Assembly (NCBI GenBank): GCA_021816775.1
Contig: JAKAXA010000002.1
Location: forward strand, 121,113 to 185,112
DNA: 64,000 nt
DNA from: Pseudomonadota bacterium
GTDB lineage: Bacteria; Pseudomonadota; Gammaproteobacteria; Steroidobacterales; Steroidobacteraceae
Direction of reading: 5' to 3'
Part shown: in pieces, positions 1 through 64,000 of the stretch
Position numbering within the stretch: position 1 is the stretch's first letter
Layout of the letters: each line of letters starts with the position of its first letter
Made by a program: the position numbers and the translations under genes
The notes under the pieces: model-generated
Databases searched by the model: none
Told to the model about the DNA's origin: nothing
What the model saw: only the letters and a program-made list of their open reading frames with translations

Positions 1-1412
1 CCGTTCCAGCAGGTGGTGCGGCAGGGACAGTCCGTCCACATCATGCGGATGCGCGCACCTTCCTTGCTGGCGATGGGAAACTGATATTCCATGAACTGGT
101 TGGCCACGTTGCCCTCGATGGAACCAATGCCATGGAACCTGAGTGGCTCCTCGGTGAGCAGATGGGTGTGCACCAGCGTCTTCGGCAACGCCGATTCCTG
201 CCAGTTGGCGATGGACGACAGGGTCGGGATAGCCAGTCTTTCCTCGATTTCGGGATTGAAAAATGAGGTGCCGGCCAAGCCCTCCATACGCGGCATGCCC
301 CAATAGGTCATCTGGTGCTGGTGCACGCCCGGCTTGCCGAGGCCCTGCATGCCGAGCAGGCAAACCTCCATGCGCGCCGGCTCGTGCGAATACGGGCCGC
401 GGGTATAGCCGCCGCCGAAGTAATGCGCGATGGAGGTGCGCTTCTTGGCAAACTCGCGTGCCAGAGCCTTGATGGTCCACTCCGGCACGCCGCATTTGGG
501 CGAGGCCCACTCCGGCGTCTTCGGCACGCCGTCGGACTCGCCCATCACGTACGCCGAGAACTTGTCGAAGCCCACGACGTGGGTGGCGACGTATTCCTTG
601 TCGTAACTGCCTTCCTTGATCCAGGTATATGCGATGGCCAGCTGCATCGCCACATCGGTGTTCGGCAGCACCGGAATCCATTTGTTCGCATGCACCGCGG
701 CGCCGTAGTTCAGGTCCGGGCAGATGTACACCTGCTTGATGCCGATGTCGCGCCAGAAATACATCAGCCGGCTGGCGAACTGGCCGGTGAAGCCCCAGGG
801 CGTCGTCTCCGGGTCGCAGCCCCAGAACAGGCACATCTCAGTGTGCTCGGTCGAGTCCTTCACGATGTTGGCCGCGGGCCAATACATGCCTTGCGTACCC
901 TGTCCCCAGACATGCTTGGCGCCCCAGTACCAGCCCTCCCAGCTGTCCGGATTGCGCACCTGCAGCGTAAAGCCGCCCATGTGATCGAGCAGCAGACCCG
1001 GTTGGCCGTGCGGCGAATGAATCGTCTTGCACTCCCCGTGGCCGTCGCCCTGCATCAGAATCGCGTTGACCCCGTATTGCGCATGAATCCGCCGGATCTC
1101 GTCGGCGATGATCGTGGTCACCTCGTCCCACGAGGCGCGGCGGAACTTGCTCTTGCCGCGATTCTGCGGATTGCGCTCGCCGTAAGGGTCCCAGTCGACC
1201 CGGATCAGCGGGTACTTGATGCGGTTCGGCGAGTACACCCGCTTCTTGTACGCCAGCGAGTACGGTGACGGCATCGACTTCCATTTGGGCTCGAGCACCT
1301 TGCCGTTCTTCTCGATTTTCCAGGTGCGGATCTTGGTGCGGTCATACTTCTCGTCGAAGCGGAAGGGCCGCACGCGCAGCACCTTGCCGTTCTTCACGTC
1401 GATCATGCCTTC
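1..1412. repeat. Direct repeat copy A, base-identical to 2716..4127
   Basis: Manual comparison of the sequence lines. All six-frame ORFs in the two intervals have identical translations (91..306=2806..3021; 315..1268=3030..3983; 838..1284=3553..3999). First mismatch is at 1413/4128. The left boundary is unknown because the window starts inside the repeat. Confidence 0.95.
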
Positions 1413-1484
1413 CGCGCCGCCACCGAGGTGCCCGCCCAGTCCGAGCGATCGGTAGACCGTCTTGTCGCCTCTAGTTCCACCCAT
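1..1484 (-). CDS. Mo-bisPGD oxidoreductase, pyrogallol-transhydroxylase large-subunit (AthL)-like, paralog A; partial, 3' end outside window
   Basis: Open frame from ATG 1484-1482 (MGGTRGDKTVYRSLGLGGHLGGGAEGMIDVKNGKVLRVRPF...) running off the left edge. It is absent from the ORF track because it has no stop in the window. Same frame and sequence as paralog B over nt 1-1412. Confidence 0.8.
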   Translation of the reverse strand, partial: MGGTRGDKTVYRSLGLGGHLGGGAEGMIDVKNGKVLRVRPFRFDEKYDRTKIRTWKIEKNGKVLEPKWKSMPSPYSLAYKKRVYSPNRIKYPLIRVDWDPYGERNPQNRGKSKFRRASWDEVTTIIADEIRRIHAQYGVNAILMQGDGHGECKTIHSPHGQPGLLLDHMGGFTLQVRNPDSWEGWYWGAKHVWGQGTQGMYWPAANIVKDSTEHTEMCLFWGCDPETTPWGFTGQFASRLMYFWRDIGIKQVYICPDLNYGAAVHANKWIPVLPNTDVAMQLAIAYTWIKEGSYDKEYVATHVVGFDKFSAYVMGESDGVPKTPEWASPKCGVPEWTIKALAREFAKKRTSIAHYFGGGYTRGPYSHEPARMEVCLLGMQGLGKPGVHQHQMTYWGMPRMEGLAGTSFFNPEIEERLAIPTLSSIANWQESALPKTLVHTHLLTEEPLRFHGIGSIEGNVANQFMEYQFPIASKEGARIRMMWTDCPCRTTCWN

Positions 1485-1580
1485 CTGCGTCACCCTATGT
1501 CCGACTTGCCACATGAGGCTGCAACGGCGCTGGCCTGCACGAGAGCCACCACAGCCCACCTCGGGCGCAATACTGACCGC

Positions 1581-4199
1581 TCAGGCTCGCGCATCGGACT
1601 CGTCTTCCTGAACGACCCACGCTTCGAAGCGCAGGCCCGCGGCCGGATCGTAGGATCTTGCGAAAGCCTTGGGGTTTGCCGCCCGCCACTCATCCCACTC
1701 CTCGCCCGTCACCTTGGCGACCTCGACCAGGTAGCCGCTGGTCGCCTGGCCCACCGCGTTCTTCGAGGTGGTGCCGGTGGGAGCGATGGTGTTGATGGCG
1801 CCGCCGCGATCCACCTTGCCGAGAATGATCGGATCGATGCGCGCGCCGTGATCAATGTAGGCGACCCCGGGGCGCAGCCGCTCGGTGACGTACGCGCCAC
1901 CGAGCACGATGCCGCGCTCGTTGAAGATTTTGATGATGTCGCCGTGCTTGATGCCGCGCTTGGCCGCCTCGGAGGTGTGGATCCAGATCGGCTCATACTT
2001 GTAGCCGTCGGGACCTGTGATCTTGCAGGTCGGCGCCTCGCGCGTCCAAGCGATGTCATCGCACTGGGCGTGCACGCGCCAGCGGCCGTGGTTCGACATC
2101 AGCAGCAGCGGATAGGCCTTGGCGCGCGGGCTGGACAGCCGCTCGTCATGCATCTCGCTCTTTTCCACCCATTGGGGGCTCGGCGGACGCTCTTTGTCCT
2201 CCGGGAAGTGCTTGGCCAGGCGTTCGGAATAGAACTCCAGCTTCTTCGAGGGCGTACCAAGGGGGTGCTTTTGCGGATCGTCGGCGAACTTGCGCCAGCC
2301 GGGCGAGTCCTGCTCCCAGTCCTCGGCCACCTGGTAGAGGTAGTAGCCCTTCTCGCGGAACTCCTCCCAGCTGAGCATCCGTTCCAGGCCCATGTAGCCG
2401 AACACCTTCTTCTGCAGATCCTCCGTGGTCAGCCCCTCGGACACCTGCTTGTCGTAGCCGAGCTTCTTGGCGATCTCGTAGACGATCTCGTAGTCGCTCT
2501 TGGATTCGCCGATCGGCTCGATTGCCTTGTCGCACAGCATCACGTCGGCGAACTGGCCGCCTTGGCGCACATTGGTGACGATGTCGTCGACCTCCATGTA
2601 AGTGTTGGCGGGCAGGATGATGTCGGAGAACAGGCAGTCGTTCTCCAGCCATGGATGCTGGGCGACGATGCACTCCACCTGCTCGCTGCGCAGCGCCTCT
2701 TCCGTGTCGTTGCCGCCGTTCCAGCAGGTGGTGCGGCAGGGACAGTCCGTCCACATCATGCGGATGCGCGCACCTTCCTTGCTGGCGATGGGAAACTGAT
2801 ATTCCATGAACTGGTTGGCCACGTTGCCCTCGATGGAACCAATGCCATGGAACCTGAGTGGCTCCTCGGTGAGCAGATGGGTGTGCACCAGCGTCTTCGG
2901 CAACGCCGATTCCTGCCAGTTGGCGATGGACGACAGGGTCGGGATAGCCAGTCTTTCCTCGATTTCGGGATTGAAAAATGAGGTGCCGGCCAAGCCCTCC
3001 ATACGCGGCATGCCCCAATAGGTCATCTGGTGCTGGTGCACGCCCGGCTTGCCGAGGCCCTGCATGCCGAGCAGGCAAACCTCCATGCGCGCCGGCTCGT
3101 GCGAATACGGGCCGCGGGTATAGCCGCCGCCGAAGTAATGCGCGATGGAGGTGCGCTTCTTGGCAAACTCGCGTGCCAGAGCCTTGATGGTCCACTCCGG
3201 CACGCCGCATTTGGGCGAGGCCCACTCCGGCGTCTTCGGCACGCCGTCGGACTCGCCCATCACGTACGCCGAGAACTTGTCGAAGCCCACGACGTGGGTG
3301 GCGACGTATTCCTTGTCGTAACTGCCTTCCTTGATCCAGGTATATGCGATGGCCAGCTGCATCGCCACATCGGTGTTCGGCAGCACCGGAATCCATTTGT
3401 TCGCATGCACCGCGGCGCCGTAGTTCAGGTCCGGGCAGATGTACACCTGCTTGATGCCGATGTCGCGCCAGAAATACATCAGCCGGCTGGCGAACTGGCC
3501 GGTGAAGCCCCAGGGCGTCGTCTCCGGGTCGCAGCCCCAGAACAGGCACATCTCAGTGTGCTCGGTCGAGTCCTTCACGATGTTGGCCGCGGGCCAATAC
3601 ATGCCTTGCGTACCCTGTCCCCAGACATGCTTGGCGCCCCAGTACCAGCCCTCCCAGCTGTCCGGATTGCGCACCTGCAGCGTAAAGCCGCCCATGTGAT
3701 CGAGCAGCAGACCCGGTTGGCCGTGCGGCGAATGAATCGTCTTGCACTCCCCGTGGCCGTCGCCCTGCATCAGAATCGCGTTGACCCCGTATTGCGCATG
3801 AATCCGCCGGATCTCGTCGGCGATGATCGTGGTCACCTCGTCCCACGAGGCGCGGCGGAACTTGCTCTTGCCGCGATTCTGCGGATTGCGCTCGCCGTAA
3901 GGGTCCCAGTCGACCCGGATCAGCGGGTACTTGATGCGGTTCGGCGAGTACACCCGCTTCTTGTACGCCAGCGAGTACGGTGACGGCATCGACTTCCATT
4001 TGGGCTCGAGCACCTTGCCGTTCTTCTCGATTTTCCAGGTGCGGATCTTGGTGCGGTCATACTTCTCGTCGAAGCGGAAGGGCCGCACGCGCAGCACCTT
4101 GCCGTTCTTCACGTCGATCATGCCTTCGGCACCGCCACCGTAGAATCCGCCCAATCCGAGCGATCGGTAGACCGTCTTGTCGCCTCTCGTCTCGCGCAT
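1581..4199 (-). CDS. Mo-bisPGD oxidoreductase, AthL-like, paralog B (divergent clade, no adjacent Fe-S subunit gene)
   Basis: ORF 1581..4421 trimmed to ATG 4199 (GGAGA 6 nt upstream; N-terminus MRETRGDKTVYRSLGLGG parallels paralog A). Motifs: YSPNRIKYPLIRVDWDPYGERNPQNRGKS, NPDSWEGWYWG, CDPETT. No twin-arginine signal and no CX2CX3C cluster motif. Confidence 0.85.
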   Translation of the reverse strand: MRETRGDKTVYRSLGLGGFYGGGAEGMIDVKNGKVLRVRPFRFDEKYDRTKIRTWKIEKNGKVLEPKWKSMPSPYSLAYKKRVYSPNRIKYPLIRVDWDPYGERNPQNRGKSKFRRASWDEVTTIIADEIRRIHAQYGVNAILMQGDGHGECKTIHSPHGQPGLLLDHMGGFTLQVRNPDSWEGWYWGAKHVWGQGTQGMYWPAANIVKDSTEHTEMCLFWGCDPETTPWGFTGQFASRLMYFWRDIGIKQVYICPDLNYGAAVHANKWIPVLPNTDVAMQLAIAYTWIKEGSYDKEYVATHVVGFDKFSAYVMGESDGVPKTPEWASPKCGVPEWTIKALAREFAKKRTSIAHYFGGGYTRGPYSHEPARMEVCLLGMQGLGKPGVHQHQMTYWGMPRMEGLAGTSFFNPEIEERLAIPTLSSIANWQESALPKTLVHTHLLTEEPLRFHGIGSIEGNVANQFMEYQFPIASKEGARIRMMWTDCPCRTTCWNGGNDTEEALRSEQVECIVAQHPWLENDCLFSDIILPANTYMEVDDIVTNVRQGGQFADVMLCDKAIEPIGESKSDYEIVYEIAKKLGYDKQVSEGLTTEDLQKKVFGYMGLERMLSWEEFREKGYYLYQVAEDWEQDSPGWRKFADDPQKHPLGTPSKKLEFYSERLAKHFPEDKERPPSPQWVEKSEMHDERLSSPRAKAYPLLLMSNHGRWRVHAQCDDIAWTREAPTCKITGPDGYKYEPIWIHTSEAAKRGIKHGDIIKIFNERGIVLGGAYVTERLRPGVAYIDHGARIDPIILGKVDRGGAINTIAPTGTTSKNAVGQATSGYLVEVAKVTGEEWDEWRAANPKAFARSYDPAAGLRFEAWVVQEDESDARA
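2716..4127. repeat. Direct repeat copy B, base-identical to 1..1412
   Basis: Same evidence as copy A; constant offset of 2715 bp. Confidence 0.95.
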
Positions 4200-4251
4200 C
4201 GTCGATCTCCGTAATGTCTGATCTGTAACTGTAGTCCGCACACCGGCTGAG

Positions 4252-5010
4252 TCAGCCGAGGCTGTATCCCATCTCGCGCGAGATATCGGCCGCCGCGCGC
4301 GTGAGTTCGTATCCGAGCTTCTGTAGGCGCTTTCCCAAAACGGTCTCTGGCGTCTCGGAAATGCTGAGCGCACCGACGAGCCGGCGATTGCGGCCGTAAA
4401 CCGGCGCGCCGAGCGCAGCAAGTCCGGGTATCATCTCTTCGCGCGCGATCGCATAACCGCGCTCCCGCGCCTCCTCGATATCCTTGCGAAGCGCAGCGCG
4501 ATTGGTGATTGTGCTCTTGGTGAGCGCCACAAGCTCGACGGTGCGCAAGTAATCGCCCAGCTCGGCAGGCGCCATATGGGCCAGAATCGCCTTGCCGATG
4601 GCCGAACAATAGGCTGGAGTGCGCGGACCGATCTGATGCGACAGGTAATCCTCCGAGCGCGGCACGGCAAGATGAGTGATCAGAACCGCGCCGTTGTCGA
4701 AGATGCCGATGCGCGCGGTCAGTCCGGTGCGCGCCGCCAGATTCTGCGCCAGGCGCGCCCCTTTGACATTGATCTCGAGATTGCCGATGTAGATCATGCC
4801 CAGCTCGAAAAGACGGGGTCCCACGCCGTATTTACGCGTGTCCGGATCTTGCTGCAGAAAGCCCTGCTGTTCGAGCGTCGTCACCAGCCCCCACGCCGTC
4901 CCCTTGTTCAGCCCCAGGGCAGCGGCGATCTCCGTCACACCGAGCCGCTGCGGCGATCGGCAAAAGAGGGAAATGATATCCGTCGCCCGCTGTACCGATT
5001 GGATGATCAT
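4252..5010 (-). CDS. IclR-family transcriptional regulator
   Basis: wHTH LGVTEIAAALGLNKGTAWGLVTTLEQQGFL plus an IclR-type effector domain (GIFDNGAVLITH...GLAALGAPVY). ATG 5010 was chosen; a TTG at 5121 is an alternative start but would overlap the upstream gene by 26 nt. Confidence 0.8.
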   Translation of the reverse strand: MIIQSVQRATDIISLFCRSPQRLGVTEIAAALGLNKGTAWGLVTTLEQQGFLQQDPDTRKYGVGPRLFELGMIYIGNLEINVKGARLAQNLAARTGLTARIGIFDNGAVLITHLAVPRSEDYLSHQIGPRTPAYCSAIGKAILAHMAPAELGDYLRTVELVALTKSTITNRAALRKDIEEARERGYAIAREEMIPGLAALGAPVYGRNRRLVGALSISETPETVLGKRLQKLGYELTRAAADISREMGYSLG

Positions 5011-5095
5011 GTCCGTGCGTCCAGGCTCATGTTGCAGGTACGCCGCAGATGGCACGATGTCGCGCAGGCTGACACGGGCCGTGCCGGAAGGGTTG

Positions 5096-6277
5096 TCATC
5101 GGGACGCCGCCCATGCTGCAACCTCCGCCACGGCGGCGATCGCCGCGTCTATTTCCTCTTCCGTATTGAAGGCACCAATGGAGAAACGCACGGTGCCACG
5201 CCGGGCCGCCGTACCGATCCGTTTGTGCGCGATAGGTGCGCATTGCAGGCCGGTGCGCGTGGCAATGTCGTGCTTGACGTCGAGCCTGAGGCCCGCGTCG
5301 GCCGCTTCCAGATCGCCGACATTGAGCGAAATCGTGGATATGTGGTCCTTCAGGCTGTCACAACAGTAGAGCCGGACAGCCGGGATTTCGCGAACCCCCT
5401 CGACAAAGCGCCGCGCCAGCCGCATCTCGCGGACGTGTATGTTCTCGAGTCCCTCGGAGTGCAGCCACTCCTGTCCGGCCCAAAGAGCGGCCACGCCCAG
5501 CATGTTGATCGTGCCGTACTCCAGCCGCCAGGGATATTCGGCGAGCTGATAGGGGTAATCGGAATTCACTCCGGTGCCGCCTGCGCGCACTTGGCGGATA
5601 TCCAGATGCTTGCGCACGCACAGCCCGCCGATGCCGGTGGCGCCCATCAGCGATTTGTGCCCCGTGAAAGCCAGCACGTCCACATGCATCGCCTTCATGT
5701 CGATCGGCACCATGCCCGCGGTCTGCGAAACGTCGAGCGCGAAGGGGATATCGCGCTCGCGGCAGATGCGACCGATTTGCGCCGCCGGCTGCACGGTTCC
5801 GATGACATTGGAGCCGTGATTAACGATGACGAGCCGCGTGTTCGGCCGAATGGCGCGCGCGATATCGTCCGGATCGACGAAACCCGCGCCGTCGAAAGGC
5901 ACGAACGTCGCCTGCACTCCGCCGTCGCGCACGAGGTGGTTGATCGGGCGGATTACTGAATTGTGCTCGAGCTCGGTCGTCACCACATGATCGCCCGCAC
6001 GCACCAGGCCGGGAATGATCAGGTTCAGCGCATCGGTGGCGTTGTAACCGAAGCACAGCCGTTCGGGCGCGTCATCATCCCCGCCGAAGAATCGGGTCAG
6101 GCGCAGGCGCAGCGCGTCGAGCAATCCCGCCGCCTCCATGCCGAGCTCGTGGCCGCTGCGCCCCGGGCTGACTCCGGTAGAGCGGTACGAATCGATCATA
6201 AAGCGGTAAACAGCTTCCGGCTTCGGCCAGGAGGTCGAGGCGTTGTCCAAATAGATCAGTTTCTGCCCTGCATCCAT
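5096..6277 (-). CDS. Class V aminotransferase, cysteine-desulfurase-family protein
   Basis: IYLDNASTSWPKPE N-terminus and PLP-lysine motif FTGHKSLMG. 393 aa. Lies 6 nt downstream of the dsrP-like stop. Confidence 0.8.
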   Translation of the reverse strand: MDAGQKLIYLDNASTSWPKPEAVYRFMIDSYRSTGVSPGRSGHELGMEAAGLLDALRLRLTRFFGGDDDAPERLCFGYNATDALNLIIPGLVRAGDHVVTTELEHNSVIRPINHLVRDGGVQATFVPFDGAGFVDPDDIARAIRPNTRLVIVNHGSNVIGTVQPAAQIGRICRERDIPFALDVSQTAGMVPIDMKAMHVDVLAFTGHKSLMGATGIGGLCVRKHLDIRQVRAGGTGVNSDYPYQLAEYPWRLEYGTINMLGVAALWAGQEWLHSEGLENIHVREMRLARRFVEGVREIPAVRLYCCDSLKDHISTISLNVGDLEAADAGLRLDVKHDIATRTGLQCAPIAHKRIGTAARRGTVRFSIGAFNTEEEIDAAIAAVAEVAAWAASR

Positions 6278-6282
6278 TTGGG

Positions 6283-7470
6283 TTAATTCCCTTCATCCGC
6301 GAGCGTTTCGGGCAGGAACGGCAGCAGTTTCAGAGCAAGGAGCGTGATGAGCACGGCGAGTGCGCAGCCGCCAAGACCGAGCGCGCACTCCGGAAGGCTC
6401 GGAGCGTAGTAGCCCACCACGCCGTCGTAGAAGGAACTCGAAACCTGCATGCCGGGGAAAATCGAAAGCGGCCATGCCTGACCGCCAATGACGACGTCGT
6501 ACACGAGGGCGAGTCCGCCCACCACGACCGAGACCGAGCCCCAGCCGACCGCGGCACGTGAGCGGCGCATCGGCGGCAGCCAGAAAAGCAACATCGGCAG
6601 CACGCCCCCCAGGAACACCGCGCCGAACCAGAAAAGCACCGTGTACGGGCCGCCGCGCCACAGGATAAAGGCCTCGGCGCCGGAGAACTTCGCCTCGTAG
6701 AGCTTGGTGAGGTGAAAGACCAGCAGAAAGTACAGCAGCCCGGCGGCGAAGGCGCCGAGCAGGTTCTTCAGGCGCATCAGCGTCTCGTCCCCCAAAGGTC
6801 GAGCGCCGGCGCGGCACGCCGCCATCAGCACCAGGATGAAGATCGCGAGCCCGAAGGCAAGGGACATCACGATGAACATCGGGGCCATGATCGCTTCGTC
6901 ATACGGCTGGCGCGCCACCAGAAGGCCGAAGATCGAGCCGGTGCCGGTAGTCAGGATCAGCCGCCATAGGAAGGCGACCGTGCCCACCATGCGGCTATGG
7001 CGGTTCAGGCGCTGTTCCATCATCACCCACAAATACCACCCGGTCACCGCGATGAAGCCGGTGTACAGCAAGATGTTCCAGGCGAAGATCGAGCGGAAAT
7101 TGTAGTGCGTCATCGCCACGCCCAACCGGTCCGGCCGCCCCAGATCGAGCACCAGGATGGCCAGCCCACCGATGAGCAGCGCAATCGCCAGCAGCCCGGA
7201 CAATCGCGCCAGCGGCTTGTACGCCACTCTGCCGAACACCGAGGCAATGGAGGCGGTATTGAGCGCCCCGGAGGCCGCGACGATCAGAAACACCGCAAAC
7301 ACGTGCGGCATCCCCCACACCACCTGATTGCTCATACCGGTGATGATGTGCCCAATATGCTCCATGAAATACGCCGCCGTCAGCCCGGCGGCCAGCAAGA
7401 GCGCCAGCAATCCCACCAGCGCCCAGAAGCCGCCGCTGCCGTCGATCTCGCGGTAATGGATCGCTCTCAT
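6283..7470 (-). CDS. dsrP: NrfD/PsrC-type integral membrane subunit, DsrP-like
   Basis: 395 aa and about 10 hydrophobic helices. 4-nt overlap with the dsrO-like stop. Sits in the dsrMKJOP gene order. Confidence 0.8.
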   Translation of the reverse strand: MRAIHYREIDGSGGFWALVGLLALLLAAGLTAAYFMEHIGHIITGMSNQVVWGMPHVFAVFLIVAASGALNTASIASVFGRVAYKPLARLSGLLAIALLIGGLAILVLDLGRPDRLGVAMTHYNFRSIFAWNILLYTGFIAVTGWYLWVMMEQRLNRHSRMVGTVAFLWRLILTTGTGSIFGLLVARQPYDEAIMAPMFIVMSLAFGLAIFILVLMAACRAGARPLGDETLMRLKNLLGAFAAGLLYFLLVFHLTKLYEAKFSGAEAFILWRGGPYTVLFWFGAVFLGGVLPMLLFWLPPMRRSRAAVGWGSVSVVVGGLALVYDVVIGGQAWPLSIFPGMQVSSSFYDGVVGYYAPSLPECALGLGGCALAVLITLLALKLLPFLPETLADEGN

Positions 7471-8231
7471 GGCAAGCCCTGATACTGCACGCCCGGATCG
7501 AGCATCAGATCGGCACGCAACTGCACCGAAGGAAACTCAGCCAGGGCACGACTGATCTCGCTCGCCGGGTCCTTCAGATCCCCGAAGGTCATCGCCCTGC
7601 CGCCCTCGTGCGCGCAAGCCTGGACGCACGCCGGCACCTGCCCCGCATCGATGCGGTCGACGCACAGCGTGCAGCCCTCCACCGTGCCCTTGCCGCGCGG
7701 CGCCCAGGGCTTCTGCCCGGAAATCTCCTCACTGACAAAGGAGCGCGCCTTGTACGGACAGGCCATCATGCAATAGCGGCAGCCGATGCAGATGTGCCGG
7801 TCCACCAGCACGATGCCGTCGGCGCGCTTGAACGAGGCGCCGGTCGGGCATACCTCCACGCACGGCGCCTTCGCGCAGTGCTGGCACATCACCGGCACCG
7901 AGCGCGACACACCGGTCTCGGGATCTGTTACCTGCACTTTGCGGATCCACTGTGGATCGGTGGGCCGCCCTTCGTTCTTCCAACCATTATACGAGGAGCA
8001 CGCCGTGACGCAGGCCGTGCAGGACGACTTGCACTTGGTGGTGTCGATCAGGAGACCCCAGCGAGTCCTCGCGCTCGCCCCCTGCTTCCTGCCCTGCCCT
8101 TCGGCAAACGCGAGCAGACTCACCCCCGGAGCCACCACCAGAGCGCTCAACGCCGCTGTGCCCAGGAAGCGCCGCCGGTCCTCATCCACCTCGTGCCCGG
8201 TTCCCCGAGGCGCCGCCGGCCTGCCGGTCAT
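7467..8231 (-). CDS. dsrO: Periplasmic (Tat) 4x[4Fe-4S] ferredoxin subunit, DsrO-like
   Basis: ORF trimmed to ATG 8231 (ATGA overlap with the dsrJ-like stop). Twin-arginine motif DRRRFLGTAALSAL, then Cys clusters CKSSCTACVTAC, CQHCAKAPCVEVCP and CIGCRYCMMACP. Confidence 0.8.
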   Translation of the reverse strand: MTGRPAAPRGTGHEVDEDRRRFLGTAALSALVVAPGVSLLAFAEGQGRKQGASARTRWGLLIDTTKCKSSCTACVTACSSYNGWKNEGRPTDPQWIRKVQVTDPETGVSRSVPVMCQHCAKAPCVEVCPTGASFKRADGIVLVDRHICIGCRYCMMACPYKARSFVSEEISGQKPWAPRGKGTVEGCTLCVDRIDAGQVPACVQACAHEGGRAMTFGDLKDPASEISRALAEFPSVQLRADLMLDPGVQYQGLP

Positions 8232-8758
8232 GGCCATCTCCACGGCGCCTCTCGGCGGCGCCGCGCCGTGGACGAGCCACCTGCAACTCGCGGCGGGACG
8301 ATGGCCGGATTGCCGATTGCCGCGAGCGCCACAAGTCGCGCCTCGCCGCCGGACTGAGCAACTGTCCCGGCGCCGGAACCCGGCCGGTTGCTGTGGCAGG
8401 AGAAGCAGTCGATGCGCACTCCGACATACTGATGGCAGGCATTGCAGAAGAACTTGCTGCTTGTCACCGACGGATACTTCCCATCCGCCAGCCTCGACAC
8501 GTGGCAGCTGATGCACCCGGGCAGACTCTCCTGCCTGTTACGGATGCCCTCATGCACCGCCTCGTACCGCACCCGCATCAACAGCTTCATGTGATTCTTG
8601 CGCATCCAAGCTACGGGCCGCACGCAATGCGCGCCTTTGGCCCGAGGAATGGCGGGCAAAGCGCTGCCCGTGTGCGCCACGGCCCCAAGCCAGAACGGTG
8701 CTGTCAGCAACAGGAGCAGCAGCGCCAACCCTGCGAGAATCACCGGGCGATCACGCAT
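8228..8758 (-). CDS. dsrJ: Triheme cytochrome c, DsrJ-like
   Basis: N-terminal signal anchor MRDRPVILAGLALLLLLLTAP. Exactly three CXXCH motifs (CISCH, CNACH, CFSCH). Confidence 0.8.
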   Translation of the reverse strand: MRDRPVILAGLALLLLLLTAPFWLGAVAHTGSALPAIPRAKGAHCVRPVAWMRKNHMKLLMRVRYEAVHEGIRNRQESLPGCISCHVSRLADGKYPSVTSSKFFCNACHQYVGVRIDCFSCHSNRPGSGAGTVAQSGGEARLVALAAIGNPAIVPPRVAGGSSTARRRREAPWRWP

Positions 8759-10361
8759 TCGCCGCCTCCTTCGCGAGCGGCTCGCCGCGCAGGTTGGTGG
8801 TGCGCTCCTTTGCGCCCTTCATCACCAGCGCGTTGCCGAGCAGCTCGTGCACGCCCGCCACCTGCACACCCGACACCCAGTAATCCATCAGCGTCGGCAG
8901 CGTCGCCTTGTCGATGGCGCAGATACAGGCGAGCAGGTTGACGCCGTGCGCCTCGCGCACGTGGCGCACGGCTTCGGCGCGGGGGAAGCCCCCACGCAGG
9001 CGCATTTCCAGGTTCTCGGTGTTGCCCAGCCCGGCGCCGCTGCCGCAGCAGAAGGTGAATTCTCGGATCGTCTTCGCCGGCATCTCGTGAAAGTGGTTGC
9101 AGGTGCGCTTGAGGACGTAGCGCGGCTCTTCCAGGAGCCCCATGGCGCGCGCGGGATTGCAGGAATCATGATAGGTGACGACGTATTCGTCGTTACGCGA
9201 AGGATCGAGCTTGATCTTCTCGTGATAGAGCAGGTCCGCGGTGAACTCGCAGATGTGCACCATCTTGGTGGAGGCAGCGTTCCCGAAGCGCGTACCGGTG
9301 AGCGGCGAGACGGGCACCTCCAGAAAGTCGGCGGGGCCGTTCATCGTGTCCATGTATTGATGCAGCACGCGCCACATGTGCCCGCATTCGCCGCCCAGGA
9401 TCCACTTGACGCCGAGGCGCTTCGCCTCCTCGTAGATCTTGGCATTCAGACGCTTCATCAGATCGTTGGAATGAAACAGACCGAAATTGCCGCCTTCCGA
9501 GGCATAGGCGCTCACCGTGAAATCGAGGCCGATCTCGTGGAACAGCATCATGTAGCCGAGCAGCGTGTAGTAGTGCGGCGTGGCGAAGTAGTCCGCCGAC
9601 GGCATCACAAACAGAATTTCCGCGCCCTTGCGGCTGATCGGGATCTCGACGTCGAGCCCGGTGAGCTCCCGCAGCTCGTCGCGGGCGAAGTCCAGGGCGT
9701 CTTTGAAGGCGTGGGGCGCAATGCCGAGATGGTTGCCGACCCGGTAGCAATTGGCCGCCGGCTCCGTGACCCAGTGCGTGCTCACGCCGATCAGGCTGAG
9801 CAGCTCACGGACGATCATGGTGATCTCGGCGGTGTCGATACCGAACGGACAATAGATCGAGCAGCGGCGGCATTCCGTGCACTGATAGAAGTAATAGAAC
9901 CACTCCTTGACCACGTCCTCGGTCAGCTCCCGAGCGCCCGCCAGCGAACCGAACAGTCGCCCGGAGAGCGTGAAATAGCGCCGGTAAACCGAGCGGATCA
10001 GCTCGGCGCGCGCAAATGGCATATTCTTGGGATCGCCGGAGCCGAGATAGAAATGGCACTTGTCGGCGCAGGCGCCACAGCGCACGCACACATCCATGAA
10101 CAGGCGGAAGGAGCGGTACTTGGCGAGCCGCTCCTGCATGCCGCGCAGAAGAATTCCCTTCCAGTCCGCCGGCAATTGCCAATCGAGGTCGGTAGGTTGC
10201 CATTTGCGCGGATTCGGCAGCCCGAGAGCAATCAGGTCCTTAGGCAGCGACGCGTTGCTGAACGTGCCCCGGCGCAACTCGACGTGTGCATCCCGCCAGT
10301 CGCCCTTCGGCGCGTTCAGCTCGATGTCGATGACGGGTTTATCGGACACGGTCGGCCTCAT
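8751..10361 (-). CDS. dsrK: HdrD-like Fe-S/CCG-domain subunit, DsrK-like
   Basis: Ferredoxin motifs CVRCGACADKC and CTECRRCSIYCP. CCG-type motifs YHDSCNPARAMG and FTFCCGSGAG. 536 aa. Confidence 0.85.
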   Translation of the reverse strand: MRPTVSDKPVIDIELNAPKGDWRDAHVELRRGTFSNASLPKDLIALGLPNPRKWQPTDLDWQLPADWKGILLRGMQERLAKYRSFRLFMDVCVRCGACADKCHFYLGSGDPKNMPFARAELIRSVYRRYFTLSGRLFGSLAGARELTEDVVKEWFYYFYQCTECRRCSIYCPFGIDTAEITMIVRELLSLIGVSTHWVTEPAANCYRVGNHLGIAPHAFKDALDFARDELRELTGLDVEIPISRKGAEILFVMPSADYFATPHYYTLLGYMMLFHEIGLDFTVSAYASEGGNFGLFHSNDLMKRLNAKIYEEAKRLGVKWILGGECGHMWRVLHQYMDTMNGPADFLEVPVSPLTGTRFGNAASTKMVHICEFTADLLYHEKIKLDPSRNDEYVVTYHDSCNPARAMGLLEEPRYVLKRTCNHFHEMPAKTIREFTFCCGSGAGLGNTENLEMRLRGGFPRAEAVRHVREAHGVNLLACICAIDKATLPTLMDYWVSGVQVAGVHELLGNALVMKGAKERTTNLRGEPLAKEAANA

Positions 10362-11343
10362 CGAGCGGCAGTCCGGCGAGTTTCAATTTGTCCGCGTTCG
10401 TGGCTTCCCATTCCGCATAAGTGTTGGTGGGCACGGGGCTGTTCCAGGGATTGATGTGGCGCACACGCCGACTGTTGTTGGCCAGATTGCGAGTCGGGCT
10501 GAGAAACACCCCGCCGAAATGCATCAGCTTCGAGAACGGTAAGTAGATCGCGAGGGTCGACACCAGCAGCAGATGGACCAGAAGCAGCGCACTCGGCGCC
10601 GCGGGAACCACCGGATGAAATGCCGTCAGAGCGAGTGCAAACTCCTTGACCGCCACGATGTTCACCGGCGCAACGTAACGCATGGCGATGCCCGACACAG
10701 CGATGCCGAGCAGCAGCAGCAACGCAAAATAATCGGTGAAGAGCGACATATAGCGCAGCAGCGGATTGACGAGCCGCCGACCCAGCAGGTAGATCAACGC
10801 CACGACGACGAGCACATCCGTGATGAGCAAAGCAGGTGCACCGATCCGCAGGAAGCCGTCGAGCGCATCGAGCGGCGGCACGAAGAACGGCGTCGGCAGA
10901 AGCACGAAGCGCAGGTGCCGCAAGAGAATTACGAGCAGCGACCAGTGCAGCACTAGTGATGCCAGCCACAGTAGACGCGCCTCGGAAAGCACGAGTCGCC
11001 CCGCCGCGACGTGCGTGCGGCTGTTGCGCAACAGCGAACGGAACACCAGCGCCTCGATCGCTACGCGGATCGCCGCCATGACCCTGTTGTCGGGATTATC
11101 GATGGGCGCGGTGCGAATCCAGGGGAGCGAGCGCTGCTGACCGCAGGTGGTGGGAATGCGATACGGCACCGGGCTCGCCGCCCACCACCAGACTCGCCAG
11201 GCGATCCCGACGCTGAGCGTGAGAAACGCAAAGTAGGGAAGCACCACGGTGATGGCGGCTGTGCCGCCCGGGACCGCGCCCGCAGATGCGCCGGCCATCG
11301 CGAGGAAAACAACGGCGGCAGCGGCGGCGATGAGCGCCTTCAT
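10339..11343 (-). CDS. dsrM: NarI-like dihaem b membrane subunit, DsrM-like
   Basis: 334 aa, five to six helices with conserved His (LVLHWSLL, LLVHLLLV), and a C-terminal cytoplasmic tail. Position immediately upstream of the dsrK-like gene. Confidence 0.75.
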   Translation of the reverse strand: MKALIAAAAAVVFLAMAGASAGAVPGGTAAITVVLPYFAFLTLSVGIAWRVWWWAASPVPYRIPTTCGQQRSLPWIRTAPIDNPDNRVMAAIRVAIEALVFRSLLRNSRTHVAAGRLVLSEARLLWLASLVLHWSLLVILLRHLRFVLLPTPFFVPPLDALDGFLRIGAPALLITDVLVVVALIYLLGRRLVNPLLRYMSLFTDYFALLLLLGIAVSGIAMRYVAPVNIVAVKEFALALTAFHPVVPAAPSALLLVHLLLVSTLAIYLPFSKLMHFGGVFLSPTRNLANNSRRVRHINPWNSPVPTNTYAEWEATNADKLKLAGLPLDEADRVR

Positions 11344-11807
11344 GCCGGCGCACCACCGCGCTGAACGGCGCGCCGGCGAGCGACGCCGATGGCACGAAGC
11401 TGCTCGTTCAGTCTGAGATCGGCGAGACGCTCACGGCAGGCGAGATATTGCGTGAAGGCCGAAATCGCGAGGCGGTCGATGCGCGCCTCGGTCTCGGCCG
11501 GCTGCATCTGCGGGGCCTCGTCACGCACGATACCGCGCAGCCGAAAGACGAATCCGACTGCGCGCTCCACCGAGAGGTCTTGGATCGCGCGCAGCGCCAT
11601 GATCTCGGCGAATGCCGCATCGATGGCGGCCTCATCCATCGCACCAAAGAACTCACGCACCAGTGCCGCGAGATTCCTGCGCAGTGCATGACCGATGGGA
11701 TTGAGGAAAGGATCGCGCTCGGTGAGCGTCCGCTCGGCAATCAGCCCGCCAAAGACCGTGGCCGCCGCGGCAAGCCAACGCTCCTCGACGGTGGCCCGCA
11801 CGGCCAT
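11340..11807 (-). CDS. Hypothetical 155-aa protein in the dsrT position (between dsrC and dsrM)
   Basis: ATGA stop/start overlap with the dsrM-like gene. High GC3. All-helical-looking sequence with no motif I can name. The DsrT assignment is positional only. Confidence 0.55.
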   Translation of the reverse strand: MAVRATVEERWLAAAATVFGGLIAERTLTERDPFLNPIGHALRRNLAALVREFFGAMDEAAIDAAFAEIMALRAIQDLSVERAVGFVFRLRGIVRDEAPQMQPAETEARIDRLAISAFTQYLACRERLADLRLNEQLRAIGVARRRAVQRGGAPA

Positions 11808-11812
11808 TGGTC

Positions 11813-12130
11813 CTACACGCAGCCGGTTGGCTTCGCGAGGCCTGCTACCTTGCAGGTGCCCTTGGCTGGGCCCGAGCGGAACAACTGATAGATGTGATCG
11901 AGGTCCATCTTGTTGTCGCGACAGACCTTGCGCACCATCGGCGCGACTCCGTACGAATAGAAATAATTGCGAATGTAGTTGATCAACTGCCAGTGCTCTG
12001 GGTTCAGTTCGGTGATTCCCTCAGTCAGCGCGAGGTCACGCGCGACGTCCTCGGTCCAGAGCTCCGGCTCCTGAAGGAACCCATCGTCGTCTACTTCGTA
12101 AGTGCGGTCTTCAACCTTGTAAGTGGGCAT
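11813..12130 (-). CDS. dsrC: DsrC (DsrC/TusE family with both redox-active C-terminal cysteines)
   Basis: 105 aa. C-terminus is GPAKGTCKVAGLAKPTGCV, the DsrC-type arm with CysB and penultimate CysA. GGGGAG lies 6 nt upstream of the ATG. Confidence 0.9.
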   Translation of the reverse strand: MPTYKVEDRTYEVDDDGFLQEPELWTEDVARDLALTEGITELNPEHWQLINYIRNYFYSYGVAPMVRKVCRDNKMDLDHIYQLFRSGPAKGTCKVAGLAKPTGCV

Positions 12131-12182
12131 TGCCGACTCCCCTCTGCCGAGACCCGTGTCTTATATGGTCACACTGTGTACG

Positions 12183-12210
12183 ATACTATCATTATGTCCT
12201 CGGGAGTCAA
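12183..12210 (-). promoter_or_regulatory. Candidate sigma70 promoter for the dsrC operon (TTGACT-N16-TAGTAT on minus strand)
   Basis: Read by eye on the minus strand: TTGACT is the reverse complement of 12205-12210 and TAGTAT of 12183-12188. About 55 nt upstream of the dsrC ATG, in the only AT-rich patch of the 350-bp intergenic region. Confidence 0.3.
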
Positions 12211-12479
12211 GACGACACGGGTGGTGCACGGCTGTGAGGGGATTCACGCATCCGCACAAGCATGGCCATGATCGAATCGGCACCCGCTGCCGGCTCAGCG
12301 AATCTTCTGGGCTCATACCGCATCATCCCCGCTGACCTCGCACCCGCGGCGATTGACGATTGTCATTGTTTTGCAGGCTGCACCGCCCGGCGGCTATAGC
12401 GGCTGGCGTACCGGTGTCTACGGCCGTTCTCAGCCCGCCAAGGCGGCCAAAGCGATGCCTCGGGCGAGTCGCGCGAATC

Positions 12480-13331
12480 CTAGTCGCCGCCTGCGCTTGC
12501 CGGTTCCAGCACAATGGCGCCCAGATCCATGTCGTGATGCGCACCGACGGCGATTTCCCTTGGCCGATAGCCCGGCGCGCAGATGCGCAGCACATAACTG
12601 GCACCCGCCTCGAGTGCCTCAAAGGCGAAATCGCCGTACGCATCGGTTACGCCATCGAGCGAGTTCGCTCCATCGTGAAGTGACACGCATACGCCGGCGG
12701 CGGGCTCGCTCATTCGGTCCGCGAAAGCGATCTCGCCCGAAACGAACCGCTTCGGCAGCCCGAGGTAGCGCACGGCGGGCTTCGCGTTGAACTGCGGATG
12801 CAGTTCCTCGGTCGCACGGCCCTTCAGCAGCTGTGAAATTCTGCTGGTCGGATCATCCAGATCGCCGAACACCAATGCCTCGGTCGGGCACGCTTCGACG
12901 CAGCGCGGCTCCTTCCAGCCCTGATCGAGCAGATGGGCACAGAAGGTGCATTTCTGGGCCACTCCCTCCGCTGCATTCCAATAGATCGCTTGGAACGGAC
13001 AGCAGGAGACGATCTCCGGGTGTCCCTTCGCCTTATCCGGATCGATGAGAATGATGCCGTCGTCCCGGCGATAGAGAGCGCCGTTAGGCGCGCGCGACAG
13101 GCAGGTGGCGTCCTTGCACTGCTGGCAGGGCAGCGCCACGTAATCCACCCGCACGCGCGGGAACTTGCCGCGCTCGTGCTCCAGGACGGTGATCCATTTG
13201 TGCCCGCTCTCGGGCTGCGGCGCGGCGATGGGGCGATGATCGTTGCCCACGTGCTCGTCGCGACAGGCGAGAAAGCAATTGTAGCAGCCCGTACAGCGAC
13301 TGACATCGATGACCATTCCGTACGTCGTCAT
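12480..13331 (-). CDS. Fe-S subunit of transhydroxylase/resorcinol-hydroxylase type (BthL-like)
   Basis: ORF trimmed to ATG 13331 (GGAG 6 nt upstream, 10 nt after the athL-like stop). MVIDVSRCTGCYNCFLACRDEH and further Cys clusters. C-terminal beta-rich domain (GVCVSLHDG...YGDFAFEALEAGASYVLRI) as in BthL. Confidence 0.85.
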   Translation of the reverse strand: MTTYGMVIDVSRCTGCYNCFLACRDEHVGNDHRPIAAPQPESGHKWITVLEHERGKFPRVRVDYVALPCQQCKDATCLSRAPNGALYRRDDGIILIDPDKAKGHPEIVSCCPFQAIYWNAAEGVAQKCTFCAHLLDQGWKEPRCVEACPTEALVFGDLDDPTSRISQLLKGRATEELHPQFNAKPAVRYLGLPKRFVSGEIAFADRMSEPAAGVCVSLHDGANSLDGVTDAYGDFAFEALEAGASYVLRICAPGYRPREIAVGAHHDMDLGAIVLEPASAGGD

Positions 13332-13341
13332 GACTTGCTCC

Positions 13342-15861
13342 TCAACCCATCCATTTCTCGACATCGATGAGGCACGAGTTCGAGGCCATGCCGGGCACGT
13401 TCTGCGACATCTGCCGCCCGGGGGTCAGCATGGCCACGCACCCGGCGCGGTCGGGCGAGCGCGGATTGCCCGGCTGCAGCGGGTCGTACTTGCCGGCCGA
13501 GGCATAGGAGTGCACGACGCCTGGGCGCACACGCTCGGTCACCTGGGCGATGCACAGAACCGAGGCGCGGTCGTTGTACAGGCGGATGATGTCGCCCGAG
13601 CGGATGTAGCGGGCGGTGGCGTCCTCAGGATGCAGCCGCGCCGGCCACCAGGCATGACCGTCCTTGACGATGCGGTGCACGGGCACGTCGTTGAGCCAGG
13701 CGGTGTGGCCGTCATAATGGGTGTGGAAAGTGAAGCGCGGATGGGGCGATATGAGCTGCAACGGATAGATTGTCGCCGCTTCGCAGCGATGCCCCTCCCA
13801 GCTCGGAATGTAGCGCGGCGAAACCGGCCGCTCCTCGTCCCGGGGCGCCATGCGGCGCAGGCTCTCGGAGGCGAATTCGATCTTCCCGCTCTCAGTGCCG
13901 AGTTCATTCGCCTTCGCGGTGGCGCGCTTAAAGTTGTTGGGATCGGGCGTATCGCAGGGCCGGCCTTCGGCGAACCAGCGCAACGCGGGGGTGGATTTGT
14001 AATCCTCCGGCACGTTGATGACGTAATAGCCCTTGCGGTCGAACTCCTCCCAGGAAATGTATTTCGGCAGATCGGAGATCTCGAAGAACTTGCGCGCCCA
14101 GTCCAGATCGCTGTTGCCTTCGGTGTAATCCGCATTGAAGCCCAGCTTCCCAGCTAGCTCGCTGAAGATCTGGTAGTCGGATTTCGATTCCCACAGCGGC
14201 TCGATCGCCTTCTTCAGCCGCACCACGACCCGATAGTTGCAGCCGCTGCTGCCGCCCTTGGTCTGGCCGCCCGGCTCGCCGAACTCGCCGATGTCGTCGC
14301 GCTCGAGCGAGGTGCACGCGGGCAGAATGATGTCCGCATGGGCGGTCTCGGTAGACCACCAGCAATCCTGATTGACCACGCATTCAAGCTTCGGGCTCTG
14401 ATACATGCGCACCCACTTGCTGGTGTCGGTCATGGTGCTCATGAACGAGCCGCCGTAGCGGTAAAACATCCTGACCTCGGAACAGCCCTCCATCGGATAG
14501 GTGAAGGGGATGAACTGCTGCTGGAAATTCCTGTTGCAGAACCCGACACCATTCCAGTGCACCGGCGGATCGAGAATCGCGTCCGGCAGGGTGAGGCGGT
14601 AGAGCTTCTGCGGCACCTTGTTCTCGGGAATCCTGCGCGCCACTTTGGTGGAGGTTGCAATGCGTCCCTCCAGGTCGCCGTAGCCTGGGAACCAGACCTT
14701 GCTGTTCCACGGCGCACCCATGCTGGTGCCCCAGATGGAAATACCCGGGTTGCCGAGCCCCTGCATCGCCTGCAGTAGCACCATGAGCCGCGCCCACTCG
14801 GTAGCATAGGCGCCGCGGCACGCCCCACCCTCGCCGCCGCGGCAGCCGGCTGAGAGCACCGTGCGCTTCGAGGCCCAGTCGCGCGCCAGCGCCACGATCT
14901 TGCGCGCCGGCACGGCCGATTCCGCCTCGGCCCAATTCGGCGTCTTGGGCACGCCATCTGTGACGCCTTTGACGTAATCGCGAAACTCATCGAAGCCGAC
15001 GGTCCGGTCGGCGACATATCGCTTGTCGTACGTGCCTTCGCTCACCCACACATAGGCAATGGCGAGCGCCACGGCGGCATCGGTACCCGGGCGCGGCGCC
15101 AGCCATTTCCCTTTCATTGCGGCCGCGGTGTAGTTGTAGAAGGGATCGACGAAAGTCATCGCCACACCCTTGTCCTTCAGCCACTGCCGCCAGATCGCCG
15201 CGTCGCTGCCGTCATAGACCGCACGGGTCGTATCCGGATCGTTCGACCAGAAAACGATCATCTCGGCATGCTGCAGAGCGTCTTCCAGCATGTCGTAGGG
15301 CTCGGGCATGCCGAGGCGCCAGATGAAACCGTAGGAATGCGTGGCGCCCCAGTGCCAGCCCTCCCAGCTGTCAGGGTTATCGAACACCTGGGTGTAGCCG
15401 AGGAAGTTGAAAAAGCGCGAGAAGGCACTCATTTTGTAGCCGACGAGGCCCCAATTGTGGTGCGATGAGGTCATGGCCGCGAGCGCCGAGGGGCCGTAGG
15501 TTGCCTGCACCCGCTGGATCTCGCTCGCGACGATGCTGAGCGCTTCCTCCCAGGAAATGCGCACATAGCCCGACTTGCCGCGGTTCTGCGGATTGCGCTC
15601 GCCGTTCGGATCGAAATCCACCCGCCTCATGGGGTAGCGAATGCGGTCATCCGAATAGAGCCGGTTGCGCTCGGCATGAACGTACGGCGCGAGCGTCACC
15701 TTCTTGGGCGGAGAGTAGGACTTGCCGTCGGCTTTGATGGTCCAGGGTGCGAGGTCGCCCTCCTCCATCACCAGCGGTCGCACGCGCACCACCCGGCCGT
15801 CCTTCACCTCGACGGTGATCGGTCCGCAATTGGTGCAACTGGTAAAGCTCTGTGTCGGCAC
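13342..15861 (-). CDS. AthL-like Mo-bisPGD hydroxylase/transhydroxylase large subunit, paralog C
   Basis: 839 aa. RIRYPMRRVDFDPNGERNPQNRGKSGYVRISWEEA, SSHHNWG, NPDSWEGWHWG, WSNDPDTT, ILPACTSLERDD, LISPHPRFTFHT; ends SCLIDVEKWMG. No Tat signal. Confidence 0.9.
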   Translation of the reverse strand: MPTQSFTSCTNCGPITVEVKDGRVVRVRPLVMEEGDLAPWTIKADGKSYSPPKKVTLAPYVHAERNRLYSDDRIRYPMRRVDFDPNGERNPQNRGKSGYVRISWEEALSIVASEIQRVQATYGPSALAAMTSSHHNWGLVGYKMSAFSRFFNFLGYTQVFDNPDSWEGWHWGATHSYGFIWRLGMPEPYDMLEDALQHAEMIVFWSNDPDTTRAVYDGSDAAIWRQWLKDKGVAMTFVDPFYNYTAAAMKGKWLAPRPGTDAAVALAIAYVWVSEGTYDKRYVADRTVGFDEFRDYVKGVTDGVPKTPNWAEAESAVPARKIVALARDWASKRTVLSAGCRGGEGGACRGAYATEWARLMVLLQAMQGLGNPGISIWGTSMGAPWNSKVWFPGYGDLEGRIATSTKVARRIPENKVPQKLYRLTLPDAILDPPVHWNGVGFCNRNFQQQFIPFTYPMEGCSEVRMFYRYGGSFMSTMTDTSKWVRMYQSPKLECVVNQDCWWSTETAHADIILPACTSLERDDIGEFGEPGGQTKGGSSGCNYRVVVRLKKAIEPLWESKSDYQIFSELAGKLGFNADYTEGNSDLDWARKFFEISDLPKYISWEEFDRKGYYVINVPEDYKSTPALRWFAEGRPCDTPDPNNFKRATAKANELGTESGKIEFASESLRRMAPRDEERPVSPRYIPSWEGHRCEAATIYPLQLISPHPRFTFHTHYDGHTAWLNDVPVHRIVKDGHAWWPARLHPEDATARYIRSGDIIRLYNDRASVLCIAQVTERVRPGVVHSYASAGKYDPLQPGNPRSPDRAGCVAMLTPGRQMSQNVPGMASNSCLIDVEKWMG

Positions 15862-16025
15862 GGTCGTGCTCCTTACCCACGTCTCGGCAGGGCCGGGTGC
15901 CCCTTCCCCAAGTGGAATATTTTCTCACGAAGCGCTCCCAGACCGTGTCACAAGGGATTGTTACTTGCTGCCTTCAGGGGGCGGGCGGAGGATTAGGACT
16001 TGGTTTCATCTGCCCGACACGCGCG

Positions 16026-19000
16026 ATGCGCTTTTCGCTGATCCTCTGGTGCCTGCCGTGGGTGCTCAGGCTCTATGCCCGGCGCTCTGCCAAGCTCCGC
16101 GCGCTGATGGCGGCACGCGATTTCACGGTCCAGATCATCGTCAAGGACGGCTCGCGCGGCCGCTGGCTGCGCTTTGAGGGAGGCAGACTGCTCTCCGGCG
16201 CGAGTGCGCGGGCTGACGCCGAGGTCACCCTGCGCTTCAAGTCGGCGGCACTCGGGACGCGCATTCTGACCCGCCTCACCTCCGGAATGTTCCACTTCGC
16301 CTGGCCAGTGCTGAAGCGCTTCCTCGAGCCGATGGAAGTAATCACTGCGGCGAAGAACTTCGCCTTCGAGGTACTCGGACCGGACGAACTTACCGTTCAG
16401 TTCACCGACATCCTGAACGCGATGATCACGCATGGCTGGCGCCAGGGCACGCCGGTCGGCAGCGGCGAGATCCGCTACGTCAACCAGACCAATGGCGGAC
16501 CGGTCTTCGTCTACGTGAAGGACGGCAGGATCGTGCGCATCACACCGATGGAATTCGCCGCCGATGATCCACAGCCCTGGGTCATCGAAGCACGCGGGCG
16601 GAAATTCTCACCGCCGCGGCGGGCGACGCTGAGTCCGCACGGCCTCGCCTCGAAATCGCTCGTCTACTCTCCCAAGCGCCTGCTCTATCCCATGAGGCGC
16701 GTGGACTGGGATCCGCAAGGCGAACGCAACCCCCAGAACCGCGGCAAGTCCGGCTATGTGCGCATCTCATGGGACGAGGCCCTCGACATCGCCGCCAGCG
16801 AGATCAAACGCGTCCGCCGCGAGCACGGCCACGGAGCCATCCTGGGCAGCCACGGTTCGCATCACACCTGGGGCAACATCGGCTATTACCTGAGCGCGCA
16901 GATCCGGTTCATGAACGCCATCGGCCATACCCGCATGGTGCTGAACCCAGACAGCTGGGAGGGGTGGTACTGGGGCGCGATGCATCACTACGGCAATTCG
17001 ATGCGAATGGGCGGCGCCGAGCCTTACGGCCAGCTCGAGGACGCACTGCAGCACGCCGAGCTGATCGTGTTCTGGTCATCTGATCCGGAATCGACCTGCG
17101 GCTCCTACGCGGCGTTCGAAGCCACCGTCCGCCGGCAATGGGCCAGGCAACTCGGAATTAAGATGGTGCACATCGACCCGTATCTGAACCCGACGGCGAA
17201 CTGGCTGGGCGGAAAGTGGATCGCGCCCGTGCCCGGCTCCAGCCCGGCGCTCGCCCACGCCATCGCTTACGTCTGGATCAGCGAAGGACTCTACGATCGC
17301 GAATACATCGAGAAGCGCACCACCGGCTTCGACAAATACCGCGCCTACATCATGGGCGAACGCGACGGGACGCCCAAATCACCTGAATGGCAGGCGCCGG
17401 AAACCGGCGTAGCCCCGCATATCGTGCGCGCCCTGGCCCGCGAATGGGGCCGCAAGAAGACCTATCTGTCCTGCGGCGGCAAGGGCGTGGCCTTCGGCGG
17501 CGCCAACCGCTCCGCCACCGGCGCGCAGTGGGCACGCGCCATGGTCTGTCTGATGACAATGCAGGGCCTCGGAAAGCCCGGGATCAATTTCGGCAATCTC
17601 GGCACGGGCGCTCCGGTCGATCTCGAATTCTATTTCCCGGGCTATGCCGAGGGCGGCATCTCCGGTGATGTGGAATGCACCGCCGATGCGGCGCAGAACT
17701 ATCAGCGCCTGCCGCACCTGATCAGCATGAACACCGTCACGCAGAAGGTGCCGCGCCTGCGGATTCCGGAAGCCATTCTGGATGGCAAAACGGAAGGCTA
17801 CCCCACTGACAGCCGTTCGCTCGAGGGCCAGTTCCAGAAGTTCAGCTACCCCTCGCCCGGCCACTCGCCGGTGCGCATGATGTACAAATACGGCGGCTCG
17901 CATTTCGGCACCACGATGGAAAGCGGTCGGCTGGCTGACGCTCTGCGCAGCGAGAACCTGGAGTTCGTGCTCAATCAGTCCATCTGGAACGAGGGCGAGG
18001 CACAGTTCGCCGACCTCATCCTCCCGGCCTGCACCAATTTCGAGCGCGCCGACATCAGCGAATGGGCAGGATCGGGCGGTTACGTTCATCACAATCACAA
18101 TCAGATGAACCACCGCGTCATCACGCTGCAGCACAAATGCATCGAGCCACTCGGCGAATCAAAATCGGACTTTCAGATCTTCCTGGAGCTTGCCAAGCGT
18201 CTCGGCCTCAGCTCCTACTTCGGCGAGGGCAAGACGGAATTGCTCTGGTGCCACGAGATTTACCTCAGCTCCGATCTGCCGAAGGCGATTTCCTGGAGGA
18301 AGCTCCTGCGCAAGGGCTATTACGTGGTACCGCCGGAAACCAACGCCGCGAACCGCACCAAGACGAGCTGGCGGTGGTTCGCCGAAGGCCGCAAGAAGGA
18401 CGTGCCCGAACCCGCGCCTCTTCCCGCCGAATATGGCGGCGAGTATCTCGACGGATTGCAGACGCAATCGGGCCTGTTCGAGTTCGAGTCCTCCAGCCTC
18501 GAGCGCTACGGCGAGGATCCGGAGCGCCCGCCGCTCAACATCTATATCCCTGCCTGGGAAGGCCGGCAGACGGGGGCGCTCTACGCACGCTACCCGCTGC
18601 AGCTGATCTCTCCTCACCCGCGTTTCAGCTTCCACACCCAGACCGACGGCAAGGACGGAGTGCTTAACGACATCACCGATCACCGCGTGCTGCGGGATGG
18701 TCACTATTATTGGATCGCACGGCTCAATCCCGCCGACGCACGCGCCCGTGGCATCGCACAGCACGACCTGATCAAGTTGTACAACGACCGCGGCGCGGTG
18801 ATCTGCGCCGCCGTGCTGACCGAGCGGCTCCTGGCCGGCGTCGTGCACGCGTACAGCTCCTCGGCGGAATATCAACCGGTAGGCGAGGCCGGCGCCACCG
18901 CGGACATCGGCGGCTGCATCAACGTCCTGACGTCTAAGCGCCATATGACGGAGAAGACCTCGGCCTGCGCCCCCAACTCCTGCCTGATTGAGATCGAAAA

Positions 19001-19028
19001 GTGGCACCCCGAAGGAGCTGGCCCATGA
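16026..19028 (+). CDS. AthL-like large subunit, paralog D, with about 145-aa N-terminal extension (hydrophobic helix + SCP2-like domain)
   Basis: ORF 15852..19028 trimmed to the first ATG clear of the divergent gene. Residues about 146-1000: GGPVFVYVKDGRIVRITPMEF, GSHHTWG, NPDSWEGWYWG, FYFPGYAEGGISGD, ILPACTNFERADISEW, LISPHPRFSFHT, CLIEIEKW. The start codon is uncertain: there is no clear SD, and ATG 16422 is an alternative. Confidence 0.85.
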   Translation: MRFSLILWCLPWVLRLYARRSAKLRALMAARDFTVQIIVKDGSRGRWLRFEGGRLLSGASARADAEVTLRFKSAALGTRILTRLTSGMFHFAWPVLKRFLEPMEVITAAKNFAFEVLGPDELTVQFTDILNAMITHGWRQGTPVGSGEIRYVNQTNGGPVFVYVKDGRIVRITPMEFAADDPQPWVIEARGRKFSPPRRATLSPHGLASKSLVYSPKRLLYPMRRVDWDPQGERNPQNRGKSGYVRISWDEALDIAASEIKRVRREHGHGAILGSHGSHHTWGNIGYYLSAQIRFMNAIGHTRMVLNPDSWEGWYWGAMHHYGNSMRMGGAEPYGQLEDALQHAELIVFWSSDPESTCGSYAAFEATVRRQWARQLGIKMVHIDPYLNPTANWLGGKWIAPVPGSSPALAHAIAYVWISEGLYDREYIEKRTTGFDKYRAYIMGERDGTPKSPEWQAPETGVAPHIVRALAREWGRKKTYLSCGGKGVAFGGANRSATGAQWARAMVCLMTMQGLGKPGINFGNLGTGAPVDLEFYFPGYAEGGISGDVECTADAAQNYQRLPHLISMNTVTQKVPRLRIPEAILDGKTEGYPTDSRSLEGQFQKFSYPSPGHSPVRMMYKYGGSHFGTTMESGRLADALRSENLEFVLNQSIWNEGEAQFADLILPACTNFERADISEWAGSGGYVHHNHNQMNHRVITLQHKCIEPLGESKSDFQIFLELAKRLGLSSYFGEGKTELLWCHEIYLSSDLPKAISWRKLLRKGYYVVPPETNAANRTKTSWRWFAEGRKKDVPEPAPLPAEYGGEYLDGLQTQSGLFEFESSSLERYGEDPERPPLNIYIPAWEGRQTGALYARYPLQLISPHPRFSFHTQTDGKDGVLNDITDHRVLRDGHYYWIARLNPADARARGIAQHDLIKLYNDRGAVICAAVLTERLLAGVVHAYSSSAEYQPVGEAGATADIGGCINVLTSKRHMTEKTSACAPNSCLIEIEKWHPEGAGP

Positions 19029-19873
19029 AGAAGTGGAATCTCGTGATCGATGTTGCCGAGTGCCACAACTGCAACAATTGCTTTCTCGCCGTCAAGGACG
19101 AATATGTCGGCAATGACATTCCGGGCTACTGCGCGGCCCAGCCGTCGCACGGCCACAGATGGATCAACATCCTGAGCCGGGAACGGGGGCGAGCACCGAT
19201 GGTCGATGCCGCACACGTGCCCACTACCTGCAACCATTGCGATGCCGCGCCCTGCATCGCCGCAGGCAGAGGCGCGGTAAAGAAGCGGCCGGACGGGATC
19301 GTGCTGATCGAACCCGAGGCGGCGAAGGGCCGCAAGGACCTCGTAACCGCGTGCCCCTATGGGGCGATCTGGTGGAATGAGGAACGCTCACTCCCCCAGG
19401 CCTGGCCGTTCGATGCCCATCTGCTCGATCGCGGCTGGCCGGCTCCGCGCCCCGTGCAGTCCTGCCCGACGGGGGCGATCCGGGCGCTGAAGGTGAGCGA
19501 CACCGAAATGACGCAGATGGCGCGCGCGCAGGAGCTGCAAACCCTGCGGCCGGAGCTGGGCACGAGGCCACGGGTCTATTACCGGAACCTGCATCGTTAT
19601 ACGCATCTCTTTGCCGGCGGCACGGTGCTCGGCGCCAAGGGCGGCGTCATCGATTGCCTGGCGGGCGCGCGCCTCGAGCTGCTCAACAGCGGGCGTGTAA
19701 TCGCGGCGACCGAGACCGACACTTTCGGGGACTTCAAATTCGACCGACTGGCACCCGACAGCGGCGCCTACGAGATCCGCGCCACTCACACGGATCATCG
19801 TCCGGTCTCGGTGCAGTTCGAAGTACACCGGGCGAGCGCCGTGCTGGAAGATATCCTGCTCGAATCGGCGTAG
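19025..19873 (+). CDS. BthL-like Fe-S subunit partner of paralog D
   Basis: ATGA overlap with the upstream stop. MKKWNLVIDVAECHNCNNCFLAVKDEYVGND and further Cys clusters. C-terminal beta domain (FGDFKFDRLAPDSGAYEIRA). Confidence 0.9.
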   Translation: MKKWNLVIDVAECHNCNNCFLAVKDEYVGNDIPGYCAAQPSHGHRWINILSRERGRAPMVDAAHVPTTCNHCDAAPCIAAGRGAVKKRPDGIVLIEPEAAKGRKDLVTACPYGAIWWNEERSLPQAWPFDAHLLDRGWPAPRPVQSCPTGAIRALKVSDTEMTQMARAQELQTLRPELGTRPRVYYRNLHRYTHLFAGGTVLGAKGGVIDCLAGARLELLNSGRVIAATETDTFGDFKFDRLAPDSGAYEIRATHTDHRPVSVQFEVHRASAVLEDILLESA

Positions 19874-19902
19874 GCTCACGCAACCAGACTAAAGATGCGG
19901 CC

Positions 19903-20898
19903 ATGCCCAACGTCAAGTCCCCGCCCGCACGCGTGAAGATTCCCCTCGGGCAATCCGGCGGCTATCGCGCCATCGCCGAGCGCGAGATCGATTCGCGCCT
20001 GCTGCGCCACTTCCTCGCGGTCGCCGAATCCAGGAGCTTCACCGCCGCAGCCGAAGCGCTCAACCTGACGCAGCCCGGTCTGACCAAGAGCGTTCACAAG
20101 CTGGAGCAGATCCTGAGTGTGAAGTTGCTGGAGCGCCACCGTACCGGCGTCGAGCCCACGCCATTCGGCGAGGCATTGGCCTCGCGCGCACGGCTGATCG
20201 AGCTCGAGCTGGCCCATGCGCTGTCCGAGATCGAATCGATGAAGGGCGGCCTCACGGGAACCGTCAACGTCGGCGTCGGCCCGAGTTTCATCAATTGCGT
20301 ATCACAGGTCGTCCTGGCGATGCAGGTCCAGCGCCCTAATGTCCGGGTCAACATTTCCGTGGCCGTCATGGACACCCTGCTCGCCGGCCTGATCAGCGCC
20401 GGCTTCGACATCATCTGCACCTCGCTGGAATTTCCCTCCTACCCCGAGATCACCAAGGAGCCGCTGGGCGTCGGCGAGCATCTCGTGATCTCTGCGGCGG
20501 ATCACGCTCTGCAGCACCGCGGAGCGGTGAACCCCAAGGACCTGCTCGCCTATCCCTGGGTGGCGTTTTCCAAAGACAACATGGGCATCGCTCGCATGGG
20601 CGCAGTATTCGCGGCCAACCGGCTGCGGCCGCCGAGGATCACCAGCACCACCAACTCGATCGAGGTGATGTTCGATCTCGTGACGAAGAGCAATTGCCTC
20701 ACCAGCATCCCGGCGTCGCTGCGGATTAATGCGCTCGCCCGGGGCCTCGCCGAGCTTCCCGTGAAGGGCGCACTGTGGCAAGCCACTCTCGGCATCGCCT
20801 ACCGCAGGAGCGCGGCATCCTCCGCGCCGCTTCAGGCCTTCATCACCGCCTGCCGCGAGGTGTGCCGCATTCCGGATCGCCCGGACCTCGCCCCATGA
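19903..20898 (+). CDS. LysR-family transcriptional regulator
   Basis: ORF trimmed to ATG 19903. HTH LRHFLAVAESRSFTAAAEALNLTQPGLTKSVHKLEQILSVKLLER. Confidence 0.85.
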   Translation: MPNVKSPPARVKIPLGQSGGYRAIAEREIDSRLLRHFLAVAESRSFTAAAEALNLTQPGLTKSVHKLEQILSVKLLERHRTGVEPTPFGEALASRARLIELELAHALSEIESMKGGLTGTVNVGVGPSFINCVSQVVLAMQVQRPNVRVNISVAVMDTLLAGLISAGFDIICTSLEFPSYPEITKEPLGVGEHLVISAADHALQHRGAVNPKDLLAYPWVAFSKDNMGIARMGAVFAANRLRPPRITSTTNSIEVMFDLVTKSNCLTSIPASLRINALARGLAELPVKGALWQATLGIAYRRSAASSAPLQAFITACREVCRIPDRPDLAP

Positions 20899-20999
20899 CT
20901 CGCCGTTCTACAAATGGCTGCAGTGTGCAGGGGCGGTGGCCGGATGGGTCTCACCCCCGACACGGGGAGCGGGCGCCGTAGCGCATACGTAAAGCGGGC

Positions 21000-21893
21000 C
21001 TACGCTACGTGATCCGTCAGTGTTCCGCCCACGAGCAACTCCGCCAATCGCCGTCCGGTTCGACCCAGCGGGGCGTTGGTCCGATGGACAAGCAGCGGGG
21101 TGAAGCTGTAGCGGGATCCTCCCGTATAGCGCACTTCCCTGAGCGTCCCGGCGTGCAGCTCGCGATTGACCAGATAACGCGGCATCCATCCGAATCCCAG
21201 GCCCATCCGCAGAGCCTGCTTCTTGGCCGTGAACCCCGCGAGGTAGAAAACACGATCGCCCCCAAACATGTGCTCATCGTCGCCACGGTCGCTCGAGTCT
21301 TGGACGGAGAGCTCGACGTGCTCATGAAGCTCGCTGAGAGTAACGCGGGAGCGGGCCGCGAGTGGGTGGCTGGGAGAGACACATAGAATGCATTCGACTC
21401 TCTCGAGTTGATGCGCTTCGAGATCAGGTCGGCCCACATAGTCTTTCACGACCATGATATCGGCGTTGTCTTTGTCGAATCGGAAATGCACGCCACCCAG
21501 GTACTCGACCTTCAATTGAATTCGCGTCGGCACTTTTTCGTCGGCCAGCGTCTTCAGAGCCCGCAAAGTCGTCTCGAGCGGCAGAATTCCATCGAGAATC
21601 ACGGTGAGTCGCGGCTCCCAGCCACTCGAAAACTGCCGGGCCATCGACGCCATACGATCCGCGTGGCCGAGCAGGCGGCGCCCCTCCGCGAGCAGCGCCT
21701 CCCCCGCGGCGGTCAATCGAACACGATAACCCGTCCGGTCCAGCAGCGGTACGCCAAGCTGCGTCTCGAGCTTTTCGACCTGATAGCTCACCGTCGACTG
21801 AACTCGGTTCAGCGCCGCGGCCGCCGGCGCGAAACCGCCATGACGTGCCACGGCATCCAAGGCGCTAATGGCGTCGAGATCGGGGCGCATCAT
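21000..21893 (-). CDS. LysR-family transcriptional regulator
   Basis: HTH ISALDAVARHGGFAPAAAALNRVQSTVSYQVEKLETQLGVPLLDR. Divergent from the TPP-enzyme gene. Confidence 0.85.
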   Translation of the reverse strand: MMRPDLDAISALDAVARHGGFAPAAAALNRVQSTVSYQVEKLETQLGVPLLDRTGYRVRLTAAGEALLAEGRRLLGHADRMASMARQFSSGWEPRLTVILDGILPLETTLRALKTLADEKVPTRIQLKVEYLGGVHFRFDKDNADIMVVKDYVGRPDLEAHQLERVECILCVSPSHPLAARSRVTLSELHEHVELSVQDSSDRGDDEHMFGGDRVFYLAGFTAKKQALRMGLGFGWMPRYLVNRELHAGTLREVRYTGGSRYSFTPLLVHRTNAPLGRTGRRLAELLVGGTLTDHVA

Positions 21894-22058
21894 GATCTAT
21901 AAGTTCGAATGAGAATGCCGGAATTATACGCTTTTCTCGGTCCTTCGCACCCCGTACGCTGGCTCGGCCGCAACCCAGCGACAGCGGGTCTGCCTGGGTG
22001 ATGACGGAGTTCTTGAGATCTGCGCTGAAAGGCAAGGCTTGCACCGCGGAAAGATCGG

Positions 22059-23699
22059 ATGAGCCAGAAAAACACCGCAGAAGCGATCGTCGACACGCTG
22101 ATCGCCAACGGGGTCGACACCGTGTTCGGCCTGCCGGGTGCCCAGACGTATTCGCTTTTTGATGCGTTGTATCAGCGCCGGGATGTCATCCGTACGATCG
22201 GGGCACGGCATGAGCAGGCACTCGCTTACATGGCATTTGGCTACGCCTGTTCGACCGGCAGATTGGGTGTCTATGCTCCCGTGCCTGGACCGGGTCTACT
22301 GAATACCACCGCGGCGATGTGCACCGCCTATGGCGCATGTGCACCGACGCTGTGCATTACAGGTGAGGTGCCGTCGGACTTCAAAGGCCGGGGCCGCGGA
22401 CACCTGCATGAGTTGGGCGATCAGCTGGGTATTTTGCGGCGGCTCACCCGTCACGCACAGCACATCGAGCGTCCGCAAGAGGCTCCATCCGCCATCAATG
22501 CGGCGATCGCCGCCGCGATGAGCGGCCGGCGGGGTCCCGCGGCGGTCTCGGTCTGCTGGGATACTTTGGGCGAATCCGCCCTCATCGAGCAATGCGTCCC
22601 CGCTGAAATTCCGGTCGCCCCGCCGCCGGATGCTCGGCAGGTGGCACGATGCATACGACTGATCCGCGAGGCCAAGCGCCCGATGATCTTCACCGGCAGC
22701 GGCGCGCAGCATGCCGCTCCTGCCGTACAGGCCTTTGCGGAGCGCCTGCAGGCGCCGGTCGTGGCTTGTCGCGGCGGTCGCGGAATCGTCGGGCAGGACC
22801 GTCCTCTCGGCCTCGACATCGCCACGGCGTGGCATTTGTGGGACGAAGTCGATCTCATGATCGGCATCGGCACACGCCTGGAGATCCCCTTCATGCGCTG
22901 GGGCTCGATGATGCAGGCCCTTCGCGCCCTCCCCGGCCGCAAGCTCATCCGCATCGACATCGACCCCACCGAGATGGACAAGCTCGACACCGACGGCCCG
23001 CTGGTTGCGGATGCCGAGGCCGGCGTGCGGGCGTTGGTGGCCGCGCTCGATGCCGCGGGTTACGTGGCGCGCGCCCATTCCGCAAAAATCGCGCAGGCCA
23101 AGGAGCGCACCGCCGTCGAGATCCGGCGCGTACAGCCGCAGATGGCTTATCTCGAGGTGATCCGTGAGGCACTGCCGCGCGACGGAATCCTGGTCGAGGA
23201 GCTGACACAGGTCGGGTTCACCTCTCACTTCGGATGGCCGGTGTACGAGCCGCGCACCTACATCAGCTGCGGCTATCAGGGCACGCTCGGCTTCGGCTTC
23301 CCGAGCGCGCTCGGGGTCAAGATCGCGCATCCCGACCGCGCGGTGGTGTCGATCACGGGGGACGGCGGGTTCATGTTCGCCATGCCGGAACTCTCCACGG
23401 CGGTTCAGTATGGCATTGGAGTGGTCACCATCGTCTTCGACAATTCCGCCTTTGAAAACGTCCGCCGCGATCAGCAGCAGCGGTTTGCCGGCCGCGAGAT
23501 GGGCTCAAGACTGCTTAATCCGGACTTCCATGACCTGGCGAGAACCTTCGGCGTCGAAGCATACCGGGTCGATTCGCCCGCAGCGTTACGTCCCGCGCTG
23601 CAGCGGGCGCTGGCGCTGCGCGCGCCGGCTCTGATCCATGTGCGGGTTACGCCGGCCACGGAAGTCTCGCCGTGGCCATTCCTCATGCACAGCCCATAA
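22059..23699 (+). CDS. Thiamine-diphosphate-dependent enzyme (acetolactate synthase / benzoylformate decarboxylase superfamily)
   Basis: N-terminal domain VFGLPGAQTYSLFDAL...RHEQALAYMAFGYA. TPP motif ITGDGGFMFAMPELSTAVQYGIGVVTIVFDNSAF. Confidence 0.85.
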   Translation: MSQKNTAEAIVDTLIANGVDTVFGLPGAQTYSLFDALYQRRDVIRTIGARHEQALAYMAFGYACSTGRLGVYAPVPGPGLLNTTAAMCTAYGACAPTLCITGEVPSDFKGRGRGHLHELGDQLGILRRLTRHAQHIERPQEAPSAINAAIAAAMSGRRGPAAVSVCWDTLGESALIEQCVPAEIPVAPPPDARQVARCIRLIREAKRPMIFTGSGAQHAAPAVQAFAERLQAPVVACRGGRGIVGQDRPLGLDIATAWHLWDEVDLMIGIGTRLEIPFMRWGSMMQALRALPGRKLIRIDIDPTEMDKLDTDGPLVADAEAGVRALVAALDAAGYVARAHSAKIAQAKERTAVEIRRVQPQMAYLEVIREALPRDGILVEELTQVGFTSHFGWPVYEPRTYISCGYQGTLGFGFPSALGVKIAHPDRAVVSITGDGGFMFAMPELSTAVQYGIGVVTIVFDNSAFENVRRDQQQRFAGREMGSRLLNPDFHDLARTFGVEAYRVDSPAALRPALQRALALRAPALIHVRVTPATEVSPWPFLMHSP

Positions 23700-24371
23700 C
23701 GAGTCCCGAGGCGCTCGCCATCAGCGCCGGAGGCACCGATGCGCCACAGACCAGTCCCCGGGGTCAGGGTAATCCGCGCGTTGTTAAAGAAGTGCGCCCC
23801 GCAGAAGCATGCAAACAGCGCGGGAATCGCTGCGCCGCAGAGCGGCTGCAGCCAGAGAAGCGCGAGTGCGGCGCCGCTCATGGACAGCACCATGACGACG
23901 TGCGACCGGTGTGGTCCGGCAGCCGGGGGCAGTATCAGGGCCGCCGCCTTGGATCCGAACCCGATGACCGAACTGACCTCGCTCATCTGCCGGAAGGTGA
24001 CGCGCAAGTCGTCGCGCAGAAAGCTCGGCATCAGGGCGCCCTTGATTACGAGGCTGTTCGGCCGACACAGCACGCCGAGCATCGACATCCGCGCGGTCCG
24101 GTGACCAAGCCCAGCGCCGTTCCGCCAGTGGGCTGCAACCCGCCGCACGTCCCGGCGGCGCGGACCTGCCGATGATGCGCTTGGTGATCCCCGTGAGCAG
24201 GAATAGCGGGATGATGAGAATCAGAATGATGAGCCGTCAGCGAAATGCCGCAGGGGCATACGACCAGCAATGGTGAAGATCCCGCTCGGACAGCGTGAAC
24301 GTCGTCTGCTGGACGCCGAGATGGAAGCGAGCCTGCCACCCGCAGACGTTGTCGCGCCGAATGCTCCCCGA

Positions 24372-25889
24372 TCAGCCGCCTGGGGTTGGCAAATCGATCG
24401 CCCCGCCCATCGGCCTGCCGGGCGGCTCGCCCGACGCCGGGGAGATTCCGAGCCCGAGCTGCCGATAACGGCCCGGGTCAGTCTTTCGAAGGCGCCACGC
24501 GCCGAGCGCCCCGAGGCACCCCGCCGCGAGAATAAGGCTCGGCAGCACAATTCGGAGCATCCCCTTCGAGCCGGTCAAAACATCAAAATGCACGACGGCC
24601 AGCGCCAGAATGACCAGCAGCGCCACCGCCGCGAGTGCCGGCGCAATGCGCGTTCGCACGATCCCGCCGATCGGCGCGTCCCGACGGGAGAAGAACACCA
24701 GAACGGCGACCGATGCCAGCGCCATGAGCGCGATTACCCCGAGCGTTCCCACGTTGGTGACGCAGGCAAACAGCGTGATCAGCGGATTGGCTCCCAGCGC
24801 CGCGTACACCGTCACGACCACCACTGCGATCGCCGACTGCACCATGGAGCCAATATGCGGACTCGAATGACGGGCATGAGTGTGCCCGAGCCGCTTCGGT
24901 AGCAGTCCGTCCCTGCCGAGGACGTAGAAGTACCTCGCCGCCGCGTTGTGAAACGCTAGCAGTCCGGCGAACACGCTGGTGACGAACAGTACGCTCATGA
25001 TCGCCGACAGCCAGTGACCAACGTACCGATCGGCCAATTCGAACAGAAACCGTGTCGGGTCCGGCATAGCACTCAGGTGCGCGAGAAGACCGCCGACGCC
25101 CGACCCGACGATGAGGGACCAGAGCGAGAAGACATAGAAGCCGCCGATCAGCAGAACCGCCAGGTACGTCGCCCGTGGGATGGTGCGCACCGGGTCCCGA
25201 GCCTCCTCCCCGTAGATCGTAGTTGCCTCGAATCCCATGAAGGCCGCAAAGCAGAACAGGAGCGCGATCGACGGCGAGCCGCCGAGCGCCGCGGCCGGCG
25301 TAAAGGACTGGAACGTGACGCCGTGCGCGCCGCCGCTGCGAAGGATCGCCACGTCCAGAATCAATACCGCCAGGTACTCGCCACTGACCAGAACGGCAAG
25401 GATCTTCGCCGACAGATCCACCTGCCGATACCCCAGCACCGCAATACTGGCGACCGCCAGCAAAGCATAGCCGTACCAGGGAAGCTCGATCCCCGCGTAC
25501 TGCCGGAAAAGCGCTCCGGCAGCGGCGCCAAACATACCGTAGATGCCCACCTGCATTGCGTTGTACGCAACCACTGCGATCGCGGCCGCGGCGCCGCCAG
25601 CGATGCCCCCGAGGCCACGCGCAGCAAACGCATAGAAACCTCCGGCCGTAACGACATATCGCGCCATCGCCGTGTAACCGGCCGCGAAGAGGAGCAGGAT
25701 GGCCGTGCAACTCAGCAACATCGCCGGCAATCCCGGCCCGTCCCCCAACAGCATCGCAATGGGGAACCCCCCCGCAATTGCAACCAGTGGGCCTGCGGCG
25801 GACACAACAAAGAAAGTGACCGCGCCGATGCCCACGGCCCCCTCGCGCAGCCGATTCCCCTGCAAGCGGTCAGCCATCACATCAGCCAT
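24372..25889 (-). CDS. APC-superfamily amino acid/polyamine permease
   Basis: ORF trimmed to ATG 25889 (GGAGGA 3-4 nt upstream). About 12 hydrophobic helices over the whole length. Confidence 0.8.
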   Translation of the reverse strand: MADVMADRLQGNRLREGAVGIGAVTFFVVSAAGPLVAIAGGFPIAMLLGDGPGLPAMLLSCTAILLLFAAGYTAMARYVVTAGGFYAFAARGLGGIAGGAAAAIAVVAYNAMQVGIYGMFGAAAGALFRQYAGIELPWYGYALLAVASIAVLGYRQVDLSAKILAVLVSGEYLAVLILDVAILRSGGAHGVTFQSFTPAAALGGSPSIALLFCFAAFMGFEATTIYGEEARDPVRTIPRATYLAVLLIGGFYVFSLWSLIVGSGVGGLLAHLSAMPDPTRFLFELADRYVGHWLSAIMSVLFVTSVFAGLLAFHNAAARYFYVLGRDGLLPKRLGHTHARHSSPHIGSMVQSAIAVVVVTVYAALGANPLITLFACVTNVGTLGVIALMALASVAVLVFFSRRDAPIGGIVRTRIAPALAAVALLVILALAVVHFDVLTGSKGMLRIVLPSLILAAGCLGALGAWRLRKTDPGRYRQLGLGISPASGEPPGRPMGGAIDLPTPGG

Positions 25890-26101
25890 CCATCCTCCAC
25901 GGAGCCGCCCAGACGCCTCTGAACAGGGTGCGCGACCGAGCGCAGATTCTGCCTCGTATTTCAAGCCGAATGAACCCCCCGGAGGGCCAGCCGGCCCGAG
26001 GCACCGCTCGAACAGGAGCCCATCCTATCGCAGCAGGGCCCGTACGCACCGGCGGAGCGACAGCCGCCCCGCCGGGGAGTTCGTGGGTACCACCGCGGCG
26101 A

Positions 26102-28609
26102 TCAGCGGAACGAATAGCTCACATCGATGCCGGCAGTGAGCGGCTGGCTCATCGTGTAGCGCATGTACGCCGTGTCTTGCAGCGAGAGCTGCGGGTTCGG
26201 GTCTATGAGCACCAGATCGTTCGTAAAGTTGTTCACGAACAGCGCCGCCGACCAGTGATCACCGCCGCTGCGTTCGCCCCTGAGCCCGATGCGCAAGTTG
26301 GCTATGCTGTAGGCCGGCATATGAATCATGAGCTGATTCAGCGTTTGCAGCGTCGCCGTCACACCGAAGGGCAGGTCGGTTCGGGCTCCCGTGTAGTCCT
26401 CCTCGATCATGCTGAACATCGAGAGGCTGCCGCTCAGAGCGTGCTCCCAGCTGAGCACCGCAGACCCCGACACCTCCGGTGTATCCGGAATCGGCGTACC
26501 TGCCGGGTAGCCGGCGAGCGCATTGCCTTGAATGAACTCACCGCGGATGTAGCTTGCATTCAACGACAGTTTGAATCCCCCGGGAAGCAGGCCCTCGATG
26601 TCGCCCTCGATGCCCTTGATGCGGGCGTTGCCGCCGTTCACCGTGAACCCGAACCCGTCGATATTAGTCGGCACCTGCGGATGGTACCAATCCTCCAAAT
26701 AGCCATCAATGTTGACGATCAAGCGGTGGTCCAAGAATGTCGACTTCTCGCCAAGCTCATAGCTCCAGAGTGAGTCCGAGCCGTACGTCGTCGGGCCCTG
26801 CAGGAATACGTTCGGGCTGCATGCCGTCAGCAGCACTTTTTCCTGCAGACCGCATTCGTTGGCGACCTGGGCCGCGAGGATCGGGTTGGTATTGGTGAGT
26901 GGGACCACGGGGATCGGCCCGGCCGTGCCACTCGCCCCTCCGAGGCGGAACCCCTTGTCGATCCTGGCGTACAGCATGTGGTCCCGGTCAATGTTATACG
27001 TCAGAGTGAAACTTGGGACGGTGCCGCTGGCGGAAATCGATGTCGCAGACTTGTAGGGAACGGTATTGCCTTCCACTGCCAGCACGCTGAACACGCCGTA
27101 CTCCGTGGACGTTTCCCTCAGGCTGTAGTGGTAGTGCCGGAATCCGAGCGCCACTGCCAAATGCGGCGAGAAGCGCCACTGCACGTGCCCATACTCTGCG
27201 TTCTGGATCATCACCTCCGGCATACTGTCGACGAAGTTGTTCGGGCCGCCCAGAATCGGAGTCGCTTGCGGAGACATCGAAGAGATATCGTCTTCGGAAT
27301 ACAGATCCTGGTAGAAGTAGCCGGCCACCCATTGAATCGGCCCCGAGGTCGTCGAGGTAAAGCGCAGCTCCTGGGACATCTGACGGGTGTAGTCCTGTTC
27401 CATGTTGTTACCCTTGGCACCCGAACACGGCCCGAGCCCGCCCGCGGCCGCGTCGTACGCCGGCAGTCCGATCGCACCGGCGATCATCTCCGTGCAATCT
27501 TGCAAATTGATGAAGTTGCGGTGCCAGAATCCGGTATCCGAAGTGATCGAGAACACTGGAAGGTTATAGACCATTTTCAAGCTGCCAAAGCTCAAGCTGT
27601 CCGTCTGCGGCTCAGGCGCGTAGTAGATCTCCCAGTGCGCGAGGACATTCGGCAACGTGGGGTGCGTCGGATTCCCGTTCACATCGATCGCCGGAAGCGC
27701 GCCCTGGTGAACCAGCTGGTACATCGCGGTCGGCTCGATCGAGAAGTTCTCGGTCGGCTTCCAGAGAAGCTCTACACGGACCGACTCGATCAGGGCCGTG
27801 TTCACACCCTTCAAGTCGGTCTGCAGGGGTGCGGTATAAAAGTTGCTCGGCCGGCTCAGGTTTGGAAAGGTCCCGGTATCGGTACCGACAGCTCCGTCCT
27901 GTATAACCCGCTGCTCAATCCACCCGCTGTTGTTGCTGAACGAACCCACAATGCGCACGGCGGCGGTATGACCCAATGGCATGTTTATCATGCCATTTTC
28001 CTGGTGGTTAAGACCGCCTCCGGACACGGTGTCTGAGAGCACCTCCTCGGTATTGCCCGCGAAGGTGTTGAGCTGCGGCTCATTGGGCAGCATGCGGATC
28101 GTTCCGCCCATGGAACTCGAGCCGTAGAGAGTTCCCTGCGGACCGCGCAGCACCTCGACCCTCTGGAAGTCATAGGTGCCTGCGTCCGTCATGAGCTTGC
28201 CGAACTGGGAACCCATGGCCGTCGACAGCGGTATGTCGCCGAAGTACATTCCCACCATCGAGGAGTTGCCGCCCTGGGAGTTCAGACCGCGGATCTCATA
28301 TTCCTGTTCGCCGGCGCCTCCCGTGTTGCGCACAGCGATGCCAGGTACTGAACTGACCAGCGCGTCTATGTCGGTGATACCCCGGGATGCGATCTGTGCG
28401 CCGGTGACCGCGGTGATGCTGAGGGCAGTGTCCTGAACCGTGGTTCTGAAGCGCGTCGCCGTCACCACGATGGGCTGCAGCGTCAGCTGGCTTGGCGGCG
28501 GCGCATCCGCATCCGCGGCGCGCGCGCCGCCGATGTGTGCGAGCAACAGGATCGGCGCCACCGCGAGAAGCCGCAGAACGAGACGATGAAACTTCTTGGT
28601 GAATGCCAT
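26102..28609 (-). CDS. TonB-dependent outer-membrane receptor
   Basis: ORF trimmed to ATG 28609. Signal peptide MAFTKKFHRLVLRLLAVAPILLLAHIGGARA. Plug motifs IVVTATR, ALVSSVPGIAV and EIRGLNSQGG. Long beta-barrel region. Confidence 0.85.
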   Translation of the reverse strand: MAFTKKFHRLVLRLLAVAPILLLAHIGGARAADADAPPPSQLTLQPIVVTATRFRTTVQDTALSITAVTGAQIASRGITDIDALVSSVPGIAVRNTGGAGEQEYEIRGLNSQGGNSSMVGMYFGDIPLSTAMGSQFGKLMTDAGTYDFQRVEVLRGPQGTLYGSSSMGGTIRMLPNEPQLNTFAGNTEEVLSDTVSGGGLNHQENGMINMPLGHTAAVRIVGSFSNNSGWIEQRVIQDGAVGTDTGTFPNLSRPSNFYTAPLQTDLKGVNTALIESVRVELLWKPTENFSIEPTAMYQLVHQGALPAIDVNGNPTHPTLPNVLAHWEIYYAPEPQTDSLSFGSLKMVYNLPVFSITSDTGFWHRNFINLQDCTEMIAGAIGLPAYDAAAGGLGPCSGAKGNNMEQDYTRQMSQELRFTSTTSGPIQWVAGYFYQDLYSEDDISSMSPQATPILGGPNNFVDSMPEVMIQNAEYGHVQWRFSPHLAVALGFRHYHYSLRETSTEYGVFSVLAVEGNTVPYKSATSISASGTVPSFTLTYNIDRDHMLYARIDKGFRLGGASGTAGPIPVVPLTNTNPILAAQVANECGLQEKVLLTACSPNVFLQGPTTYGSDSLWSYELGEKSTFLDHRLIVNIDGYLEDWYHPQVPTNIDGFGFTVNGGNARIKGIEGDIEGLLPGGFKLSLNASYIRGEFIQGNALAGYPAGTPIPDTPEVSGSAVLSWEHALSGSLSMFSMIEEDYTGARTDLPFGVTATLQTLNQLMIHMPAYSIANLRIGLRGERSGGDHWSAALFVNNFTNDLVLIDPNPQLSLQDTAYMRYTMSQPLTAGIDVSYSFR

Positions 28610-29099
28610 GGACGGGATCCTCGGTTCAAGGGTTGAGCGGCGCACGCCCGCCGTCTGATGGCAGGCGCGCCACGCGGGCATCGCCTTGCGTTGACTTTAT
28701 TGGCTGTCCCCGGTGCGCGGTCATCAGACGCCCGACAGTCCAACAACGTTCTTTGGGCCTCGGACAGATGGGGAACCACTGGCCGGTGGGGTGGCCATGT
28801 GTGCCGGCGACCGCCGCGACCCGCTGCGAGGAGCACGGGCGCCCTGCACCGGCTACGGGCTGCGGGTGAGGCGCACGATCGGCTGTCGGCCTCGCCTCGC
28901 CGCTCTCGCAATTGCCTATTGGCAGATCCGGCATGGACCTGACATTACTCCCAGCCGGAGCGGGTTTCTTGTCCGACGCTGCCAACCGCGATCACGGACT
29001 GGCAGCCGCGAACAAGGACCTGGCGCGGCGGAGCAAGACCTCGGTCGGGTGATTCGCGTAGGATACGAAATATCAGCCAGCCGCAAGAGGCAGCACCCC

Positions 29100-30473
29100 A
29101 TGATCAATGAAACGGAGCTCGAAAAGCTCTCCTGGCCGGACGCGCCGCGGCTCAAGACCCGCTCAGTCCCCGGTCCGCTCGAGCGGCAGGCCCTCGAGCG
29201 CTCGGCGCGTCGCGAGTCCCTCGCCCGCGGCGGTGGCGAGTTCCCGATGGTCTTCGATGAGGGCTTCGGGGTTACGGTCAAAGACCCGGACGGCAATCTG
29301 TACATCGACCTCTCCGCGGGCGTGGGAGTAAACAGCGTCGGCCGCTGCCACCCCGCGGTCGTGAGAGCGATTCACACGCAATCGCAACGCCTGATGCACG
29401 CCTCGGACATCACCAATTCCAAGCGCATCGAACTCGCCGCCACGATCGCCGGCATCATGCCCGAAGGGCTTCGCGACAATTGCGTCACGTATTTCACGCA
29501 GAGCGGGAGCGATGCCGTCGAGGCGGCCGTGAAATTCGCCAAGCGAGCGACGGGTCGGCAGCAGATCCTCGCATTTCATGGGGCCTACCACGGGATCTGG
29601 AACGCGTCCAACGCGCTGACGACCGGCAATCAGTATCGCGCCGGCTACGGTCCGTTCATGGGCGGGGTCATTCATGCGCCCTACCCTTATGCGTACCGCT
29701 TTCCGTTCGACACCTCATCAAGGAGCGCCGAACAGATCGCGGGGGAGTACGTCGACTATTTGCTCAATACCCGCTACACGGGAGCGGACGACGTTGCCGC
29801 AGTGATCGTCGAGCCTGTCCAGGGTGAAGGCGGGTACGTTGCTCCGGGGCCCGAGTTCCTGCGGCTTCTGCGCAAGGCATGCGACCACTCCGGCGCGCTG
29901 CTCATCGCCGATGAGGTTCAGGCGGGGGCGGGCCGCACTGGCAAGATGTGGTCCATCGAGCATTCCGGGGTCAAGCCAGACCTGCTCACCTTCGGCAAGG
30001 GCATGGGGGGCGATCTGCCGATGGCTGGCGTCACGATGCGCGCCGATCTCGCTGAACACATCCCGCCCGGCTCTCAGCCCGGCACCTTCGCGGCGAACGC
30101 GCTTTCGGCGGCGGTCTGCCTGACCAACATCGAGCTGCTGACTGACCCGAAATTGGCCCTCATCGAGCGCGCACACGAGCTCGGGCTCGAAATTGTCGAG
30201 CGGCTGCGCGCCGCCGCCTGCCCGCTCATCGGGGAGGTACGCGGCCGCGGCTTGATGATCGGCATCGAGTTGGTCGAGGATCGTGCGTCGAAGACACCGC
30301 TGAGGCCCGAACGCGTCGGCCATGTCGTGATGCAGACCCTGAGCCGCGGCATAATCATGGTGCCCTGCGGTCGCAACGGCAACGTGTTGCGCCTGATGCC
30401 CTCGCTCACCATACCGCGCCGCTATCTCTTCGCCGCGCTTGATGTGATGCTTGCCGTTCTTGCGGAGGCTTGA
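29100..30473 (+). CDS. Class III (omega) aminotransferase, PLP-dependent
   Basis: ORF trimmed to ATG 29100 (AAGAGG 9 nt upstream). GSDAVEAAVKFAK, IADEVQAGAGRTGKMW, LTFGKGMGG. Confidence 0.85.
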   Translation: MINETELEKLSWPDAPRLKTRSVPGPLERQALERSARRESLARGGGEFPMVFDEGFGVTVKDPDGNLYIDLSAGVGVNSVGRCHPAVVRAIHTQSQRLMHASDITNSKRIELAATIAGIMPEGLRDNCVTYFTQSGSDAVEAAVKFAKRATGRQQILAFHGAYHGIWNASNALTTGNQYRAGYGPFMGGVIHAPYPYAYRFPFDTSSRSAEQIAGEYVDYLLNTRYTGADDVAAVIVEPVQGEGGYVAPGPEFLRLLRKACDHSGALLIADEVQAGAGRTGKMWSIEHSGVKPDLLTFGKGMGGDLPMAGVTMRADLAEHIPPGSQPGTFAANALSAAVCLTNIELLTDPKLALIERAHELGLEIVERLRAAACPLIGEVRGRGLMIGIELVEDRASKTPLRPERVGHVVMQTLSRGIIMVPCGRNGNVLRLMPSLTIPRRYLFAALDVMLAVLAEA

Positions 30474-30474
30474 T

Positions 30475-31485
30475 ATGAGAAGAATCGCGTGCGAAGAGGC
30501 CTTCAACACCCCCGCAATCGCGCGTGAGCTGAACAAGATCGCCAAGACGGGCGGCACGTCGAAAGACTTGATTCTCATTCGCGCGCTGTACGGCGATGGA
30601 GTCACCGGATACAACGCACAGTTTGTGCCGAGGCTGGTTGACGTCGACGACATGCGCCTGAAGCAAATGGATGCGCTCGGTATCGACATGCAGGTGCTCT
30701 CCCTCACCGTGCCGGGCGTGCAGATGTTCGACGCGGATACGGCTACCGAATACGCCCAACTCGTTAACGACGGGCTCGCCGAGATCGTTGCGCGGCATCC
30801 GCGTCGATATGCCGCTCTGGGGTGTTTTGCGCCCCATTCACCGAAGCGTGCGGCCAAGGAGATCGAGCGCGCCATCGGTTCGCTGCACCTCAATGGGTTG
30901 ATCGTTAACTCGCATACCAACGACCAATACTACGACGACGAGAGGTACTATCCGTTTTTCGAGGCCGCCGAGGCGCTGGATGCAGCGATCTACCTGCACC
31001 CACGCGCGCCGATGGCGGGATTTGACCGCCCCCTCGACAAGTATTGGATGGAAGCGGCCTTGTGGGGCTATGGGATCGAGACGAGCACCCATGCGCTGCG
31101 CCTGATTTTCTGCGGCCTGTTCGATCGGTTTCCCAGACTGAAGATCGTTCTTGGACACATGGGTGAGGGGTTGCCGTTCTGGGTCACGCGCCTGGACTTC
31201 ATGCATGATGAGGCCGTGGTGGTGGGCGCGGCACCGCGCTTGGAACTGAAGCCGTCGGAGTACCTGAAGCGCAACTTCGTGATCACAACCAGCGGACAGG
31301 AAAACCATCTGGCACTGAAATACTCCATCGACGTTCTCGGCGAGGACAACGTGATGTGGGCCATCGACTACCCCTATCAACCGATGGAGCCCGCCGTACG
31401 CTTCATGGATACGGCACCTGTGAGCGATGCCGTCAAAGCGAAGGTATACGGCGAGAATGCGGCACGGGTGTTTCATATCGCATGA
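30475..31485 (+). CDS. Amidohydrolase-2 family non-oxidative decarboxylase (ACMSD / gamma-resorcylate / LigW type)
   Basis: MRRIACEEAF start. MDALGIDMQVLSL, YLHPRAP, THALRLIFCGLFDRFPRLKIVLGHMGEGLPFW, FVITTSG. The ATG is 1 nt after the aminotransferase stop. Confidence 0.8.
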   Translation: MRRIACEEAFNTPAIARELNKIAKTGGTSKDLILIRALYGDGVTGYNAQFVPRLVDVDDMRLKQMDALGIDMQVLSLTVPGVQMFDADTATEYAQLVNDGLAEIVARHPRRYAALGCFAPHSPKRAAKEIERAIGSLHLNGLIVNSHTNDQYYDDERYYPFFEAAEALDAAIYLHPRAPMAGFDRPLDKYWMEAALWGYGIETSTHALRLIFCGLFDRFPRLKIVLGHMGEGLPFWVTRLDFMHDEAVVVGAAPRLELKPSEYLKRNFVITTSGQENHLALKYSIDVLGEDNVMWAIDYPYQPMEPAVRFMDTAPVSDAVKAKVYGENAARVFHIA

Positions 31486-31547
31486 CCTCGGCCGCGAAGT
31501 CGTGGGTCAGTAACCACCCGCCGGCAGAGCCGGGGGCTGCCGTTGTA

Positions 31548-32519
31548 TTACGCGGAACTGGTCATCACCGTCGAGGCACGGGGCACCGGGTGGCGTTCTG
31601 CCTTCGGTGAATGACCGAACGTCTTGCGGTAGGCGCGCGAGAAGTGCGCGCCATCCTTGAAGCCGCACATGAGCGCGACCTCGATGATCGGCGCGCGTTG
31701 CGCATCCTGCGTCAGCAGCTCATGCGCTCGGTCGAGGCGCCTCGACCAGATAAGCGATGCTGGAGTCCAACCGTTTGCCCTCACCAGCCGATAAAGCCGG
31801 CGCACGGAGGTATTGAAGTGGGCCGCGATCGACTTGGGCGACAGCTCGGGGCTGTCCATGTTCGCGTCGACAAACTGCGTGATTTCCCGCAAGCTCATCA
31901 CCCGCCGCGTCCCCTGAATTGGCGTTGGCCGCTCGGCAGCCAGACCGAGTGCGTTGGCGAGCAGCTCTAGCGTCATTCCGGTCAGCTCGAGACCGCCGAT
32001 CGTGGATGCATTGCTCACGAGCGCGCGAAGCAACTCGGAAAGCAGCGCGCCGGCGCCGCGGTCGGAACGTATGCAGGTGGCAAGCGGCACGTCACACCCA
32101 CAGAAGCGTTCCTCGATGAGGCGCACCGGCAGATGGAACGAGTACTGGTGGAATCCGGGGCCGACTTCGAACACCGACGGGAAGCGGGAGTCGATCAGAG
32201 CGCAATCCCCGGGCCGCAGCGCTGCCTCCGAACCGCGCTGCCGCATTCGCGCTGCGCCGGAGGCTTGCAGGATGAGGAAGAAGTGATCACCACGGTTGTG
32301 CCGGTCATCTCTGTCCCGCACGACTCGACCGCCGGATAACGTCACATCGGCGAAGTCGAGCGATCCGGCCTGACGCGTCTTTATGCCGCCTCGGAACTCC
32401 CGCCAGCGCTCCGAGGCAACCTGATACGGGCCACAGATGCCCCGGAGCGCCTCGTTGCACGCTTCGAAGCCGATGAAGTTACGTTCGCACTCGCCACCGG
32501 CAGCCGGCATATTGCCCAT
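31548..32519 (-). CDS. AraC-family transcriptional regulator
   Basis: C-terminal double HTH (SPKSIAAHFNTSVRRLYRLV...IIEVALMCGFKDGAHFSRAYRKTFGHSP) and an N-terminal AraC-binding-type domain. Confidence 0.85.
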   Translation of the reverse strand: MGNMPAAGGECERNFIGFEACNEALRGICGPYQVASERWREFRGGIKTRQAGSLDFADVTLSGGRVVRDRDDRHNRGDHFFLILQASGAARMRQRGSEAALRPGDCALIDSRFPSVFEVGPGFHQYSFHLPVRLIEERFCGCDVPLATCIRSDRGAGALLSELLRALVSNASTIGGLELTGMTLELLANALGLAAERPTPIQGTRRVMSLREITQFVDANMDSPELSPKSIAAHFNTSVRRLYRLVRANGWTPASLIWSRRLDRAHELLTQDAQRAPIIEVALMCGFKDGAHFSRAYRKTFGHSPKAERHPVPRASTVMTSSA

Positions 32520-32575
32520 AGCTCACCTCCCCGCCCCCGCGGCCCCCGCCGGATCAGCTTGAAAATATCGATTTA

Positions 32576-32597
32576 ATACTCGATTTAAGTCGAGTAT
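32576..32597. promoter_or_regulatory. Inverted repeat ATACTCGA-TTTAAG-TCGAGTAT in the AraC/TetR divergent intergenic region (candidate operator)
   Basis: Perfect 8-bp arms read directly from the sequence. Embedded in an AT-rich patch that also has TCGATTTA repeated at 32568 and 32580. Confidence 0.35.
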
Positions 32598-32756
32598 ATT
32601 CATGTTTCTAGTGGTGTCAATCGGAATTCAGGTAGTCAGTGTCCACTTTGACTTTCCCACGGGCGCGCGCGGCCAGTCGAACCGGCGCCGCGCGGGGACC
32701 GGCCAAGCGATTCCAATGAAGTCAATCACTTGCCATCCCACGCTGCATGAAGCGTC

Positions 32757-33479
32757 GTGTCGCCGCGGACCCGAGGTTTCGAATTGGCGCTGATCGGGAC
32801 TCGCAAGCGCTCATTGCAGGTCCGCGGCATCGAGCGGCGCAGGCTGCTGCTCGAGTCGGCGCGTGCCCTGCTTGCCGAACACGATCTCGATCAGGTGAGC
32901 CTAGGGGACGTCGCCGCCAGGGCAGACGTTCCTAAGAGCTCCGCCTATCATTTCTATGCGGACATCCAGGCTCTATATGCCGCGTTGCTAGTCGTGGTGC
33001 AGGAGGAATTGACCACCGTGCTTTCGCAGCCCTTGCGCGGGCGTTTTCCGACGTGGCAGTCAGTGGTCAGAGCCCTGACGAAGCGTGGCGCCGCCTTCTA
33101 CGTGGCAAACCCCGCCGCTCGGCAGCTGCAGATCGGACCGAAGACGCCACCCGCGCTCAAGCTCTACGACCGACAAAGCGACATCGCCATCGCGAGGCTC
33201 TACGAGAGGCACATCGAGAGCGTGTTCGAGCTGCCGCCGATCGCGAATCGCTCGCGGCTGTTCTACCGCGCCATCGAGATTGCCGATCTGATGTTCTGTT
33301 TATCGATGCTCGAGCACGGCGCGTTGACTAAGGACATGTACCGGGAGGCCGATCGGGCCGCCTCGGCGTATCTCGCGATCTATCTTCCGGCCGTTCTCGC
33401 TTATCGGAACGCCGAGGCACCGGGGTACGCGGTCGTGCGGCCACGCGGGCCGGAACCTCAGAGCGTCGATACGCGGTGA
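32757..33479 (+). CDS. TetR-family transcriptional regulator
   Basis: HTH VSLGDVAARADVPKSSAYHFYADIQALY. GTG start taken from the ORF track. Confidence 0.8.
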   Translation: MSPRTRGFELALIGTRKRSLQVRGIERRRLLLESARALLAEHDLDQVSLGDVAARADVPKSSAYHFYADIQALYAALLVVVQEELTTVLSQPLRGRFPTWQSVVRALTKRGAAFYVANPAARQLQIGPKTPPALKLYDRQSDIAIARLYERHIESVFELPPIANRSRLFYRAIEIADLMFCLSMLEHGALTKDMYREADRAASAYLAIYLPAVLAYRNAEAPGYAVVRPRGPEPQSVDTR

Positions 33480-33601
33480 TTGGACAGCACTACTCACGCG
33501 GACGAATACCTGCAACCGCCACCGCGCTGAGTCACACAGGGGCAGGCGAAGCTTGCTCTGCGGTGCCAAGCCAGCCACACTCGGACGGCGCGACACCCTG
33601 T

Positions 33602-34294
33602 TCACGACCCGGGTCTGGCCCCTAATGTAGGCTGCGGCTCCCGAGGCCCGAAACACCATTGCGACGACGAGGTCCCCGGGGCGAGCCAGCTGCCGGAGCC
33701 GAATTCGCCGCGCCTGCTCAGGAGCGGCCTCAGCGCCTCGCGAGCCGCGAAGCTGCGAGACCCGAATATCTTGCCCGTCGTCTTCATCTGTTTGAGGTCC
33801 ACGAGAACGGCACCGACTCGCGGCACGAACTTCTCGCGCCACACGAACAGATAGAGCCGGTCGGCGACTCTCAGGTGACGACAATGATCCGTATCGGGCA
33901 GGCCTTGCTCGCAGCCCGCGAGACAAGGCCACGTATTGACTTGCCTGTTGAGATGGAGGCGTTCGCAGCACTGCGATCGGCGGCGCGTGTACTCGATCCG
34001 CTCGCCGATCCGCTTAACCGTATCGGCGTGACGGTCAGCTCCACGCCCGAACGGAGCATCGATCATGCCGCTCAGGAACCTCGCCTCTACGCCAGTCCGC
34101 CCACCGCTTCGGGCGACCCGTTCGATGAGGGGCACCGTCGCCTCGGCTTCGGTGGGCAGCTCGGCCTCGAGCGCCGTGCAGATGCCCCGGCCAGGGTCGA
34201 GCGCGGGGCTGATCGCGCAAGCGCACTGATCAGAGGCGACGAAATCGACGCATTGAATGCCAGAACGGATTTCCGTGGCGCGGTACTGGTCCAT
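33602..34294 (-). CDS. Hypothetical protein (possible calycin/MoaF-like fold; function unknown)
   Basis: ORF 33602..34513 trimmed to ATG 34294 (GGAG 8-9 nt upstream). By eye, GC3 is higher than in the fully overlapping plus-strand ORF 33659..34573. The stretch RLYLFVWREKFVPRVGAVLVDLKQMKTTGKIFG looks like a beta-barrel. Same strand as the upstream ALDH gene. Confidence 0.45.
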   Translation of the reverse strand: MDQYRATEIRSGIQCVDFVASDQCACAISPALDPGRGICTALEAELPTEAEATVPLIERVARSGGRTGVEARFLSGMIDAPFGRGADRHADTVKRIGERIEYTRRRSQCCERLHLNRQVNTWPCLAGCEQGLPDTDHCRHLRVADRLYLFVWREKFVPRVGAVLVDLKQMKTTGKIFGSRSFAAREALRPLLSRRGEFGSGSWLAPGTSSSQWCFGPREPQPTLGARPGS

Positions 34295-34582
34295 TCTGCC
34301 GGCTCCACAGATCCGCTCGGCCGCGGACTGGAAGCGATACTCCCCGCGACGCTTCCGTCCTCGAAATCGCGCCCCAGGCGTCTTGCGGCCGTCCGGGGGC
34401 GATGGCGCAAGTGTGTAGGCGCTCGCATCAGATCCAAAGGCTTCGCCGAGCTCGCCGACAGCGACCCACCTCGCGCCGCCTTGCGGTCGCGGATCGTCGC
34501 GTCGATTTTTCAAAGCGGCACTTCAGCGCAAAGTCGCTTCGGCCGCTGCCCTTGGACCGCGCAGCAGGGCTAGCCGCCGCGT

Positions 34583-35995
34583 TCAGCGCGCAACGTTGAG
34601 TGCCTGGACCGTCGTGTATTCCTTCAATCCGTCCACGCCGAACTCGACGCCAATACCCGAACACTTGACGCCGCCGAACGGCGTCATGGGGTTGATCACG
34701 CCGTGCTGATTCACCCACGCGGTGCCGCATTCCAGCTGCCCGGCGTAGCTCGCGGCGGCCTCGGGATCGTCACCCCAGACCGACCCCCCCAAGCCCACTT
34801 CGAGCGAGTTGGCCCGTCGGATCGCCTCCTCGATCGTGCGATAGCGCACGATAGGAATGACGGGCGCGAACTGCTCCTCCTTCACGACCCGCATCTCGTC
34901 CGTGGCATCCGCGATCACCGTGAGGGGGTAGACGAATCCGCGGCCCTCCGGCTTTTTGCCGCCTGTCACGATGCGCGCCCCGCGCGAACGGGCCTCCTCA
35001 ACCAGCGCCATCGCCTTCTCAAGCTGCATGCGGTTGGAGATCGGACCGATGAGCGTCTTCGGGTCGAGACCGTTACCGACCGGTATCTCCTCAACGTACG
35101 CCGCGAACTGTTGCACGACCTCGGCGTACTGCGAGTCGTGCACGTACAGGCGCTTGAGCGCCGCGCAGGTCTGGCCCGCGTTGATGAAGCAACCCCAGAA
35201 GAGCTTCTCGAGCAGAGGGGCGATGTTCGTTCCGGGCAAGACGATGCCGGCGTCATTTCCTCCGAGCTCGAGCGTGACGCGTTTCAGAGAGTGCGATGCG
35301 CTCTCCATGACCCTCTTCCCCGTGGCAATCGATCCGGTGAAGACGAGCTTGTCGACGCCCGGATAATCCGTGAGCGACGCACCGATCTCCGCGCCTCCCG
35401 TCACCACGTTGATCACGCCTGGCGGCAAAACCGTGTTCATCAACTCCACGAGTCGCAGAGTTGACAGCGGCGTGAAGGGCGAGGGCTTGATGACGACCGT
35501 ACATCCAACGCGCAGCGCGGGCATGACATGCCACGTAGCGATCAACAGTGGCCAGTTCCAAGGCGTGACGGACCCCACCACGCCGACCGGCTTGCGTCGG
35601 ATGACAATGCGCGCGACGTCATCGTTCTGGATCGTCTCTTCGGGCAGATTCAGCGACGCGGTTGCCCGCGTCCAGGCGGCAGCCCCCGCCACTTCGAAAT
35701 TGGCGCCCGGCCCGCTCTGGGGCTTGCCCTGCTCGAGCGTAATCAGCCTCGAGAGCTCTGCCTGATGCCGTTCAATGAGCTGGCCAATGTCCATCAGCTT
35801 CGCCGCCCGTTCCGCATCGGGCGTTGAAGACCAGCCCGGCAGCGCCTCGCGTGCCGAGCGCACCGCTCGCTCCAGATGCTCGAGCGTCGCCTCCGGACAG
35901 CGCCCGGCGATTGATTCGTCGAATGGATTGAGGACATCGAACTGCCGCGTGGTGGTCACGGCCTTGCCGCCGATGGTCAGCGCGAAGGATGACAT
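34583..35995 (-). CDS. NAD(P)-dependent aldehyde dehydrogenase
   Basis: TPWNWP, TLELGGND, catalytic-Cys motif NAGQTCAALKR, KEEQFAPV. 470 aa. Confidence 0.9.
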   Translation of the reverse strand: MSSFALTIGGKAVTTTRQFDVLNPFDESIAGRCPEATLEHLERAVRSAREALPGWSSTPDAERAAKLMDIGQLIERHQAELSRLITLEQGKPQSGPGANFEVAGAAAWTRATASLNLPEETIQNDDVARIVIRRKPVGVVGSVTPWNWPLLIATWHVMPALRVGCTVVIKPSPFTPLSTLRLVELMNTVLPPGVINVVTGGAEIGASLTDYPGVDKLVFTGSIATGKRVMESASHSLKRVTLELGGNDAGIVLPGTNIAPLLEKLFWGCFINAGQTCAALKRLYVHDSQYAEVVQQFAAYVEEIPVGNGLDPKTLIGPISNRMQLEKAMALVEEARSRGARIVTGGKKPEGRGFVYPLTVIADATDEMRVVKEEQFAPVIPIVRYRTIEEAIRRANSLEVGLGGSVWGDDPEAAASYAGQLECGTAWVNQHGVINPMTPFGGVKCSGIGVEFGVDGLKEYTTVQALNVAR

Positions 35996-36465
35996 GAGAT
36001 ACGCTCCCGATGGCTTTGCCGAGGCTGCTCGCCCCTGCTGCGGCGTGCGGCCATTGCGCCGCCCACCCAGATTGCACCCGTCACTCGGATCCTAGTCCCG
36101 CCGGCAACGTCCCGCTTGCTTCACTTTGCCCCAAAATTGTCCCGACGTGCCATATCGCCCGATGCATGCCGCTGACAGGCCCGCTCGTCTCATTTCCCCA
36201 GGCACTGCCTCGGCTGGACGCCGCCCTCGCCTCGAACCGCTCAGGCCGCCTGGTCGCGGCGGCGGGAGGGGCCGATGAGCAGCCCGCATCCGACGCAGCT
36301 GTCCGATCATCGTCGCGCCGAGCGCCGCACGAGCGAAGCTCTCCGGCGCCTACCGGGGAGGCCGCTGAGGGGCAAATCGTATTGACGGCGCTGCGGGCGG
36401 AGCGGACGATATTGACGGGACGACGCCCGGACGAACGCAGCCTTGACTTTCGCGAGGTATCCAGC

Positions 36466-36672
36466 ATGAACGAACAAGCATTCAACCTGAGCGTGCGCAA
36501 GTTCCTCAAGACGTTCGGCCTCAACGGCCAGCACGAAATCGAACAGGCCGTGGCGAAGGCCCTCGCCAGGGGGAAGATTGCGGGCAACGAGTCGTTCCCC
36601 GTCACCGCGACCCTCAAGATCGCAGGCCTCGAACTGGACGTCGAGTTCAACGGGGAAATCGTCCTGGCATAG
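36466..36672 (+). CDS. Small conserved hypothetical protein (68 aa)
   Basis: Only the last 68 codons of ORF 36010..36672 look protein-like (MNEQAFNLSVRKFLKTFGLNGQHEIEQAVAKALARGKI...). GAGG lies 8 nt upstream of the ATG. Confidence 0.55.
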   Translation: MNEQAFNLSVRKFLKTFGLNGQHEIEQAVAKALARGKIAGNESFPVTATLKIAGLELDVEFNGEIVLA

Positions 36673-36716
36673 CGCTGCGTCCTCTGCCTCCCGATCGACC
36701 GGCTCACACGCTGCAA

Positions 36717-37260
36717 TCAGTCGGCTGCGCTGTCATCCTGAAGGGCGCGGACCGGTTCATCACGCGCGCGCATCGGTTCGGACAGTCGCGGCATCCTTGA
36801 TGTAACTTGGCCTACGAAGCCGCTGAGCAATCCGCAGTCGGCCTCCTCCGCGCCCACGCGCACCCCGATGAACCGATCCGGATCGGGAGTCTGCCGCCGC
36901 ATCGTCTCCGCCGACAGGGCCAGCACCGGCATTTCGTCGTCGCCGACAAATTCACGCCGATAAGGCTCTGCGACCGAGCACACCACGAACTCTCCCGGCC
37001 GCAGGCGCACCTCGCGGTTGCGCTGCGAGCACGACGCCTCCCCTTTTTGGTCCGAAACTTGATCAGGTACGCCGCTTCACTCAAGCGCCCGTTATCCTCG
37101 GGTCGCCGGCGCACAACGCAGGCTGCGCTCGCCACCTTGGCGAGGCGCACGCTACCGCGAACCGAGGCCTCGATCAGACCCTGGAATGGCTGCCATGACG
37201 GATAGCGCGGCAGCGCCTGCGGGGGACAGAAGAGCCGCTCGAGGGTCGCCTGGAAGAACC
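36717..37260 (-). pseudogene. AraC-family regulator remnant (N-terminal ligand-binding domain only, frameshifted, no HTH domain)
   Basis: Two minus-strand frames together resemble the N-terminal domain of AraC gene 31548..32519 (FQGLIEASVRGSVRLAKVAS...EAAYLIKF // RLRPGEFVVCSVAEPYRREF). There is a stop at 36717 with no DNA-binding domain downstream. Confidence 0.4.
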
Positions 37261-37430
37261 CGCAACGGTCGTGCGGCGATGGGGTATGACTCGTACGCGG
37301 CAGGAACCATCGGACCGAGATACATCGCACCGCCTTGCCACCGACTCGTCCGCCGCCTCGGACATGGTCGCCCCGGCGGTGCCGAACACCCCCTGCAGCG
37401 CGCCTTGGCGCGCCCCAGCCCGGCTCCCCC

Positions 37431-38732
37431 TCACAGCCCCCTCTTGTCCGACAGCCGCTTCGCCTTGCCCGACGAGCGCTCGATCGTGCCCGGGTGGTGC
37501 ACTTCGACGCAGACGCTGACGCCGATGTAGGACTTCACGTAATGCGCCAGCCGGGTGGCTGCATCGCATCGCGCGGCTTCACTGTCATGTTCGGCGCCAA
37601 GTGCTTCCACATGCACCGTCAGGGAATCGAGATGTCTCTCGCGCGTGAGCTCGAGCATATAGTGCGGCGCCAGTGCCTCGATACGCAGCACCAGTTCCTC
37701 AATCTGGGATGGGAACACATTGACCCCGCGAATGATCATCATGTCATCGCTGCGACCCGAGATCTTCGCCATCCGCCGCATTGAGCGCGCGGTCGGCGGC
37801 AGAAGCCGCGTCAGGTCCCGGGTGCGGTAGCGGATGACGGGGAGGGCCTCCTTGGTAAGCGAGGTGAGCACCAGCTCGCCTTCCTGCCCATCGGGCAGTA
37901 CCGCTCCGGTCTGAGGGTCGATGATTTCCGGATAAAAATGATCCTCCCAGATCACCGGTCCGTCCTTCGTCTCCACACACTCGCTTGCCACCCCCGGACC
38001 GAGGACCTCCGACAGGCCGTAGATGTCGAGGGCATCGAGCCCCAGGCGCGACTCCAGCTCCTTGCGCATGCCCTCCGTCCAGGGCTCGGCGCCGAAGATA
38101 CCGATGCTGAGCGAATTCTCGCGCGGGTCCAATCCCTGGCGGGCAAATTCCTCGGCGATATTGAGCGCATACGAGGGAGTCACCATGATGATGTCTGGAC
38201 GAAAATCACGGATCAGCTGCACCTGACGCTCCGTATTTCCGCCGGACATCGGGATGACTGAGCAACCGAGTCTTTCCGCCCCGTAATGCGCCCCCAGCCC
38301 TCCGGTGAACAATCCGTATCCGTAGGCGATGTGTACGAGGTGCCCCGGTCGCCCTCCGGCGGCGCAAATCGACCTGGCGACCAGACTCGCCCACATGTCG
38401 ATGTCGCGGGCGGTGTAGCCCACTACGGTAGGCTTGCCGGTGGTGCCGCTCGATGCGTGAATTCGCACCACCTGCTCGCGGGGCACCGCGAACAGTCCGA
38501 ACGGGTAGTTGGCACGAAAATCGTGCTTGGTGAGACAGGGGAATTTCGCCAGATCCTCGATCGTATGCAGATCGTCTGGATGCACCCCATTCGCCTCGAA
38601 GCTGCGACGGTAGTGCTCGACGTGCTCGTATGCGTGGCGAACCGACCAGCGCAGCCGTTGAAGCTGGACATGACGCAGTTCGTCGGTGCTCACTCGCTCC
38701 AGGGATTCTTCTGTCACACGCCCTCCGAGCAT
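37431..38732 (-). CDS. paaK: Phenylacetate-CoA ligase (PaaK/PadJ type)
   Basis: ORF trimmed to ATG 38732. Near-colinear with my recollection of E. coli PaaK: DELRHVQLQRLRW, VRIHASSGTTGKPTVVGYT, YGLFTGGLGAHYGAERLG, VIRYRTRDLTRLLP, ISGRSDDMMIIRGVNVFPSQIEE. Confidence 0.9.
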   Translation of the reverse strand: MLGGRVTEESLERVSTDELRHVQLQRLRWSVRHAYEHVEHYRRSFEANGVHPDDLHTIEDLAKFPCLTKHDFRANYPFGLFAVPREQVVRIHASSGTTGKPTVVGYTARDIDMWASLVARSICAAGGRPGHLVHIAYGYGLFTGGLGAHYGAERLGCSVIPMSGGNTERQVQLIRDFRPDIIMVTPSYALNIAEEFARQGLDPRENSLSIGIFGAEPWTEGMRKELESRLGLDALDIYGLSEVLGPGVASECVETKDGPVIWEDHFYPEIIDPQTGAVLPDGQEGELVLTSLTKEALPVIRYRTRDLTRLLPPTARSMRRMAKISGRSDDMMIIRGVNVFPSQIEELVLRIEALAPHYMLELTRERHLDSLTVHVEALGAEHDSEAARCDAATRLAHYVKSYIGVSVCVEVHHPGTIERSSGKAKRLSDKRGL

Positions 38733-38779
38733 CGGAATGACTCTCTCACAGCCGTCACCGGAATCGGCAACTGACATCG

Positions 38780-38881
38780 ATACGCGCGGGCGTTGCCGCT
38801 GACCGTGAAGTCAAATGCCGCAATGTAGGCCGGCACCCGCCGATGGTACCAGTCCTGCAGGCAGTCATCGAGAACACCGCC
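38780..38881 (-). pseudogene. Short TonB-dependent-receptor gene fragment
   Basis: Minus-frame peptide GGVLDDCLQDWYHRRVPAYIAAFDFTVSGNARAY parallels GYLEDWYHPQVPTNIDGFGFTVNGGNARIKG of TBDR 26102..28609. There is no surrounding barrel sequence. Confidence 0.35.
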
Positions 38882-39008
38882 ATGACAGCGGTTGGCTGCC
38901 GCAAGCGCTGGCCCTGGGGGATCAGGATCCGCAACACGCACCCTCCGACGGAGGCGAGTACCACGACCGCCGCCACTGCGAGGGACCCGCAAGCAAGTCG
39001 GCGCGGCA

Positions 39009-40414
39009 TCAATCGCCCGCATTGAGCACCATGATCGTGGCGGAGGTCTGCAGGCCTTCCTCCCCGATCTGCAGGTCGATACCGGAGCAGGTGATGGCGC
39101 CGAACAGCAGGTTGGGCGCGAGGCCGGCGTGATGGTTGACGCACACCGTGCCGCCTGCAGCCGCCGGATGACCGATTGCGCGTATTGGCGGTCGGTACCC
39201 CATACGGAAGCGGCGAGCCCATAGCGACTGGCGTTCTCCGGGAGAACCGCCTCGTCGGCTTCGCGGCAGCGCACGATGAGCGGACTCTGACCACACTGCA
39301 TCGCCTCCATCGGCCGGACTCCATCGCTCACGGCATCGACCAGGGTGATGGAATTGAGGTATCCGCGGCCCTTCGAGCGCTCGCCGCCCTGCCGTTTGCC
39401 ATCCTCGACCCGCTCGCTCACCGTCTCGTGCTGAGGCTCGTTCGGCGAAAGCCCGGGCCGGGCCTCCGGCGGCATGCCAGCACCCATCGGCACCGCCCGG
39501 GCATGCTCGTCCAATCCCGCGCCAAGCCGCTCACGCACGCACTCATGCCCAGACAGGCGCCGCAATGCGGCCCAGCTCCGTGCCGAGTTGATGCAAGCGT
39601 GCCGGGCCGCTCGCTCGACGGTCTTTCCGACATCGGCATCCACCAACGCAATGCCGGGATCGATCCCCCGAAACCCCAAAGTGAGCTGTTTCAAAGTGGG
39701 CACAGCGCTCGCCATCACGTTGCGTCCAGCAGCGGCCGACCCGGTGGAAGCCAGCTCGCCGCGGCGGAGATGGCTGCTAAGCTGCATCCCGAGCGCATCG
39801 TCACCCGCCACGGCGTTCAAGACGCACGGGGGCAACGCGTCCTGCGACAGCTCAACCGTGGGCAACGGGCCGGGCATAGTGAGCGGAGAAGACTTCATGA
39901 CCACCGTATTGCCGATGCACAGCACCGGCACGATGTACCGGACGGTAATCGGCAACGGCCATTTCCTCGGGATGATCGAGCCCACGACACCGATCGGCTC
40001 CCGGTACAGCTCGATGCGCCCATCGGGAGAGGCATCGAGGACCTTGGCCGGCACATCGAGCGGCGCGCTGCAGAGCGCCCAGGCGGTGCACGCTGCCAGC
40101 TTGAATTCCCATCCCAACCCCGTCAGCGGCTTGCCCTCCTGCCGGCTCAGGAATTCGGCAGGCTCGCGTGCATCCTCGGTCAGAATGCGGGCAATCCCCC
40201 CGCAAGGCGCGCGGCGCGCGGCGCGACAGCGGGCCGCCGAGGGGCGCCGAGTCGCAGCGGCGGCGCCGAAGACGCTCTCCAGGTGCGATGCAGTACGCGC
40301 GCGACGGCCCCCGACCAGGGGTCCGCCGGCGGGATTGAGGATGTCGCGGCGCACAGGTGCTGCAATCTTCCGGCGACCGATCGTAATTGTGTGCGGCCGT
40401 GCCGTGGCGCCCAT
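39009..40414 (-). pseudogene. Aldehyde dehydrogenase pseudogene (catalytic motifs destroyed, frameshift near 39155)
   Basis: Colinear with ALDH 34583..35995, but PWNWP is replaced by PRKWPLP, ELGGN by LGFRGID, and GQTCAA by ARSWAA. The C-terminal part (GGTVCVNHHAGLAPNLLFGAITCSGIDLQIGEEGLQTSATIMVLNA) continues in another frame (ORF 39009..39296). Confidence 0.7.
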
Positions 40415-40826
40415 GGTCACACCGGTGCAGTTTCCGTGGCACGGGAATGTCGCCTCGGCGCTGGTGCGCATCTTGGAAGCTCCCGCAAGGGCCTGGTACA
40501 GGAGTGCACGAAAGGCCATGTGCTGATTTGCCGCGCCGCGGGCCGAAAGTATGACAATTGTCGTCTTTTCGTTGGACGCCGTTTATCCAAGTAGCCTTCT
40601 TGTGGCATCTCGCTTTCCGATCCGCTCAACGGACTTTCCAAGGCCCTGTCGCAACGAGAGACGTAAACCGCGCTGGCACAGCAGAAGCTCGCAAGCCGCG
40701 CAGATCCACGCGGAAACGTTCGTGCCGCTGCCCAATAGCACATGAACCGCCCGCAAACGGTATCGCGTCTCACTTCGAACCGGCCCCCCGCAACAGCACC
40801 CAGAATCGCTTGCATCAGTCTATTCT

Positions 40827-40840
40827 GGTATTATAATACC
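40827..40840. promoter_or_regulatory. Operator-like perfect palindrome GGTATTATAATACC
   Basis: Read directly from the sequence. About 85 nt upstream of ATG 40926, in the divergent region between the ALDH-pseudogene/paaK unit and the 2-oxoacid oxidoreductase operon. Contains TATAAT on both strands. Confidence 0.6.
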
Positions 40841-40925
40841 ACAATGCGTTGATTGTGCGGCGCGGCGTCTGCCTCGGGCATGCAGGCCGGCCGGCGCGCA
40901 AAGCGCAAGCCCAAGGGCAGCAACG

Positions 40926-41498
40926 ATGTACGAAATCCGATTTCACGGCCGCGGTGGACAGGGCACAGTTCTCGCGGCCACGATCCTTGCCGCCGCAATC
41001 ATCGACGAGGGCAAATTTTCGGTCGCCATCCCCTCCTTCGGCTTCGAGCGGCGCGGCGCGCCGGTGGCGGCCTACCTGCGCATCGACACGCGCGAGATCC
41101 GCCGCATGACGAATATCTATCACCCCGACTGCATCGTCTGCATCGATCCGACCGTGTCCCGGACCGTCGACATTTTCGGGGGTCTCAGCTCCGCGGCCAC
41201 TCTGGTGCAGACCACGGACAAACCGATCGGTGCGCTCGATCTGCCTGCAGCCGTGACCACCGTCGGTCTATGCAATGCGGTTGCGATCGCCCTGAAGCTC
41301 TTCGGACGTGCGATCACGAACACAATCATGCTCGGCGCATTCGCGCGCACCACGGGACAGGTGTCGCTCGAGGCCCTCGAACGGGCGCTGCTCGGGTCGG
41401 AGTTCCGTGACGCCGGCCTCGAGCAGAACATGCGCGCACTGCGATGCGGCTACGAGGAAACCGCCGTCCATCACGTGCAGCGCAAGGCCGCCGCGTGA
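40926..41498 (+). CDS. 2-oxoacid:acceptor oxidoreductase gamma subunit (PadEFGHI-type phenylglyoxylate oxidoreductase)
   Basis: MYEIRFHGRGGQGTVLAATILAAA is a gamma-subunit signature. 190 aa. Confidence 0.85.
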   Translation: MYEIRFHGRGGQGTVLAATILAAAIIDEGKFSVAIPSFGFERRGAPVAAYLRIDTREIRRMTNIYHPDCIVCIDPTVSRTVDIFGGLSSAATLVQTTDKPIGALDLPAAVTTVGLCNAVAIALKLFGRAITNTIMLGAFARTTGQVSLEALERALLGSEFRDAGLEQNMRALRCGYEETAVHHVQRKAAA

Positions 41499-41785
41499 TC
41501 CGCCAGTCGCGCCCGTTTTTCGATGAGCGGCAGATCCCGGACGATCTGTGCCCGATCGCAACGCGGCCGAACCCGATGCTGCCGGGCGATTGGCGCAACC
41601 TACGGCCGGTCGTCGACCGCGCCAAGTGCGTCAAGTGCGCCGTTTGCTGGCTCTATTGTCCTGTGCAATGCGTCGTGGAAAAGCCGGCGTGGTTCGACAT
41701 TGACCTTGCGGCCTGCAAGGGCTGCGGCATCTGCGCCCACGAGTGCCCGCACCACGCGATCAGGATGGTCGAGGAGGGAGGCTGA
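41495..41785 (+). CDS. 2-oxoacid oxidoreductase delta (2x[4Fe-4S] ferredoxin) subunit
   Basis: GTG 41495 overlaps the gamma stop (GTGA). CVKCAVCWLYCP and CKGCGICAHECP. 96 aa. Confidence 0.75.
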   Translation: MIRQSRPFFDERQIPDDLCPIATRPNPMLPGDWRNLRPVVDRAKCVKCAVCWLYCPVQCVVEKPAWFDIDLAACKGCGICAHECPHHAIRMVEEGG

Positions 41786-43011
41786 TGGCCGCGGTCGCAC
41801 CCCTACCCAGCGGCCGAGTGCTCGCTTGCGACGGCAACGAGGCCGCGGCGCTGGCGGTCGCGCTGGCGCGCGTCGACATGGTGGCGGTGTATCCGATCAC
41901 ACCGCAGTCCTCGCTGGTAGAGTACCTGGCGAAATTCATTGCCGACGGTCGACTGCAGGCCGAGCTGGTGGACGCCGAGGGCGAGCACAGCGTGTTGTCG
42001 GTCCTGCAGGGCGCGGCGCTCGCCGGCGCGCGCACCTTTACCGCCACCTCGGGCCCGGGGCTCGCCTTCATGTTCGAGCCGTACCTGCGCACGCCCGGCA
42101 TGCGCCTGCCCATTGTGATGTCGATCGTCACACGCGACACGCTGACGCCACAGTGCGTTTGGGGCGGACATCAGGATGCGATGTCGGTGCGCGAAGCAGG
42201 CTGGGTGCAGATGTACTGCGAGACTGTGCAGGAAGTACTCGATACGACGATCATCGCCTATCGCGTCGCCGAGCAGCGCGACGTCATGCTGCCGGTCAAC
42301 GTCTGCCACGACGGCAACTATCTCTCCTACGGCACCGCACGCATCGAGCTGCCGGAACAGGACGCGGTGGATACGTTCCTCGGCGCGCCTGATGTGAACT
42401 GGCACGCAGCGCTCGACCCGGACCGGCCGATGGCGGTCGACCCACTGACCGGCGGTCCGGCCGGCGCAGGACCCGCAACGTTCGTCCGCTACCGGCGCGG
42501 TCAATGTGCCGGGATGCATCGTGCGCTCGATGCGATCCGCGACGCGCACAGGGAGTGGGCACGACTCACCGGGCGCAATCATGCGCCACTGATCGAGCGC
42601 TATCGGATGGAAGATGCGGAATGTGCGATCGTGACGCTCGGATCGATGACGGGCGCGGCCAAGGATGCCGTTGATGAGGCTCGAGCGGCGGGCCGACGCG
42701 TCGGCCTCGTCAAAGTGAAGACCTTCCGCCCCTTCCCGGCTACCGATGTCGCCGACGCGCTGTGCAAGCTTCGCTCCTTCGGCGTCGTCGATCGCTCCGT
42801 TGACTTTGCGTGGAACTGCGGACCCCTGTACCGAGAAGTCGTGACCGCATTGCAGGGGGGCACGCGTACCGCGACGTCCCAGTCGTTCATCGGAGGGCTC
42901 GCAGGCGCCGACCTCACGGTCGAGCATTTCCAGCGCGTCATCGAGACCGTCGGGCAAATGCGAGAGGTCGCAGGCCCGAGAGACACCGTATGGCTGGACG
43001 CACAGGAGTGA
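41785..43011 (+). CDS. 2-oxoacid oxidoreductase alpha subunit
   Basis: ATG overlaps the delta stop by 1 nt, with GGAGGGAGG upstream. GNEAAALAVALARVDMVAVYPITPQSS. Confidence 0.85.
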   Translation: MAAVAPLPSGRVLACDGNEAAALAVALARVDMVAVYPITPQSSLVEYLAKFIADGRLQAELVDAEGEHSVLSVLQGAALAGARTFTATSGPGLAFMFEPYLRTPGMRLPIVMSIVTRDTLTPQCVWGGHQDAMSVREAGWVQMYCETVQEVLDTTIIAYRVAEQRDVMLPVNVCHDGNYLSYGTARIELPEQDAVDTFLGAPDVNWHAALDPDRPMAVDPLTGGPAGAGPATFVRYRRGQCAGMHRALDAIRDAHREWARLTGRNHAPLIERYRMEDAECAIVTLGSMTGAAKDAVDEARAAGRRVGLVKVKTFRPFPATDVADALCKLRSFGVVDRSVDFAWNCGPLYREVVTALQGGTRTATSQSFIGGLAGADLTVEHFQRVIETVGQMREVAGPRDTVWLDAQE

Positions 43012-43030
43012 CGCCGCCGAGGTTACCGCG

Positions 43031-44284
43031 ATGGAACAAACTCACTATCTGATTGCGGGCGCAAGCCATGCGGCACTTGCGGCCATGCACGCGATCCGGC
43101 TCGTCGACGCCGATGGCTCGCTGACCGTGATCGGACGGGATCGGGAACTGCCGTACTCTCCGACGCTGCTGCCCTACGTGGTTTCAGGACGCACAGACCC
43201 ACAACGCGCGTTCCTGCGCGACCACGAGTACTTCACACGCGCGCGTGCCGCCTACCGCTGCGGACATGCGCTCGTGCGGATTGACCCGGCCAATCGGGTC
43301 GCAGAGCTCGACGACGGCAGCCGGCTGCGTTTCGACAAGCTCCTGCTCGCGACCGGCGCACGGCCGGTGATACCGCCGATTCCGGGGCTCGATGCCGTAC
43401 CGTACCACGTGCTGCGCACCCTCGAAGACGCTCTGAGGCTGCGCGCCCAGCTCCCGCAGACCCGCCGAGCCATCGTGCTCGGCGCCGGGCTGGTCGGCAT
43501 GCATGCGGCGGAAAATCTCTCCAAGGGGGGCGCACGCGTCACGATCGTCGAGCAACAGCAACAGGTTCTGCCCGGTTACTTCGACGCCCAAGCCGCTCGG
43601 ATCATCGCCCGTGCTTTCGAGCGCGCCGACGTGACGATCCGCACCGGCGCCCGGGCCTTGGCAATCGAGGCCGCAGCGGGAGGTGTCACGCTCAGGCTCG
43701 CTGACGGCTCGGCAGTATCGGGCGATCTGCTGTTGATCAGCGCCGGTGTCACCCCGGTGATCGACTTCCTCGCCGACACGCCGATCCAGTGCGATCGCGG
43801 CGTCGTGGTCGATGCGACCATGCAGACCAGTGTCGAGCGCATCTGGGCGGCCGGCGACGTCGCCCAGGCGGCGAGCTTTTACGGCGCACACCCCGTTCTG
43901 AATGGCATTCTGCCGAATGCGGTCGAACAGGGGCGCATTGCCGGCATGGCCATGGCCGGCGACCGCGCCCTCGAAGGCTTCCGCGGGGCCGTGCCGCTCA
44001 ACACCTACAGCTACTACGGACAGCATGCGGTATCAGTCGGAAGCGGCGCGGCTCCACCCGGGGCCGAGGTCGTGGAATCCAGCGATGCCGAGTCGGCGCG
44101 CTACCTCAAGATCATTCTCGACGAAGGAAGGCTGCACGGCATCTTCGCGATCAACACGCCCATCGATCCGGGCGTCATGTGGCAGATGGTTCGGCGCCGC
44201 CTCGACCTGAGCGCGGTCCGCGATCGTTTTCTCGCCCAGCCGCGCACGATGGGTCGACTGTTGATGTCGAGCCTGTTGCGCTGA
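43031..44284 (+). CDS. FAD/NAD(P)-binding pyridine-nucleotide-disulfide-type oxidoreductase subunit (PadE-like)
   Basis: Two dinucleotide folds (YLIAGASHAALAA; AIVLGAGLVGMHAAE). Inserted between the alpha and beta subunit genes, as in five-subunit phenylglyoxylate:NAD+ oxidoreductase. Confidence 0.75.
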   Translation: MEQTHYLIAGASHAALAAMHAIRLVDADGSLTVIGRDRELPYSPTLLPYVVSGRTDPQRAFLRDHEYFTRARAAYRCGHALVRIDPANRVAELDDGSRLRFDKLLLATGARPVIPPIPGLDAVPYHVLRTLEDALRLRAQLPQTRRAIVLGAGLVGMHAAENLSKGGARVTIVEQQQQVLPGYFDAQAARIIARAFERADVTIRTGARALAIEAAAGGVTLRLADGSAVSGDLLLISAGVTPVIDFLADTPIQCDRGVVVDATMQTSVERIWAAGDVAQAASFYGAHPVLNGILPNAVEQGRIAGMAMAGDRALEGFRGAVPLNTYSYYGQHAVSVGSGAAPPGAEVVESSDAESARYLKIILDEGRLHGIFAINTPIDPGVMWQMVRRRLDLSAVRDRFLAQPRTMGRLLMSSLLR

Positions 44285-44294
44285 GGTGCATGCG

Positions 44295-45692
44295 ATGCCT
44301 GCGTACAACACCATCGCCTTCCACGCAGACCGCTGCGATGGCTGCGGGAAATGCATGATCGCCTGCGCGCAAGCGAAGAGCGCGTCGGACTCGCCGCGGC
44401 GCGCCCGTCTTGAGGTGCTCGCCGACGATGCCGGTCGCTTTGAGCTGACGATGTGCCGGCAGTGCGCCGACCCCGAGTGCGTACAGAGCTGTCCGGCGGC
44501 CGCGCTCGCCAAGAACGCCGCAACCGGAGTGATCGAGTGGGATCACGACAAGTGCATCGACTGCCTGCTGTGCACCGTCGGATGCAGCTTTGCCGGCATT
44601 GCCCTCGATGAGGCAGCCGGCCACGTCGTCAAGTGCGACCAGTGCGGTGGCGACCCGGCTTGCGTGCGCGCCTGCAAACCCGGTGCACTCGAGTACCTGA
44701 CCATGGCGCGGATCTACGATGAAGCCGGCTCGCTCGAGGACCTGTTCGTGCAGGGACTTTCCGCATGCCAGGGATGCAACACCGAGCTGATCATGAGGCA
44801 CACACTGCGGCGCGTCGGGCCGGACACCGTGGTCGCGGCGCCGCCCGGTTGCGTGCCGGGAATGGGCGCGGTCGGCTACAACGGTCTCACCGGCACCAAG
44901 GTTCCGGTGTTCCATCCTCTGTTGACCAATACCGCCCCGATGCTCGCCGGACTCAAACGCGTCTACAAGCGCAAGGGCCGACAGGTCACGGCACTGGCGC
45001 TCGCCGGCGATGGGGGAGCGGCGGACGTCGGCTTCCAATCACTCTCGGGTGCGGCGGAGCGCGGCGAGGAAATACTGTTTCTGGTCATCGATAACGAGGG
45101 TTACATGAACACCGGCATGCAACGCTCGAGTTGCACGCCGTACGGGGCCTGGACCACCACGACCCCGGTCGGTCGCGAATCACACGGCAAGAGTCAGGAC
45201 GCGAAGAATCTGCCGCTGCTCATGGTCGGGCACCGCTGTGCCTACGTGGCGACGGCATCGACGGCGTTCATGGCGGACTTCTACCTCAAGCTCGACCGGG
45301 CCCTGCAGGCATCCAAGACGGGTTTCGCCTATCTGCACGTCTATTCGCCATGCACGACCGGCTGGCGCTTCCCGTCCAAGAAGAACATCGAGGTCGCGCG
45401 CAAGGCCGTCGAGAGCAATTTCGTCCTGCTCTGGGAGTACACACCCGCTGCCGGTCTCAGGTTGACGCGCTCCGTGGACGACCCGGTTCCCCTCAGCGAG
45501 TACCTTGTGGCGCTCGGCAAGTACCGGCATCTGACGCCCGAGCAGGTCGCGCACCTGGAGCAGCACATCGCCGAGAACGTGGCGGCGATCAAACGGCACG
45601 CCCTCGCGGAGGCGGCCGCGCCCCCGGCATCTACGCGGCCCGGGATTTCGAGCGCTGGCGCACTGCAAGGTCCCCCAGCGTCGCAAGCGTGA
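44295..45692 (+). CDS. 2-oxoacid oxidoreductase beta (TPP) subunit with N-terminal poly-ferredoxin domain (PadI-like)
   Basis: ATG 44295 (GAGG 8 nt upstream). CDGCGKCMIAC, CRQCADPECVQSCP, CIDCLLCTVGC, CDQCGGDPACVRAC. Then CQGCN, LAGDGGAADVGFQSL and IDNEGYMNTGMQRS. Confidence 0.85.
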   Translation: MPAYNTIAFHADRCDGCGKCMIACAQAKSASDSPRRARLEVLADDAGRFELTMCRQCADPECVQSCPAAALAKNAATGVIEWDHDKCIDCLLCTVGCSFAGIALDEAAGHVVKCDQCGGDPACVRACKPGALEYLTMARIYDEAGSLEDLFVQGLSACQGCNTELIMRHTLRRVGPDTVVAAPPGCVPGMGAVGYNGLTGTKVPVFHPLLTNTAPMLAGLKRVYKRKGRQVTALALAGDGGAADVGFQSLSGAAERGEEILFLVIDNEGYMNTGMQRSSCTPYGAWTTTTPVGRESHGKSQDAKNLPLLMVGHRCAYVATASTAFMADFYLKLDRALQASKTGFAYLHVYSPCTTGWRFPSKKNIEVARKAVESNFVLLWEYTPAAGLRLTRSVDDPVPLSEYLVALGKYRHLTPEQVAHLEQHIAENVAAIKRHALAEAAAPPASTRPGISSAGALQGPPASQA

Positions 45693-46059
45693 TGCAGCCG
45701 AGGGTTGCCCGGATGGTATCGTCGATCTCCTGCAGCACGACCCCGAGGGCGGCCGCTTCGGCGGTGCGTCCACCCAGGTCGCTCGCCTGCAGTGCGAGCG
45801 AGGCACGCGGCTCGAACAATTCTATGATGTCGAGCAGGGTCGTACGGCGTGCGTTGCCGCAGAACTGGAAACCGCCGCCCACTCCCCGCACCGAGCGCAC
45901 GAAACCGGCCCGGCCGAGCACATTCATCACCTTGGCCAGGTGATTGGTCGAGACTGCGTATTTCTCGGCGATATCCGCCACCGTCAGTTGCCGGTTCGGC
46001 TCGGCGATCAGTTCCAGCACGGAGTAGATGGCGAGCTGGCTCGCGACCTGCAGCTTCAT
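45631..46059 (-). CDS. Rrf2-family transcriptional regulator (BadM-like)
   Basis: ORF 45631..46710 trimmed to ATG 46059. 142 aa. wHTH LTVADIAEKYAVSTNHLAKVMNVLGRAGFVRSVRGVGGGF. Lacks the three-Cys cluster motif of IscR-type members. Confidence 0.85.
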   Translation of the reverse strand: MKLQVASQLAIYSVLELIAEPNRQLTVADIAEKYAVSTNHLAKVMNVLGRAGFVRSVRGVGGGFQFCGNARRTTLLDIIELFEPRASLALQASDLGGRTAEAAALGVVLQEIDDTIRATLGCITLATLGDLAVRQRSKSRAA

Positions 46060-46604
46060 TCCAGGTCCTTTTCCAGTTGAATATAGGGGCCTGCCATCAT
46101 GCCCTCGCTGCGGAAGAACACCATCGGCAGCCGGTTGTCGCGCGCGACCATGGTCCGCATCTTGGTCATGCCCGCCTTGCGGAACTCTGCGGCAATCGCG
46201 GCCAACAGCGTCTCGGCAACGCCGCGCAGCCTTGCGTCCGGCTCCACCGACAGCGCATACACCCACCCGCAAGGTTCGGAGCCGAATTCCCAGGCGCGAA
46301 TCTCGCCAACGATGAAGCCGAGCACACGGTCCGATTGCTCTGCCGGAGTGGCGACGAGGAAGATCACCCGGGCCGCACCCGGCACTCCTTGCCGCTGATA
46401 CAACTCGAGCCAGTGGGTGGGCTTTGGCAGCCCCGTCGCCGTGGCATCGATCGCCGCCACGGCTTCGATGTCCGCGCGCCGCGCCGGACGCACCGACAAT
46501 CGCTCCCCTGCCCGACTTGCCTGCGGATCGGCCACCGCTTCCCTGGGAGACGGCCTGGGGCGCTCGCGCGCTTGCGCCGGCACCCGCTTCACCCGGTCCT
46601 TCAC
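46056..46604 (-). CDS. GNAT-family N-acetyltransferase (BadL-like position)
   Basis: GNAT core LSVEPDARLRGVAETLLAAIAAEFRKAGM. 4-nt overlap with the rrf2 start. Start set at GTG 46604 (GGAGGAG just upstream), because the ATG 46742 extension is not protein-like and would contain the palindrome. Confidence 0.7.
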   Translation of the reverse strand: MKDRVKRVPAQARERPRPSPREAVADPQASRAGERLSVRPARRADIEAVAAIDATATGLPKPTHWLELYQRQGVPGAARVIFLVATPAEQSDRVLGFIVGEIRAWEFGSEPCGWVYALSVEPDARLRGVAETLLAAIAAEFRKAGMTKMRTMVARDNRLPMVFFRSEGMMAGPYIQLEKDLE

Positions 46605-46658
46605 GACTCCTCCACACCGTGCTGGATGCGCCGCCCGAGCTCGCAGGCGGCAAACGGA

Positions 46659-46676
46659 TATTATCGTACGATAATA
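46659..46676. promoter_or_regulatory. Operator-like perfect 18-bp palindrome TATTATCGTACGATAATA
   Basis: Read directly from the sequence. About 55 nt upstream of the GNAT-Rrf2 unit. Contains two overlapping GTACGATAATA(C/T) half-sites. Confidence 0.6.
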
Positions 46677-46805
46677 CGCGAAATGCTGGACTGAGTACAA
46701 TCCGGTCCAACGTCGTGAGCAGCCTGCGCCCGCGCGCCGCACGGCCCGGTGAGCCGACCCGAGCGGACGCCGGTGCGCCCGCTCAGCGGCGGGCGCGGCT
46801 CGCCT

Positions 46806-47051
46806 TCAGGAGTGAAGCTGCGCGTACTTCTCGAGCAGCTGCTCGTGCGTCTCGACGAAGTCCGCATTTTGAACGATGCAGTCGGCCGGGCAGACCAGCC
46901 GGCACTGCGGCTCGTCTTCGGCTCCGACGCACTCCGTGCACTTCAGCGCATCGATGATGTAGACCGGCTGGCCGGCGGCGATCGCATTATTGGGGCAGAC
47001 CGGCTCGCACGCATCGCACGCGGTGCAGCCGTCGTTGATCAACAGTGCCAT
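46806..47051 (-). CDS. fdx: 2x[4Fe-4S] ferredoxin (electron donor of benzoyl-CoA reductase)
   Basis: 81 aa. CTACDACEPVCP and CTECVGAEDEPQCRLVCP. Immediately downstream of bcrD. Confidence 0.85.
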   Translation of the reverse strand: MALLINDGCTACDACEPVCPNNAIAAGQPVYIIDALKCTECVGAEDEPQCRLVCPADCIVQNADFVETHEQLLEKYAQLHS

Positions 47052-47075
47052 GTTCGAAGCCTCTGAAATAGGAGC

Positions 47076-47921
47076 TCAGGCCGCGCGGTTCATCTCACCG
47101 CGCGCCACCAATCGATCGAAGCGGTACGCGCCCCACAGCGCCGCACCGATGGCGCCCGCGAACTGCGAATCCGGGTGCGCTCGGACCGTCGCCGCCATGC
47201 CCTTCATGTTGCCGATCTCCTCGTTCAGCGTGGCGATCAGGCCCGCATCGAGGGCGAGGCCGCCTGTCACCATCACCACGCCGCTCCTGACGTCGATCGA
47301 CTTCAGCAGCTTCAACAGGCGGCTCGCCATGGACATGTGGATACCCTTGATGATGTTCGCCGCGGAAATCCCGCGCGAAACCATGTTGATGACATCGGTT
47401 TCGGCAAGCACCGCGCAAATCGACGACACCACCTCCGGATTGTCCGCCTGTGCGGAAAGCGTGCCGATCTCGTCCTGGGCGATGCCGAGATAGCGGGCGA
47501 TGTTCTCCAGGAACTGGCCCGAGCCGGACGCGCACTGGCTCGTCATCTTGTAGTTGAGCACCTTGCCGCGCCCGTCCATCGCGATGGCACGGCCGTGCAG
47601 CGCCCCGATATCGAGCACCGCGCGCGTCTCGGGCTCCAGGTGGATCGCGCCACGCGCATGCGTCGTCATCGAATAGAAGTGCCCGGTGTGAAACGGGACG
47701 CTTTCCCCCTCCCCGGTCGTCGCCACATAGCTGACCTGCCGCTCCGCAAGCCCGGCCTCACCGAGGGTCTGATCAAAGGCGACGCGCGCAAGCTCCAGCG
47801 GGTCGCGTTGACGCACGCGCCACAACGAGCGCGCCAGCCAGTCCACCTTCCCGTCCTCCACGCGCAGCAACACCGCCTTGACGGCCCCGGTGCCGACGTC
47901 GATACCCGCTGTCACAGTCAT
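47076..47921 (-). CDS. bcrD: Benzoyl-CoA reductase (class I, ATP-dependent) delta subunit
   Basis: BcrAD/BadFG ATPase fold: [34 protein letters not shown]. 281 aa. Confidence 0.9.
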
Positions 47922-49258
47922 GCTGTGCCCTCCGCTCGCGCCCCATCCGAATACGCCCGGCGCGCGAATTCCGCTGCACCGAGCGCTCCGGTGTAAATCG
48001 ACTCGGGGTTGATGTTGATCGTGAGATCTCCGTAGTTCTCCTTGAGCACCTTGCGCAGCTCCCGCACCGCCGCTTCGTTCTTCGCCACGCCGCCGGTGAA
48101 GGTGAACTCGTCCGTTACCCCGCCCGAGCGCGAGATGATGGAGATGGCCCGCAGAATGATGGCACGGTGCAGACCGGCGACGATGTCTTCGCGCTTCTCA
48201 CCGAGCGAGAGCCGATCACGTAGCTCCGCCCCCGCGAAAACGGTGCAGGTCGAGTTGATCCGCACCGGGCGCTCGGACTTCATGGCCATGGGCCCGAGCT
48301 CGTGCAGTCCCATGTTCATCTCGTCGGCGATATAACCCAGATACCGCCCGCAGCCCGCGGCGCATCGGTCATTCATCTGGAAATTGGTCACCAGCCCGTC
48401 TGCATCGACCTGAATGCCTTTGGTGTCTTGCCCGCCGATGTCGAGCACGGTGCGGGTCTGCGGGTACATCAGGTGCGCACCGAGCCCGTGGCACAGGATC
48501 TCCGAGCGGATGTGCTCCTTGGAGAATGGCAGGGTCACGCGGCCGTATCCGGTTCCGACCAAGTACGACTCCTCGAGCTCGAGCGCAAGGGAGTCATCAA
48601 TCCTGTCGCGCACGCGCTCGGCGGTGGTCCCGCCGATGCTCCCGTCCTCCGCCAGCAGCCGTGCCAGCGCCCGCCGGAACTTCGCATCCAGAGCGCCGGA
48701 TGGCGCGCGGTTCTCGACCTCGATGATCGCCTTGTCGTAGCTGTTGAGCAGCACCTCGTAGGGAAAGGCGGTTTCGCGCGACACCGCCTCGGCGTGCGCG
48801 TAGAACCGCGCGCCGGCGATGTCCCGGAAGAAGTCCGACTTGCGCTTCCCGCCCGGCGCATAAAGCTCGCCCGCCTCCCGTCTCACGCGTGCGAACGTCT
48901 CCGTGAGCGCCTCGTTGAGCCGCGCCTCCAAGGCGGCCAGCTTCCCGCCCTTCAGCGGCAAGAGGCAGGTATGCTCAAGATCGTCGAGCCGCTCGACGAA
49001 CTGCTCGAGACGAAAGAACCGCTCGAAGCCGGAAAGAAACTCACCGACGCTCTCGCCCAAGTCGCCCGTTTCCGTGAGCGCCCGGCGGCACAGCGTGAAG
49101 CGCGCGTCGACGCGCGCCTCCTCACCGGCGATCCGGGTGGCGATGGCGTAGTTGGAGCGTGAATTCGTGATCCCCCGGCCGAGGACCTGGCACGACTCGT
49201 CCAGGAGCACGGCCTTGGTGGTCGTTGACCCGAGATCGATGCCGACAAAGGTTTTCAT
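47918..49258 (-). CDS. bcrA: Benzoyl-CoA reductase alpha subunit
   Basis: [39 protein letters not shown]. 446 aa. ATGA-type overlap with bcrD. Confidence 0.9.
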
Positions 49259-49269
49259 GGCGAACCCGA

Positions 49270-50595
49270 TCAGGCCGCGTGCGCTGCGCCGCTGCGCCGT
49301 TGTTCGATCATCTGGAAGTAGCTCTCGAGCCGGTTCTTGATGTTCGCCGCCGAGAAGTAGCGCGGGTCGACCAGATCCGACTCGATGAACGCCCCGGGCT
49401 TGCCGGTGCGCCGCTCGATCTCGCGCATCATCAGCAGCTGCCCCGCCGAGAAACTGTTGCAGCTCTTGATCGAATTGATCAACAGGCCGTCCGCCTGGTA
49501 TTCCTCGAGATAGCGACTCAGCATGTCGATGCGCATCGGCAGGCTCCGGTTCGTGTACACCCCGAGGCAGTACTCCGCCAGGGTCTCGAGCGGCTTGCGC
49601 GGATCGTGGCGGAACCCCAGGTCGTACACACCGCCGACCTTGGTGTAGCTCGAGGCGACCACCACCGCGCCCTCGTCGTAGAACATCTTCCAGAATTGGC
49701 GGAAATTCGTGTAGTTCGGCGGTCCCTCCACGACCAGCCGATACTTCTCCACGCCCATGTCCCCATCGGGCGTGACCGGCCCGGTGCCGGCGGCGATGCG
49801 CTCATCGACCTCGGCGCGCAGGAACCTGTAGTACTCGAGCGCATCCTCGCTGCCGCGGAACGCGCCAAAGATCGGACCGATATAATAGATGCCGCCGAAG
49901 TACGCATCGATCGGCGACGGCCGGGCGCGCGCCGACCTCAGCACGTATACCAAGTCCTCCTCCGCTTGCGCGGACCTCGCCAGCCGCTCCCGCAGCTTGT
50001 CGATGTCGAACTTGACACCCGAGACCCGTTCGAGCTTCGGAATCACCTCGTCGCGAAGCTGCCGGACCATGTACTCGATCATGTTCGGCGTGACCGTGCC
50101 GTCGCCGAGATACGGCGTATGCAGCATGATCGTCTCGCACCGGTATTGTTCGCGCAGCAGCTCGAACCACTTCATGAACGTGAAGCAGCCGGTATAGGAG
50201 AGCAGCAATACATCGGGCTTTGGGAAGGGCTGGCCGTTCGGCGCGATGTTTCCTTTGGCCATCATGCCGATATCGGACTTCACGTAGGTGCAGACATCCT
50301 CGGAATGGCCGATCTTTTCCGCCTCGAGCACATACTGCCCCGAGACCCGGCGCAGCCCGTTCTGGATCGCGTTGATCTCGGGCAGATTGTTCACCAGCCC
50401 GAAGCAGTCGATGAGCTCATTCAGGTTGCCCGGGACGAAGGTGCTGCAGACCTTCTCGCCGGTCTGCGGCGCCGCCGTCAGCCGGTCGTAGTGTGCGGCC
50501 ATCATGGCCTTCTGCTTGCGCATCGAGGCGTCCTTGTGCACGTCCCGCAGCGCCGTCTTCTGCTGCGTGGTGGTCGTATTCACTGCGCGCTCCAC
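49270..50595 (-). CDS. bcrB: Benzoyl-CoA reductase beta subunit
   Basis: 441 aa, 2-hydroxyglutaryl-CoA-dehydratase D-component-like. Position between bcrC and bcrA. Confidence 0.85.
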
Positions 50596-51767
50596 AATTT
50601 GATCGAATCGGCAAAAGTGCCGGCCTGTTCACGGATCGGTTGCATCTGCCCGAAGTTCTCCGAGTACTTGAACGCGACGTACGGTATGCCGGCATCGCGC
50701 AGCACCCGCTGCAGCATCGGCCGCTCGAGCAGCGCCGGGTCGCAGAAGCTCGGACAGGCGAATATCACCCCTTCGGCCCGCGCGCGGCGCACGGCCCGCA
50801 CCAGGTGCTGGCCCTTCTCAGCTGCATCCGGCTCGTATCGTGCCGCGGTTGATTCCGAATGATGCAGGAAGGCGTGCGCGAGGTTCTGCAACGGGTCCCC
50901 CTCCGTCGGGACTTCCTCCGTGAGCCAGCGCGTCACCAGCAGCAGGTCGTCGTCGACGACATAGCAGCCCGCCAGCTCCAGTGATTTGATCAGGTTCAGG
51001 GGCGGCTGCTCGCAGAATGCGCCCGTCACCACGATCCGGCAGTTATCATGCCGCGGCCGCTCGGCAGCCGCGGCCGCGCTGAGGTAGTCGCGGATGAGTT
51101 GCGAGTGCTGCTCGACCGGCAGCACGAGGCCAGCGCGCGTCACCAGGTACACTTCGGTGGCCGGGGCCTGCCATGGCTGCGCCCCGCGGTACTCGTACAG
51201 TTGCCTGACCAGGCGGCGATTCTCGTTGTAGGCCGCGATGGAGCTGCGCAGTTCCTCGTCGGTGATCGGCGCGCCGCGCAGGTGTCCGAGCGCATCGCGC
51301 AATTCCGCCAGCTCGTTGACATAGTAGTTCCCACCGATGGCGTCGCGGTAGTTCTGCGGTACGTCGAAGTAGCGGCTGTATACCTGCGGGTACATCACTT
51401 TCCACATGCCGGAAAGATTGCGGATGACGTCGCAGATCGACGGGAAGAGCATGCCGTCGACGAAATCGAGGCGGCCGGAGACCGCCAGATCGATCGTCGA
51501 TCGGGGTATGCGACAGATGTAGCTCTGATAGTAGGCGTCGCCGTGAATGACCTCGAGCTGATCGCCCCCGCCAAGGATACCGAGCGGCAGCATCCCCGCA
51601 GCGTGGATCAGCTCGCGCGGCACGTAGATCGGCATATAGCCGATGACCTTGCGTTCGGGCTTGGCGCTCTTCCATTCGCGCGCGGTCGAAAAATCGAGAT
51701 CCTCAAACAGCGCCGTCACGCGCGCGACGATGGTCGGGACGTCCGACATGCTCAGCGATGCTCCCAT
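50580..51767 (-). CDS. bcrC: Benzoyl-CoA reductase gamma subunit
   Basis: ORF 50580..52298 trimmed to ATG 51767 (AAGAGG 8 nt upstream; ATG 51749 is an alternative). VIGYMPIYVPRELIHAAGMLPLG is a BcrC/HgdB-type N-terminus. Confidence 0.85.
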   Translation of the reverse strand: MGASLSMSDVPTIVARVTALFEDLDFSTAREWKSAKPERKVIGYMPIYVPRELIHAAGMLPLGILGGGDQLEVIHGDAYYQSYICRIPRSTIDLAVSGRLDFVDGMLFPSICDVIRNLSGMWKVMYPQVYSRYFDVPQNYRDAIGGNYYVNELAELRDALGHLRGAPITDEELRSSIAAYNENRRLVRQLYEYRGAQPWQAPATEVYLVTRAGLVLPVEQHSQLIRDYLSAAAAAERPRHDNCRIVVTGAFCEQPPLNLIKSLELAGCYVVDDDLLLVTRWLTEEVPTEGDPLQNLAHAFLHHSESTAARYEPDAAEKGQHLVRAVRRARAEGVIFACPSFCDPALLERPMLQRVLRDAGIPYVAFKYSENFGQMQPIREQAGTFADSIKLWSAQ

Positions 51768-52516
51768 TGCGGTGGCCTCTTGGCGAGAAACGCGTGCAGA
51801 CCCTCGACTGCGTCGCGGCTGCTCATGAGTTCCTCCAGGTACAGACGCTCGACCTCGGCGAGGCGCTGTTTGATACGCGTGGCGAACTCGAGCCTTGCGG
51901 CGCGCATGGCATAGCGCAGTGAGCTGGCGCTGTTGCGCAGCAGGTGATCGACCGCATAGGCGCGGGCGGCCTCCGCCGGGTTGGCATGCGCCTGGCAGGC
52001 GAGCCCGATCGAGACGGCCTCGGTCCCGGAGATGCTCCGACCCGACAGCAGCAGGTCCAGGGCGCGCGACGGACCGATCAGCTCCGGCAGCAGGCAGGAG
52101 GCAGCCGGCGCAAACACCCCGAGCTTGATCTCGGGCTGGCCGAGCTGCGCATCCGGCGCGACGAACAGCAAATGCCCGCCACAGGCCAGCTCCAGACCGG
52201 CGCCGAGACATCGGCCGTGCACCGCAACCAGTACCGGCACCTCCGATGCGACAATCCGCCCGATCAGGCGGTGCAGCGCGGTCAGCATGGCGCGGCACTG
52301 GTCCGGCAAATGCTCACCAACGCTCGCGCCGAAACTGAAGTTCGGACCCTCGGCATCGATCAGGATCGCGCTCAGCGCGGGCGGCGGCGGCTGCGCCAAC
52401 GCGCCCTCGAGGGCCGCGATCATTTCCGCGTCGATCAGGTTGGCTTTCGGGCGCGCCAAATGCAGCCGCATCAAGCGATCCCCGGCCTCCAAGCGGACTT
52501 CAAGCGCCGAGCTCAT
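51752..52516 (-). CDS. dch: Cyclohexa-1,5-diene-1-carbonyl-CoA hydratase
   Basis: ORF trimmed to ATG 52516 (ATGA overlap with the oah stop). Colinear with my recollection of Thauera Dch: LRLHLARPKANLIDAEMIAAL, DAEGPNFSFGASVGEHLPDQC, FGQPEIKLGVFAPAASCLLP, YLEELMSSRDAVEGLHAFLAKR. Confidence 0.85.
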   Translation of the reverse strand: MSSALEVRLEAGDRLMRLHLARPKANLIDAEMIAALEGALAQPPPPALSAILIDAEGPNFSFGASVGEHLPDQCRAMLTALHRLIGRIVASEVPVLVAVHGRCLGAGLELACGGHLLFVAPDAQLGQPEIKLGVFAPAASCLLPELIGPSRALDLLLSGRSISGTEAVSIGLACQAHANPAEAARAYAVDHLLRNSASSLRYAMRAARLEFATRIKQRLAEVERLYLEELMSSRDAVEGLHAFLAKRPPQWEHR

Positions 52517-53652
52517 GTTCGGCGGGTTCCCGGCTGGATGCTCTCGGTCAGCGCATCGCTCCATGGAGCATTGGCGGCGAGCGCCTGCCGCAGCGCGATG
52601 AAATCGATCTCCCGGCCCGTCTCCTTGGTGCCTTCGTTGAAGGCGCGGAACCCGGCGCGGGCCTCGGTCATCATGTTGAGCGCGAGCCAGGCGCGCGAGT
52701 TTTCCTTGTTCCGGTTCCAGGATTCGAGCTTGGGCTTGCGCAGCTCCTCGAGCGTCTTCGTCGTGCAGTCTGGAAACATGTAGAGCAGCTTGGTGCACAG
52801 TTCATCGACTTTCCGATCGAGCAGCGACAAATCGATGCTGCCCCGCGCGAGCAGTGCCCGGGCGGCGGCGAGTTCGGAGGCGTCCTTGAGCTTGCCAAAC
52901 ACGACACGCCCGTACGCGTCGTACAGGCGCTGCGTCTCGACCGACGGGTTGGCGATGAATTCGCCATCCACCTTGAGCGCCGGAACTATCTCGGTGAGCA
53001 TACCCATCGCGTACGCCTCGTGCGCGGAGAACGGCTCGCACAGGACGCACGCGGCCATCGCGCGCTCGACTCCCACCAGGACCGGCAGGAAGTCCGTGCT
53101 GCCGCCGATCGGCGCCGACCCGTGTTTGGGGCCCGCCTGCCCGAAGCGCGCCAGATCCTGGGCGATGCTGAAATCGCAGGCCATGCCGATTTCCTGCCCG
53201 CCACCGATGCGCATCCCGTTCACGCGACAGATGACCGGTTTGTCACACGCAAGGATCGCGCTCACCATGTCGTTGAAGAGGCGCATGTATGCCCGGTATT
53301 CCTGCGGCCTGCCGGCGTAGTACTCGGCGTATTCCTTGGTGTTGCCGCCGGTGCAGAATGCCTTGTCGCCGGCGCCGGTGAATACCACGGCAACGACATC
53401 GCGCGCGGCGCTCGCGGCGCGAAACGCCAGGATCACGCCCTTGACCATTTCAGTGGTGTAGGAATTGAACTGCGCGGTGTTGTCGAGCGTGATCCACGCG
53501 TTGTAGAGGCCGGAGACTGTCTTGCCGTCGCGGTCGCGCGCCGGACGCATCTCGTAACGTACGCCGCGGCTCGTGGCGGCTCGCACTTCCTCGCTCACCA
53601 GTGTGTGACTTGCCGCGGCCGCGGCGCGAGTTTCAGTGCATTCGGTCACCAT
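52513..53652 (-). CDS. oah: 6-oxocyclohex-1-ene-1-carbonyl-CoA hydrolase (ring-cleaving; Oah/BamA)
   Basis: 379 aa. Crotonase core VVFTGAGDKAFCTGGN, ICRVNGMRIGGGQEIGMACD, with the long C-terminal extension typical of Oah. Confidence 0.85.
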   Translation of the reverse strand: MVTECTETRAAAAASHTLVSEEVRAATSRGVRYEMRPARDRDGKTVSGLYNAWITLDNTAQFNSYTTEMVKGVILAFRAASAARDVVAVVFTGAGDKAFCTGGNTKEYAEYYAGRPQEYRAYMRLFNDMVSAILACDKPVICRVNGMRIGGGQEIGMACDFSIAQDLARFGQAGPKHGSAPIGGSTDFLPVLVGVERAMAACVLCEPFSAHEAYAMGMLTEIVPALKVDGEFIANPSVETQRLYDAYGRVVFGKLKDASELAAARALLARGSIDLSLLDRKVDELCTKLLYMFPDCTTKTLEELRKPKLESWNRNKENSRAWLALNMMTEARAGFRAFNEGTKETGREIDFIALRQALAANAPWSDALTESIQPGTRRT

Positions 53653-53722
53653 GATGTCGTTACCCGGCGGATCTCACCCATGGATTTCCCCTGTCTCTCG
53701 CGGCTCAATTCCGACTATTAGC

Positions 53723-53734
53723 GTATTACGGTAC
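53723..53734. promoter_or_regulatory. Operator-like motif GTATTACGGTAC (reverse complement GTACCGTAATAC)
   Basis: Read directly from the sequence. About 70 nt upstream of the oah ATG (53652), in the oah/padB divergent region. Confidence 0.45.
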
Positions 53735-53838
53735 CAGAGTACCCGTTTTGCCTGCGTCGGTCAACCGGGCGCAGGGGGCTGCCGGGCGGCTCGGCACGAG
53801 GCCGCTGCCGCATTGACAGGATCCCCGGCGGCTTTTAA

Positions 53839-53851
53839 GGTATTATAGTAC
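53839..53851. promoter_or_regulatory. Operator-like motif GGTATTATAGTAC (reverse complement GTACTATAATACC)
   Basis: Read directly from the sequence. About 25 nt upstream of the padB-like ATG 53876. Contains TATAGT (-10-like) on the plus strand. Its reverse complement is identical to the site at 58626. Confidence 0.55.
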
Positions 53852-53875
53852 GCGATTACGTCAATAGGGCCGTAT

Positions 53876-56608
53876 ATGAACGACAGCGCTGCCTCACGGC
53901 TCGTCCCGACCTACTGCTATAACTGCGTGGCCGGCCCAGATCTGCTCTCGGTCAAGGTCGCCGGTGGCATTGCGCTCGATATCGGCCCCAATTTTGCCGC
54001 CGCGGGCATCCACCCGGGCGGCGGCAAGCCGTGCGTCAAGGCGTACGGACTCATTCAAAAGACCTATCACCCCGGCCGGATCCTGACACCCATGCGCCGC
54101 ACCAATCCGCGCAAGGGCCGCAACGAGGACCCCGGTTTCGTGCCGATCTCCTGGGACGAGGCACTCGATATCGTCGCGGGGAAGCTTGCCTCGATCCGCG
54201 CGCGCGGCCTCACCGACGAGTCCGGCATGCCGCGGGTCGCGGTGACTTTCGGCCATGGCGGCACGCCGACGAATTACATGGGATCCTTTCCCGCCTTCCT
54301 GGCGGCGTTCGGGCCGGTGGACTTCAGCTTCGGATCGGGTCAGGGCGTCAAGTGCGTGCACTCCGAGCACTTGTACGGGGAGTACTGGCACCGTGCGTTT
54401 ACGGTGTCCGCCGATACACCCCTCACCGATTACATCGTCTCCTTCGGCGCGAACCACGAGGTCACCGGCGGAGTCAGCGCGGCCGCCCGGCACGCTGCGG
54501 CGCGGGCGCGCGGCGCAAGGCGCATTCAGATCGAGCCGCATCTGTCGATCTCCGGGGCTGCCTCCGCCGAGTGGATCCCGATCAAGCCGAAGACCGACCC
54601 GGCGTTCATGTTCGCGATGATCCACGTGCTGTTGCACGAGCATCCGCGATCGCGGCTCGATACGGGCTTCCTCTCCGAGATGACCTCCTCTGCCTACCTG
54701 GTCGGGCCGCACGGGTACTATCTGCGCGATCCAGTGACGCTGAAGCCCCTTCTTTGGGACGTACGGCTCGGCGCCGCCGTGCCTTTCGATGCGCTCGGGG
54801 CGCAGCCGCTCCTCGAGGGCAGCGTGCAGGTCGCGGCCGGCCTCGAGATCGGCCCGGACGAGCAGCGCTGGTCCCACTGCGACGTCCCGGCCCAAACCGC
54901 GTTCACCCATCTTGTCGGACACATGCGCCAGTACACGCCGGAGTGGGCCGCGCAGATCTGCGACGTCCCGGCCGCCAGGATCCGCGGCGTAGCGAACGAA
55001 TACCTGAGTCACGCCAGGGTCGGGGAGACGATCCAGATCGAGGGGCAGACGTTGCCCTTCCGGCCGGTCGCCGTGACCCTCGGCAAGACAGTAAACAACG
55101 GGTGGGGCGCCTACGAATGCGTGTGGTCGCGCACCGTGCTCGCAGTGCTGGTCGGAGCTCTGGAGGTGCCGGGCGGCACGCTCGGAACCACGGTTCGCAT
55201 CAACAAGTTCCACGACGATCGTCACAAGAGCGTCGTTCCCGGAGACGACGGCTTCATGCAGCATACGCTCAACCCGACCGATCGCGGGCACTGGCAGAAG
55301 ACTCCACAGGTGCGCAGCGGCCATCGGACGCTCGTGCCGCTGTCGGGCAACAACGGCGCGTGGAGCCAGGCACTGGGACCGACTCATCTGTCCTGGCTCT
55401 TCCAGACCCACGTCGCGCAGAACTGGCCGCAGGCTACCCGGCCTGAGGTCTGGATCGCATACCGCACCAATCCCGCGATCTCCTTCTGGGACTCGCAGGC
55501 GATCGTCGAGACCGTGGCTTCCTTCCCCTTCACGGTCTGCTTCGCGTACACGCCGGATGAAACCAATCACATGGCCGACATCCTGCTGCCGGAGGCCACC
55601 GACCTCGAGAGCACCCAGCTCATCCGTGTCGGCCGCACCAAGTACATGGAGCAGTTCTGGCACCACCAGGGCTTCGCGCTGCGTCAGACCGTGGTGGCGC
55701 CGCGTGGCGAAGCGCGCGACTTCACCTGGATCTCGACCGAGCTCGCCCGGCGCACGGGTGTGCTCGAGGCCTACAATGCGGCCATCAATCGCGGCTCGTG
55801 CGGCGTGCCATTGAAGGGCCCGGCATGGGATTTCTCGCTCGCCACCGACAAGGCGCACACGGTGGATGAGATCTGGAGCGCGGTCTGTCGCGCCGCAAGC
55901 GCGGAATTGACCGGCGGCGAGGAGATCCATGATCTCGAGTGGTTCAAGACACATGGATTCATCACCCGGCCGTTCCCTCAGGGCTCGTGGTACCTCTATC
56001 CGACATTGAAGCGGCTGGGGCTGCGCTTCGAGCTACCGTACCAGGAGCGGCTGATGCGCTCGGGCGAGGAGCTCACTCATCGGCTCCACGAGAGCGGCAT
56101 CCACTGGTGGGACCGACAGCTGTCCGAGTACGGCGGGCTGCCCGTGTGGCACGACTTTCCGAAAATCTGGGAACAGAATCTCAAGGATCGCGGCTATCGC
56201 CCCGAGGATTATCCGTTCTGGCTGATCACGACCAAGAGCATGCAGTACCATGCCGGCGGCAACACGATGATCCAGCTGATGGACGAGCTCGCGCAGAACG
56301 TGCGCGGCCATCGGGGTGTGATCATCAACGCCACTGCGGCGGAGCGACTCGGTATCGAGGACGGCGACCTGGTCGAGGTGCGCTCTCCGACCGGCGTGAC
56401 CTGCGGTCCTGCGATCGTGGCTCAAGGGGTGCGACCCGACACCCTGGTCATCGTCGGCCAGTTCGACCACTGGGCGACACCGTACGCGAAGGAGCTACAT
56501 GCGCCAAGCCTGAACACCGTCGCCCCGATGTCGCTCGATCTGACCGATGCGACCGGGTCCGGCGCCGATCTGGTGCGGGTCGCACTGCGCCGGGTGTCGG
56601 CTCCTTAG
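53876..56608 (+). CDS. padB: Mo-bisPGD catalytic subunit, phenylacetyl-CoA:acceptor oxidoreductase PadB-like
   Basis: 910 aa, DMSO-reductase-family architecture, no Tat signal, N-terminal CYNC...C remnant. Size matches the 93-kDa PadB subunit as I recall it. Context: paaK, PadEFGHI-type and PadC/D-like genes. The SoeA-like alternative cannot be excluded without a search. Confidence 0.65.
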   Translation: MNDSAASRLVPTYCYNCVAGPDLLSVKVAGGIALDIGPNFAAAGIHPGGGKPCVKAYGLIQKTYHPGRILTPMRRTNPRKGRNEDPGFVPISWDEALDIVAGKLASIRARGLTDESGMPRVAVTFGHGGTPTNYMGSFPAFLAAFGPVDFSFGSGQGVKCVHSEHLYGEYWHRAFTVSADTPLTDYIVSFGANHEVTGGVSAAARHAAARARGARRIQIEPHLSISGAASAEWIPIKPKTDPAFMFAMIHVLLHEHPRSRLDTGFLSEMTSSAYLVGPHGYYLRDPVTLKPLLWDVRLGAAVPFDALGAQPLLEGSVQVAAGLEIGPDEQRWSHCDVPAQTAFTHLVGHMRQYTPEWAAQICDVPAARIRGVANEYLSHARVGETIQIEGQTLPFRPVAVTLGKTVNNGWGAYECVWSRTVLAVLVGALEVPGGTLGTTVRINKFHDDRHKSVVPGDDGFMQHTLNPTDRGHWQKTPQVRSGHRTLVPLSGNNGAWSQALGPTHLSWLFQTHVAQNWPQATRPEVWIAYRTNPAISFWDSQAIVETVASFPFTVCFAYTPDETNHMADILLPEATDLESTQLIRVGRTKYMEQFWHHQGFALRQTVVAPRGEARDFTWISTELARRTGVLEAYNAAINRGSCGVPLKGPAWDFSLATDKAHTVDEIWSAVCRAASAELTGGEEIHDLEWFKTHGFITRPFPQGSWYLYPTLKRLGLRFELPYQERLMRSGEELTHRLHESGIHWWDRQLSEYGGLPVWHDFPKIWEQNLKDRGYRPEDYPFWLITTKSMQYHAGGNTMIQLMDELAQNVRGHRGVIINATAAERLGIEDGDLVEVRSPTGVTCGPAIVAQGVRPDTLVIVGQFDHWATPYAKELHAPSLNTVAPMSLDLTDATGSGADLVRVALRRVSAP

Positions 56609-56619
56609 CGCGATACCGC

Positions 56620-57483
56620 TCACCCCTCGGGGCGCGTACCCGGCGCGACCTGCCCGCCCCGCGCCACGGTCACGGGCACGGCGTACGGCTGCTCGTACGA
56701 CCAGCGAATCACCAGCGAGTATTTGAGAATCCAGCCCGAGCCCGCGGCGATCACGGCCGAAGCCGCCACCAGCGGCGCGATGCGGGGGTCGGCCGTCGCG
56801 AGGATCGCCACTGCGATCGCCAGAACGTCCACGGCGCCCGACACGCGGCCGAATCTCGACAACTCCCGCAGTGCGCGGCCCGGCACCGCCATCTTCGGCA
56901 GCGCCCGCCGATAGCTCCAAAATGCGAGCGCTCGCGCCGACAGCAGCGCCGTCAGGAGCACCATCGGCCACAGGGGTGGCGCCATCAGACCCCAAAACCC
57001 GCCGGCGAGCACCCCAAGACCGGCGCCCTCCGCAAGTCCACTCGCCACCAGCAATGGCACGCTGCGCGGATTGCGCCACGCCGGAATACCACGCCCGGCA
57101 TTGAGCATGCGGGCCTGACAATAAACGTAAGCGATGGCGAGCGCTGCCGCGAGCCAGCGCAGTGCGGGCGAATCGAGCCACGCCGCGCCCAGAGCACTGG
57201 CGAACAGCAGCGGCGCCACGGTCGCCTCGCGCGACATCCACGAGGTCGCGCTGTGGCGATAGGCGTTCAGCGCCCGCCACGGCCTGCCGATCTCGAACCA
57301 GACGCACAGCAGGCCCGCGCCGATCAGCGCCGCTCCCAGCAGCCCGAGCACTCGCTCGCCGCAGACGGCCGCATAGACCAGTACGCCCGCTCCCGAGCCG
57401 CCGAGCATGAAGTTACTCGCCGCGCGCCAATCCCAGTAGGGCTGGCGACCGAGGGCGGCGTGTGTCGGAAACGCGCCGCTCAC
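56620..57483 (-). CDS. padD: DmsC/NrfD-like membrane anchor subunit (PadD-like)
   Basis: 287 aa with about 8 hydrophobic helices. 4-nt overlap with the padC-like stop. Confidence 0.65.
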   Translation of the reverse strand: MSGAFPTHAALGRQPYWDWRAASNFMLGGSGAGVLVYAAVCGERVLGLLGAALIGAGLLCVWFEIGRPWRALNAYRHSATSWMSREATVAPLLFASALGAAWLDSPALRWLAAALAIAYVYCQARMLNAGRGIPAWRNPRSVPLLVASGLAEGAGLGVLAGGFWGLMAPPLWPMVLLTALLSARALAFWSYRRALPKMAVPGRALRELSRFGRVSGAVDVLAIAVAILATADPRIAPLVAASAVIAAGSGWILKYSLVIRWSYEQPYAVPVTVARGGQVAPGTRPEG

Positions 57484-58136
57484 GTCCGATCCCCTTCGGC
57501 ATAAAGATAGTACACACCGGGGTCGGTGCCGAGTTCCTCGTGCATGCGAAAGTGCCGGTTCTGCTCGAGGAGCCGCGAGACGTTGCTCGTCGGATCGTCA
57601 CGATCCCCGAAATGCAGCGCGCCGGCGATGCAGGAGTTGACGCAGGCCGGAGTGACCTCCGGATCGACGCCCGGCACACGGCCGGTGTGACGCGCGAGGT
57701 CGATGCGGTCGCTGCAGAAGGTGCACTTGCTCGACACGCCAAGGCGGGCGGAATCGAACTTGTACGCCTCCTCCGGGGTCGGCTCGCTCCCATAGGCGAA
57801 GCTCTGCCGCGTTACCCTGAAGCGCTGGTGATAGGGACAGGCCGTAGCGCAATACGCGCACCCGATGCACAGGTCGTAACGGATCCCGACGCGCCCGTCC
57901 TCGTGCTTGAACGTTGCGCCGGTGGGGCATGCCGCCAGGCACGGAGGATTACCGCAGTGCATGCAGCTGACCGGCAAAAAAGTGCGCCGTACGTCAGGAT
58001 AGCTGCCGGTCTCCAGGTCGAGCACGCGCCGCCACTGCACCCCGGGCGGGGTACCGTTCGCGACCTTGCAGGCGGCCGTGCACGTCTGGCAGCCGATGCA
58101 GCGCCTCAGGTCGACCACCATGACATAACGGGTCAT
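57480..58136 (-). CDS. padC: DmsB-type 4x[4Fe-4S] subunit (PadC-like)
   Basis: ORF trimmed to ATG 58136. MVVDLRRCIGCQTCTAACK, CMHCGNPPCLAACP, CIGCAYCATACP, CTFCSDRI. No Tat signal. Confidence 0.7.
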   Translation of the reverse strand: MTRYVMVVDLRRCIGCQTCTAACKVANGTPPGVQWRRVLDLETGSYPDVRRTFLPVSCMHCGNPPCLAACPTGATFKHEDGRVGIRYDLCIGCAYCATACPYHQRFRVTRQSFAYGSEPTPEEAYKFDSARLGVSSKCTFCSDRIDLARHTGRVPGVDPEVTPACVNSCIAGALHFGDRDDPTSNVSRLLEQNRHFRMHEELGTDPGVYYLYAEGDRT

Positions 58137-58152
58137 CCGAACACCGCGCCTC

Positions 58153-58560
58153 CTACAGACTTGCGGCGGCTGCTTTCTTCGCGGCGACGCGCGCGCGCAG
58201 CTTCTCCACACTCACGACGACCCGCGAGTGCTCGCCCGAGGAGATCGCCTCGGCGCCGTCGCGCGCAGACAGCGCGAATTTCACCGCCCGACCGTTGATT
58301 TCCGTGACCTGCACGGTGATCTCGACCGGCATGCCCGCAAGTGTGGCGCCGGTGTGGGTGATGTTGATCCCGGTGCCCACGGAATCCTCCCCGGCATCGC
58401 AATGCTCGAGGATCAGCTCGCGGCAGGTGATCTCGAAGTCGCGCACGAGCTCCGGAGTGGCGTACACGCGCAACTCCTCGCCCAGAAAGTCGATCGTCCG
58501 CGGGCGATCCACCGTCAGTTTGCGTACCGTGGAAATCCCGGGGACGAGTGTGCTCTTCAT
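58153..58560 (-). CDS. Hot-dog-fold acyl-CoA thioesterase
   Basis: ORF trimmed to ATG 58560 (GGAGGA 7 nt upstream). About 135 aa. TPELVRDFEITCRELILEH...GTGINITHTGATLAGMPV is a pattern of small hot-dog thioesterases (FlK-like, from memory). Confidence 0.6.
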   Translation of the reverse strand: MKSTLVPGISTVRKLTVDRPRTIDFLGEELRVYATPELVRDFEITCRELILEHCDAGEDSVGTGINITHTGATLAGMPVEITVQVTEINGRAVKFALSARDGAEAISSGEHSRVVVSVEKLRARVAAKKAAAASL

Positions 58561-58625
58561 ATCGATTCCTCCCGGCATGGCCCGCGACCGCGCCGCGGGG
58601 CGATACTGCCAGATGACGTATTCTC

Positions 58626-58650
58626 GTACTATAATACCACTATAATACCA
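58626..58650. promoter_or_regulatory. Tandem operator-like motifs GTACTATAATACC / ACTATAATACCA
   Basis: CTATAATACCA occurs twice in direct succession (58629-58639 and 58640-58650). 65-90 nt upstream of the thioesterase-padCD unit. Confidence 0.55.
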
Positions 58651-58895
58651 TCATTGTCCCGGGCCGGACAGCACCGCGCGCCTGCAGGGATCCGTGTCAT
58701 CCGACTCGGTCGCCTGAGCGAGCCGGCACCTGCGGCGCTGCGCATTTCAATCCGCGGCAGCACCCGAATCCGGGCACCTGCCCTCGGCCGTCGAGCCGCG
58801 CGGGCACCGGGCAAGCGTGCGGTGATCGGCCCGCACCCGGTGGCGAGCAGGCCCCGTGAGCGATGCGGATGCAGCCTCATGGCGAATGACGCTCG

Positions 58896-60128
58896 TCAAA
58901 ACGCCGCCAGCCCGGTCTGGGCTCGACCGAGGATCAGCGCATGAATGTCATGGGTGCCTTCGTAAGTGTTGACCGTCTCGAGGTTCTGCGCGTGACGCAT
59001 GACCTGATAGCCGATCTGGATGCCGTTGCCCCCATGCATGTCGCGCGCGAGGCGGGCGATCTCGAGCGCCTTGCCGCAGTTGCTGCGCTTGACGAGCGAG
59101 ACCATCTCGGGGGTCGCCCGCCCGGCATCGAACAGCCGTCCGACCCGCAGCGCCGCCTGCAGCCCGAGAGCGATGTCCGTCTGCATGTCGGCGAGCTTCT
59201 TCTGGAACAATTGCGTCTGCGCGAGCGGCCGCCCGAACTGGCGCCGCTCGAGCCCGTAGGCCCGCGCGCGCTGCCAGCAGTCTTCGGCCGCCCCCATGGC
59301 GCCCCAGGCAATACCGTAACGGGCGCGGTTCAAGCACCCAAACGGACCCTTCAGGCCAGACACCCGCGGCAGCAGAGCGCTCTCGGGCACCTCGACGTCC
59401 TCCATCACGATCTCGCCCGTGACGGAAGCGCGCAGCGACAGCTTGCCTTCGATGCGCGGCGCCCGCAGCCCATTCATCCCCTTCTCGAGCACGAAACCTC
59501 GAACCTCGCCCCCGTGCGCGGCCGACCTGGCCCAGACCACGAACACATCCGCGATCGGGCTGTTGGAGATCCAGGTCTTCACGCCGGTCAGCCGGTAGCC
59601 GCCGCCGGTGCGCTCGGCGCGCGTGCGCATGCCGGCGGGGTCGGAGCCCGCCGCGGGCTCGGTGAGTCCGAAGCACCCGATCCACTCCCCGCTGGCGAGC
59701 TTCGGCAGATAGCGCTGCCGCTGTTCCTCCGAGCCGTAGGCGAAGATCGGGTACATCACGAGCGAGGACTGCACACTCATCATCGAGCGGTAGCCCGAGT
59801 CCACGCGCTCAACCTCCCGCGTCACCAGGCCATAGGCCACATAGGACGCACCCGCCCCGCCGTACTCGACCGGGACGGTGATGCCGAGGAGCCCAAGCGA
59901 GCCGAACTCGCGGAACAGCCCCGGATCGGTGCGCTCGTGCTCATAGGCCTCGGTGATGCGCGGCAGCAGCTGCTCCTGCGCGAAGGCGCGGGTCGCATCG
60001 CGGATCAACCGCTCCTCCTCGGTCAACTGCTCCTCGAGCCGCAGCGGGTCGCTCCAGTCGAACAAGGGGGCCTCGCAAGCGGGGCTCGCGGCCGCAGGTT
60101 GCTCCAGCGGGTCGGTGGCGCCGCTCAA
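58896..60128 (-). CDS. gcdH: Glutaryl-CoA dehydrogenase
   Basis: [67 protein letters not shown]. The TTG start overlaps the korB stop. Confidence 0.85.
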
Positions 60129-60958
60129 AACTCGAACTCCGACTCGAACTGCGCAAGATCATGGACGACCGCAGCGGCTCGCGGTCCATACGGCGCCCGA
60201 TTTCCCCGATAGAGCACGCCGATATTGAAGCCATCGTCCGTCATCAGGCGCCGCGCCGCGCGCGCCGGATCGTCCGTGGCCTCGACCGGCGGCGGATGCA
60301 CACGCTCCTTCCACGCCTTCTGGTCCGGGCGGTATGTGACACAGGGACTCAGCACTTCGACGAACGAAAACCCCGGATGCCGGATCGCATCGGCGATCAG
60401 CGCGCCGGCCTGCTGCGGGTTGCCGGCAAATGCACGGGCCACGTAGTTGGCTCCCGAAGCCAGCGCGATGACCAGAGGGTTGAACGGGCGAAGGCCCGTT
60501 CCCCCTGGCGCGAGCGCCGTGTCGAAATCCGGCTCGGTGGTCGGCGAGGGCTGTCCCTTGGTCATGCCGTAGATGCGGTTGTCCATGACGATGTATGTGA
60601 TATCCACGTTGCGGCGGCACGCGTGGATGAAGTGGTTGCCGCCGATCGAGTAGCCGTCGCCATCGCCGCTTGCCACGACGACCGTCAGGTCGGGCCGCGC
60701 GATCTTCACGCCCGCCGCAACGGCCAACGAGCGGCCATGGATGCCATGAAATCCATAACAGCTCATGTAGGCGGGGATGCGCGATGAGCAGCCGATGCCC
60801 GAGACGAGGACAATCTCCTGCGCCGGTCGCCCGAGCTCGGCCAAGGCACGTGTAAAGGCGAGCAGCACGTGGTAGTCGCCGCAGCCCGGGCACCAGATCG
60901 GCTTGACGTCGGATTTGTAGTCGCCAGGCTTGCAGGCCGGTGTGATGGTGGCGTTCAT
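60125..60958 (-). CDS. korB: 2-oxoglutarate:ferredoxin oxidoreductase beta subunit
   Basis: [11 protein letters not shown] and TPP motif [15 protein letters not shown]. 277 aa. Confidence 0.85.
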
Positions 60959-62688
60959 GCAGCTCTCTCGGCAAGCAATGCGTCGCAGATCTCCGTGGGG
61001 CGGATCGTCAGCGGCCCCGGCCGCTGCAGGACGCGGGTATCGGCCGGCAAGTCATAGTGGGCCCGCAGGTATTTGTGGAACTGCGCTCCGTGCGATTGTT
61101 CGACGACTACGACGCGCCGCACGCCGGCCAGAGCCGCGCGCATCGCGGCCGGCCGCGCCGGCGCGAGCAGCCGTGGGGCGATGAGGCGGGCGCGCACGCC
61201 GCGATTGGCGGCAAGCGTCAGCGCCTCGCGTGCGACGCCGGTCAGCGAGCCCCAGGTCAGAACCGCAGTGTCACCCTCGCCCTCCAGGGTCGCCCACAGC
61301 TGGCCGTAGTCATACTGTTCGAGCTTGTCGCGGCGCTTGTCGAGCTGCGCCGCGTGATCGTGCGCGCTGCTGGTGGGGACGCCGCGCTCAGTGTGCGTCA
61401 GACCATCGGCGGTGTACTGGCCGCCGGCGGTGCCGGGAATCGCCATCGGCGAGACACCGGTGCCCGTGAGAGCGTAGCGCCTGTAGGCGCCGCCGGCAGG
61501 CTCGGCCCGCAAGCGCCTGCCGACGAAAGCAATGTCCGCCGGGCGCGCGATCGCCCCCTGTGCCTGGCCGAGGAATTGGTCCGAGAGCACGATGACCGGA
61601 GTCTGGAGCGCTTCGGCCAGGAACGCTGCCCACTGGGTCGAAAGCAGGCAGTCAGGGATCGTTTGCGGCGCGATGACCAGGTGCGGCGCATCGCCGTGCA
61701 GGCCGTACACGGCGATATTGAGGTCCGCCTGCTCGGACTTGGTCGGGATTCCGGTTGAGGGGCCGCCCCGCATGACGTCGACGACGACGATGGGCACCTC
61801 CGCCGCCGTCGCCAGGCCGATCGACTCGACCATCAGCGAAAGACCCGGGCCCGAGGTCGCGGTGAGGGAGGGTGTGCCGCCATACGAGGCGCCAATGATC
61901 ATGTTCACCGAGGCGAGCTCATCTTCGGCCTGAACGAGCGAGCCGCCGACTTGCGCAAGCTTCGGCGCGAGCCATTCGAGAATCTCGGAGGCGGGAGTGA
62001 TCGGATAGGCGGCCGCGAAGCGAACGCCGCCGCGCAGCGCCCCGAGCCCGACCGCCTCATTGCCCGTGATCAACCAACGCTTGCCGTGATTGGCCTGCGC
62101 AGGAGGCGGTGAGCGCGCGAGCGCAAACCCGGCAACCGCCTCGGCGCCGGCGCGTCTTGCGGCCAGGTTCGCCGCCATTGCCGCTTCGCCCTTGTGGCCA
62201 AAGCGATCATCGATCACGCGCTCGAGAACCTCATCCGGGATGGCGAGCAGCCGTGCCGCGGCGCCGAGCGCAATCATGTTGGCCCGCCACTCGGGGTGGA
62301 GTTTGCACAACTCGGCGCAGCGCAAATCCCCCCGGCGCGCGCTCGAGGGCACCATTGCGGCCGGTGCCGCCCCTCCTGAGGGATCGCCAATGACCAGCGC
62401 ATCGGGATGCAGCGCAATCTCGCTGCCGAAGCGATCGGCATTGTGCCAGTCAATGGCGAGCAGCAGGTCGAAACCGCCGCTGTGGCACTCGACGGGCTGC
62501 GCCGAGAGGCGCAGCAGTGCCGCGGCCTCCCCGCCCCGGATCTGCGGTCCCACGGACCGTGTCAGCAGTCCGTTCCAGCCAGCCCGGCAGAGTGCCTCGA
62601 GCAGCAGTTGGCCGGTGGTCAGCACCCCCGCCCCGCCGCTGCCGAGCAACGCAACGGACACGCTCACCGGGTCATCGGCCATACGCAC
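60955..62688 (-). CDS. korA: 2-oxoglutarate:ferredoxin oxidoreductase alpha (fused gamma-alpha) subunit
   Basis: N-terminal gamma-like LLGSGGAGVLTTGQLL, then alpha AAYPITPASE. 577 aa. 4-nt overlap with korB. Confidence 0.85.
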   Translation of the reverse strand: MRMADDPVSVSVALLGSGGAGVLTTGQLLLEALCRAGWNGLLTRSVGPQIRGGEAAALLRLSAQPVECHSGGFDLLLAIDWHNADRFGSEIALHPDALVIGDPSGGAAPAAMVPSSARRGDLRCAELCKLHPEWRANMIALGAAARLLAIPDEVLERVIDDRFGHKGEAAMAANLAARRAGAEAVAGFALARSPPPAQANHGKRWLITGNEAVGLGALRGGVRFAAAYPITPASEILEWLAPKLAQVGGSLVQAEDELASVNMIIGASYGGTPSLTATSGPGLSLMVESIGLATAAEVPIVVVDVMRGGPSTGIPTKSEQADLNIAVYGLHGDAPHLVIAPQTIPDCLLSTQWAAFLAEALQTPVIVLSDQFLGQAQGAIARPADIAFVGRRLRAEPAGGAYRRYALTGTGVSPMAIPGTAGGQYTADGLTHTERGVPTSSAHDHAAQLDKRRDKLEQYDYGQLWATLEGEGDTAVLTWGSLTGVAREALTLAANRGVRARLIAPRLLAPARPAAMRAALAGVRRVVVVEQSHGAQFHKYLRAHYDLPADTRVLQRPGPLTIRPTEICDALLAERAA

Positions 62689-62738
62689 CCCACAACGAGT
62701 CCGGAGAAATCACCCCAGTTGACCCCATAACTGCATTT

Positions 62739-62754
62739 CAGTACCATAATACTG
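62739..62754. promoter_or_regulatory. Operator-like motif CAGTACCATAATACTG (core GTACCATAATAC)
   Basis: Read directly from the sequence. Lies in the divergent region between the korA ATG (62688, minus) and had (plus). Confidence 0.5.
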
Positions 62755-62857
62755 TAAATGGCGGGACGGGCCCTGTCAACGCGGGATGGACTGGCGAAGC
62801 GCAGGCTCTGGCGCGCCTCACTTCGCGTAACCGATGCGGCGCCTTGGGAATTGTTGC

Positions 62858-63916
62858 ATGCAAGCATTGCGCTGGATGATGGTGGAGCCGGGCAAGCCGC
62901 TCGAGCCGATGGCGTTCGAGCCGACGGCTCAAGCCGGGGAAGTGGTGATCCGCGTCGCCGGTTGCGGGGTCTGCCATACCGACCTCGGTTTCTACTACGA
63001 TCGGGTGCGTACCAATCAGTCCCCGCCCCTGTGCCTCGGGCACGAGATCAGCGGCCGCGTCGAGTCCGCCGGCTGCGGGGCCGAGAGCTGGATCGGCCGT
63101 GCGGTCATTGTCCCGGCCGTCATCCCCTGCGGACAGTGCGACTCCTGCCGACGTGGACACGCCACGATCTGCTCGAAGCAGAAGATGCCTGGCAATGATC
63201 TGCACGGAGGCTTTGCGACCCACGTCGTCGTGCCCGCGCGCGGCTTGTGCGCGGTGGATGAGACCCGCCTCAGCTCCGCGGGCCTCGATCTGGCGACGGT
63301 GAGCGTCGTCGCTGATGCCGTCACGACGCCCTATCAGGCCGTCACGCAGACCGGGATCGGCGCCGGCGACCTTGCCATCGTCAACGGCGTCGGCGGTGTC
63401 GGCGGCTACTGCGCGCAGATCGCCCGGGCCTCAGGCGCCTCTGTGGTGGCAATCGACGTCAGCGACAGCAAGCTCACCGCCCTCGGCGAGATCGCCGACC
63501 TCACGATCAACGCGCGCAATGGCAGCGTCAAGGAGATCAAGGCCTCTATCCAAGCCTTTGCGCAAGCTCACGGTCTGCGGCCGCGCTCGGAGTGGACGAT
63601 CTTCGAGTGCTCGGGCACCAAGGCGGGCCAGGAGACGGCATTTGGACTGCTCAACCATGGCGCCACGCTGGCGGTGGTCGGCTTCACGATGGACAAGGTG
63701 GAGATCCGTCTCTCGAACCTGATGGCATTCCACGCGCGCGCGCTCGGCAACTGGGGCTGCGCGCCCGAGCTGTACCCTGCCGCGCTCGCCCTCGTGCTCG
63801 ACGGGCAAGTACGCGTGGCGCCATTCATCGAGAAGCGTCCGCTCGCGCAGATCAACTCGGTCTTCGCGGCCGTGCATCGCCGCGAAATAGACAAGCGCGT
63901 CGTGCTGCAGCCCTGA
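62858..63916 (+). CDS. had: 6-hydroxycyclohex-1-ene-1-carbonyl-CoA dehydrogenase (Zn-dependent ADH family)
   Basis: [40 protein letters not shown] 62858 was chosen; ATG 62834 is an alternative. The function assignment rests on the pathway context. Confidence 0.7.
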
Positions 63917-63917
63917 T

Positions 63918-64000
63918 ATGCCAAGTCTACCCGCCCGCGTCTCCTACGATTTCCGCGGTCATCGCGCGATCGTCACAGGGGCTGCACGCGGCATCGGCCG
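63918..64000 (+). CDS. Short-chain dehydrogenase/reductase, 5' fragment (continues beyond window)
   Basis: MPSLPARVSYDFRGHRAIVTGAARGIG is the SDR TGxxxGIG cofactor motif. The ATG is 2 nt after the had stop. Confidence 0.6.
   Translation, partial: MPSLPARVSYDFRGHRAIVTGAARGIG

Follow-up and report, generated by a model that had tools for sequence, protein, structure and literature searches.

DsrC, DsrT and the membrane complex DsrMKJOP are the usual partners of dissimilatory sulfite reductase. The stretch of DNA analyzed here (64 kb; hereafter the window) encodes all of these proteins next to molybdoenzymes of the AthL family, in an anaerobic aromatic-degradation island. The locus raises the question of which enzyme its Dsr proteins work with.

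Gene content of the locus

The features of the locus, with the family or method behind each call in parentheses, are as follows.

1..1484, minus strand: AthLA copy 2, N-terminal 494 codons, truncated by the window edge (nucleotide identity)
1581..4199, minus strand: AthLA, divergent AthL-family bis-MGD molybdoenzyme, complete, 872 aa
4252..5010, minus strand: IclR-family regulator, between the desulfurase gene and athLA
5096..6277, minus strand: cysteine desulfurase family protein (TIGR01977)
6283..7470, minus strand: DsrP-like NrfD-family membrane subunit (Pfam NrfD)
7467..8237, minus strand: DsrO, periplasmic FeS subunit, RRRF Tat motif (NF045797)
8228..8758, minus strand: DsrJ, triheme cytochrome c, three CXXCH (motifs)
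8751..10361, minus strand: DsrK, HdrD-like catalytic subunit, CCG motif (NF045796)
10339..11343, minus strand: DsrM, NarI-like membrane cytochrome b (NF038037)
11340..11807, minus strand: DsrT-like protein, 155 aa, RsbRD_N domain (Pfam)
11813..12130, minus strand: DsrC, both redox cysteines, C-terminus …GTCKVAGLAKPTGCV (PF04358)
12158..12173, minus strand: operator-like palindrome TGTGACCATATAAGAC, 43 nt upstream of dsrC (PWM)
12183..12210, minus strand: sigma-70-like promoter match TTGACT-16-TAGTAT, just upstream of the operator (consensus match only)
12480..13331, minus strand: BthL1, FeS beta subunit, variable flank with AthL1
13342..15861, minus strand: AthL1, close relative of pyrogallol-phloroglucinol transhydroxylase (PF21423)
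16026..19028, plus strand: AthL2, transhydroxylase-like, 157-aa N-terminal extension
19025..19873, plus strand: BthL2, FeS beta subunit

Pfam and NCBIfam calls bear out the initial annotation, which had placed dsrC-dsrT-dsrMKJOP and a cysteine desulfurase gene together on the minus strand. DsrK, DsrM and DsrO scored above their NCBIfam cut-offs (703 bits versus 400, 405 versus 300 and 292 versus 200, respectively), DsrJ scored below its own (NF038038, 72 bits versus 100), and DsrP reached just 66 bits against the DsrP equivalog cut-off of 350. This divergent DsrP type is common only to the window and a Steroidobacteraceae-like subclade. The longest open reading frame for DsrO (to 8516) was rejected, the true start lying at ~8237. 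The three CXXCH motifs of DsrJ, the RRRF motif of DsrO, the CCG motifs of DsrK and the C-terminal cysteine pair of DsrC, all described previously, were found in the translations, as was the ATGA overlap between the 155-aa frame and dsrM; the RsbRD_N domain makes this frame DsrT-like. The gene 6 nt past dsrP, assigned earlier to the class V aminotransferase/cysteine desulfurase family, scored 394 bits against the TIGR01977 cut-off of 377 and retains both the PLP lysine (GHK) and the catalytic cysteine (GLQCAP).

The AthL/BthL pair described upstream of the block was identified as AthL1 and BthL1. The two AthL-like genes reported beyond iclR both exist, one of them (1-1484) being truncated at position 1; the two athLA copies share a stretch of 1,412 nt (1-1412 and 2716-4127) at 100% identity. 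The AthL2/BthL2 genes constitute a third such pair, on the plus strand. By regular expression and by eye, no canonical twin-arginine motif was found in the AthL proteins or in the molybdoenzyme at 53876, in agreement with the earlier statement that the molybdoenzymes of the window have no Tat signal.

The absence of sulfur genes from the 64 kb, also claimed previously, was borne out: tblastn with verified DsrA, DsrB and DsrL queries gave no match in the window, and Pfam revealed no apr, sat, sox or dsrEFH among ~45 of its genes. The order of dsrC, T, M, K, J, O and P is identical to that of the reductive bacterial DsrAB-DsrC-DsrMKJOP system in its acidobacterial arrangement. Unlike that system, the window locus contains no dsrA, dsrB or dsrL, nor do these lie within 52 kb; it adds a cysteine desulfurase, an IclR regulator and an AthL-family molybdoenzyme, and DsrJOP are divergent in the window's subclade.

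Recurrence and phylogeny of the gene set

The association of athL with dsr genes recurs in other genomes. At least 13 loci link dsrC-T-MKJOP and the desulfurase gene to athLA, some of them partial or cut by a contig end, and their carriers, all MAGs or metagenome contigs, span three phyla (Pseudomonadota, Desulfuromonadales-type and Acidobacteriota MAGs). The dsr genes, desulfurase and AthLA are all in view in nine (the window, L009, L010, L014, L019, L030, L088, L167 and L173); the P0074 locus has the identical gene set, known from called genes alone, the contig ends before the desulfurase gene in L007 and L008, and only IclR-AthLA is present in L114. DsrMKJOP is intact in every module locus seen, the desulfurase is present wherever the region is visible, and the module DsrC retains both cysteines and the entire C-terminal arm. 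The AthL protein conserved in these loci is AthLA (1581-4199); the upstream AthL1/BthL1 pair, which the initial annotation had also drawn into the association, varies between strains: strain variant L005 does not have it, nor do most related loci. Two loci depart from the pattern. L018 carries the clade DsrT-MKJOP without DsrC, desulfurase or AthLA, which counts against a fixed module, and L169 encodes a solitary, 77% identical AthLA that keeps the clade signature but has neither dsr genes nor bthL in the surrounding 10 kb, which counts against an AthLA-Dsr partnership. In L010 a TauE/SafE exporter gene adjoins the module, the one locus with TauE.

The DsrK proteins of the module loci form one clade (neighbor-joining bootstrap 99/100), and to this extent are separate from the sulfite reductase-linked types. 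The clade is nevertheless nested within the acidobacterial (Terriglobales-type) dsrAB-linked DsrK proteins, which are 72-78% identical to the window DsrK. The same three subclades were recovered by DsrK, DsrM, DsrC, the desulfurase, IclR and AthLA, which fits a module inherited as a unit, and AthLA is the most conserved of the six (77-93% identity). All trees are neighbor-joining only, which makes the reading of AthLA as partner less firm.

Among 80 GTDB relatives dsrAB was seen in 57, the remaining 15 non-clade loci having <5 kb of upstream sequence; all non-clade loci with at least 5 kb upstream carry dsrAB, and in every informative relative (57/57) it lies immediately upstream of dsrC. In contrast, dsrAB is present in none of the six clade loci having at least 7.6 kb of upstream sequence. 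None of the 57 dsrAB-linked loci encodes the cysteine desulfurase, and the loss of dsrAB coincides with the gain of the desulfurase, IclR and AthLA genes. Moreover, the position that dsrAB-dsrL hold in the relatives, directly ahead of dsrC, is taken by athLA(-bthL) in three loci, L019, L173 and that of P0074; in the P0074 locus bthL is missing, so that AthLA abuts DsrC.

Predicted operator and features of AthLA

The palindrome at 12158-12173 matches the motif found ahead of iclR in related loci. A PWM trained on iclR-upstream operators only gave top-ranked matches 38-62 nt upstream of dsrC, the dsrC-proximal site ranking first in L007, L008 and L009, second in L167, and third in L088 and the window. 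No match reached 17 bits in 72 dsrAB-type loci (1.24 Mb). By these matches, a predicted, clade-specific operator is common to iclR and the dsr operon. Counting against shared regulation, the iclR-upstream match in the window is weak (9.7 bits), and counting against specificity, the same PWM also catches another AT-rich palindrome family there.

AthLA aligns over its full length with the solved transhydroxylase of Pelobacter acidigallici (PDB 4v4c, 4v4c_A; 429 bits) and keeps the Mo-ligand serine motif NPDSW (Ser175) and the equivalents of His144 and Asp174. Like the Pelobacter AthL/BthL, it usually occurs with a BthL-type FeS subunit, CarboxypepD_reg-like C-terminal domain included. Unlike Pelobacter AthL, it lacks the Tyr404 loop, which is deleted, and Trp354, is linked to DsrC/DsrMKJOP and in two loci has no BthL beside it; AthLA is also far more distant from that protein than are AthL1 (864 bits, Tyr404 kept) and AthL2 (946 bits). 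AthLA homologs of at least 76.6% identity have their own signature, YHYWSNSADC, which includes a clade-specific Cys556, and in a reciprocal survey homologs of 73% identity or less were never dsr-linked. One narrow AthLA clade alone is ever linked to dsr genes. The presence of BthL in most module loci counts against AthLA working with DsrC, as it suggests ordinary FeS electron transfer with no need for DsrC.

The second-best family for AthLA was the BisC/DorA/TorA branch of cytoplasmic S- and N-oxide reductases, which, like AthLA, are single-subunit, Ser-ligated Mo enzymes without an FeS cluster of their own. Membership was rejected, since AthLA scored 358 bits against the TIGR00509 cut-off of 1017 and groups with the AthL proteins. 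E. coli BisC reportedly needs a small thioredoxin-like protein.

Resorcinol hydroxylase RhLS and the membrane-associated anaerobic hydroxylases of Aromatoleum and Thauera are regarded here as members of the enzyme family of AthLA. RhLS-type hydroxylases are cytoplasmic and Ser-ligated (PMC10100899) and, as in the window, occur in anaerobic aromatic-degradation settings. The surroundings of the module point to phenolics, in line with the proposal made below: phloroglucinol-pathway genes, recognized from the published pathway (PMC10470551), lie near the L019, L167 and L172 loci. In L167 an MhpT-like aromatic-acid symporter gene stands next to bthL, downstream. We know of no report of dsr genes alongside RhLS-type gene clusters. 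In a sister AthLA subgroup (~65% identity), the AthLA gene is followed in six loci by one for a rhodanese-domain protein resembling CoA-disulfide reductases, which ties AthLA-type enzymes a second time, and independently, to a thiol/persulfide reductase. We take these enzymes to work in the reducing direction and to resemble reactive-sulfur persulfide reductases.

Proposed role of the module and alternatives

We propose, with a probability of about one-half, that dsrC-T-MKJOP-desulfurase and iclR-athLA(-bthL) constitute a single module that functions and is regulated as a whole and moves horizontally, and in which AthLA has replaced DsrAB as the partner of DsrC. That this Dsr module stands apart from sulfite reductase and is tied to AthL enzymes, as the initial annotation held, has good comparative support from conservation in three phyla, the separate DsrK clade, a substitute for dsrAB at the same operon position and the operator predicted for both dsr and iclR; the partner indicated by conservation, however, is AthLA. 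We found no paper describing such a pairing. If correct, the proposal describes a new use of the Dsr machinery, traveling between phyla with a desulfurase and a divergent molybdenum enzyme.

We infer the following about AthLA and DsrC as physical partners, about the way electrons flow, about the substrate and about what the desulfurase does. The module would derive from an acidobacterial sulfite-reduction cluster, dsrAB-dsrL-dsrC-dsrT-dsrMKJOP, that lost dsrAB and dsrL, AthLA taking their place as the cytoplasmic enzyme working with DsrC. AthLA may act on an imported phenolic compound of the trihydroxybenzene/phloroglucinol network, two reducing equivalents passing between the enzyme and the dithiol of DsrC, and the membrane complex, DsrK and DsrM included, would recycle DsrC against the quinone pool. 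The direction that we favor is reductive, from quinol through DsrMK and DsrC to AthLA with removal of an oxygen or hydroxyl group, which would keep the ancestral direction of the module. We prefer it slightly over the electron outlet for hydroxylation suggested previously, the support for which is no better. Counting against a reductive reading, the characterized relatives comprise a transhydroxylase, which is redox-neutral, and hydroxylases that work oxidatively, and none of them is a reductase. A plain dithiol/disulfide shuttle leaves the universally conserved desulfurase without an explained role; its probable role is to charge DsrC with sulfane sulfur, in a persulfide or trisulfide form that DsrK would handle.

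Alternatively, the desulfurase persulfide might be carried by DsrC, in a TusE-like manner, to AthLA for sulfuration of the Mo center or persulfidation of Cys556, with DsrMKJOP resetting mis-oxidized DsrC. Such a relay would fit a desulfurase present in every visible module and in 0/57 dsrAB-linked loci, its membership in TIGR01977, a family that has been associated with the labile S/Se ligands in Mo hydroxylases, the clade-specific cysteine itself and the recurrence of a rhodanese domain, a sulfane carrier, beside the sister AthLA subgroup; NifS-like Moco sulfurases and FdhD/IscS are precedents. We nevertheless consider it unlikely: a five-subunit quinone-linked complex with a periplasmic cytochrome far exceeds the needs of maturation, yet is intact everywhere seen; DsrC keeps its second cysteine, whereas TusE-type carriers are without one; and no requirement for a sulfido ligand is known for the Ser-ligated enzymes of the AthLA branch.

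Similarly doubtful is a self-contained system in which desulfurase, DsrC and DsrMKJOP reduce or oxidize persulfide or trisulfide derived from cysteine, with the quinone pool as counterpart, serving reactive-sulfur detoxification, quinone-thiol stress or energy metabolism, co-regulated with polyphenol catabolism and having no redox partnership with AthLA. The desulfurase gene is translationally close to dsrP and its product could provide the only known kind of DsrC substrate in the absence of DsrAB; the CoADR-rhodanese beside the sister athLA resembles persulfide reductases that act on reactive sulfur species, and a TauE/SafE exporter adjoins the L010 module. However, TauE is confined to that locus, and such a system leaves unaccounted for both athLA in the dsrAB position in three loci, once without bthL, and the dsr linkage of a single narrow AthLA clade.

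An ordinary Dsr pathway, with dsrAB elsewhere in the genomes and the AthL neighborhood an accident of the catabolic island, seems very improbable. In its favor, the dsrAB survey is one of loci and contigs, all carriers are MAGs or metagenome contigs, and Dsr proteins in "DsrAB-less" assemblies have been attributed to incompleteness (PMC8477390); against it, dsrAB adjoins dsrC in 57/57 informative relatives versus 0/6 clade loci, the clade is monophyletic with identical nonsulfur partners in three phyla, desulfurase, IclR and AthLA were gained together with dsrAB loss, the predicted shared operator is clade-specific, and 52 kb to one side of the window dsrC is free of sulfur genes.

The AthLA-DsrC partnership that we favor resembles HdrDE and the DsrK-like modules (TmcB, HmcF), in which the link between a cytoplasmic thiol/disulfide carrier and the quinone pool is an HdrD-like CCG protein on a membrane cytochrome b. 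The window differs from these systems in its carrier, which is the protein DsrC, and in the molybdoenzyme proposed to stand upstream in place of a methyltransferase or reductase system. Against TmcB and HmcF the window DsrK scored 175 and 143 bits, respectively.

The Dsr operon and its AthL-family neighbours

Gene calling by ORF listing, Pfam and NCBIfam revealed a closely spaced row of minus-strand genes, all in the same direction, from dsrC to a cysteine desulfurase gene. This is the row that the initial annotation had proposed (dsrC, a 155-aa ORF, dsrMKJOP and a desulfurase). The row and the AthL-family genes around it are as follows:

16026-19873, plus strand, athL2/bthL2, divergent from athL1/bthL1
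12480-15861, minus strand, bthL1/athL1, upstream of dsrC
11813-12130, minus strand, dsrC (PF04358, 112.7 bits)
11340-11807, minus strand, DsrT-like RsbRD_N gene (PF14361, 33.6 against a cut-off of 24.3)
10339-11343, minus strand, dsrM, NarI-like cytochrome b (NF038037, 405 against 300)
8751-10361, minus strand, dsrK, HdrD-like, CCG motif at residue 438 (NF045796, 703 against 400)
8228-8758, minus strand, dsrJ, three CXXCH motifs (equivalog score 72, below the cut-off of 100)
7467-8237, minus strand, dsrO, RRRF motif (equivalog score 292 against 200)
6283-7470, minus strand, dsrP, Pfam NrfD match (equivalog score 66, below the cut-off of 350)
5096-6277, minus strand, cysteine desulfurase (TIGR01977, 394 against 377)
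4252-5010, minus strand, iclR, beyond the desulfurase gene and before athLA
1581-4199, minus strand, athLA, the AthL-family gene past iclR
1-1484, minus strand, second athLA copy, truncated, identical to copy A over window positions 1-1412

DsrM and DsrK are adjacent and each exceeds its equivalog cut-off, as expected of DsrMKJOP. DsrO also passes its NCBIfam cut-off, DsrJ and DsrP miss theirs, and the order of the three genes is that of DsrMKJOP. The DsrT-like gene lies directly upstream of dsrM with an ATGA overlap, the arrangement that identifies DsrT. The DsrC fold is combined with two arm cysteines in the C-terminus GTCKVAGLAKPTGCV, marking the protein as DsrC rather than TusE or RspA, and both cysteines are present in 70 of 70 aligned homologues. 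The predicted cysteine desulfurase contains the PLP-lysine motif GHK and the catalytic-cysteine motif GLQCAP. The motifs read initially, three CXXCH in DsrJ, RRRF in DsrO, CCG in DsrK and both DsrC cysteines, were all seen again, as were the two AthL-like genes placed past iclR.

The AthL-family proteins fall at different distances from the solved transhydroxylase large subunit, which AthL1 matches with 864 bits, AthL2 with 946 and AthLA with 429. All three retain the molybdenum ligand Ser175, His144 and Asp174. The FPGY(404) loop is retained in AthL1 and AthL2 and deleted in AthLA, which also lacks Trp354 of transhydroxylase. In Pfam scans AthL1 and AthL2 matched PF21423 (AthL-like first domain); for AthLA homologues there are precomputed matches only, faint or weak in several. 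Pyrogallol-phloroglucinol transhydroxylase (AthL/BthL) moves a hydroxyl between phenols with no net redox change, and Tyr404 is said, after the 2004 work of Messerschmidt et al., to have a role in its active site. Because the Tyr404 loop is deleted, AthLA should be kept out of the transhydroxylases; AthL1 and AthL2, judged by their residues, may belong there. As first claimed, none of the window molybdoenzymes examined has a twin-arginine motif.

The tandem athLA genes are 100% identical over 1,412 nt (1-1412 and 2716-4127) and diverge at both ends, a pattern suggestive of recent partial duplication or gene conversion. Copy B has leucine in place of the clade-signature Tyr20, and six MEGAHIT contigs with the same DsrK each stop exactly 141 nt (k = 141) into the athLA repeat. 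The AthL2 N-terminus (16026-16496) is a 157-aa extension with a hydrophobic start ahead of the AthL-like first domain; no Pfam match was found in it, and the longest AthL2 ORF (from 15852) reaches into the 5' end of athL1, which is divergent.

A monophyletic Dsr module without dsrAB

A search of GTDB species representatives with DsrK yielded 80 loci, which were mapped by tblastn. In 57 of these, dsrA-dsrB(-dsrL) lies directly upstream of dsrC-dsrT-dsrMKJOP. A dsrAB-less minority (L007, L008, L009, L010, L014, L019 and L030), with 7.6-10 kb of upstream sequence, has either desulfurase-IclR-AthLA-BthL after dsrP or AthL genes ahead of dsrC; the 15 other loci without visible dsrAB, all outside the clade described below, have less than 5 kb of upstream sequence. 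In the six clade loci that extend 7.6 kb or more upstream, tblastn found no dsrAB, compared with its presence in 57 of 57 informative non-clade relatives. In the 64-kb window, verified DsrA, DsrB and DsrL queries gave no tblastn match and annotation of the remainder found no sulfur-metabolism genes, which bears out the claim that such genes are missing there. Of the DsrABCMK minimal set, DsrA and DsrB gave no match in the window or in these six clade loci.

The co-occurrence of AthL genes with dsrC-dsrMKJOP, which the initial annotation had marked for a neighbourhood survey, recurs in other genomes (L007-L010, L014, L019, L030, L088, L167, L173 and P0074). A metagenome search with AthLA added a complete module (L088) and an IclR-AthLA pair (L114), and exact-protein look-up added the loci L167/L168, L173 and P0074. 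The carriers bear the labels Steroidobacteraceae, 'Alphaproteobacteria', Geobacter/Desulfuromonadales, 'delta proteobacterium' and Acidobacteriaceae MAGs. L019 and L173 have the order athLA-bthL-dsrC-dsrT-dsrMKJOP-desulfurase with small gaps, and the P0074 locus runs from athLA through dsrC to the desulfurase gene and lacks bthL. In all three, athLA occupies the slot that dsrAB-dsrL occupies in sister lineages. At these loci the athLA gene is a positional substitute for dsrAB.

In a neighbour-joining tree of 82 DsrK sequences (100 bootstrap replicates), DsrK of all module loci, together with that of L018, forms one clade (99/100). This clade is separate from the sulfite reductase-linked sequences, a point that the initial annotation had raised as a check, and is nested among dsrAB-linked DsrK of Terriglobales/Acidobacteriaceae. 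The DsrC alignment revealed no residues specific to the clade. Pairwise identity matrices of DsrK, DsrM, DsrC, the desulfurase, IclR and AthLA each give the same three subclades (Steroidobacteraceae-like, delta-type and Acidobacteriaceae); therefore, the module moves as a unit. At the locus level, the dsrC-dsrT-dsrMKJOP-desulfurase module without DsrAB is monophyletic and has passed across phyla together with AthLA.

DsrJ, DsrO and DsrP (6283-8758 in the window) of the Steroidobacteraceae-like subclade share only 33-40% identity with their counterparts in other module carriers, and DsrP groups with another similarity family; for DsrM and DsrK the similarity remains close. A swap or fast evolution of the DsrJOP half may account for this. 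L018, an Acidobacteriaceae MAG locus on a 3.8-Mb contig, has DsrT-DsrMKJOP of the module clade; DsrC, the desulfurase, AthLA and dsrAB are all absent within 10 kb on each side, and it could be a remnant that is decaying or wired differently.

Across phyla, AthLA proteins share 77-93% identity, and a ten-residue signature including Cys556 is common to all homologues of at least 76.6% identity. Homologues of at most 73% identity lack Cys556, often lie within clusters of several AthL paralogues and were never seen linked to dsr genes, long flanks included. The fit has two exceptions, L018 as described above and L169, whose AthLA homologue (77% identity, signature kept) lies by itself, accompanied by neither bthL nor dsr genes. 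Of the proposed tie to AthL enzymes, AthLA stands as the conserved partner; the flanking AthL1/BthL1 pair does not, being absent upstream of dsrC in L005 (DsrK identical to that of the window), L009, L030 and L167. L005, a strain variant from a different sample, matches the window exactly in its dsr operon, desulfurase and IclR; in its positions 1-3700, compared with the window from 12389 onward, genes for an alpha/beta hydrolase and for an amino-acid permease replace BthL1/AthL1, with sequence found nowhere in the window. Either the strain carries a rearrangement here or the assembly is chimeric.

A predicted operator and the aromatic neighbourhood

In seven loci, the region upstream of iclR contains a TTGACA/-10-like promoter and, after it, a palindrome near TMTGAYATTATCATAC. 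A position weight matrix trained on six iclR-proximal sites only was used to scan whole loci on both strands, and its best or near-best match lies 38-62 nt upstream of dsrC (rank 1 in L007, L008 and L009, rank 2 in L167, rank 3 in L088 and the window). The window match (12158-12173, 17.1 bits) ranks third of ∼128,000 positions and lies directly downstream of a promoter-like match, of a kind that the generic promoter scan found no better than chance. No match of at least 17 bits occurred in 72 dsrAB-type control loci (1.24 Mb), and one occurred in 20 window shuffles. The predicted operator motif is shared by iclR and the dsr operon, which would make them co-regulated; the iclR-proximal match in the window is weak. 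Generic promoter and terminator predictions across the window were not above chance, and Rfam and tRNA scans found nothing. The matrix also recognizes a further family of AT-rich palindromes in the window (GGTATTATAATACC-like; 40824-40843, 46658-46677, 53836-53851 and 58622-58641), which precede a phenylglyoxylate-oxidoreductase-like operon and the gene of a Mo oxidoreductase at 53876 or lie close to further aromatic-pathway genes; a different regulator of the island may use them as its operator.

An anaerobic aromatic-degradation island makes up the remainder of the window, with a class I benzoyl-CoA reductase-like set, the phenylglyoxylate-oxidoreductase-like operon, a PaaK-like ligase and the further Mo oxidoreductase. 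The anaerobic phloroglucinol pathway comprises an SDR reductase, a 'cyclase' family cyclohydrolase, 3HCDH and BKACE (PMC10470551). Such genes lie beside the module in L019, L172 and L167, the last of which also has an MhpT-like aromatic-acid symporter after bthL; being nearby in some loci only, they were rejected as module core and are regarded as context. In L172 (5149-12383) a complete pathway operon (SDR reductase, BKACE, 3HCDH, cupin and cyclase) is joined in one operon to an AthL1-type/BthL pair, which supports AthL1-type proteins being true transhydroxylases that feed this pathway. A sulfite/sulfonate link through a TauE/SafE gene in L010 was rejected, the gene being present in that locus only.

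Possible role of DsrC and DsrMKJOP

DsrABCMK has been defined as the minimal set for Dsr-dependent dissimilatory sulfur metabolism (PMC8477390). Reviews and tools treat it as conserved across all Dsr organisms and explain Dsr proteins from assemblies without DsrAB by false positives or incompleteness (PMC8477390; PMC10504309). In the literature searched, we found no link of DsrMKJOP or DsrC to AthL-type enzymes or a desulfurase, no work on DsrMKJOP with a hydroxytransferase, on a lack of dsrAB or on DsrC with a desulfurase and molybdopterin, and nothing relevant on Steroidobacteraceae and dsrC. DsrC and DsrMKJOP are regarded as strict DsrAB companions and are used to mark dissimilatory sulfur metabolism; with a conserved, mobile version that lacks DsrAB, marker-based annotation of soil, peat and wastewater MAGs would go astray.

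We infer that AthLA is a DsrC-dependent cytoplasmic molybdoenzyme of polyphenol metabolism, which DsrMKJOP would join to quinones. DsrC would thereby gain a second kind of partner enzyme. For AthL/RhL-type anaerobic phenol-transforming enzymes, whose electron partner has long been missing, the module would be a testable candidate, with a bearing on polyphenol turnover in anoxic soils. For electron flow we lean toward the reductive direction, because the module has a reductive system as its ancestor, the replaced slot is that of a terminal reductase, an analogous CoA-disulfide-reductase-type partner works reductively and AthLA can occur without an FeS subunit, like BisC-type enzymes. The latter are thiol- or NADPH-dependent and have no FeS subunit. 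The analogous partner, a CoA-disulfide-reductase-like flavoprotein with a C-terminal rhodanese domain, is encoded after a sister AthLA subgroup (∼65% identity) in six loci (L099, L101, L102, L103, L107 and L109), downstream of AthLA-BthL homologues, and ties this AthL branch to thiol/persulfide reduction a second time, independently. Its gene often precedes a class II aldolase-family gene, with GH3-like, nitroreductase and amidohydrolase_2 genes nearby.

The universally retained desulfurase is the weakest point of the DsrC-AthLA account. Most simply, it would provide sulfane sulfur for DsrC, and with such a supply a sulfur relay and a self-contained sulfane-redox system remain as rivals. Taken at its fullest, the DsrC-AthLA account would make DsrC/DsrMKJOP a general thiol-based respiratory module beyond sulfite reductase, here driving quinol-dependent, energy-conserving reduction of plant polyphenols (dehydroxylation, for example) by a cytoplasmic AthL-type molybdoenzyme, a tentative reading to which we assign a probability of roughly 0.3. 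If true, this would be a new anaerobic respiration, born by a terminal-reductase swap in a sulfite-respiration operon.

Genes for B12-binding or plain radical SAM proteins adjoin athLA/bthL in dsr-linked and dsr-free loci alike (L088 12317-13969, L014 11346-12989, L010 11102-12106, L030 17333-17857, L171 7072-8679 and the L120/L122 group). Because the B12-radical-SAM gene also stands beside dsr-free AthLA homologues, it was rejected as a Dsr-module member and grouped with AthLA/BthL; these proteins could be maturases or partner enzymes of the AthLA/BthL branch.

Follow-up and report, generated by a model that had tools for sequence, protein, structure and literature searches.

A predicted SCP2-like domain fused to an AthL-like molybdenum hydroxylase subunit in a clade whose small subunits have lost an Fe-S cluster

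The window, i.e., the whole 64,000-nucleotide stretch of DNA analysed here, carries on its + strand a gene (16026..19028) for a 1000-aa AthL-like large (α) subunit, which from the open reading frames, Pfam, alignment to AthL (PDB 4v4c_A) and full-length homologues comprises an SCP2-like domain, a linker and an AthL-like molybdopterin part. The catalytic part (16497..18983, +) contains AhtL-like_1st (aa 158-212; 94.3 bits), Molybdopterin (aa 218-725; 103.5 bits) and Molydop_binding (aa 858-986; 54.5 bits), all above the Pfam threshold, and residues 149-994 align with AthL at an E-value of 2e-283, AthL residue 5 corresponding to residue 149. The motifs NPDSWEGW (beginning at nt 16944), SHHTWGN and FYFPGYAEGG align to identical motifs in AthL. 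From the AthL structure we take these residues to be the active site and the serine, aa 310, presumably to be the Mo ligand. With the three domains, the end-to-end similarity to AthL and the serine motif all present, comparison at the sequence level shows α to be, by prediction, the large subunit of a cytoplasmic molybdenum phenol hydroxylase of the AthL/BthL type. The small (β, BthL-like) subunit of 282 aa is encoded at 19025..19873 (+), its ATG overlapping the stop codon of α (ATGA) with GAAGGAG upstream.

The reading frame of α is listed as free of stops from 15852 to 19028, and homology to AthL sets in at residues 149-158, numbered from the ATG at 16026. The first ~150 residues are conserved in homologues and absent from crystallised AthL. 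The initial annotation had described a frame open well upstream of the AthL homology, uninterrupted into the catalytic part and high in GC3, and all of this was confirmed, as were its quoted peptide strings, which match the translation exactly. GC3 is 0.83 in 16026-16421, much as in the catalytic part (0.82), against 0.64 in the in-frame stretch upstream of 16026, the rise coinciding exactly with 16026. Homologues of 27-90% identity share the same Met/Val/Leu start and can be aligned over the entire extension, and differences from the closest genomes fall mostly at third codon positions; in the comparison with locus L003, 45 of the differences are third-position changes while 25 fall on positions 1 and 2, with 34 codons changed synonymously and 25 non-synonymously. 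Since neither a Shine-Dalgarno motif directly 5' of ATG 16026 nor a sigma-70-like promoter in the 164-bp divergent intergenic region was found, the start at 16026 is placed by comparative evidence. These two absences would suit an untranslated extension and a protein beginning at ATG 16422, but such a start cannot account for the conservation of 16026-16421, at protein level to ~27% identity and including the start position, or for the GC3 step, the third-position bias of substitutions and the confident fold prediction, and it has next to no likelihood. The extension is very probably a translated domain with an SCP2 fold.

The domain (aa 1-135; 16026..16430, +) was delimited from AF2 models, Foldseek searches of the PDB and sub-threshold Pfam SCP2 matches. 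AF2, run on a 52-sequence alignment, gives a model with a pLDDT of 86.5 and a pTM of 0.77, and the predicted elements (H2-20, H22-30, E33-39, E45-51, E54-59, E67-71, H74-86, H90-99, H102-110, E114-117, H120-135) include the N-terminal helices, five-stranded sheet and C-terminal helix of an SCP2 fold. The best ~36 Foldseek matches are all SCP2-fold proteins (probability 0.95-1.00, TM up to 0.66), led by the C-terminal domains of the alkylsulfatases SdsA1 and Pisa1 (E 5e-5 to 6e-5) and including UbiJ-SCP2 crystal structures (E 1e-4, target-normalised TM 0.5-0.66), AF1534, TT1886 and animal and yeast SCP2. At the sequence level Pfam SCP2 (PF02036) matches the extension with 14.8 bits (E 0.038), below the gathering cut-off of 21.3. 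It is the commonest weak match among homologues (7 of 52, best E 0.0024), one of which matches Alkyl_sulf_C (E 0.0014). PDB profile searches with the extension gave no match, NCBIfam gave a sub-threshold match or none, and an hhalign comparison of a 108-sequence profile with UbiJ and UbiT of E. coli was not significant (P ~0.05, probability ~1%); the weak match to UbiJ nevertheless has a consistent register, with helix 1 of the extension on helix 1 of UbiJ and the strands likewise. As every sequence-only search was sub-threshold or empty, it is structure prediction that resolves the SCP2 fold. The SCP2 identity proposed in the initial annotation therefore stands for the fold, which the suggested structure prediction returned, and falls short of the sequence threshold, the suggested search against PF02036 having given a weak match only; its link to UbiJ/UbiT was reasonable in view of the UbiJ-SCP2 structures among the best structural matches. 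Modelling thus supports a real domain with a predicted SCP2-like fold at the N-terminus of α, fused to the AthL-like catalytic subunit.

Within the domain, helix α1 and the strands keep their hydrophobic residues in a pattern that is typical of cavities, and Q36, D41, R46, K72 and K110 are near-invariant or invariant polar residues. A 15-residue aromatic insertion (TSGMFHFAWPVLKRF; 16278..16322, +), seen in homologue alignments, is confined to the subclade of the window and is the lowest-confidence region of the model (pLDDT 66-73). The aligned linker to AthL domain I (aa 136-157, HGWRQGTPVGSGEIRYVNQTNG; 16431..16496, +) has conserved G141, G147 and R150.

The N-terminal helix (RFSLILWCLPWVLRLYARR; 16029..16085, +), delimited from the AF2 model, hydropathy and homologue N-termini, had been read initially as hydrophobic and positive-inside, and as a possible membrane tether. 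A transmembrane anchor preceding a soluble domain would be in keeping with the mainly hydrophobic first 14 residues of the window protein, the RR after them, and the ~25% of homologues that reach a Kyte-Doolittle mean of 1.6. The maximum 19-residue mean of the window protein is however only 0.93 (usual threshold 1.6) and its longest uncharged run is 12 residues, where a single transmembrane helix would have ~18-20 conserved uncharged residues; runs of at least 18 occur in only 8% of homologues. Position 15 is R, K, N or H in 100 of 105 homologues, many of which also have K, E or N at positions 8 and 11. Residues 2-20 are moreover modelled with a pLDDT of ~93 as helix α1 within the SCP2 fold, and the weak hhalign register places this helix on helix 1 of UbiJ. 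An anchor is very unlikely, and in the model helix α1 is an amphipathic or cavity-lining helix, not a transmembrane segment.

The fusion is frequent in sequence databases, where over 120 clusters of full-length sequences and 672 representative matches carry it, mainly in Alpha-, Beta- and Gammaproteobacteria and among them cultured Ensifer, Burkholderia, Cupriavidus and Salipiger. The cultured carriers include Ensifer canadensis T173, whose αβ pair is WP_203529234.1 and WP_203529232.1, Burkholderia stagnalis and Cupriavidus oxalaticus. The clade also includes metagenome-assembled genomes (MAGs) labelled Deltaproteobacteria and Oscillospiraceae. Short database matches to the extension are consistent with contig-end fragments. 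Of 44 genome loci fetched, five ran off the contig end and were left out; among the 39 judged, in a scan that used a 13-sequence alignment and a single search pattern and samples only part of the clade, a fused ORF of ~1000 aa was found in all but four, which are frameshifted long-read assemblies. The homologues thus carry the same fusion, and a stand-alone SCP2 gene, the other arrangement that the initial annotation had proposed looking for, was not found in any of the 44 loci. That annotation knew of no such fusion in this enzyme family; we likewise found no description of an SCP2-AthL fusion in the searchable literature, although in the databases it is common. In a neighbour-joining tree every fused sequence falls in one clade, and by this sequence tree the fusion is shown to have arisen, as it appears, once and to define a large clade. 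Fused genes are found on accessory megaplasmids, and some genomes have more than one copy.

The β subunit of the window has the BthL-like ferredoxin-like part and CarboxypepD_reg-like barrel. In place of the 12 ligand cysteines for three [4Fe-4S] clusters found in BthL, it has eight, sufficient for two clusters, the third having lost its ligands. The four ligand positions equivalent to the middle cluster (FS2) are V, W, D and P, and in β alignments W127-P-F-D130 (19403..19414, +) stands in place of a C-x-x-C. Of the 39 β subunits paired with a fused α, 38 show this W…D where two cluster cysteines would otherwise stand, and most lack the other two ligands as well. In contrast, the middle-cluster cysteines are all kept in 11 of 11 β subunits paired with an intact extension-less α and in crystallised BthL. 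The distal (FS3-equivalent) cluster is strictly conserved in β of the fused clade. A basal Oscillospiraceae member has the SCP2 domain and retains all β cysteines; domain gain therefore preceded cluster loss, and sequences of the Oscillospiraceae type seem to represent the intermediate stage. Together, the SCP2 fusion and the loss of an Fe-S cluster suggest a changed route for electrons leaving the enzyme.

The β gene is the sole conserved neighbour of the fused α gene. NarI-, NrfD- or DmsC-type genes do not adjoin the fused pairs in 10 annotated contexts, and ubi genes (ubiE-ubiJ-ubiB, ubiT-ubiU-ubiV) are found neither in these contexts nor in the window. Most contexts contain TctC-/TRAP-type binding proteins, Amidohydro_2 decarboxylases, VOC/LigAB dioxygenases, FAH hydrolases and TPP enzymes, further neighbours being IclR, TetR and LysR regulators and transporters, and these neighbourhoods point to aromatic catabolism. 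FadL-type or OmpW channels occur in three of the 10 contexts (Ensifer, Salipiger and Burkholderia). A conserved lipid-catabolic context (VOC, FAH, acyl-CoA synthetase, FadL) was considered and rejected: three megaplasmid loci share it, but a tblastn search of 44 MAG loci did not detect it, and in the Pfam-annotated contexts VOC and FAH are recurrent whereas FadL and OmpW are not.

The crystallised pyrogallol-phloroglucinol transhydroxylase AthL/BthL of Pelobacter acidigallici (PDB 4V4C) is the known system closest in sequence. Its large subunit shares with the fused α the three Pfam domains and the NPDSWEGW, SHH-WGN and FYFPGYAEGG motifs, the catalytic parts aligning end to end, and BthL shares both parts of β; neither enzyme has a Tat-type signal. 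AthL differs in lacking the N-terminal domain, and BthL in having the full set of cluster cysteines instead of eight and a W…D replacement. AthL/BthL furthermore serves fermentation, whereas the contexts of the fused clade suggest aerobic or facultative aromatic catabolism. AthL-family enzymes hydroxylate phenols with water, not O2. To our knowledge neither a membrane subunit nor an electron route to the respiratory chain has been established for the net hydroxylases of the family. RhLS/RehLS of Aromatoleum anaerobium and DbhLS of Thauera aromatica AR-1 are AthL-family αβ enzymes that perform net water-dependent phenol hydroxylation (PMC10100899; PMC10084136). RhLS is a resorcinol hydroxylase and DbhLS a 3,5-dihydroxybenzoate hydroxylase; their pathway is O2-free via hydroxyhydroquinone dehydrogenase, whereas the fused-clade contexts mostly indicate O2-dependent ring cleavage. 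Both have been described as membrane-associated, and we know of no anchor subunit identified for them. Among the matches listed there was no named RhL or DbhL homologue.

Domains of this fold are known beside or fused to other enzymes. UbiJ and UbiT act alongside hydroxylases, their SCP2 domains binding lipids of the ubiquinone pathway, and in Zymomonas UbiT is fused to UbiU, which joins an SCP2 domain to an O2-independent hydroxylase (PMC6747719). In UbiJ/UbiT as in the fused α an SCP2 fold thus stands beside a phenolic-ring hydroxylase, but the sequence similarity is not significant, the ubi gene context is missing in the fused clade, the extension lacks the C-terminal coiled coil of UbiJ, and its partner is a Mo-bisPGD enzyme instead of a U32 Fe-S protein or flavin monooxygenase. 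The alkylsulfatases SdsA1, Pisa1 and YjcS also have an SCP2-like domain covalently joined to the catalytic domain; there it is C-terminal, on a metallo-β-lactamase hydrolase without redox chemistry, whereas in the fused α it is N-terminal.

The likeliest role, which we hold tentatively and at somewhat less than an even chance, is that the SCP2 domain would bind isoprenoid quinone, or dock on the membrane, and thereby be the electron outlet of an αβ enzyme that has no anchor. Water-dependent hydroxylation of a phenolic substrate would release electrons that could pass from Mo-bisPGD through the proximal Fe-S cluster to the quinone pool, with the domain holding the quinone or lying at the membrane surface. 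The linker of ~20 residues ties it to domain I of α, which in this enzyme superfamily lies at the α/β interface beside the proximal cluster. A β subunit without the next cluster of the wire, and with Trp…Asp instead, is what one would look for had electrons been given a new way out by way of the added domain. The lack of an anchor gene near the fused pairs and the UbiJ/UbiT precedent of lipid binding beside hydroxylases both count for such an outlet, and of the two roles offered in the initial annotation, electron acceptor docking or carriage of a hydrophobic substrate, the coupled loss of the Fe-S cluster favours the former. Other observations count against it. First, FS3 is kept although the wire is apparently broken, and exit at FS1 leaves FS3 unexplained. 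Second, Deltaproteobacteria and Oscillospiraceae should be without ubiquinone, so that the MAGs with these labels speak against a ubiquinone outlet. Third, a contrast in membrane modules between the two enzyme pairs of the window (see below) failed in three other genomes. A more specific version, in which an isoprenoid quinone held by the SCP2 domain replaces the Fe-S cluster, its head group sitting in the Trp/Asp pocket of the lost FS2 as terminal acceptor or as bound relay from FS1 to FS3, is decidedly doubtful. Were this version correct, a soluble αβ molybdenum hydroxylase would have its own lipid module and quinone site and need no membrane-anchor subunit, and such an arrangement could perhaps account for the presence of resorcinol-type hydroxylases in membrane fractions.

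The main rival to an electron outlet is that the SCP2 domain recruits a hydrophobic phenol (e.g., an alkylphenol, alkylresorcinol or prenylated phenol), or else a lipophilic cosubstrate that donates the hydroxyl group, and feeds it to the Mo active site, which is on the whole unlikely but has to be taken seriously. In SdsA1 the SCP2-like domain at the C-terminus probably serves to draw in long alkyl chains, and it is the alkylsulfatase domains that are the best Foldseek matches. FadL-type and OmpW outer-membrane channels typically carry hydrophobic compounds, and their presence next to the fused genes in Ensifer, Salipiger and Burkholderia hints at such substrates and hence speaks against an outlet; the closest enzyme, moreover, is a transhydroxylase that needs a phenolic cosubstrate. 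On the other hand the majority of contexts suggest small soluble aromatics, the domain is universal in subclades of differing context although the substrates should vary, and recruitment leaves the coupled cluster loss in β unexplained.

It is rather unlikely that the domain is a ligand-free structural or regulatory module that packs on β, mediates oligomerisation, fills the region of the lost cluster or acts as a lid of the enzyme. The five near-invariant polar residues are more in keeping with a protein-protein interface than with a greasy cavity, and the strict co-variation with β could be structural alone, but the hydrophobic pattern in helix α1 and the strands is of the cavity type, the domain was gained before the cluster was lost, and the SCP2 domains so far characterised bind lipids (PMC6747719). 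That the enzyme is an O2-independent Mo hydroxylase of polyprenylphenols in ubiquinone biosynthesis, with the domain acting as UbiJ/UbiT do, would fit the UbiJ-like fold, the water chemistry of the family, the concentration of the clade in ubiquinone-making taxa and the UbiT-UbiU precedent, but it is highly improbable given the absence of ubi genes nearby, the catabolic neighbours (ring-cleavage dioxygenases, FAH, IclR/TetR/LysR regulators, transporters), the location on accessory megaplasmids and the multiple copies in some genomes.

A large clade that so far has no specific functional annotation is thus marked by two traits that go together, the gain of a predicted lipid-binding domain and the loss of an Fe-S cluster, and the domain is missed by current Pfam and NCBIfam annotation in hundreds of proteins. 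To judge by the contexts, phenol hydroxylation with water may supply ordinary pathways of aerobic ring cleavage more often than has been assumed. As the clade has cultured and genetically tractable soil bacteria (Ensifer, Burkholderia, Cupriavidus), the question of function can be tested directly.

The window encodes two further AthL-like large subunits. A divergently transcribed paralogue of 839 aa (13342..15861, -), without an SCP2 domain by its ORF and Pfam matches, is 47.6% identical to the fused α across the catalytic part, and in the β alignment its small subunit (12480..13364, -) has kept all 12 cluster cysteines. This extension-less pair is followed by membrane modules (DsrC-, DsrMK- and DsrOP-like genes) that the fused pair lacks. 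A general division, in which extension-less paralogues have dedicated membrane anchors and the fused enzyme has SCP2, was rejected since three other genomes with orthologues of this paralogue have no such modules. The third AthL-like gene (1581-4421, -) shows no similarity to the SCP2 profile; its ~100-aa extension is an artefact of an upstream TTG, and the likely start is MRETRGDK….

The plus-strand open reading frame at 15852–19028 yields, from the ATG at 16026, a 1000-aa protein (α) whose catalytic part belongs to the family of AthL, the large subunit of pyrogallol hydroxytransferase (transhydroxylase). Pfam recognizes AhtL-like_1st (aa 158–212), Molybdopterin (aa 218–725) and Molydop_binding (aa 858–986), while aa 1–157 have no above-threshold Pfam match and no annotation from Pfam or NCBIfam. 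Residue 5 of the crystallised AthL (PDB 4v4c_A, 875 aa) aligns to residue 149 of α (E 2e-283), so α exceeds AthL, which lacks an N-terminal domain, by ~148 residues at its N-terminus. The catalytic parts align and the active-site motifs of AthL are kept.

The initial annotation had read this extension as SCP2-like. By sequence the likeness is faint: PF02036 (Pfam SCP2) matched aa 21–78 to profile positions 10–67 with 14.8 bits (E 0.04), under the cut-off of 21.3. Among 52 diverse homologues SCP2 was the most frequent weak Pfam match (7/52, best E 0.0024), and one matched Alkyl_sulf_C (E 0.0014). NCBIfam and PDB profile searches returned nothing for the extension, and an hhalign comparison with one UbiJ and one UbiT sequence, both from E. 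coli, gave no significant similarity, despite sensible registers (aa 6–70 with UbiJ 7–72; aa 113–132 with UbiT 115–134); the domain is not an orthologue of either. It was structure prediction that resolved the matter. Models from alignments of 13 sequences (pLDDT 73.7) and 52 sequences (pLDDT 86.5, pTM 0.77) were made, with the element order helix, helix, four strands, helices, strand, helix. Searched against the PDB with Foldseek, either model returned SCP2-fold proteins exclusively among its ~36 best matches, namely the C-terminal domains of the alkylsulfatases SdsA1, Pisa1 and YjcS, UbiJ-SCP2 (6H6N, 6H6O, 6H6P), AF1534, TT1886, and mammalian, insect and yeast SCP2 (best E 5e-5; best target-normalised TM 0.66). 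The extension is thus very probably an SCP2-fold domain; this is an assignment of fold and does not demonstrate membership of the Pfam family.

The fused enzyme represents a genuine variant within a known family, one that is widespread and as yet undescribed. Clusters of ~985–1030 aa matching it at 61–90% identity and 99–100% query coverage number more than 120, and the extension alone, used as a profile, retrieved 672 representative proteins at E ≤ 1e-3 (311 of them at ≤ 1e-10). A genome scan gave 44 loci, nearly all from Alpha-, Beta- and Gammaproteobacteria MAGs, plus one labelled Oscillospiraceae. Five run off a contig end and were left out; among the 39 judgeable by sequence, all but four carry the fused ~1000-aa ORF, the four being frameshifted genes. 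No stand-alone copy of the domain was seen in the scanned loci. In cultured bacteria (Ensifer canadensis, Rhizobium sp. T136, Cupriavidus oxalaticus, Salipiger abyssi, Burkholderia stagnalis, Burkholderia sp. THE68, Paraburkholderia hospita and Paraburkholderia sp. PGU19) the fusion sits on megaplasmids or chromids, annotated solely as "molybdopterin-dependent oxidoreductase". No description of SCP2 combined with AthL- or RhL-type enzymes (RhL, resorcinol hydroxylase large subunit) was found in the literature searched. In a rough neighbour-joining tree of catalytic parts, without bootstrap, all fused sequences form a single clade with the Oscillospiraceae sequence at its base; an 865-aa extension-less enzyme is the sister, and the type of the window's 839-aa paralogue is more distant.

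The BthL-like small subunit (β, 19025–19873, +) follows directly. The α stop and β start overlap as ATGA (19025–19028) and GAAGGAG lies 8 nt upstream of the β ATG, which indicates translational coupling; the same features favour ATG 19025 over the listed GTG 19001, which is likely too early. β lacks four cysteines found in crystallised BthL and in the window's extension-less small subunit: FLACRDE has become FLAVKDE, C-T-F-C-AHLLD has become W-P-F-D-AHLLD (W127, 19403–19405; D130, 19412–19414), and C-x-x-x-CP has become V-x-x-CP. Across all fetched loci, W and D occupy the C-x-x-C positions in 38 of 39 small subunits adjoining fused large subunits and in 0 of 11 adjoining intact extension-less ones; gain of SCP2 in α is thus tightly coupled to remodelling of the electron-transfer subunit. 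All 12 cysteines are kept in these 11, and two W…D subunits scored by script as extension-less partners belong to frameshifted fused genes. The remaining two ligand positions of W…D subunits are usually A/V/T and G/P/A; FS1 and FS3 ligands are invariant. In the NarH-type scheme, known from the NarGHI structure, FS1 is bound by group I Cys 1–3 and group IV Cys 4, and FS2, the middle of the FS1-FS2-FS3 chain, by group I Cys 4 and group IV Cys 1–3. By this scheme the lost cluster is the FS2 equivalent, leaving a predicted two [4Fe-4S] clusters instead of the three that define AthL/BthL. The sole fused exception keeping its cysteines is the basal locus L046 (α 7920–10892, β 10870–11727), and the SCP2 domain seems to have been gained before FS2 was lost. 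This MAG is labelled Oscillospiraceae yet has a GC of 65%, and the locus may be an evolutionary intermediate or a mis-binned contig.

Loss of FS2 is a second trait, not noted in the initial annotation and linked to the SCP2 gain, that makes the question of the electron outlet testable. The enzyme would carry out net, water-dependent hydroxylation of phenols and would have to deliver the electrons to the respiratory chain. Characterised resorcinol and 3,5-dihydroxybenzoate hydroxylases are described as membrane-associated. It is tempting to speculate that the SCP2 domain supplies the outlet by binding quinone or docking on the membrane, and we favour this tentatively. A ~20-residue tether joins it to domain I; as in this superfamily domain I is located at the α/β interface, the SCP2 domain would be held close to FS1 and to the site that FS2 has left. 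The co-variation of α and β favours such an outlet, as do the absence of NarI-, NrfD- or DmsC-type anchor genes beside fused pairs in ten annotated contexts and the precedent of UbiJ and UbiT, for which a UbiT-UbiU fusion exists (PMC6747719). The conservation of FS3, which it leaves unexplained, and members in taxa without ubiquinone weaken it. That the domain carries a hydrophobic substrate or cosubstrate is rather unlikely, for all the analogy with alkylsulfatases and the FadL or OmpW channels in three of the ten contexts, and a purely structural or regulatory role is unlikely.

The hydrophobic N-terminal membrane helix proposed initially is not supported, and a true transmembrane anchor is very improbable. 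In the model, residues 2–20 form the first helix (α1) of the SCP2 fold (pLDDT ~93). In the window the Kyte-Doolittle mean over 19 residues peaks at 0.93 and the longest uncharged stretch is 12 residues (18 or more in just 8% of 108 homologues). In 100 of 105 sequences position 15 holds R, K, N or H. Positions 8 and 11 are K, E or N in many homologues. The segment is better described as a predicted cavity-lining or amphipathic helix than as a conserved transmembrane anchor. A 15-residue aromatic insertion, TSGMFHFAWPVLKRF (16278–16322, aa 85–99), is confined to the window's subclade and absent from distant members; modelled with low confidence as an additional helix, it could be a lid or membrane-contact element.

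The only universal neighbour of the fused gene is the small subunit. The ten contexts otherwise hold FAH-family hydrolases (7/10), VOC/glyoxalase or LigAB dioxygenases (7/10), TPP enzymes (5/10) and Amidohydro_2 decarboxylase-like genes (4/10), with uptake proteins and IclR, LysR or TetR regulators common. These are contexts of aromatic catabolism, mainly O2-dependent ring cleavage, and not of quinone biosynthesis; a hydroxylase of ubiquinone biosynthesis is highly improbable. In the window a LysR regulator and a TPP enzyme come after the fused pair. This acetolactate-synthase-type enzyme (~550–610 aa) recurs beside fused αβ genes in several subclades (window 22059–23699, +; 11875–13593, 12179–13846 and 6117–7949 in the comparison loci L055, L058 and L047). 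Speculatively, and by analogy with the anaerobic resorcinol pathway and its TPP-dependent ring cleavage, the TPP enzyme might act by cleaving a product of dione or hydroxyquinone type.

The start site of α rests on comparative evidence, because neither a Shine-Dalgarno motif nor a sigma-70 promoter was found in the 164-bp divergent intergenic region. The extension proposed at 16026 is nevertheless real and looks coding: the frame is open, its GC3 of 0.83 is close to that of the catalytic part (0.82), with 0.64 in the in-frame sequence 5' of 16026, homologues share the start position (ATG, GTG or TTG) and align over the full extension, and substitutions relative to the nearest genomes fall mostly at third codon positions. 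An untranslated extension is extremely improbable.

Three AthL-like large-subunit paralogues with 33–48% mutual identity occur in the window, and one only has the SCP2 domain. The fused pair (16026–19873, +) diverges from an extension-less AthL/BthL pair (12480–15861, −; large subunit 13342–15861), and the third gene (1581–4199, −) is also without the domain, its apparent ~100-aa extension being an ORF-calling artefact of an upstream TTG. Downstream of the extension-less pair lies a DsrMKOP-type membrane module (6283–12130, −), unusual beside a phenol transhydroxylase-like enzyme, with DsrC-like (11813–12130), RsbRD_N-like (11340–11807), NarI/DsrM-like (10339–11343), DsrK-like Fe-S (8751–10361), DsrO-like (7467–8516) and NrfD/DsrP-like (6283–7470) genes, all on the minus strand; no such module was found beside extension-less orthologues in three other genomes. 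AthL-like αβ pairs are frequently two per locus (L052, 5157–12364; L053, 5501–12367; L058, 4089–11845), for example 839-type with 869-type in a Desulfobacter genome and in another assembly, and fused with 865-type in L058, which suggests consecutive hydroxylation or transhydroxylation steps.

What the first reader, a model, noticed from the sequence alone, without database searches (positions are those of the whole stretch)
40827..62754. Recurrent AT-rich palindromic operator (GTAYNRTAATAC) at every promoter region of the phenylacetate/benzoyl-CoA island
Seen in sequence, in DNA that is otherwise about two-thirds GC:
- 40827-40840: GGTATTATAATACC, a perfect palindrome between the paaK unit and the PadEFGHI-type operon.
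- 46659-46676: TATTATCGTACGATAATA, a perfect 18-bp palindrome upstream of GNAT-rrf2.
- 53723-53734: GTATTACGGTAC, upstream of oah-dch-bcrCBAD-fdx.
- 53839-53851: GGTATTATAGTAC, about 25 nt before padB.
- 58626-58650: GTACTATAATACC plus a second tandem CTATAATACCA, upstream of thioesterase-padCD.
- 62741-62752: GTACCATAATAC, between korAB-gcdH and had.
- All are variants of the palindrome GTATTA|TAATAC, and most contain TATAAT-, TATAGT- or CATAAT-type -10 hexamers.
- In a manual skim I found no equally good copy inside coding regions or in the 1-37 kb part. The only near match is a weaker GTACGATACTAT at 12178-12189, upstream of dsrC.

Inference: this is one repressor binding over the -10 boxes of six transcription units. 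The obvious candidate is the Rrf2 protein (45631-46059), whose own operon has the best site.
Basis: partly seen in the sequence, partly recalled or inferred. Interest (0 to 1): 0.7.

Follow-up and report, generated by a model that had tools for sequence, protein, structure and literature searches.

The report
BadM-type repressor sites in aromatic-degradation island
A conserved 20-36 bp palindrome covers the core promoter of every transcription unit in this anaerobic phenylacetate/benzoyl-CoA gene island and is most likely the binding site of the island's own BadM-like Rrf2 repressor, a known kind of switch with a wider predicted reach than in the one organism where it has been studied.

Summary
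The 12-mer GTAYNRTAATAC occurs at six places, all intergenic and all in the island, against 0 expected.

It is the core of a longer palindrome, GTATTnTnGTACnAnAATAC, with weaker CTAAW/WTTAG elements 8 bp further out. At every site a sigma-70 -10 hexamer lies inside the palindrome.

Three lines of evidence point to the adjacent Rrf2 protein as the binder:
- A matrix built only from the window finds 18 positions of at least 20 bits in 309 kb of loci that carry Rrf2 orthologues, against 0.02 simulated. They lie upstream of GNAT-rrf2, bcr, kor and pad genes.
- A blind metagenome scan for the 20-mer returned 46 GC-rich stretches. Of these, 39 carry benzoyl-CoA or phenylacetate pathway genes or an Rrf2 gene, with the site 30-260 bp before gene starts.
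- The same 20-mer sits on the promoters of a second, cysteine-containing Rrf2 subfamily with the same recognition-helix residues.

The GNAT-Rrf2 pair matches the BadL-BadM arrangement of Rhodopseudomonas palustris (PMC6191541).

I file it as a new member of a known kind, with a larger predicted regulon.

The parts
40820..40847 (.). Operator S1. A 28-bp near-palindrome, CTATTCTG-GTATTATAATAC-CACAATGC, made of two overlapping 20-mers. It lies 78 nt before padE and about 350 nt before the aldh-paaK unit.
   Evidence: 30.6 and 28.9 bits. Conserved in L001 and L020-L023. Candidate promoter CTTGCA-17-TATAAT, with the -10 at 40832-40837.
46658..46677 (.). Operator S2, ATATTATCGTACGATAATAC. It lies 50 nt before the GNAT start codon and is the predicted autoregulatory site of the GNAT-rrf2 operon.
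   Evidence: 9 of 10 self-complementary pairs; 33.3 bits. Phylogenetic footprint in 7 genomes. Promoter TTGTAC-18-TATTAT on the minus strand, with the -10 at 46676-46671.
53723..53742 (.). Operator S3, GTATTACGGTACCAGAGTAC. It lies 70 nt before oah and controls the oah-dch-bcrCBAD-fdx unit.
   Evidence: 27.4 bits. Minus-strand promoter TTGACC-17-TACTCT, with the -10 at 53741-53736 inside the site. Conserved in L001 and L020.
53840..53859 (.). Operator S4, GTATTATAGTACGCGATTAC. It ends 16 nt before the padB start codon.
   Evidence: 27.8 bits. Plus-strand promoter TTGACA-17-TAAGGT, with the -10 at 53836-53841 abutting the site.
58618..58648 (.). Operator S5, GTATTCTCGTACTATAATAC, followed by an 11-bp tandem copy (ACTATAATACC twice) that gives a second partial site at 58629-58648. 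It lies 39 nt before the thioesterase-padCD unit.
   Evidence: 35.2 bits; partial copy 17.0 bits. Minus-strand promoter GGGACA-18-TATTAT, 58660-58631.
62733..62752 (.). Operator S6, GCATTTCAGTACCATAATAC, between the divergent korAB-gcdH and had units.
   Evidence: 28.1 bits. Two divergent promoters with their -10 on or at the site: TTGACC-17-TACCAT (62719-62747, plus strand) and TTGACA-17-TACAGT (62779-62751, minus strand). The same had/korA placement recurs in 12 + 12 metagenome hits.
45631..46059 (-). Rrf2-family regulator of 142 aa, the predicted repressor. It has no conserved cysteine ligands.
   Evidence: TIGR00738, E=5.8e-26, above the curated cut-off. PF02082, E=6e-23. Alignments A1 and A3.
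46056..46607 (-). GNAT acetyltransferase of 182 aa. Its stop codon overlaps the rrf2 start codon (ATGA). It occupies the BadL position.
   Evidence: PF00583, E=5e-9. Called as a 182-aa gene in L020-L023. Conserved upstream of rrf2 in L001, L003-L006, L008, L009, L013, L024 and L026.
40926..45692 (+). padEFGHI, encoding phenylglyoxylate dehydrogenase. Predicted target of S1.
   Evidence: NF045762, NF045764, NF045765 and NF045766, all above their cut-offs.
46806..53652 (-). oah-dch-bcrCBAD-fdx, encoding benzoyl-CoA reductase, the ring-hydrolysis enzymes and ferredoxin. Predicted target of S3.
   Evidence: TIGR03200, TIGR03189, TIGR02263, TIGR02260, TIGR02259 and TIGR02261. fdx ORF.
53876..56608 (+). 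padB-like molybdopterin subunit (phenylacetyl-CoA:acceptor oxidoreductase type). Predicted target of S4.
   Evidence: Molybdopterin oxidoreductase matches. PF00384 and PF01568.
56620..58578 (-). thioesterase-padC-padD unit. Predicted target of S5.
   Evidence: PF22636 FlK-type thioesterase and DmsC/NrfD-like anchor. Fe-S subunit.
58896..62688 (-). korA-korB-gcdH unit, encoding 2-oxoglutarate:ferredoxin oxidoreductase and glutaryl-CoA dehydrogenase-like proteins. Predicted target of S6.
   Evidence: gcdH. Translations. tblastn orthologues.
62834..63916 (+). had, encoding 6-hydroxycyclohex-1-ene-1-carbonyl-CoA dehydrogenase. Predicted target of S6.
   Evidence: TIGR03201, E=2e-162.
37431..40471 (-). 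Divergent aldehyde dehydrogenase-like gene plus paaK (phenylacetate-CoA ligase). A possible but uncertain target of S1.
   Evidence: TIGR02155, E=1e-216. PF00171, 169 bits. ORF intact compared with L020. There is no separate site in 40471-40820.

Best explanation
The six sites are operators for the Rrf2-family protein encoded at 45631-46059, a cluster-less regulator of the BadM type.

Proposed mechanism:
- A dimer, or possibly two dimers, binds a palindrome built from (G/C)TA(T/C) tetramers spaced 8 bp apart. The core is GTATTnTnGTACnAnAATAC, with outer CTAAW and WTTAG elements.
- Each palindrome overlaps the -10 hexamer and the likely transcription start, so bound protein would exclude RNA polymerase.
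- The predicted result is coordinate repression of padEFGHI, oah-dch-bcrCBAD-fdx, padB, thioesterase-padCD, korAB-gcdH, had and the regulator's own GNAT-rrf2 operon.
- By analogy with BadL/BadM, the co-transcribed GNAT would make an acetylated aromatic effector that releases the repressor. Because the GNAT is itself behind an operator, induction would reinforce itself.

Shown here: the motif, its statistics, its promoter placement, its conservation and its genomic association with Rrf2 and the pathway genes.

Inferred only: binding, repression and the effector.
For: - Enrichment in the window: 6 places against 0 expected. The 20-bp matrix scores 27-35 bits at the sites and at most 7.9 bits elsewhere.
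- Promoter overlap at all sites.
- Footprint: the invariant columns upstream of GNAT-rrf2 in 7 genomes cluster on the palindrome.
- Independent validation: the window-only matrix gives 18 positions of at least 20 bits in 309 kb of Rrf2-orthologue loci, against 0.02 simulated. All of them are next to rrf2, GNAT, bcr, kor or pad genes.
- Different gene orders share the site: alphaproteobacterial MAGs have it between bcrC and a korAB-rubrerythrin-GNAT-rrf2 operon. L006 has it between hcrCA-like genes and GNAT-rrf2.
- Reciprocal test: 39 of the 46 GC-rich metagenome stretches found by the motif alone carry pathway or Rrf2 genes.
- Second subfamily: the motif also lies on promoters of a second Rrf2 subfamily that shares residues S37, H40, L41, K43, V44, R58, G59, G62 and G63.
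- Flanks that the search pattern did not select are conserved.
- No rival regulator is conserved with the motif.
- Precedent: BadL-BadM in R. palustris (PMC6191541).
Against: - There is no binding or expression data.
- The R. palustris BadM sequence and its published binding fragment could not be retrieved, so orthology and operator identity with the characterised system are untested.
- Two betaproteobacterial loci have strong sites between korA and had without an Rrf2 gene within 10 kb.
- GNAT-Rrf2 pairs outside aromatic clusters (L016, L026) have only weak, 4-tetramer versions of the site.
- The coexistence of 4-tetramer (S1) and 5-tetramer layouts is hard to reconcile with a single rigid dimer.
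Confidence: 0.78

Rival explanations
1. The operator is real, but it is bound by another Rrf2 paralogue encoded elsewhere, either instead of or together with the local protein. An example would be the cysteine-containing, FrdX/Hcp-linked type, which uses the same 20-mer. The island would then respond to a redox or nitrosative signal rather than an aromatic one.
For: - The exact 20-mer lies on the promoters of Fe-S-type Rrf2 genes that share the recognition helix.
- L147 and L148 have the site without a nearby Rrf2 gene.
Against: - In 17 proteobacterial loci the cluster-less Rrf2 is physically linked to the sites, and its own operon carries one.
- No Fe-S-type Rrf2 was found in the window or in these loci.
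Confidence: 0.1
2. The motif is bound by an unrelated transcription factor, such as a GntR- or TetR-type protein that recognises GT..AC palindromes. The Rrf2 association would then be only genomic hitch-hiking.
For: - GT-N-TA-N-AC-like cores are typical of GntR-family operators (my own knowledge).
- A TetR gene lies at 32757-33476.
Against: - The TetR, AraC and LysR proteins of the window have no homologue in any of the 26 related loci.
- The annotated loci L006 and L024 contain no other regulator.
- The motif sits directly on Rrf2 promoters in seven unrelated contexts.
Confidence: 0.05
3. No dedicated factor binds. The repeats are simply strong, AT-rich promoter elements (-10-like boxes) shared by co-expressed operons.
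For: TATAAT, TATTAT and TACCAT hexamers are embedded in the sites.
Against: - The invariant GTAC centre, the two-fold symmetry and the outer CTAAW/WTTAG elements are not promoter features.
- The -10 occupies different parts of the palindrome at different sites.
- Other intergenic regions of the window lack the motif.
Confidence: 0.03

Closest known systems
BadM (Rrf2 repressor) with BadL (GNAT) of Rhodopseudomonas palustris
   Same: - An Rrf2-family regulator encoded next to a GNAT acetyltransferase and to benzoyl-CoA reductase genes.
- BadM represses the reductase operon by binding its promoter, and BadL-made acetamidobenzoates release it (PMC6191541).
- BadL-BadM pairs are also reported in Magnetospirillum magneticum and Geobacter metallireducens (PMC6191541).
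   Different: - Here the predicted regulon spans six promoter regions. It includes the peripheral anaerobic phenylacetate genes (pad), korAB-gcdH, had and the regulator's own operon.
- In R. palustris only badDEFG(AB) responds strongly to badM deletion (PMC13345007).
- The host is an uncultured, gamma-like proteobacterium.
- An operator consensus is defined here. I found none in the papers I could read.
- The effector is unknown.
Fe-S cluster Rrf2 repressors (NsrR, IscR, RsrR)
   Same: - Same protein family. The nearest solved structures are RsrR 6HSD (E=5e-9) and IscR 4HF1/4HF2.
- AT-rich palindromic operators that overlap promoters.
- The recognition helix S-x-N-H-L-A-K-V resembles that of NsrR (my own knowledge of the E. 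coli NsrR sequence).
   Different: - The three cysteine ligands are absent from this clade.
- The arm spacing differs from the NsrR 11-1-11 site and the IscR type 1 and 2 sites (my own knowledge).
BzdR/BoxR (Azoarcus/Aromatoleum) and BamVW/BgeR (Geobacter), regulators of benzoyl-CoA genes
   Same: They are pathway-specific control of the central anaerobic benzoyl-CoA route (PMC6678401).
   Different: - They belong to unrelated protein families and use different operators.
- No BzdR/BoxR site was found before the Thauera-type had-oah-dch-bcrCBAD operon (PMC6449761). That is the operon type controlled here.

Membership tests
BadM/BadL-type regulatory pair | The regulator has an Rrf2 winged-helix domain | tested here: met
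   TIGR00738 scores 90.9 bits (cut-off 73.3) and PF02082 scores 81.8 bits (cut-off 30).
BadM/BadL-type regulatory pair | A GNAT acetyltransferase gene is adjacent and co-transcribed | tested here: met
   PF00583 GNAT at 46056-46607 with an ATGA stop/start overlap with rrf2. The pairing is conserved in many loci.
BadM/BadL-type regulatory pair | Genomic linkage to benzoyl-CoA reductase genes | tested here: met
   bcrCBAD is adjacent in the window and in L001-L003, L005, L006, L009-L012, L014 and L024.
BadM/BadL-type regulatory pair | The protein binds and represses the reductase operon promoter | not testable with these tools
   There is only a predicted operator over the -10 of the oah-dch-bcrCBAD promoter.
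BadM/BadL-type regulatory pair | Released by acetamidobenzoates made by the GNAT | not testable with these tools
   This rests only on analogy with PMC6191541.
BadM/BadL-type regulatory pair | Sequence orthology to R. palustris BadM, and the same operator in the badC-badD fragment | not tested
   No R. palustris sequence could be obtained.
Fe-S cluster-sensing Rrf2 regulators (IscR/NsrR/RsrR) | Three conserved cluster-ligand cysteines after the wing | tested here: not met
   No conserved cysteine appears in A1. In A3 the C-x6-8-C-x4-5-C motif is present in the FrdX/Hcp-linked group but absent from the window protein, L011 and L024.
GntR-family regulators | GntR winged-helix domain above the Pfam threshold | tested here: not met
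   PF00392 scores 21.9 bits, below the cut-off of 27. This is only a weak resemblance of the helix-turn-helix.

The most novel reading that the evidence does not exclude
One operator 'language', phased GTAY tetramers every 8 bp, is shared by two Rrf2 subfamilies with the same recognition helix. One is a cluster-less, GNAT-partnered BadM type that controls anaerobic aromatic catabolism in many uncultured alpha-, beta- and gamma-like proteobacteria. The other is a cysteine-containing type that controls frdX-hcp.

This would imply that BadM-type regulators arose from an Fe-S redox or NO sensor by loss of the cluster. Where both proteins coexist, nitrosative or redox stress and aromatic degradation could cross-regulate through the same sites.

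The 28-bp and 36-bp layouts would then reflect binding of two dimers rather than one.
Probability: 0.25. Interest if true: 0.6.

Novelty: new member of a known kind. Interest (0 to 1): 0.45.

Why it matters
Few regulators of the central anaerobic benzoyl-CoA pathway are known (BadM, BzdR, BamVW/BgeR; PMC6678401). None has been assigned to the Thauera-type had-oah-dch-bcrCBAD/korAB clusters outside R. palustris (PMC6449761).

This finding provides three things:
- a concrete operator consensus;
- a candidate repressor;
- a predicted regulon that couples a peripheral route (anaerobic phenylacetate) to the central and lower pathway.

The same site appears widespread in environmental bacteria, so it can be tested directly by gel shift and reporter assays. 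It can also be used to annotate anaerobic aromatic-degradation regulons in metagenomes.

Tried and rejected
- **Published BadM site:** I tried to read it in Hirakawa 2015 (PMC4475878), Peres and Harwood 2006 (PMC1698244) and Carmona 2009 (PMC2650882). None is held.
- **Reaching R. palustris BadM:** a profile search and a plasmid tblastn produced no named or cultured homologue.
- **Tying the betaproteobacterial had/korA sites to Thauera:** a Had search found only uncultured relatives of the Casimicrobiaceae or Betaproteobacteria type.
- **Strict sigma-70 scan:** it found promoters only at S5 and S6. A relaxed scan that requires TAnnnT was needed for the other sites.
- **FNR/AadR-type boxes (TTGAT-N4-ATCAA):** 14 matches against 10 expected, none in the island promoters. 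Rejected.
- **Site at 12178 before dsrC:** 7.9 bits. Rejected as chance.
- **Fur-box reading of ATTATC/GATAAT in S2:** rejected, because those positions (8 and 13) vary among sites while the GTAC centre is invariant.
- **Terminator-like hit at 53730-53743:** this is the S3 palindrome itself, and no gene ends there.
- **Apparent frameshift in the ALDH-like ORF:** I first suspected one, but it is intact compared with L020.


Full report
**1. Observation**

The pattern GTAYNRTAATAC has exact matches at six places: 40828, 46666, 53723, 53840, 58626 and 62741. None appeared in 100 dinucleotide-preserving shuffles.

Allowing two mismatches gives 24 matches against 6.9 expected. The excess consists of overlapping readings of the same six places.

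The window is about 65% G+C throughout, so these AT-rich blocks stand out.

**2. Gene map**

| Gene or unit | Coordinates | Strand |
|---|---|---|
| paaK | 37431-38777 | - |
| divergent ALDH-like gene | 38717-40471 | - |
| padEFGHI | 40926-45692 | + |
| Rrf2 | 45631-46059 | - |
| GNAT | 46056-46607 | - |
| fdx | 46806-47051 | - |
| bcrD, A, B, C, dch, oah | 47076-53652 | - |
| padB | 53876-56608 | + |
| padD, padC, thioesterase | 56620-58578 | - |
| gcdH, korB, korA | 58896-62688 | - |
| had | 62834-63916 | + |

The GNAT stop codon overlaps the rrf2 start codon (ATGA). Every promoter-bearing intergenic region of this island holds one site, and the oah/padB divergent region holds two.

**3. The real unit is longer than 12 bp**

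Read in register, each site is a 20-bp palindrome with (G/C)TA(T/C) tetramers 8 bp apart. The consensus is GTATTnTnGTACnAnAATAC.

- A symmetric matrix built from the seven window 20-mers scores them at 27-35 bits.
- The next unrelated position in the 64 kb, at 12178, scores 7.9 bits.
- S1 is different. Its tetramers are CTAT, GTAT, ATAC and ATGC. It has an even number of tetramers, two overlapping 20-mers and a 28-bp palindrome.
- S5 carries an 11-bp tandem duplication that adds a partial second site.

Sites from other genomes show weaker outer elements, CTAAW and WTTAG, 8 bp beyond each arm. In one search these flanks were not part of the search pattern, so their conservation is independent evidence for an operator of about 34-36 bp.

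**4. Position relative to promoters**

A -10 hexamer lies in or at the edge of the palindrome at every site.

- *Near-consensus -35 with a TAnnnT -10*:
  - S3, minus strand: TTGACC-17-TACTCT
  - S4, plus strand: TTGACA-17-TAAGGT
  - S6, plus strand: TTGACC-17-TACCAT
  - S6, minus strand: TTGACA-17-TACAGT
- *Near-consensus -10 with a weaker -35*:
  - S1, plus strand: CTTGCA-17-TATAAT
  - S2, minus strand: TTGTAC-18-TATTAT
  - S5, minus strand: GGGACA-18-TATTAT

The spacer between each site and its start codon is 16-81 nt. This is the layout of a repressor that occludes the core promoter. These are consensus matches only. No transcription start has been mapped.

**5. Comparative evidence**

*5a. 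Loci fetched through the Rrf2 protein.*
- These loci are MAGs labelled Proteobacteria, Gammaproteobacteria, Steroidobacteraceae, Rhodospirillaceae, Stellaceae and Alphaproteobacteria.
- The Rrf2 orthologue (46-96% identity) is linked to bcrCBAD, korAB or padBCD in most of them.
- The window-only matrix finds 18 positions of at least 20 bits in these 309 kb, against 0.02 in Markov simulations.
- All of these positions lie upstream of GNAT-rrf2, or between bcrC/dch and korA, or at the sites homologous to S1-S4.

*5b. Phylogenetic footprint.* I aligned the GNAT-upstream region from seven genomes. The invariant columns cluster on GTATTATnGTACnnnAATA inside otherwise diverged DNA. A TTGnnn box lies 18 nt before TATTAT.

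*5c. Different gene orders keep the site.*
- In alphaproteobacterial contigs the site lies between bcrCBAD and a korAB-rubrerythrin-GNAT-rrf2 operon.
- In L006 it lies between genes resembling 4-hydroxybenzoyl-CoA reductase (a 2Fe-2S subunit and a molybdopterin subunit) and GNAT-rrf2.

*5d. Reciprocal test.*
- A metagenome scan for GTATTATNGTACNNNAATAC, which ignores gene content, stopped at 120 stretches.
- Of the 46 stretches with at least 55% G+C, 39 carry benzoyl-CoA or phenylacetate pathway genes or an Rrf2 gene.
- In those the site lies 30-260 bp before had (12), korA (12), rrf2 (7), oah (4), bcrC (4), the thioesterase (2), padB, gcdH or GNAT.
- Only 4 of the 74 AT-richer stretches carry such genes. 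In that DNA the pattern is expected by chance.
- The matrix finds 14 further sites in the same loci.

**6. Which protein binds?**

The local Rrf2 is the only regulator in the island.
- The other regulators of the window are LysR at 19654-20895 and 21003-21893, AraC at 31551-32519 and TetR at 32757-33476.
- None of these has a homologue in any of the 26 related loci.

Seven of the metagenome hits sit directly on the promoters of more distant Rrf2 genes (32-47% identity), for example TTGACA-17-TATTAT in L109. These genes are followed by a FrdX-like ferredoxin-domain protein, and in L034 by a hybrid-cluster protein.

- That subfamily has the three cysteines typical of Fe-S Rrf2 sensors. The window clade has none.
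- Both subfamilies share S37, H40, L41, K43 and V44 in the recognition helix, and R58, G59, G62 and G63 in the wing.

The same DNA word on the promoters of two Rrf2 subfamilies with the same DNA-reading residues is the strongest indirect evidence that an Rrf2 protein reads this motif.

**7. Relation to known systems**

The GNAT-Rrf2 pair next to benzoyl-CoA reductase genes is the BadL-BadM arrangement. In R. palustris, BadM represses badDEFGAB, and BadL-made acetamidobenzoates lower its affinity for that promoter (PMC6191541). The authors used this same genomic-context criterion to call BadL-BadM pairs in Magnetospirillum and Geobacter.

- In R. palustris TIE-1, deleting badM derepresses essentially only badDEFG(AB) (PMC13345007).
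- The regulon predicted here is broader. It covers central, lower and peripheral (phenylacetate) steps plus autoregulation.
- I could not obtain the R. palustris sequences or the paper that characterised BadM binding. Orthology and operator identity with the characterised protein therefore remain untested.
- In the papers I could read, no operator consensus for BadM is given, and no regulator is assigned to Thauera-type bcr clusters (PMC6678401, PMC6449761).

**8. Open points**

- Two betaproteobacterial MAG loci have 34-bit and 26-bit sites between korA and had, but no Rrf2 gene within 10 kb.
- GNAT-Rrf2 pairs outside aromatic clusters (L016, L026) have only a weak 4-tetramer site, CTAA-N4-GTAr-N4-ATrC-N4-TTAG, just before rrf2.
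- The same element occurs in a 28-bp (even) layout and a 36-bp (odd) layout. This suggests more than one dimer per operator, or alternative binding registers, and needs footprinting to resolve.
- Control of aldh-paaK by S1 is uncertain.

**9. Verdict**

It is a new member of a known kind (a BadM-type Rrf2 repressor with a GNAT partner), with a defined operator and an unusually broad predicted regulon.

It is useful and testable, but it is not a new mechanism.

Noticed in passing
window 1-1412 and 2716-4127: A perfect 1412-bp direct repeat (100% identity) flanks a unique segment of about 1.3 kb. Each copy holds a 317-aa ORF with no Pfam hit (315-1268 and 3030-3983). It could be an insertion-sequence-like structure or an assembly artefact.
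   Followed up: partly
window 12483-19870: Two divergently arranged molybdopterin oxidoreductases have a pyrogallol-hydroxytransferase-like (AhtL-like) N-terminal domain: 13345-15861 (minus strand) and 15852-19025 (plus strand). Each has a Fer4_11 beta subunit. They may represent another anaerobic aromatic hydroxylase or transhydroxylase system. No operator site is present there.
   Followed up: no
window 38717-40471 (-): The aldehyde dehydrogenase-like ORF between S1 and paaK is intact and 98% identical to its copy in L020. It scores only 169 bits against PF00171, compared with 479 bits for the ALDH at 34586-35995. It is therefore a strongly divergent, possibly degenerate, enzyme.
   Followed up: partly
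L034, L047, L056, L071, L109, L129, L137 (metagenome loci): A second Rrf2 subfamily, with a C-x6-8-C-x4-5-C motif, has the same 20-mer on its own promoter. It is followed by a FrdX-like Fer4 protein, and in L034 by the hybrid-cluster protein Hcp. It shares the recognition-helix residues of the BadM-like clade.
   Followed up: partly
L147 9913-9932; L148 3200-3219: Betaproteobacterial MAG loci (Casimicrobiaceae-like Had protein) carry strong sites between korA and had, but no Rrf2 gene within 10 kb. L148 has a lone GNAT gene at 13198-13797.
   Followed up: partly
window 53723-53859: The two operators of the oah/padB divergent region are 117 bp apart centre to centre, about 11 helical turns. L002 has two sites 159 bp apart. 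This spacing would allow looping between bound proteins.
   Followed up: no
window 5099-12130: There is a DsrC-like gene (11816-12130) next to genes for NrfD-like, Fer4 and nitrate-reductase-gamma-like membrane-complex proteins and a class V aminotransferase. This is a DsrMKJOP-like sulfur-metabolism neighbourhood unrelated to the operator.
   Followed up: no
L006 3912-9347: In the MAG group L003-L008, GNAT-rrf2 is divergent from xanthine-dehydrogenase-family genes resembling 4-hydroxybenzoyl-CoA reductase. A second GNAT gene (3912-4661) and a hemerythrin-domain protein lie nearby.
   Followed up: no
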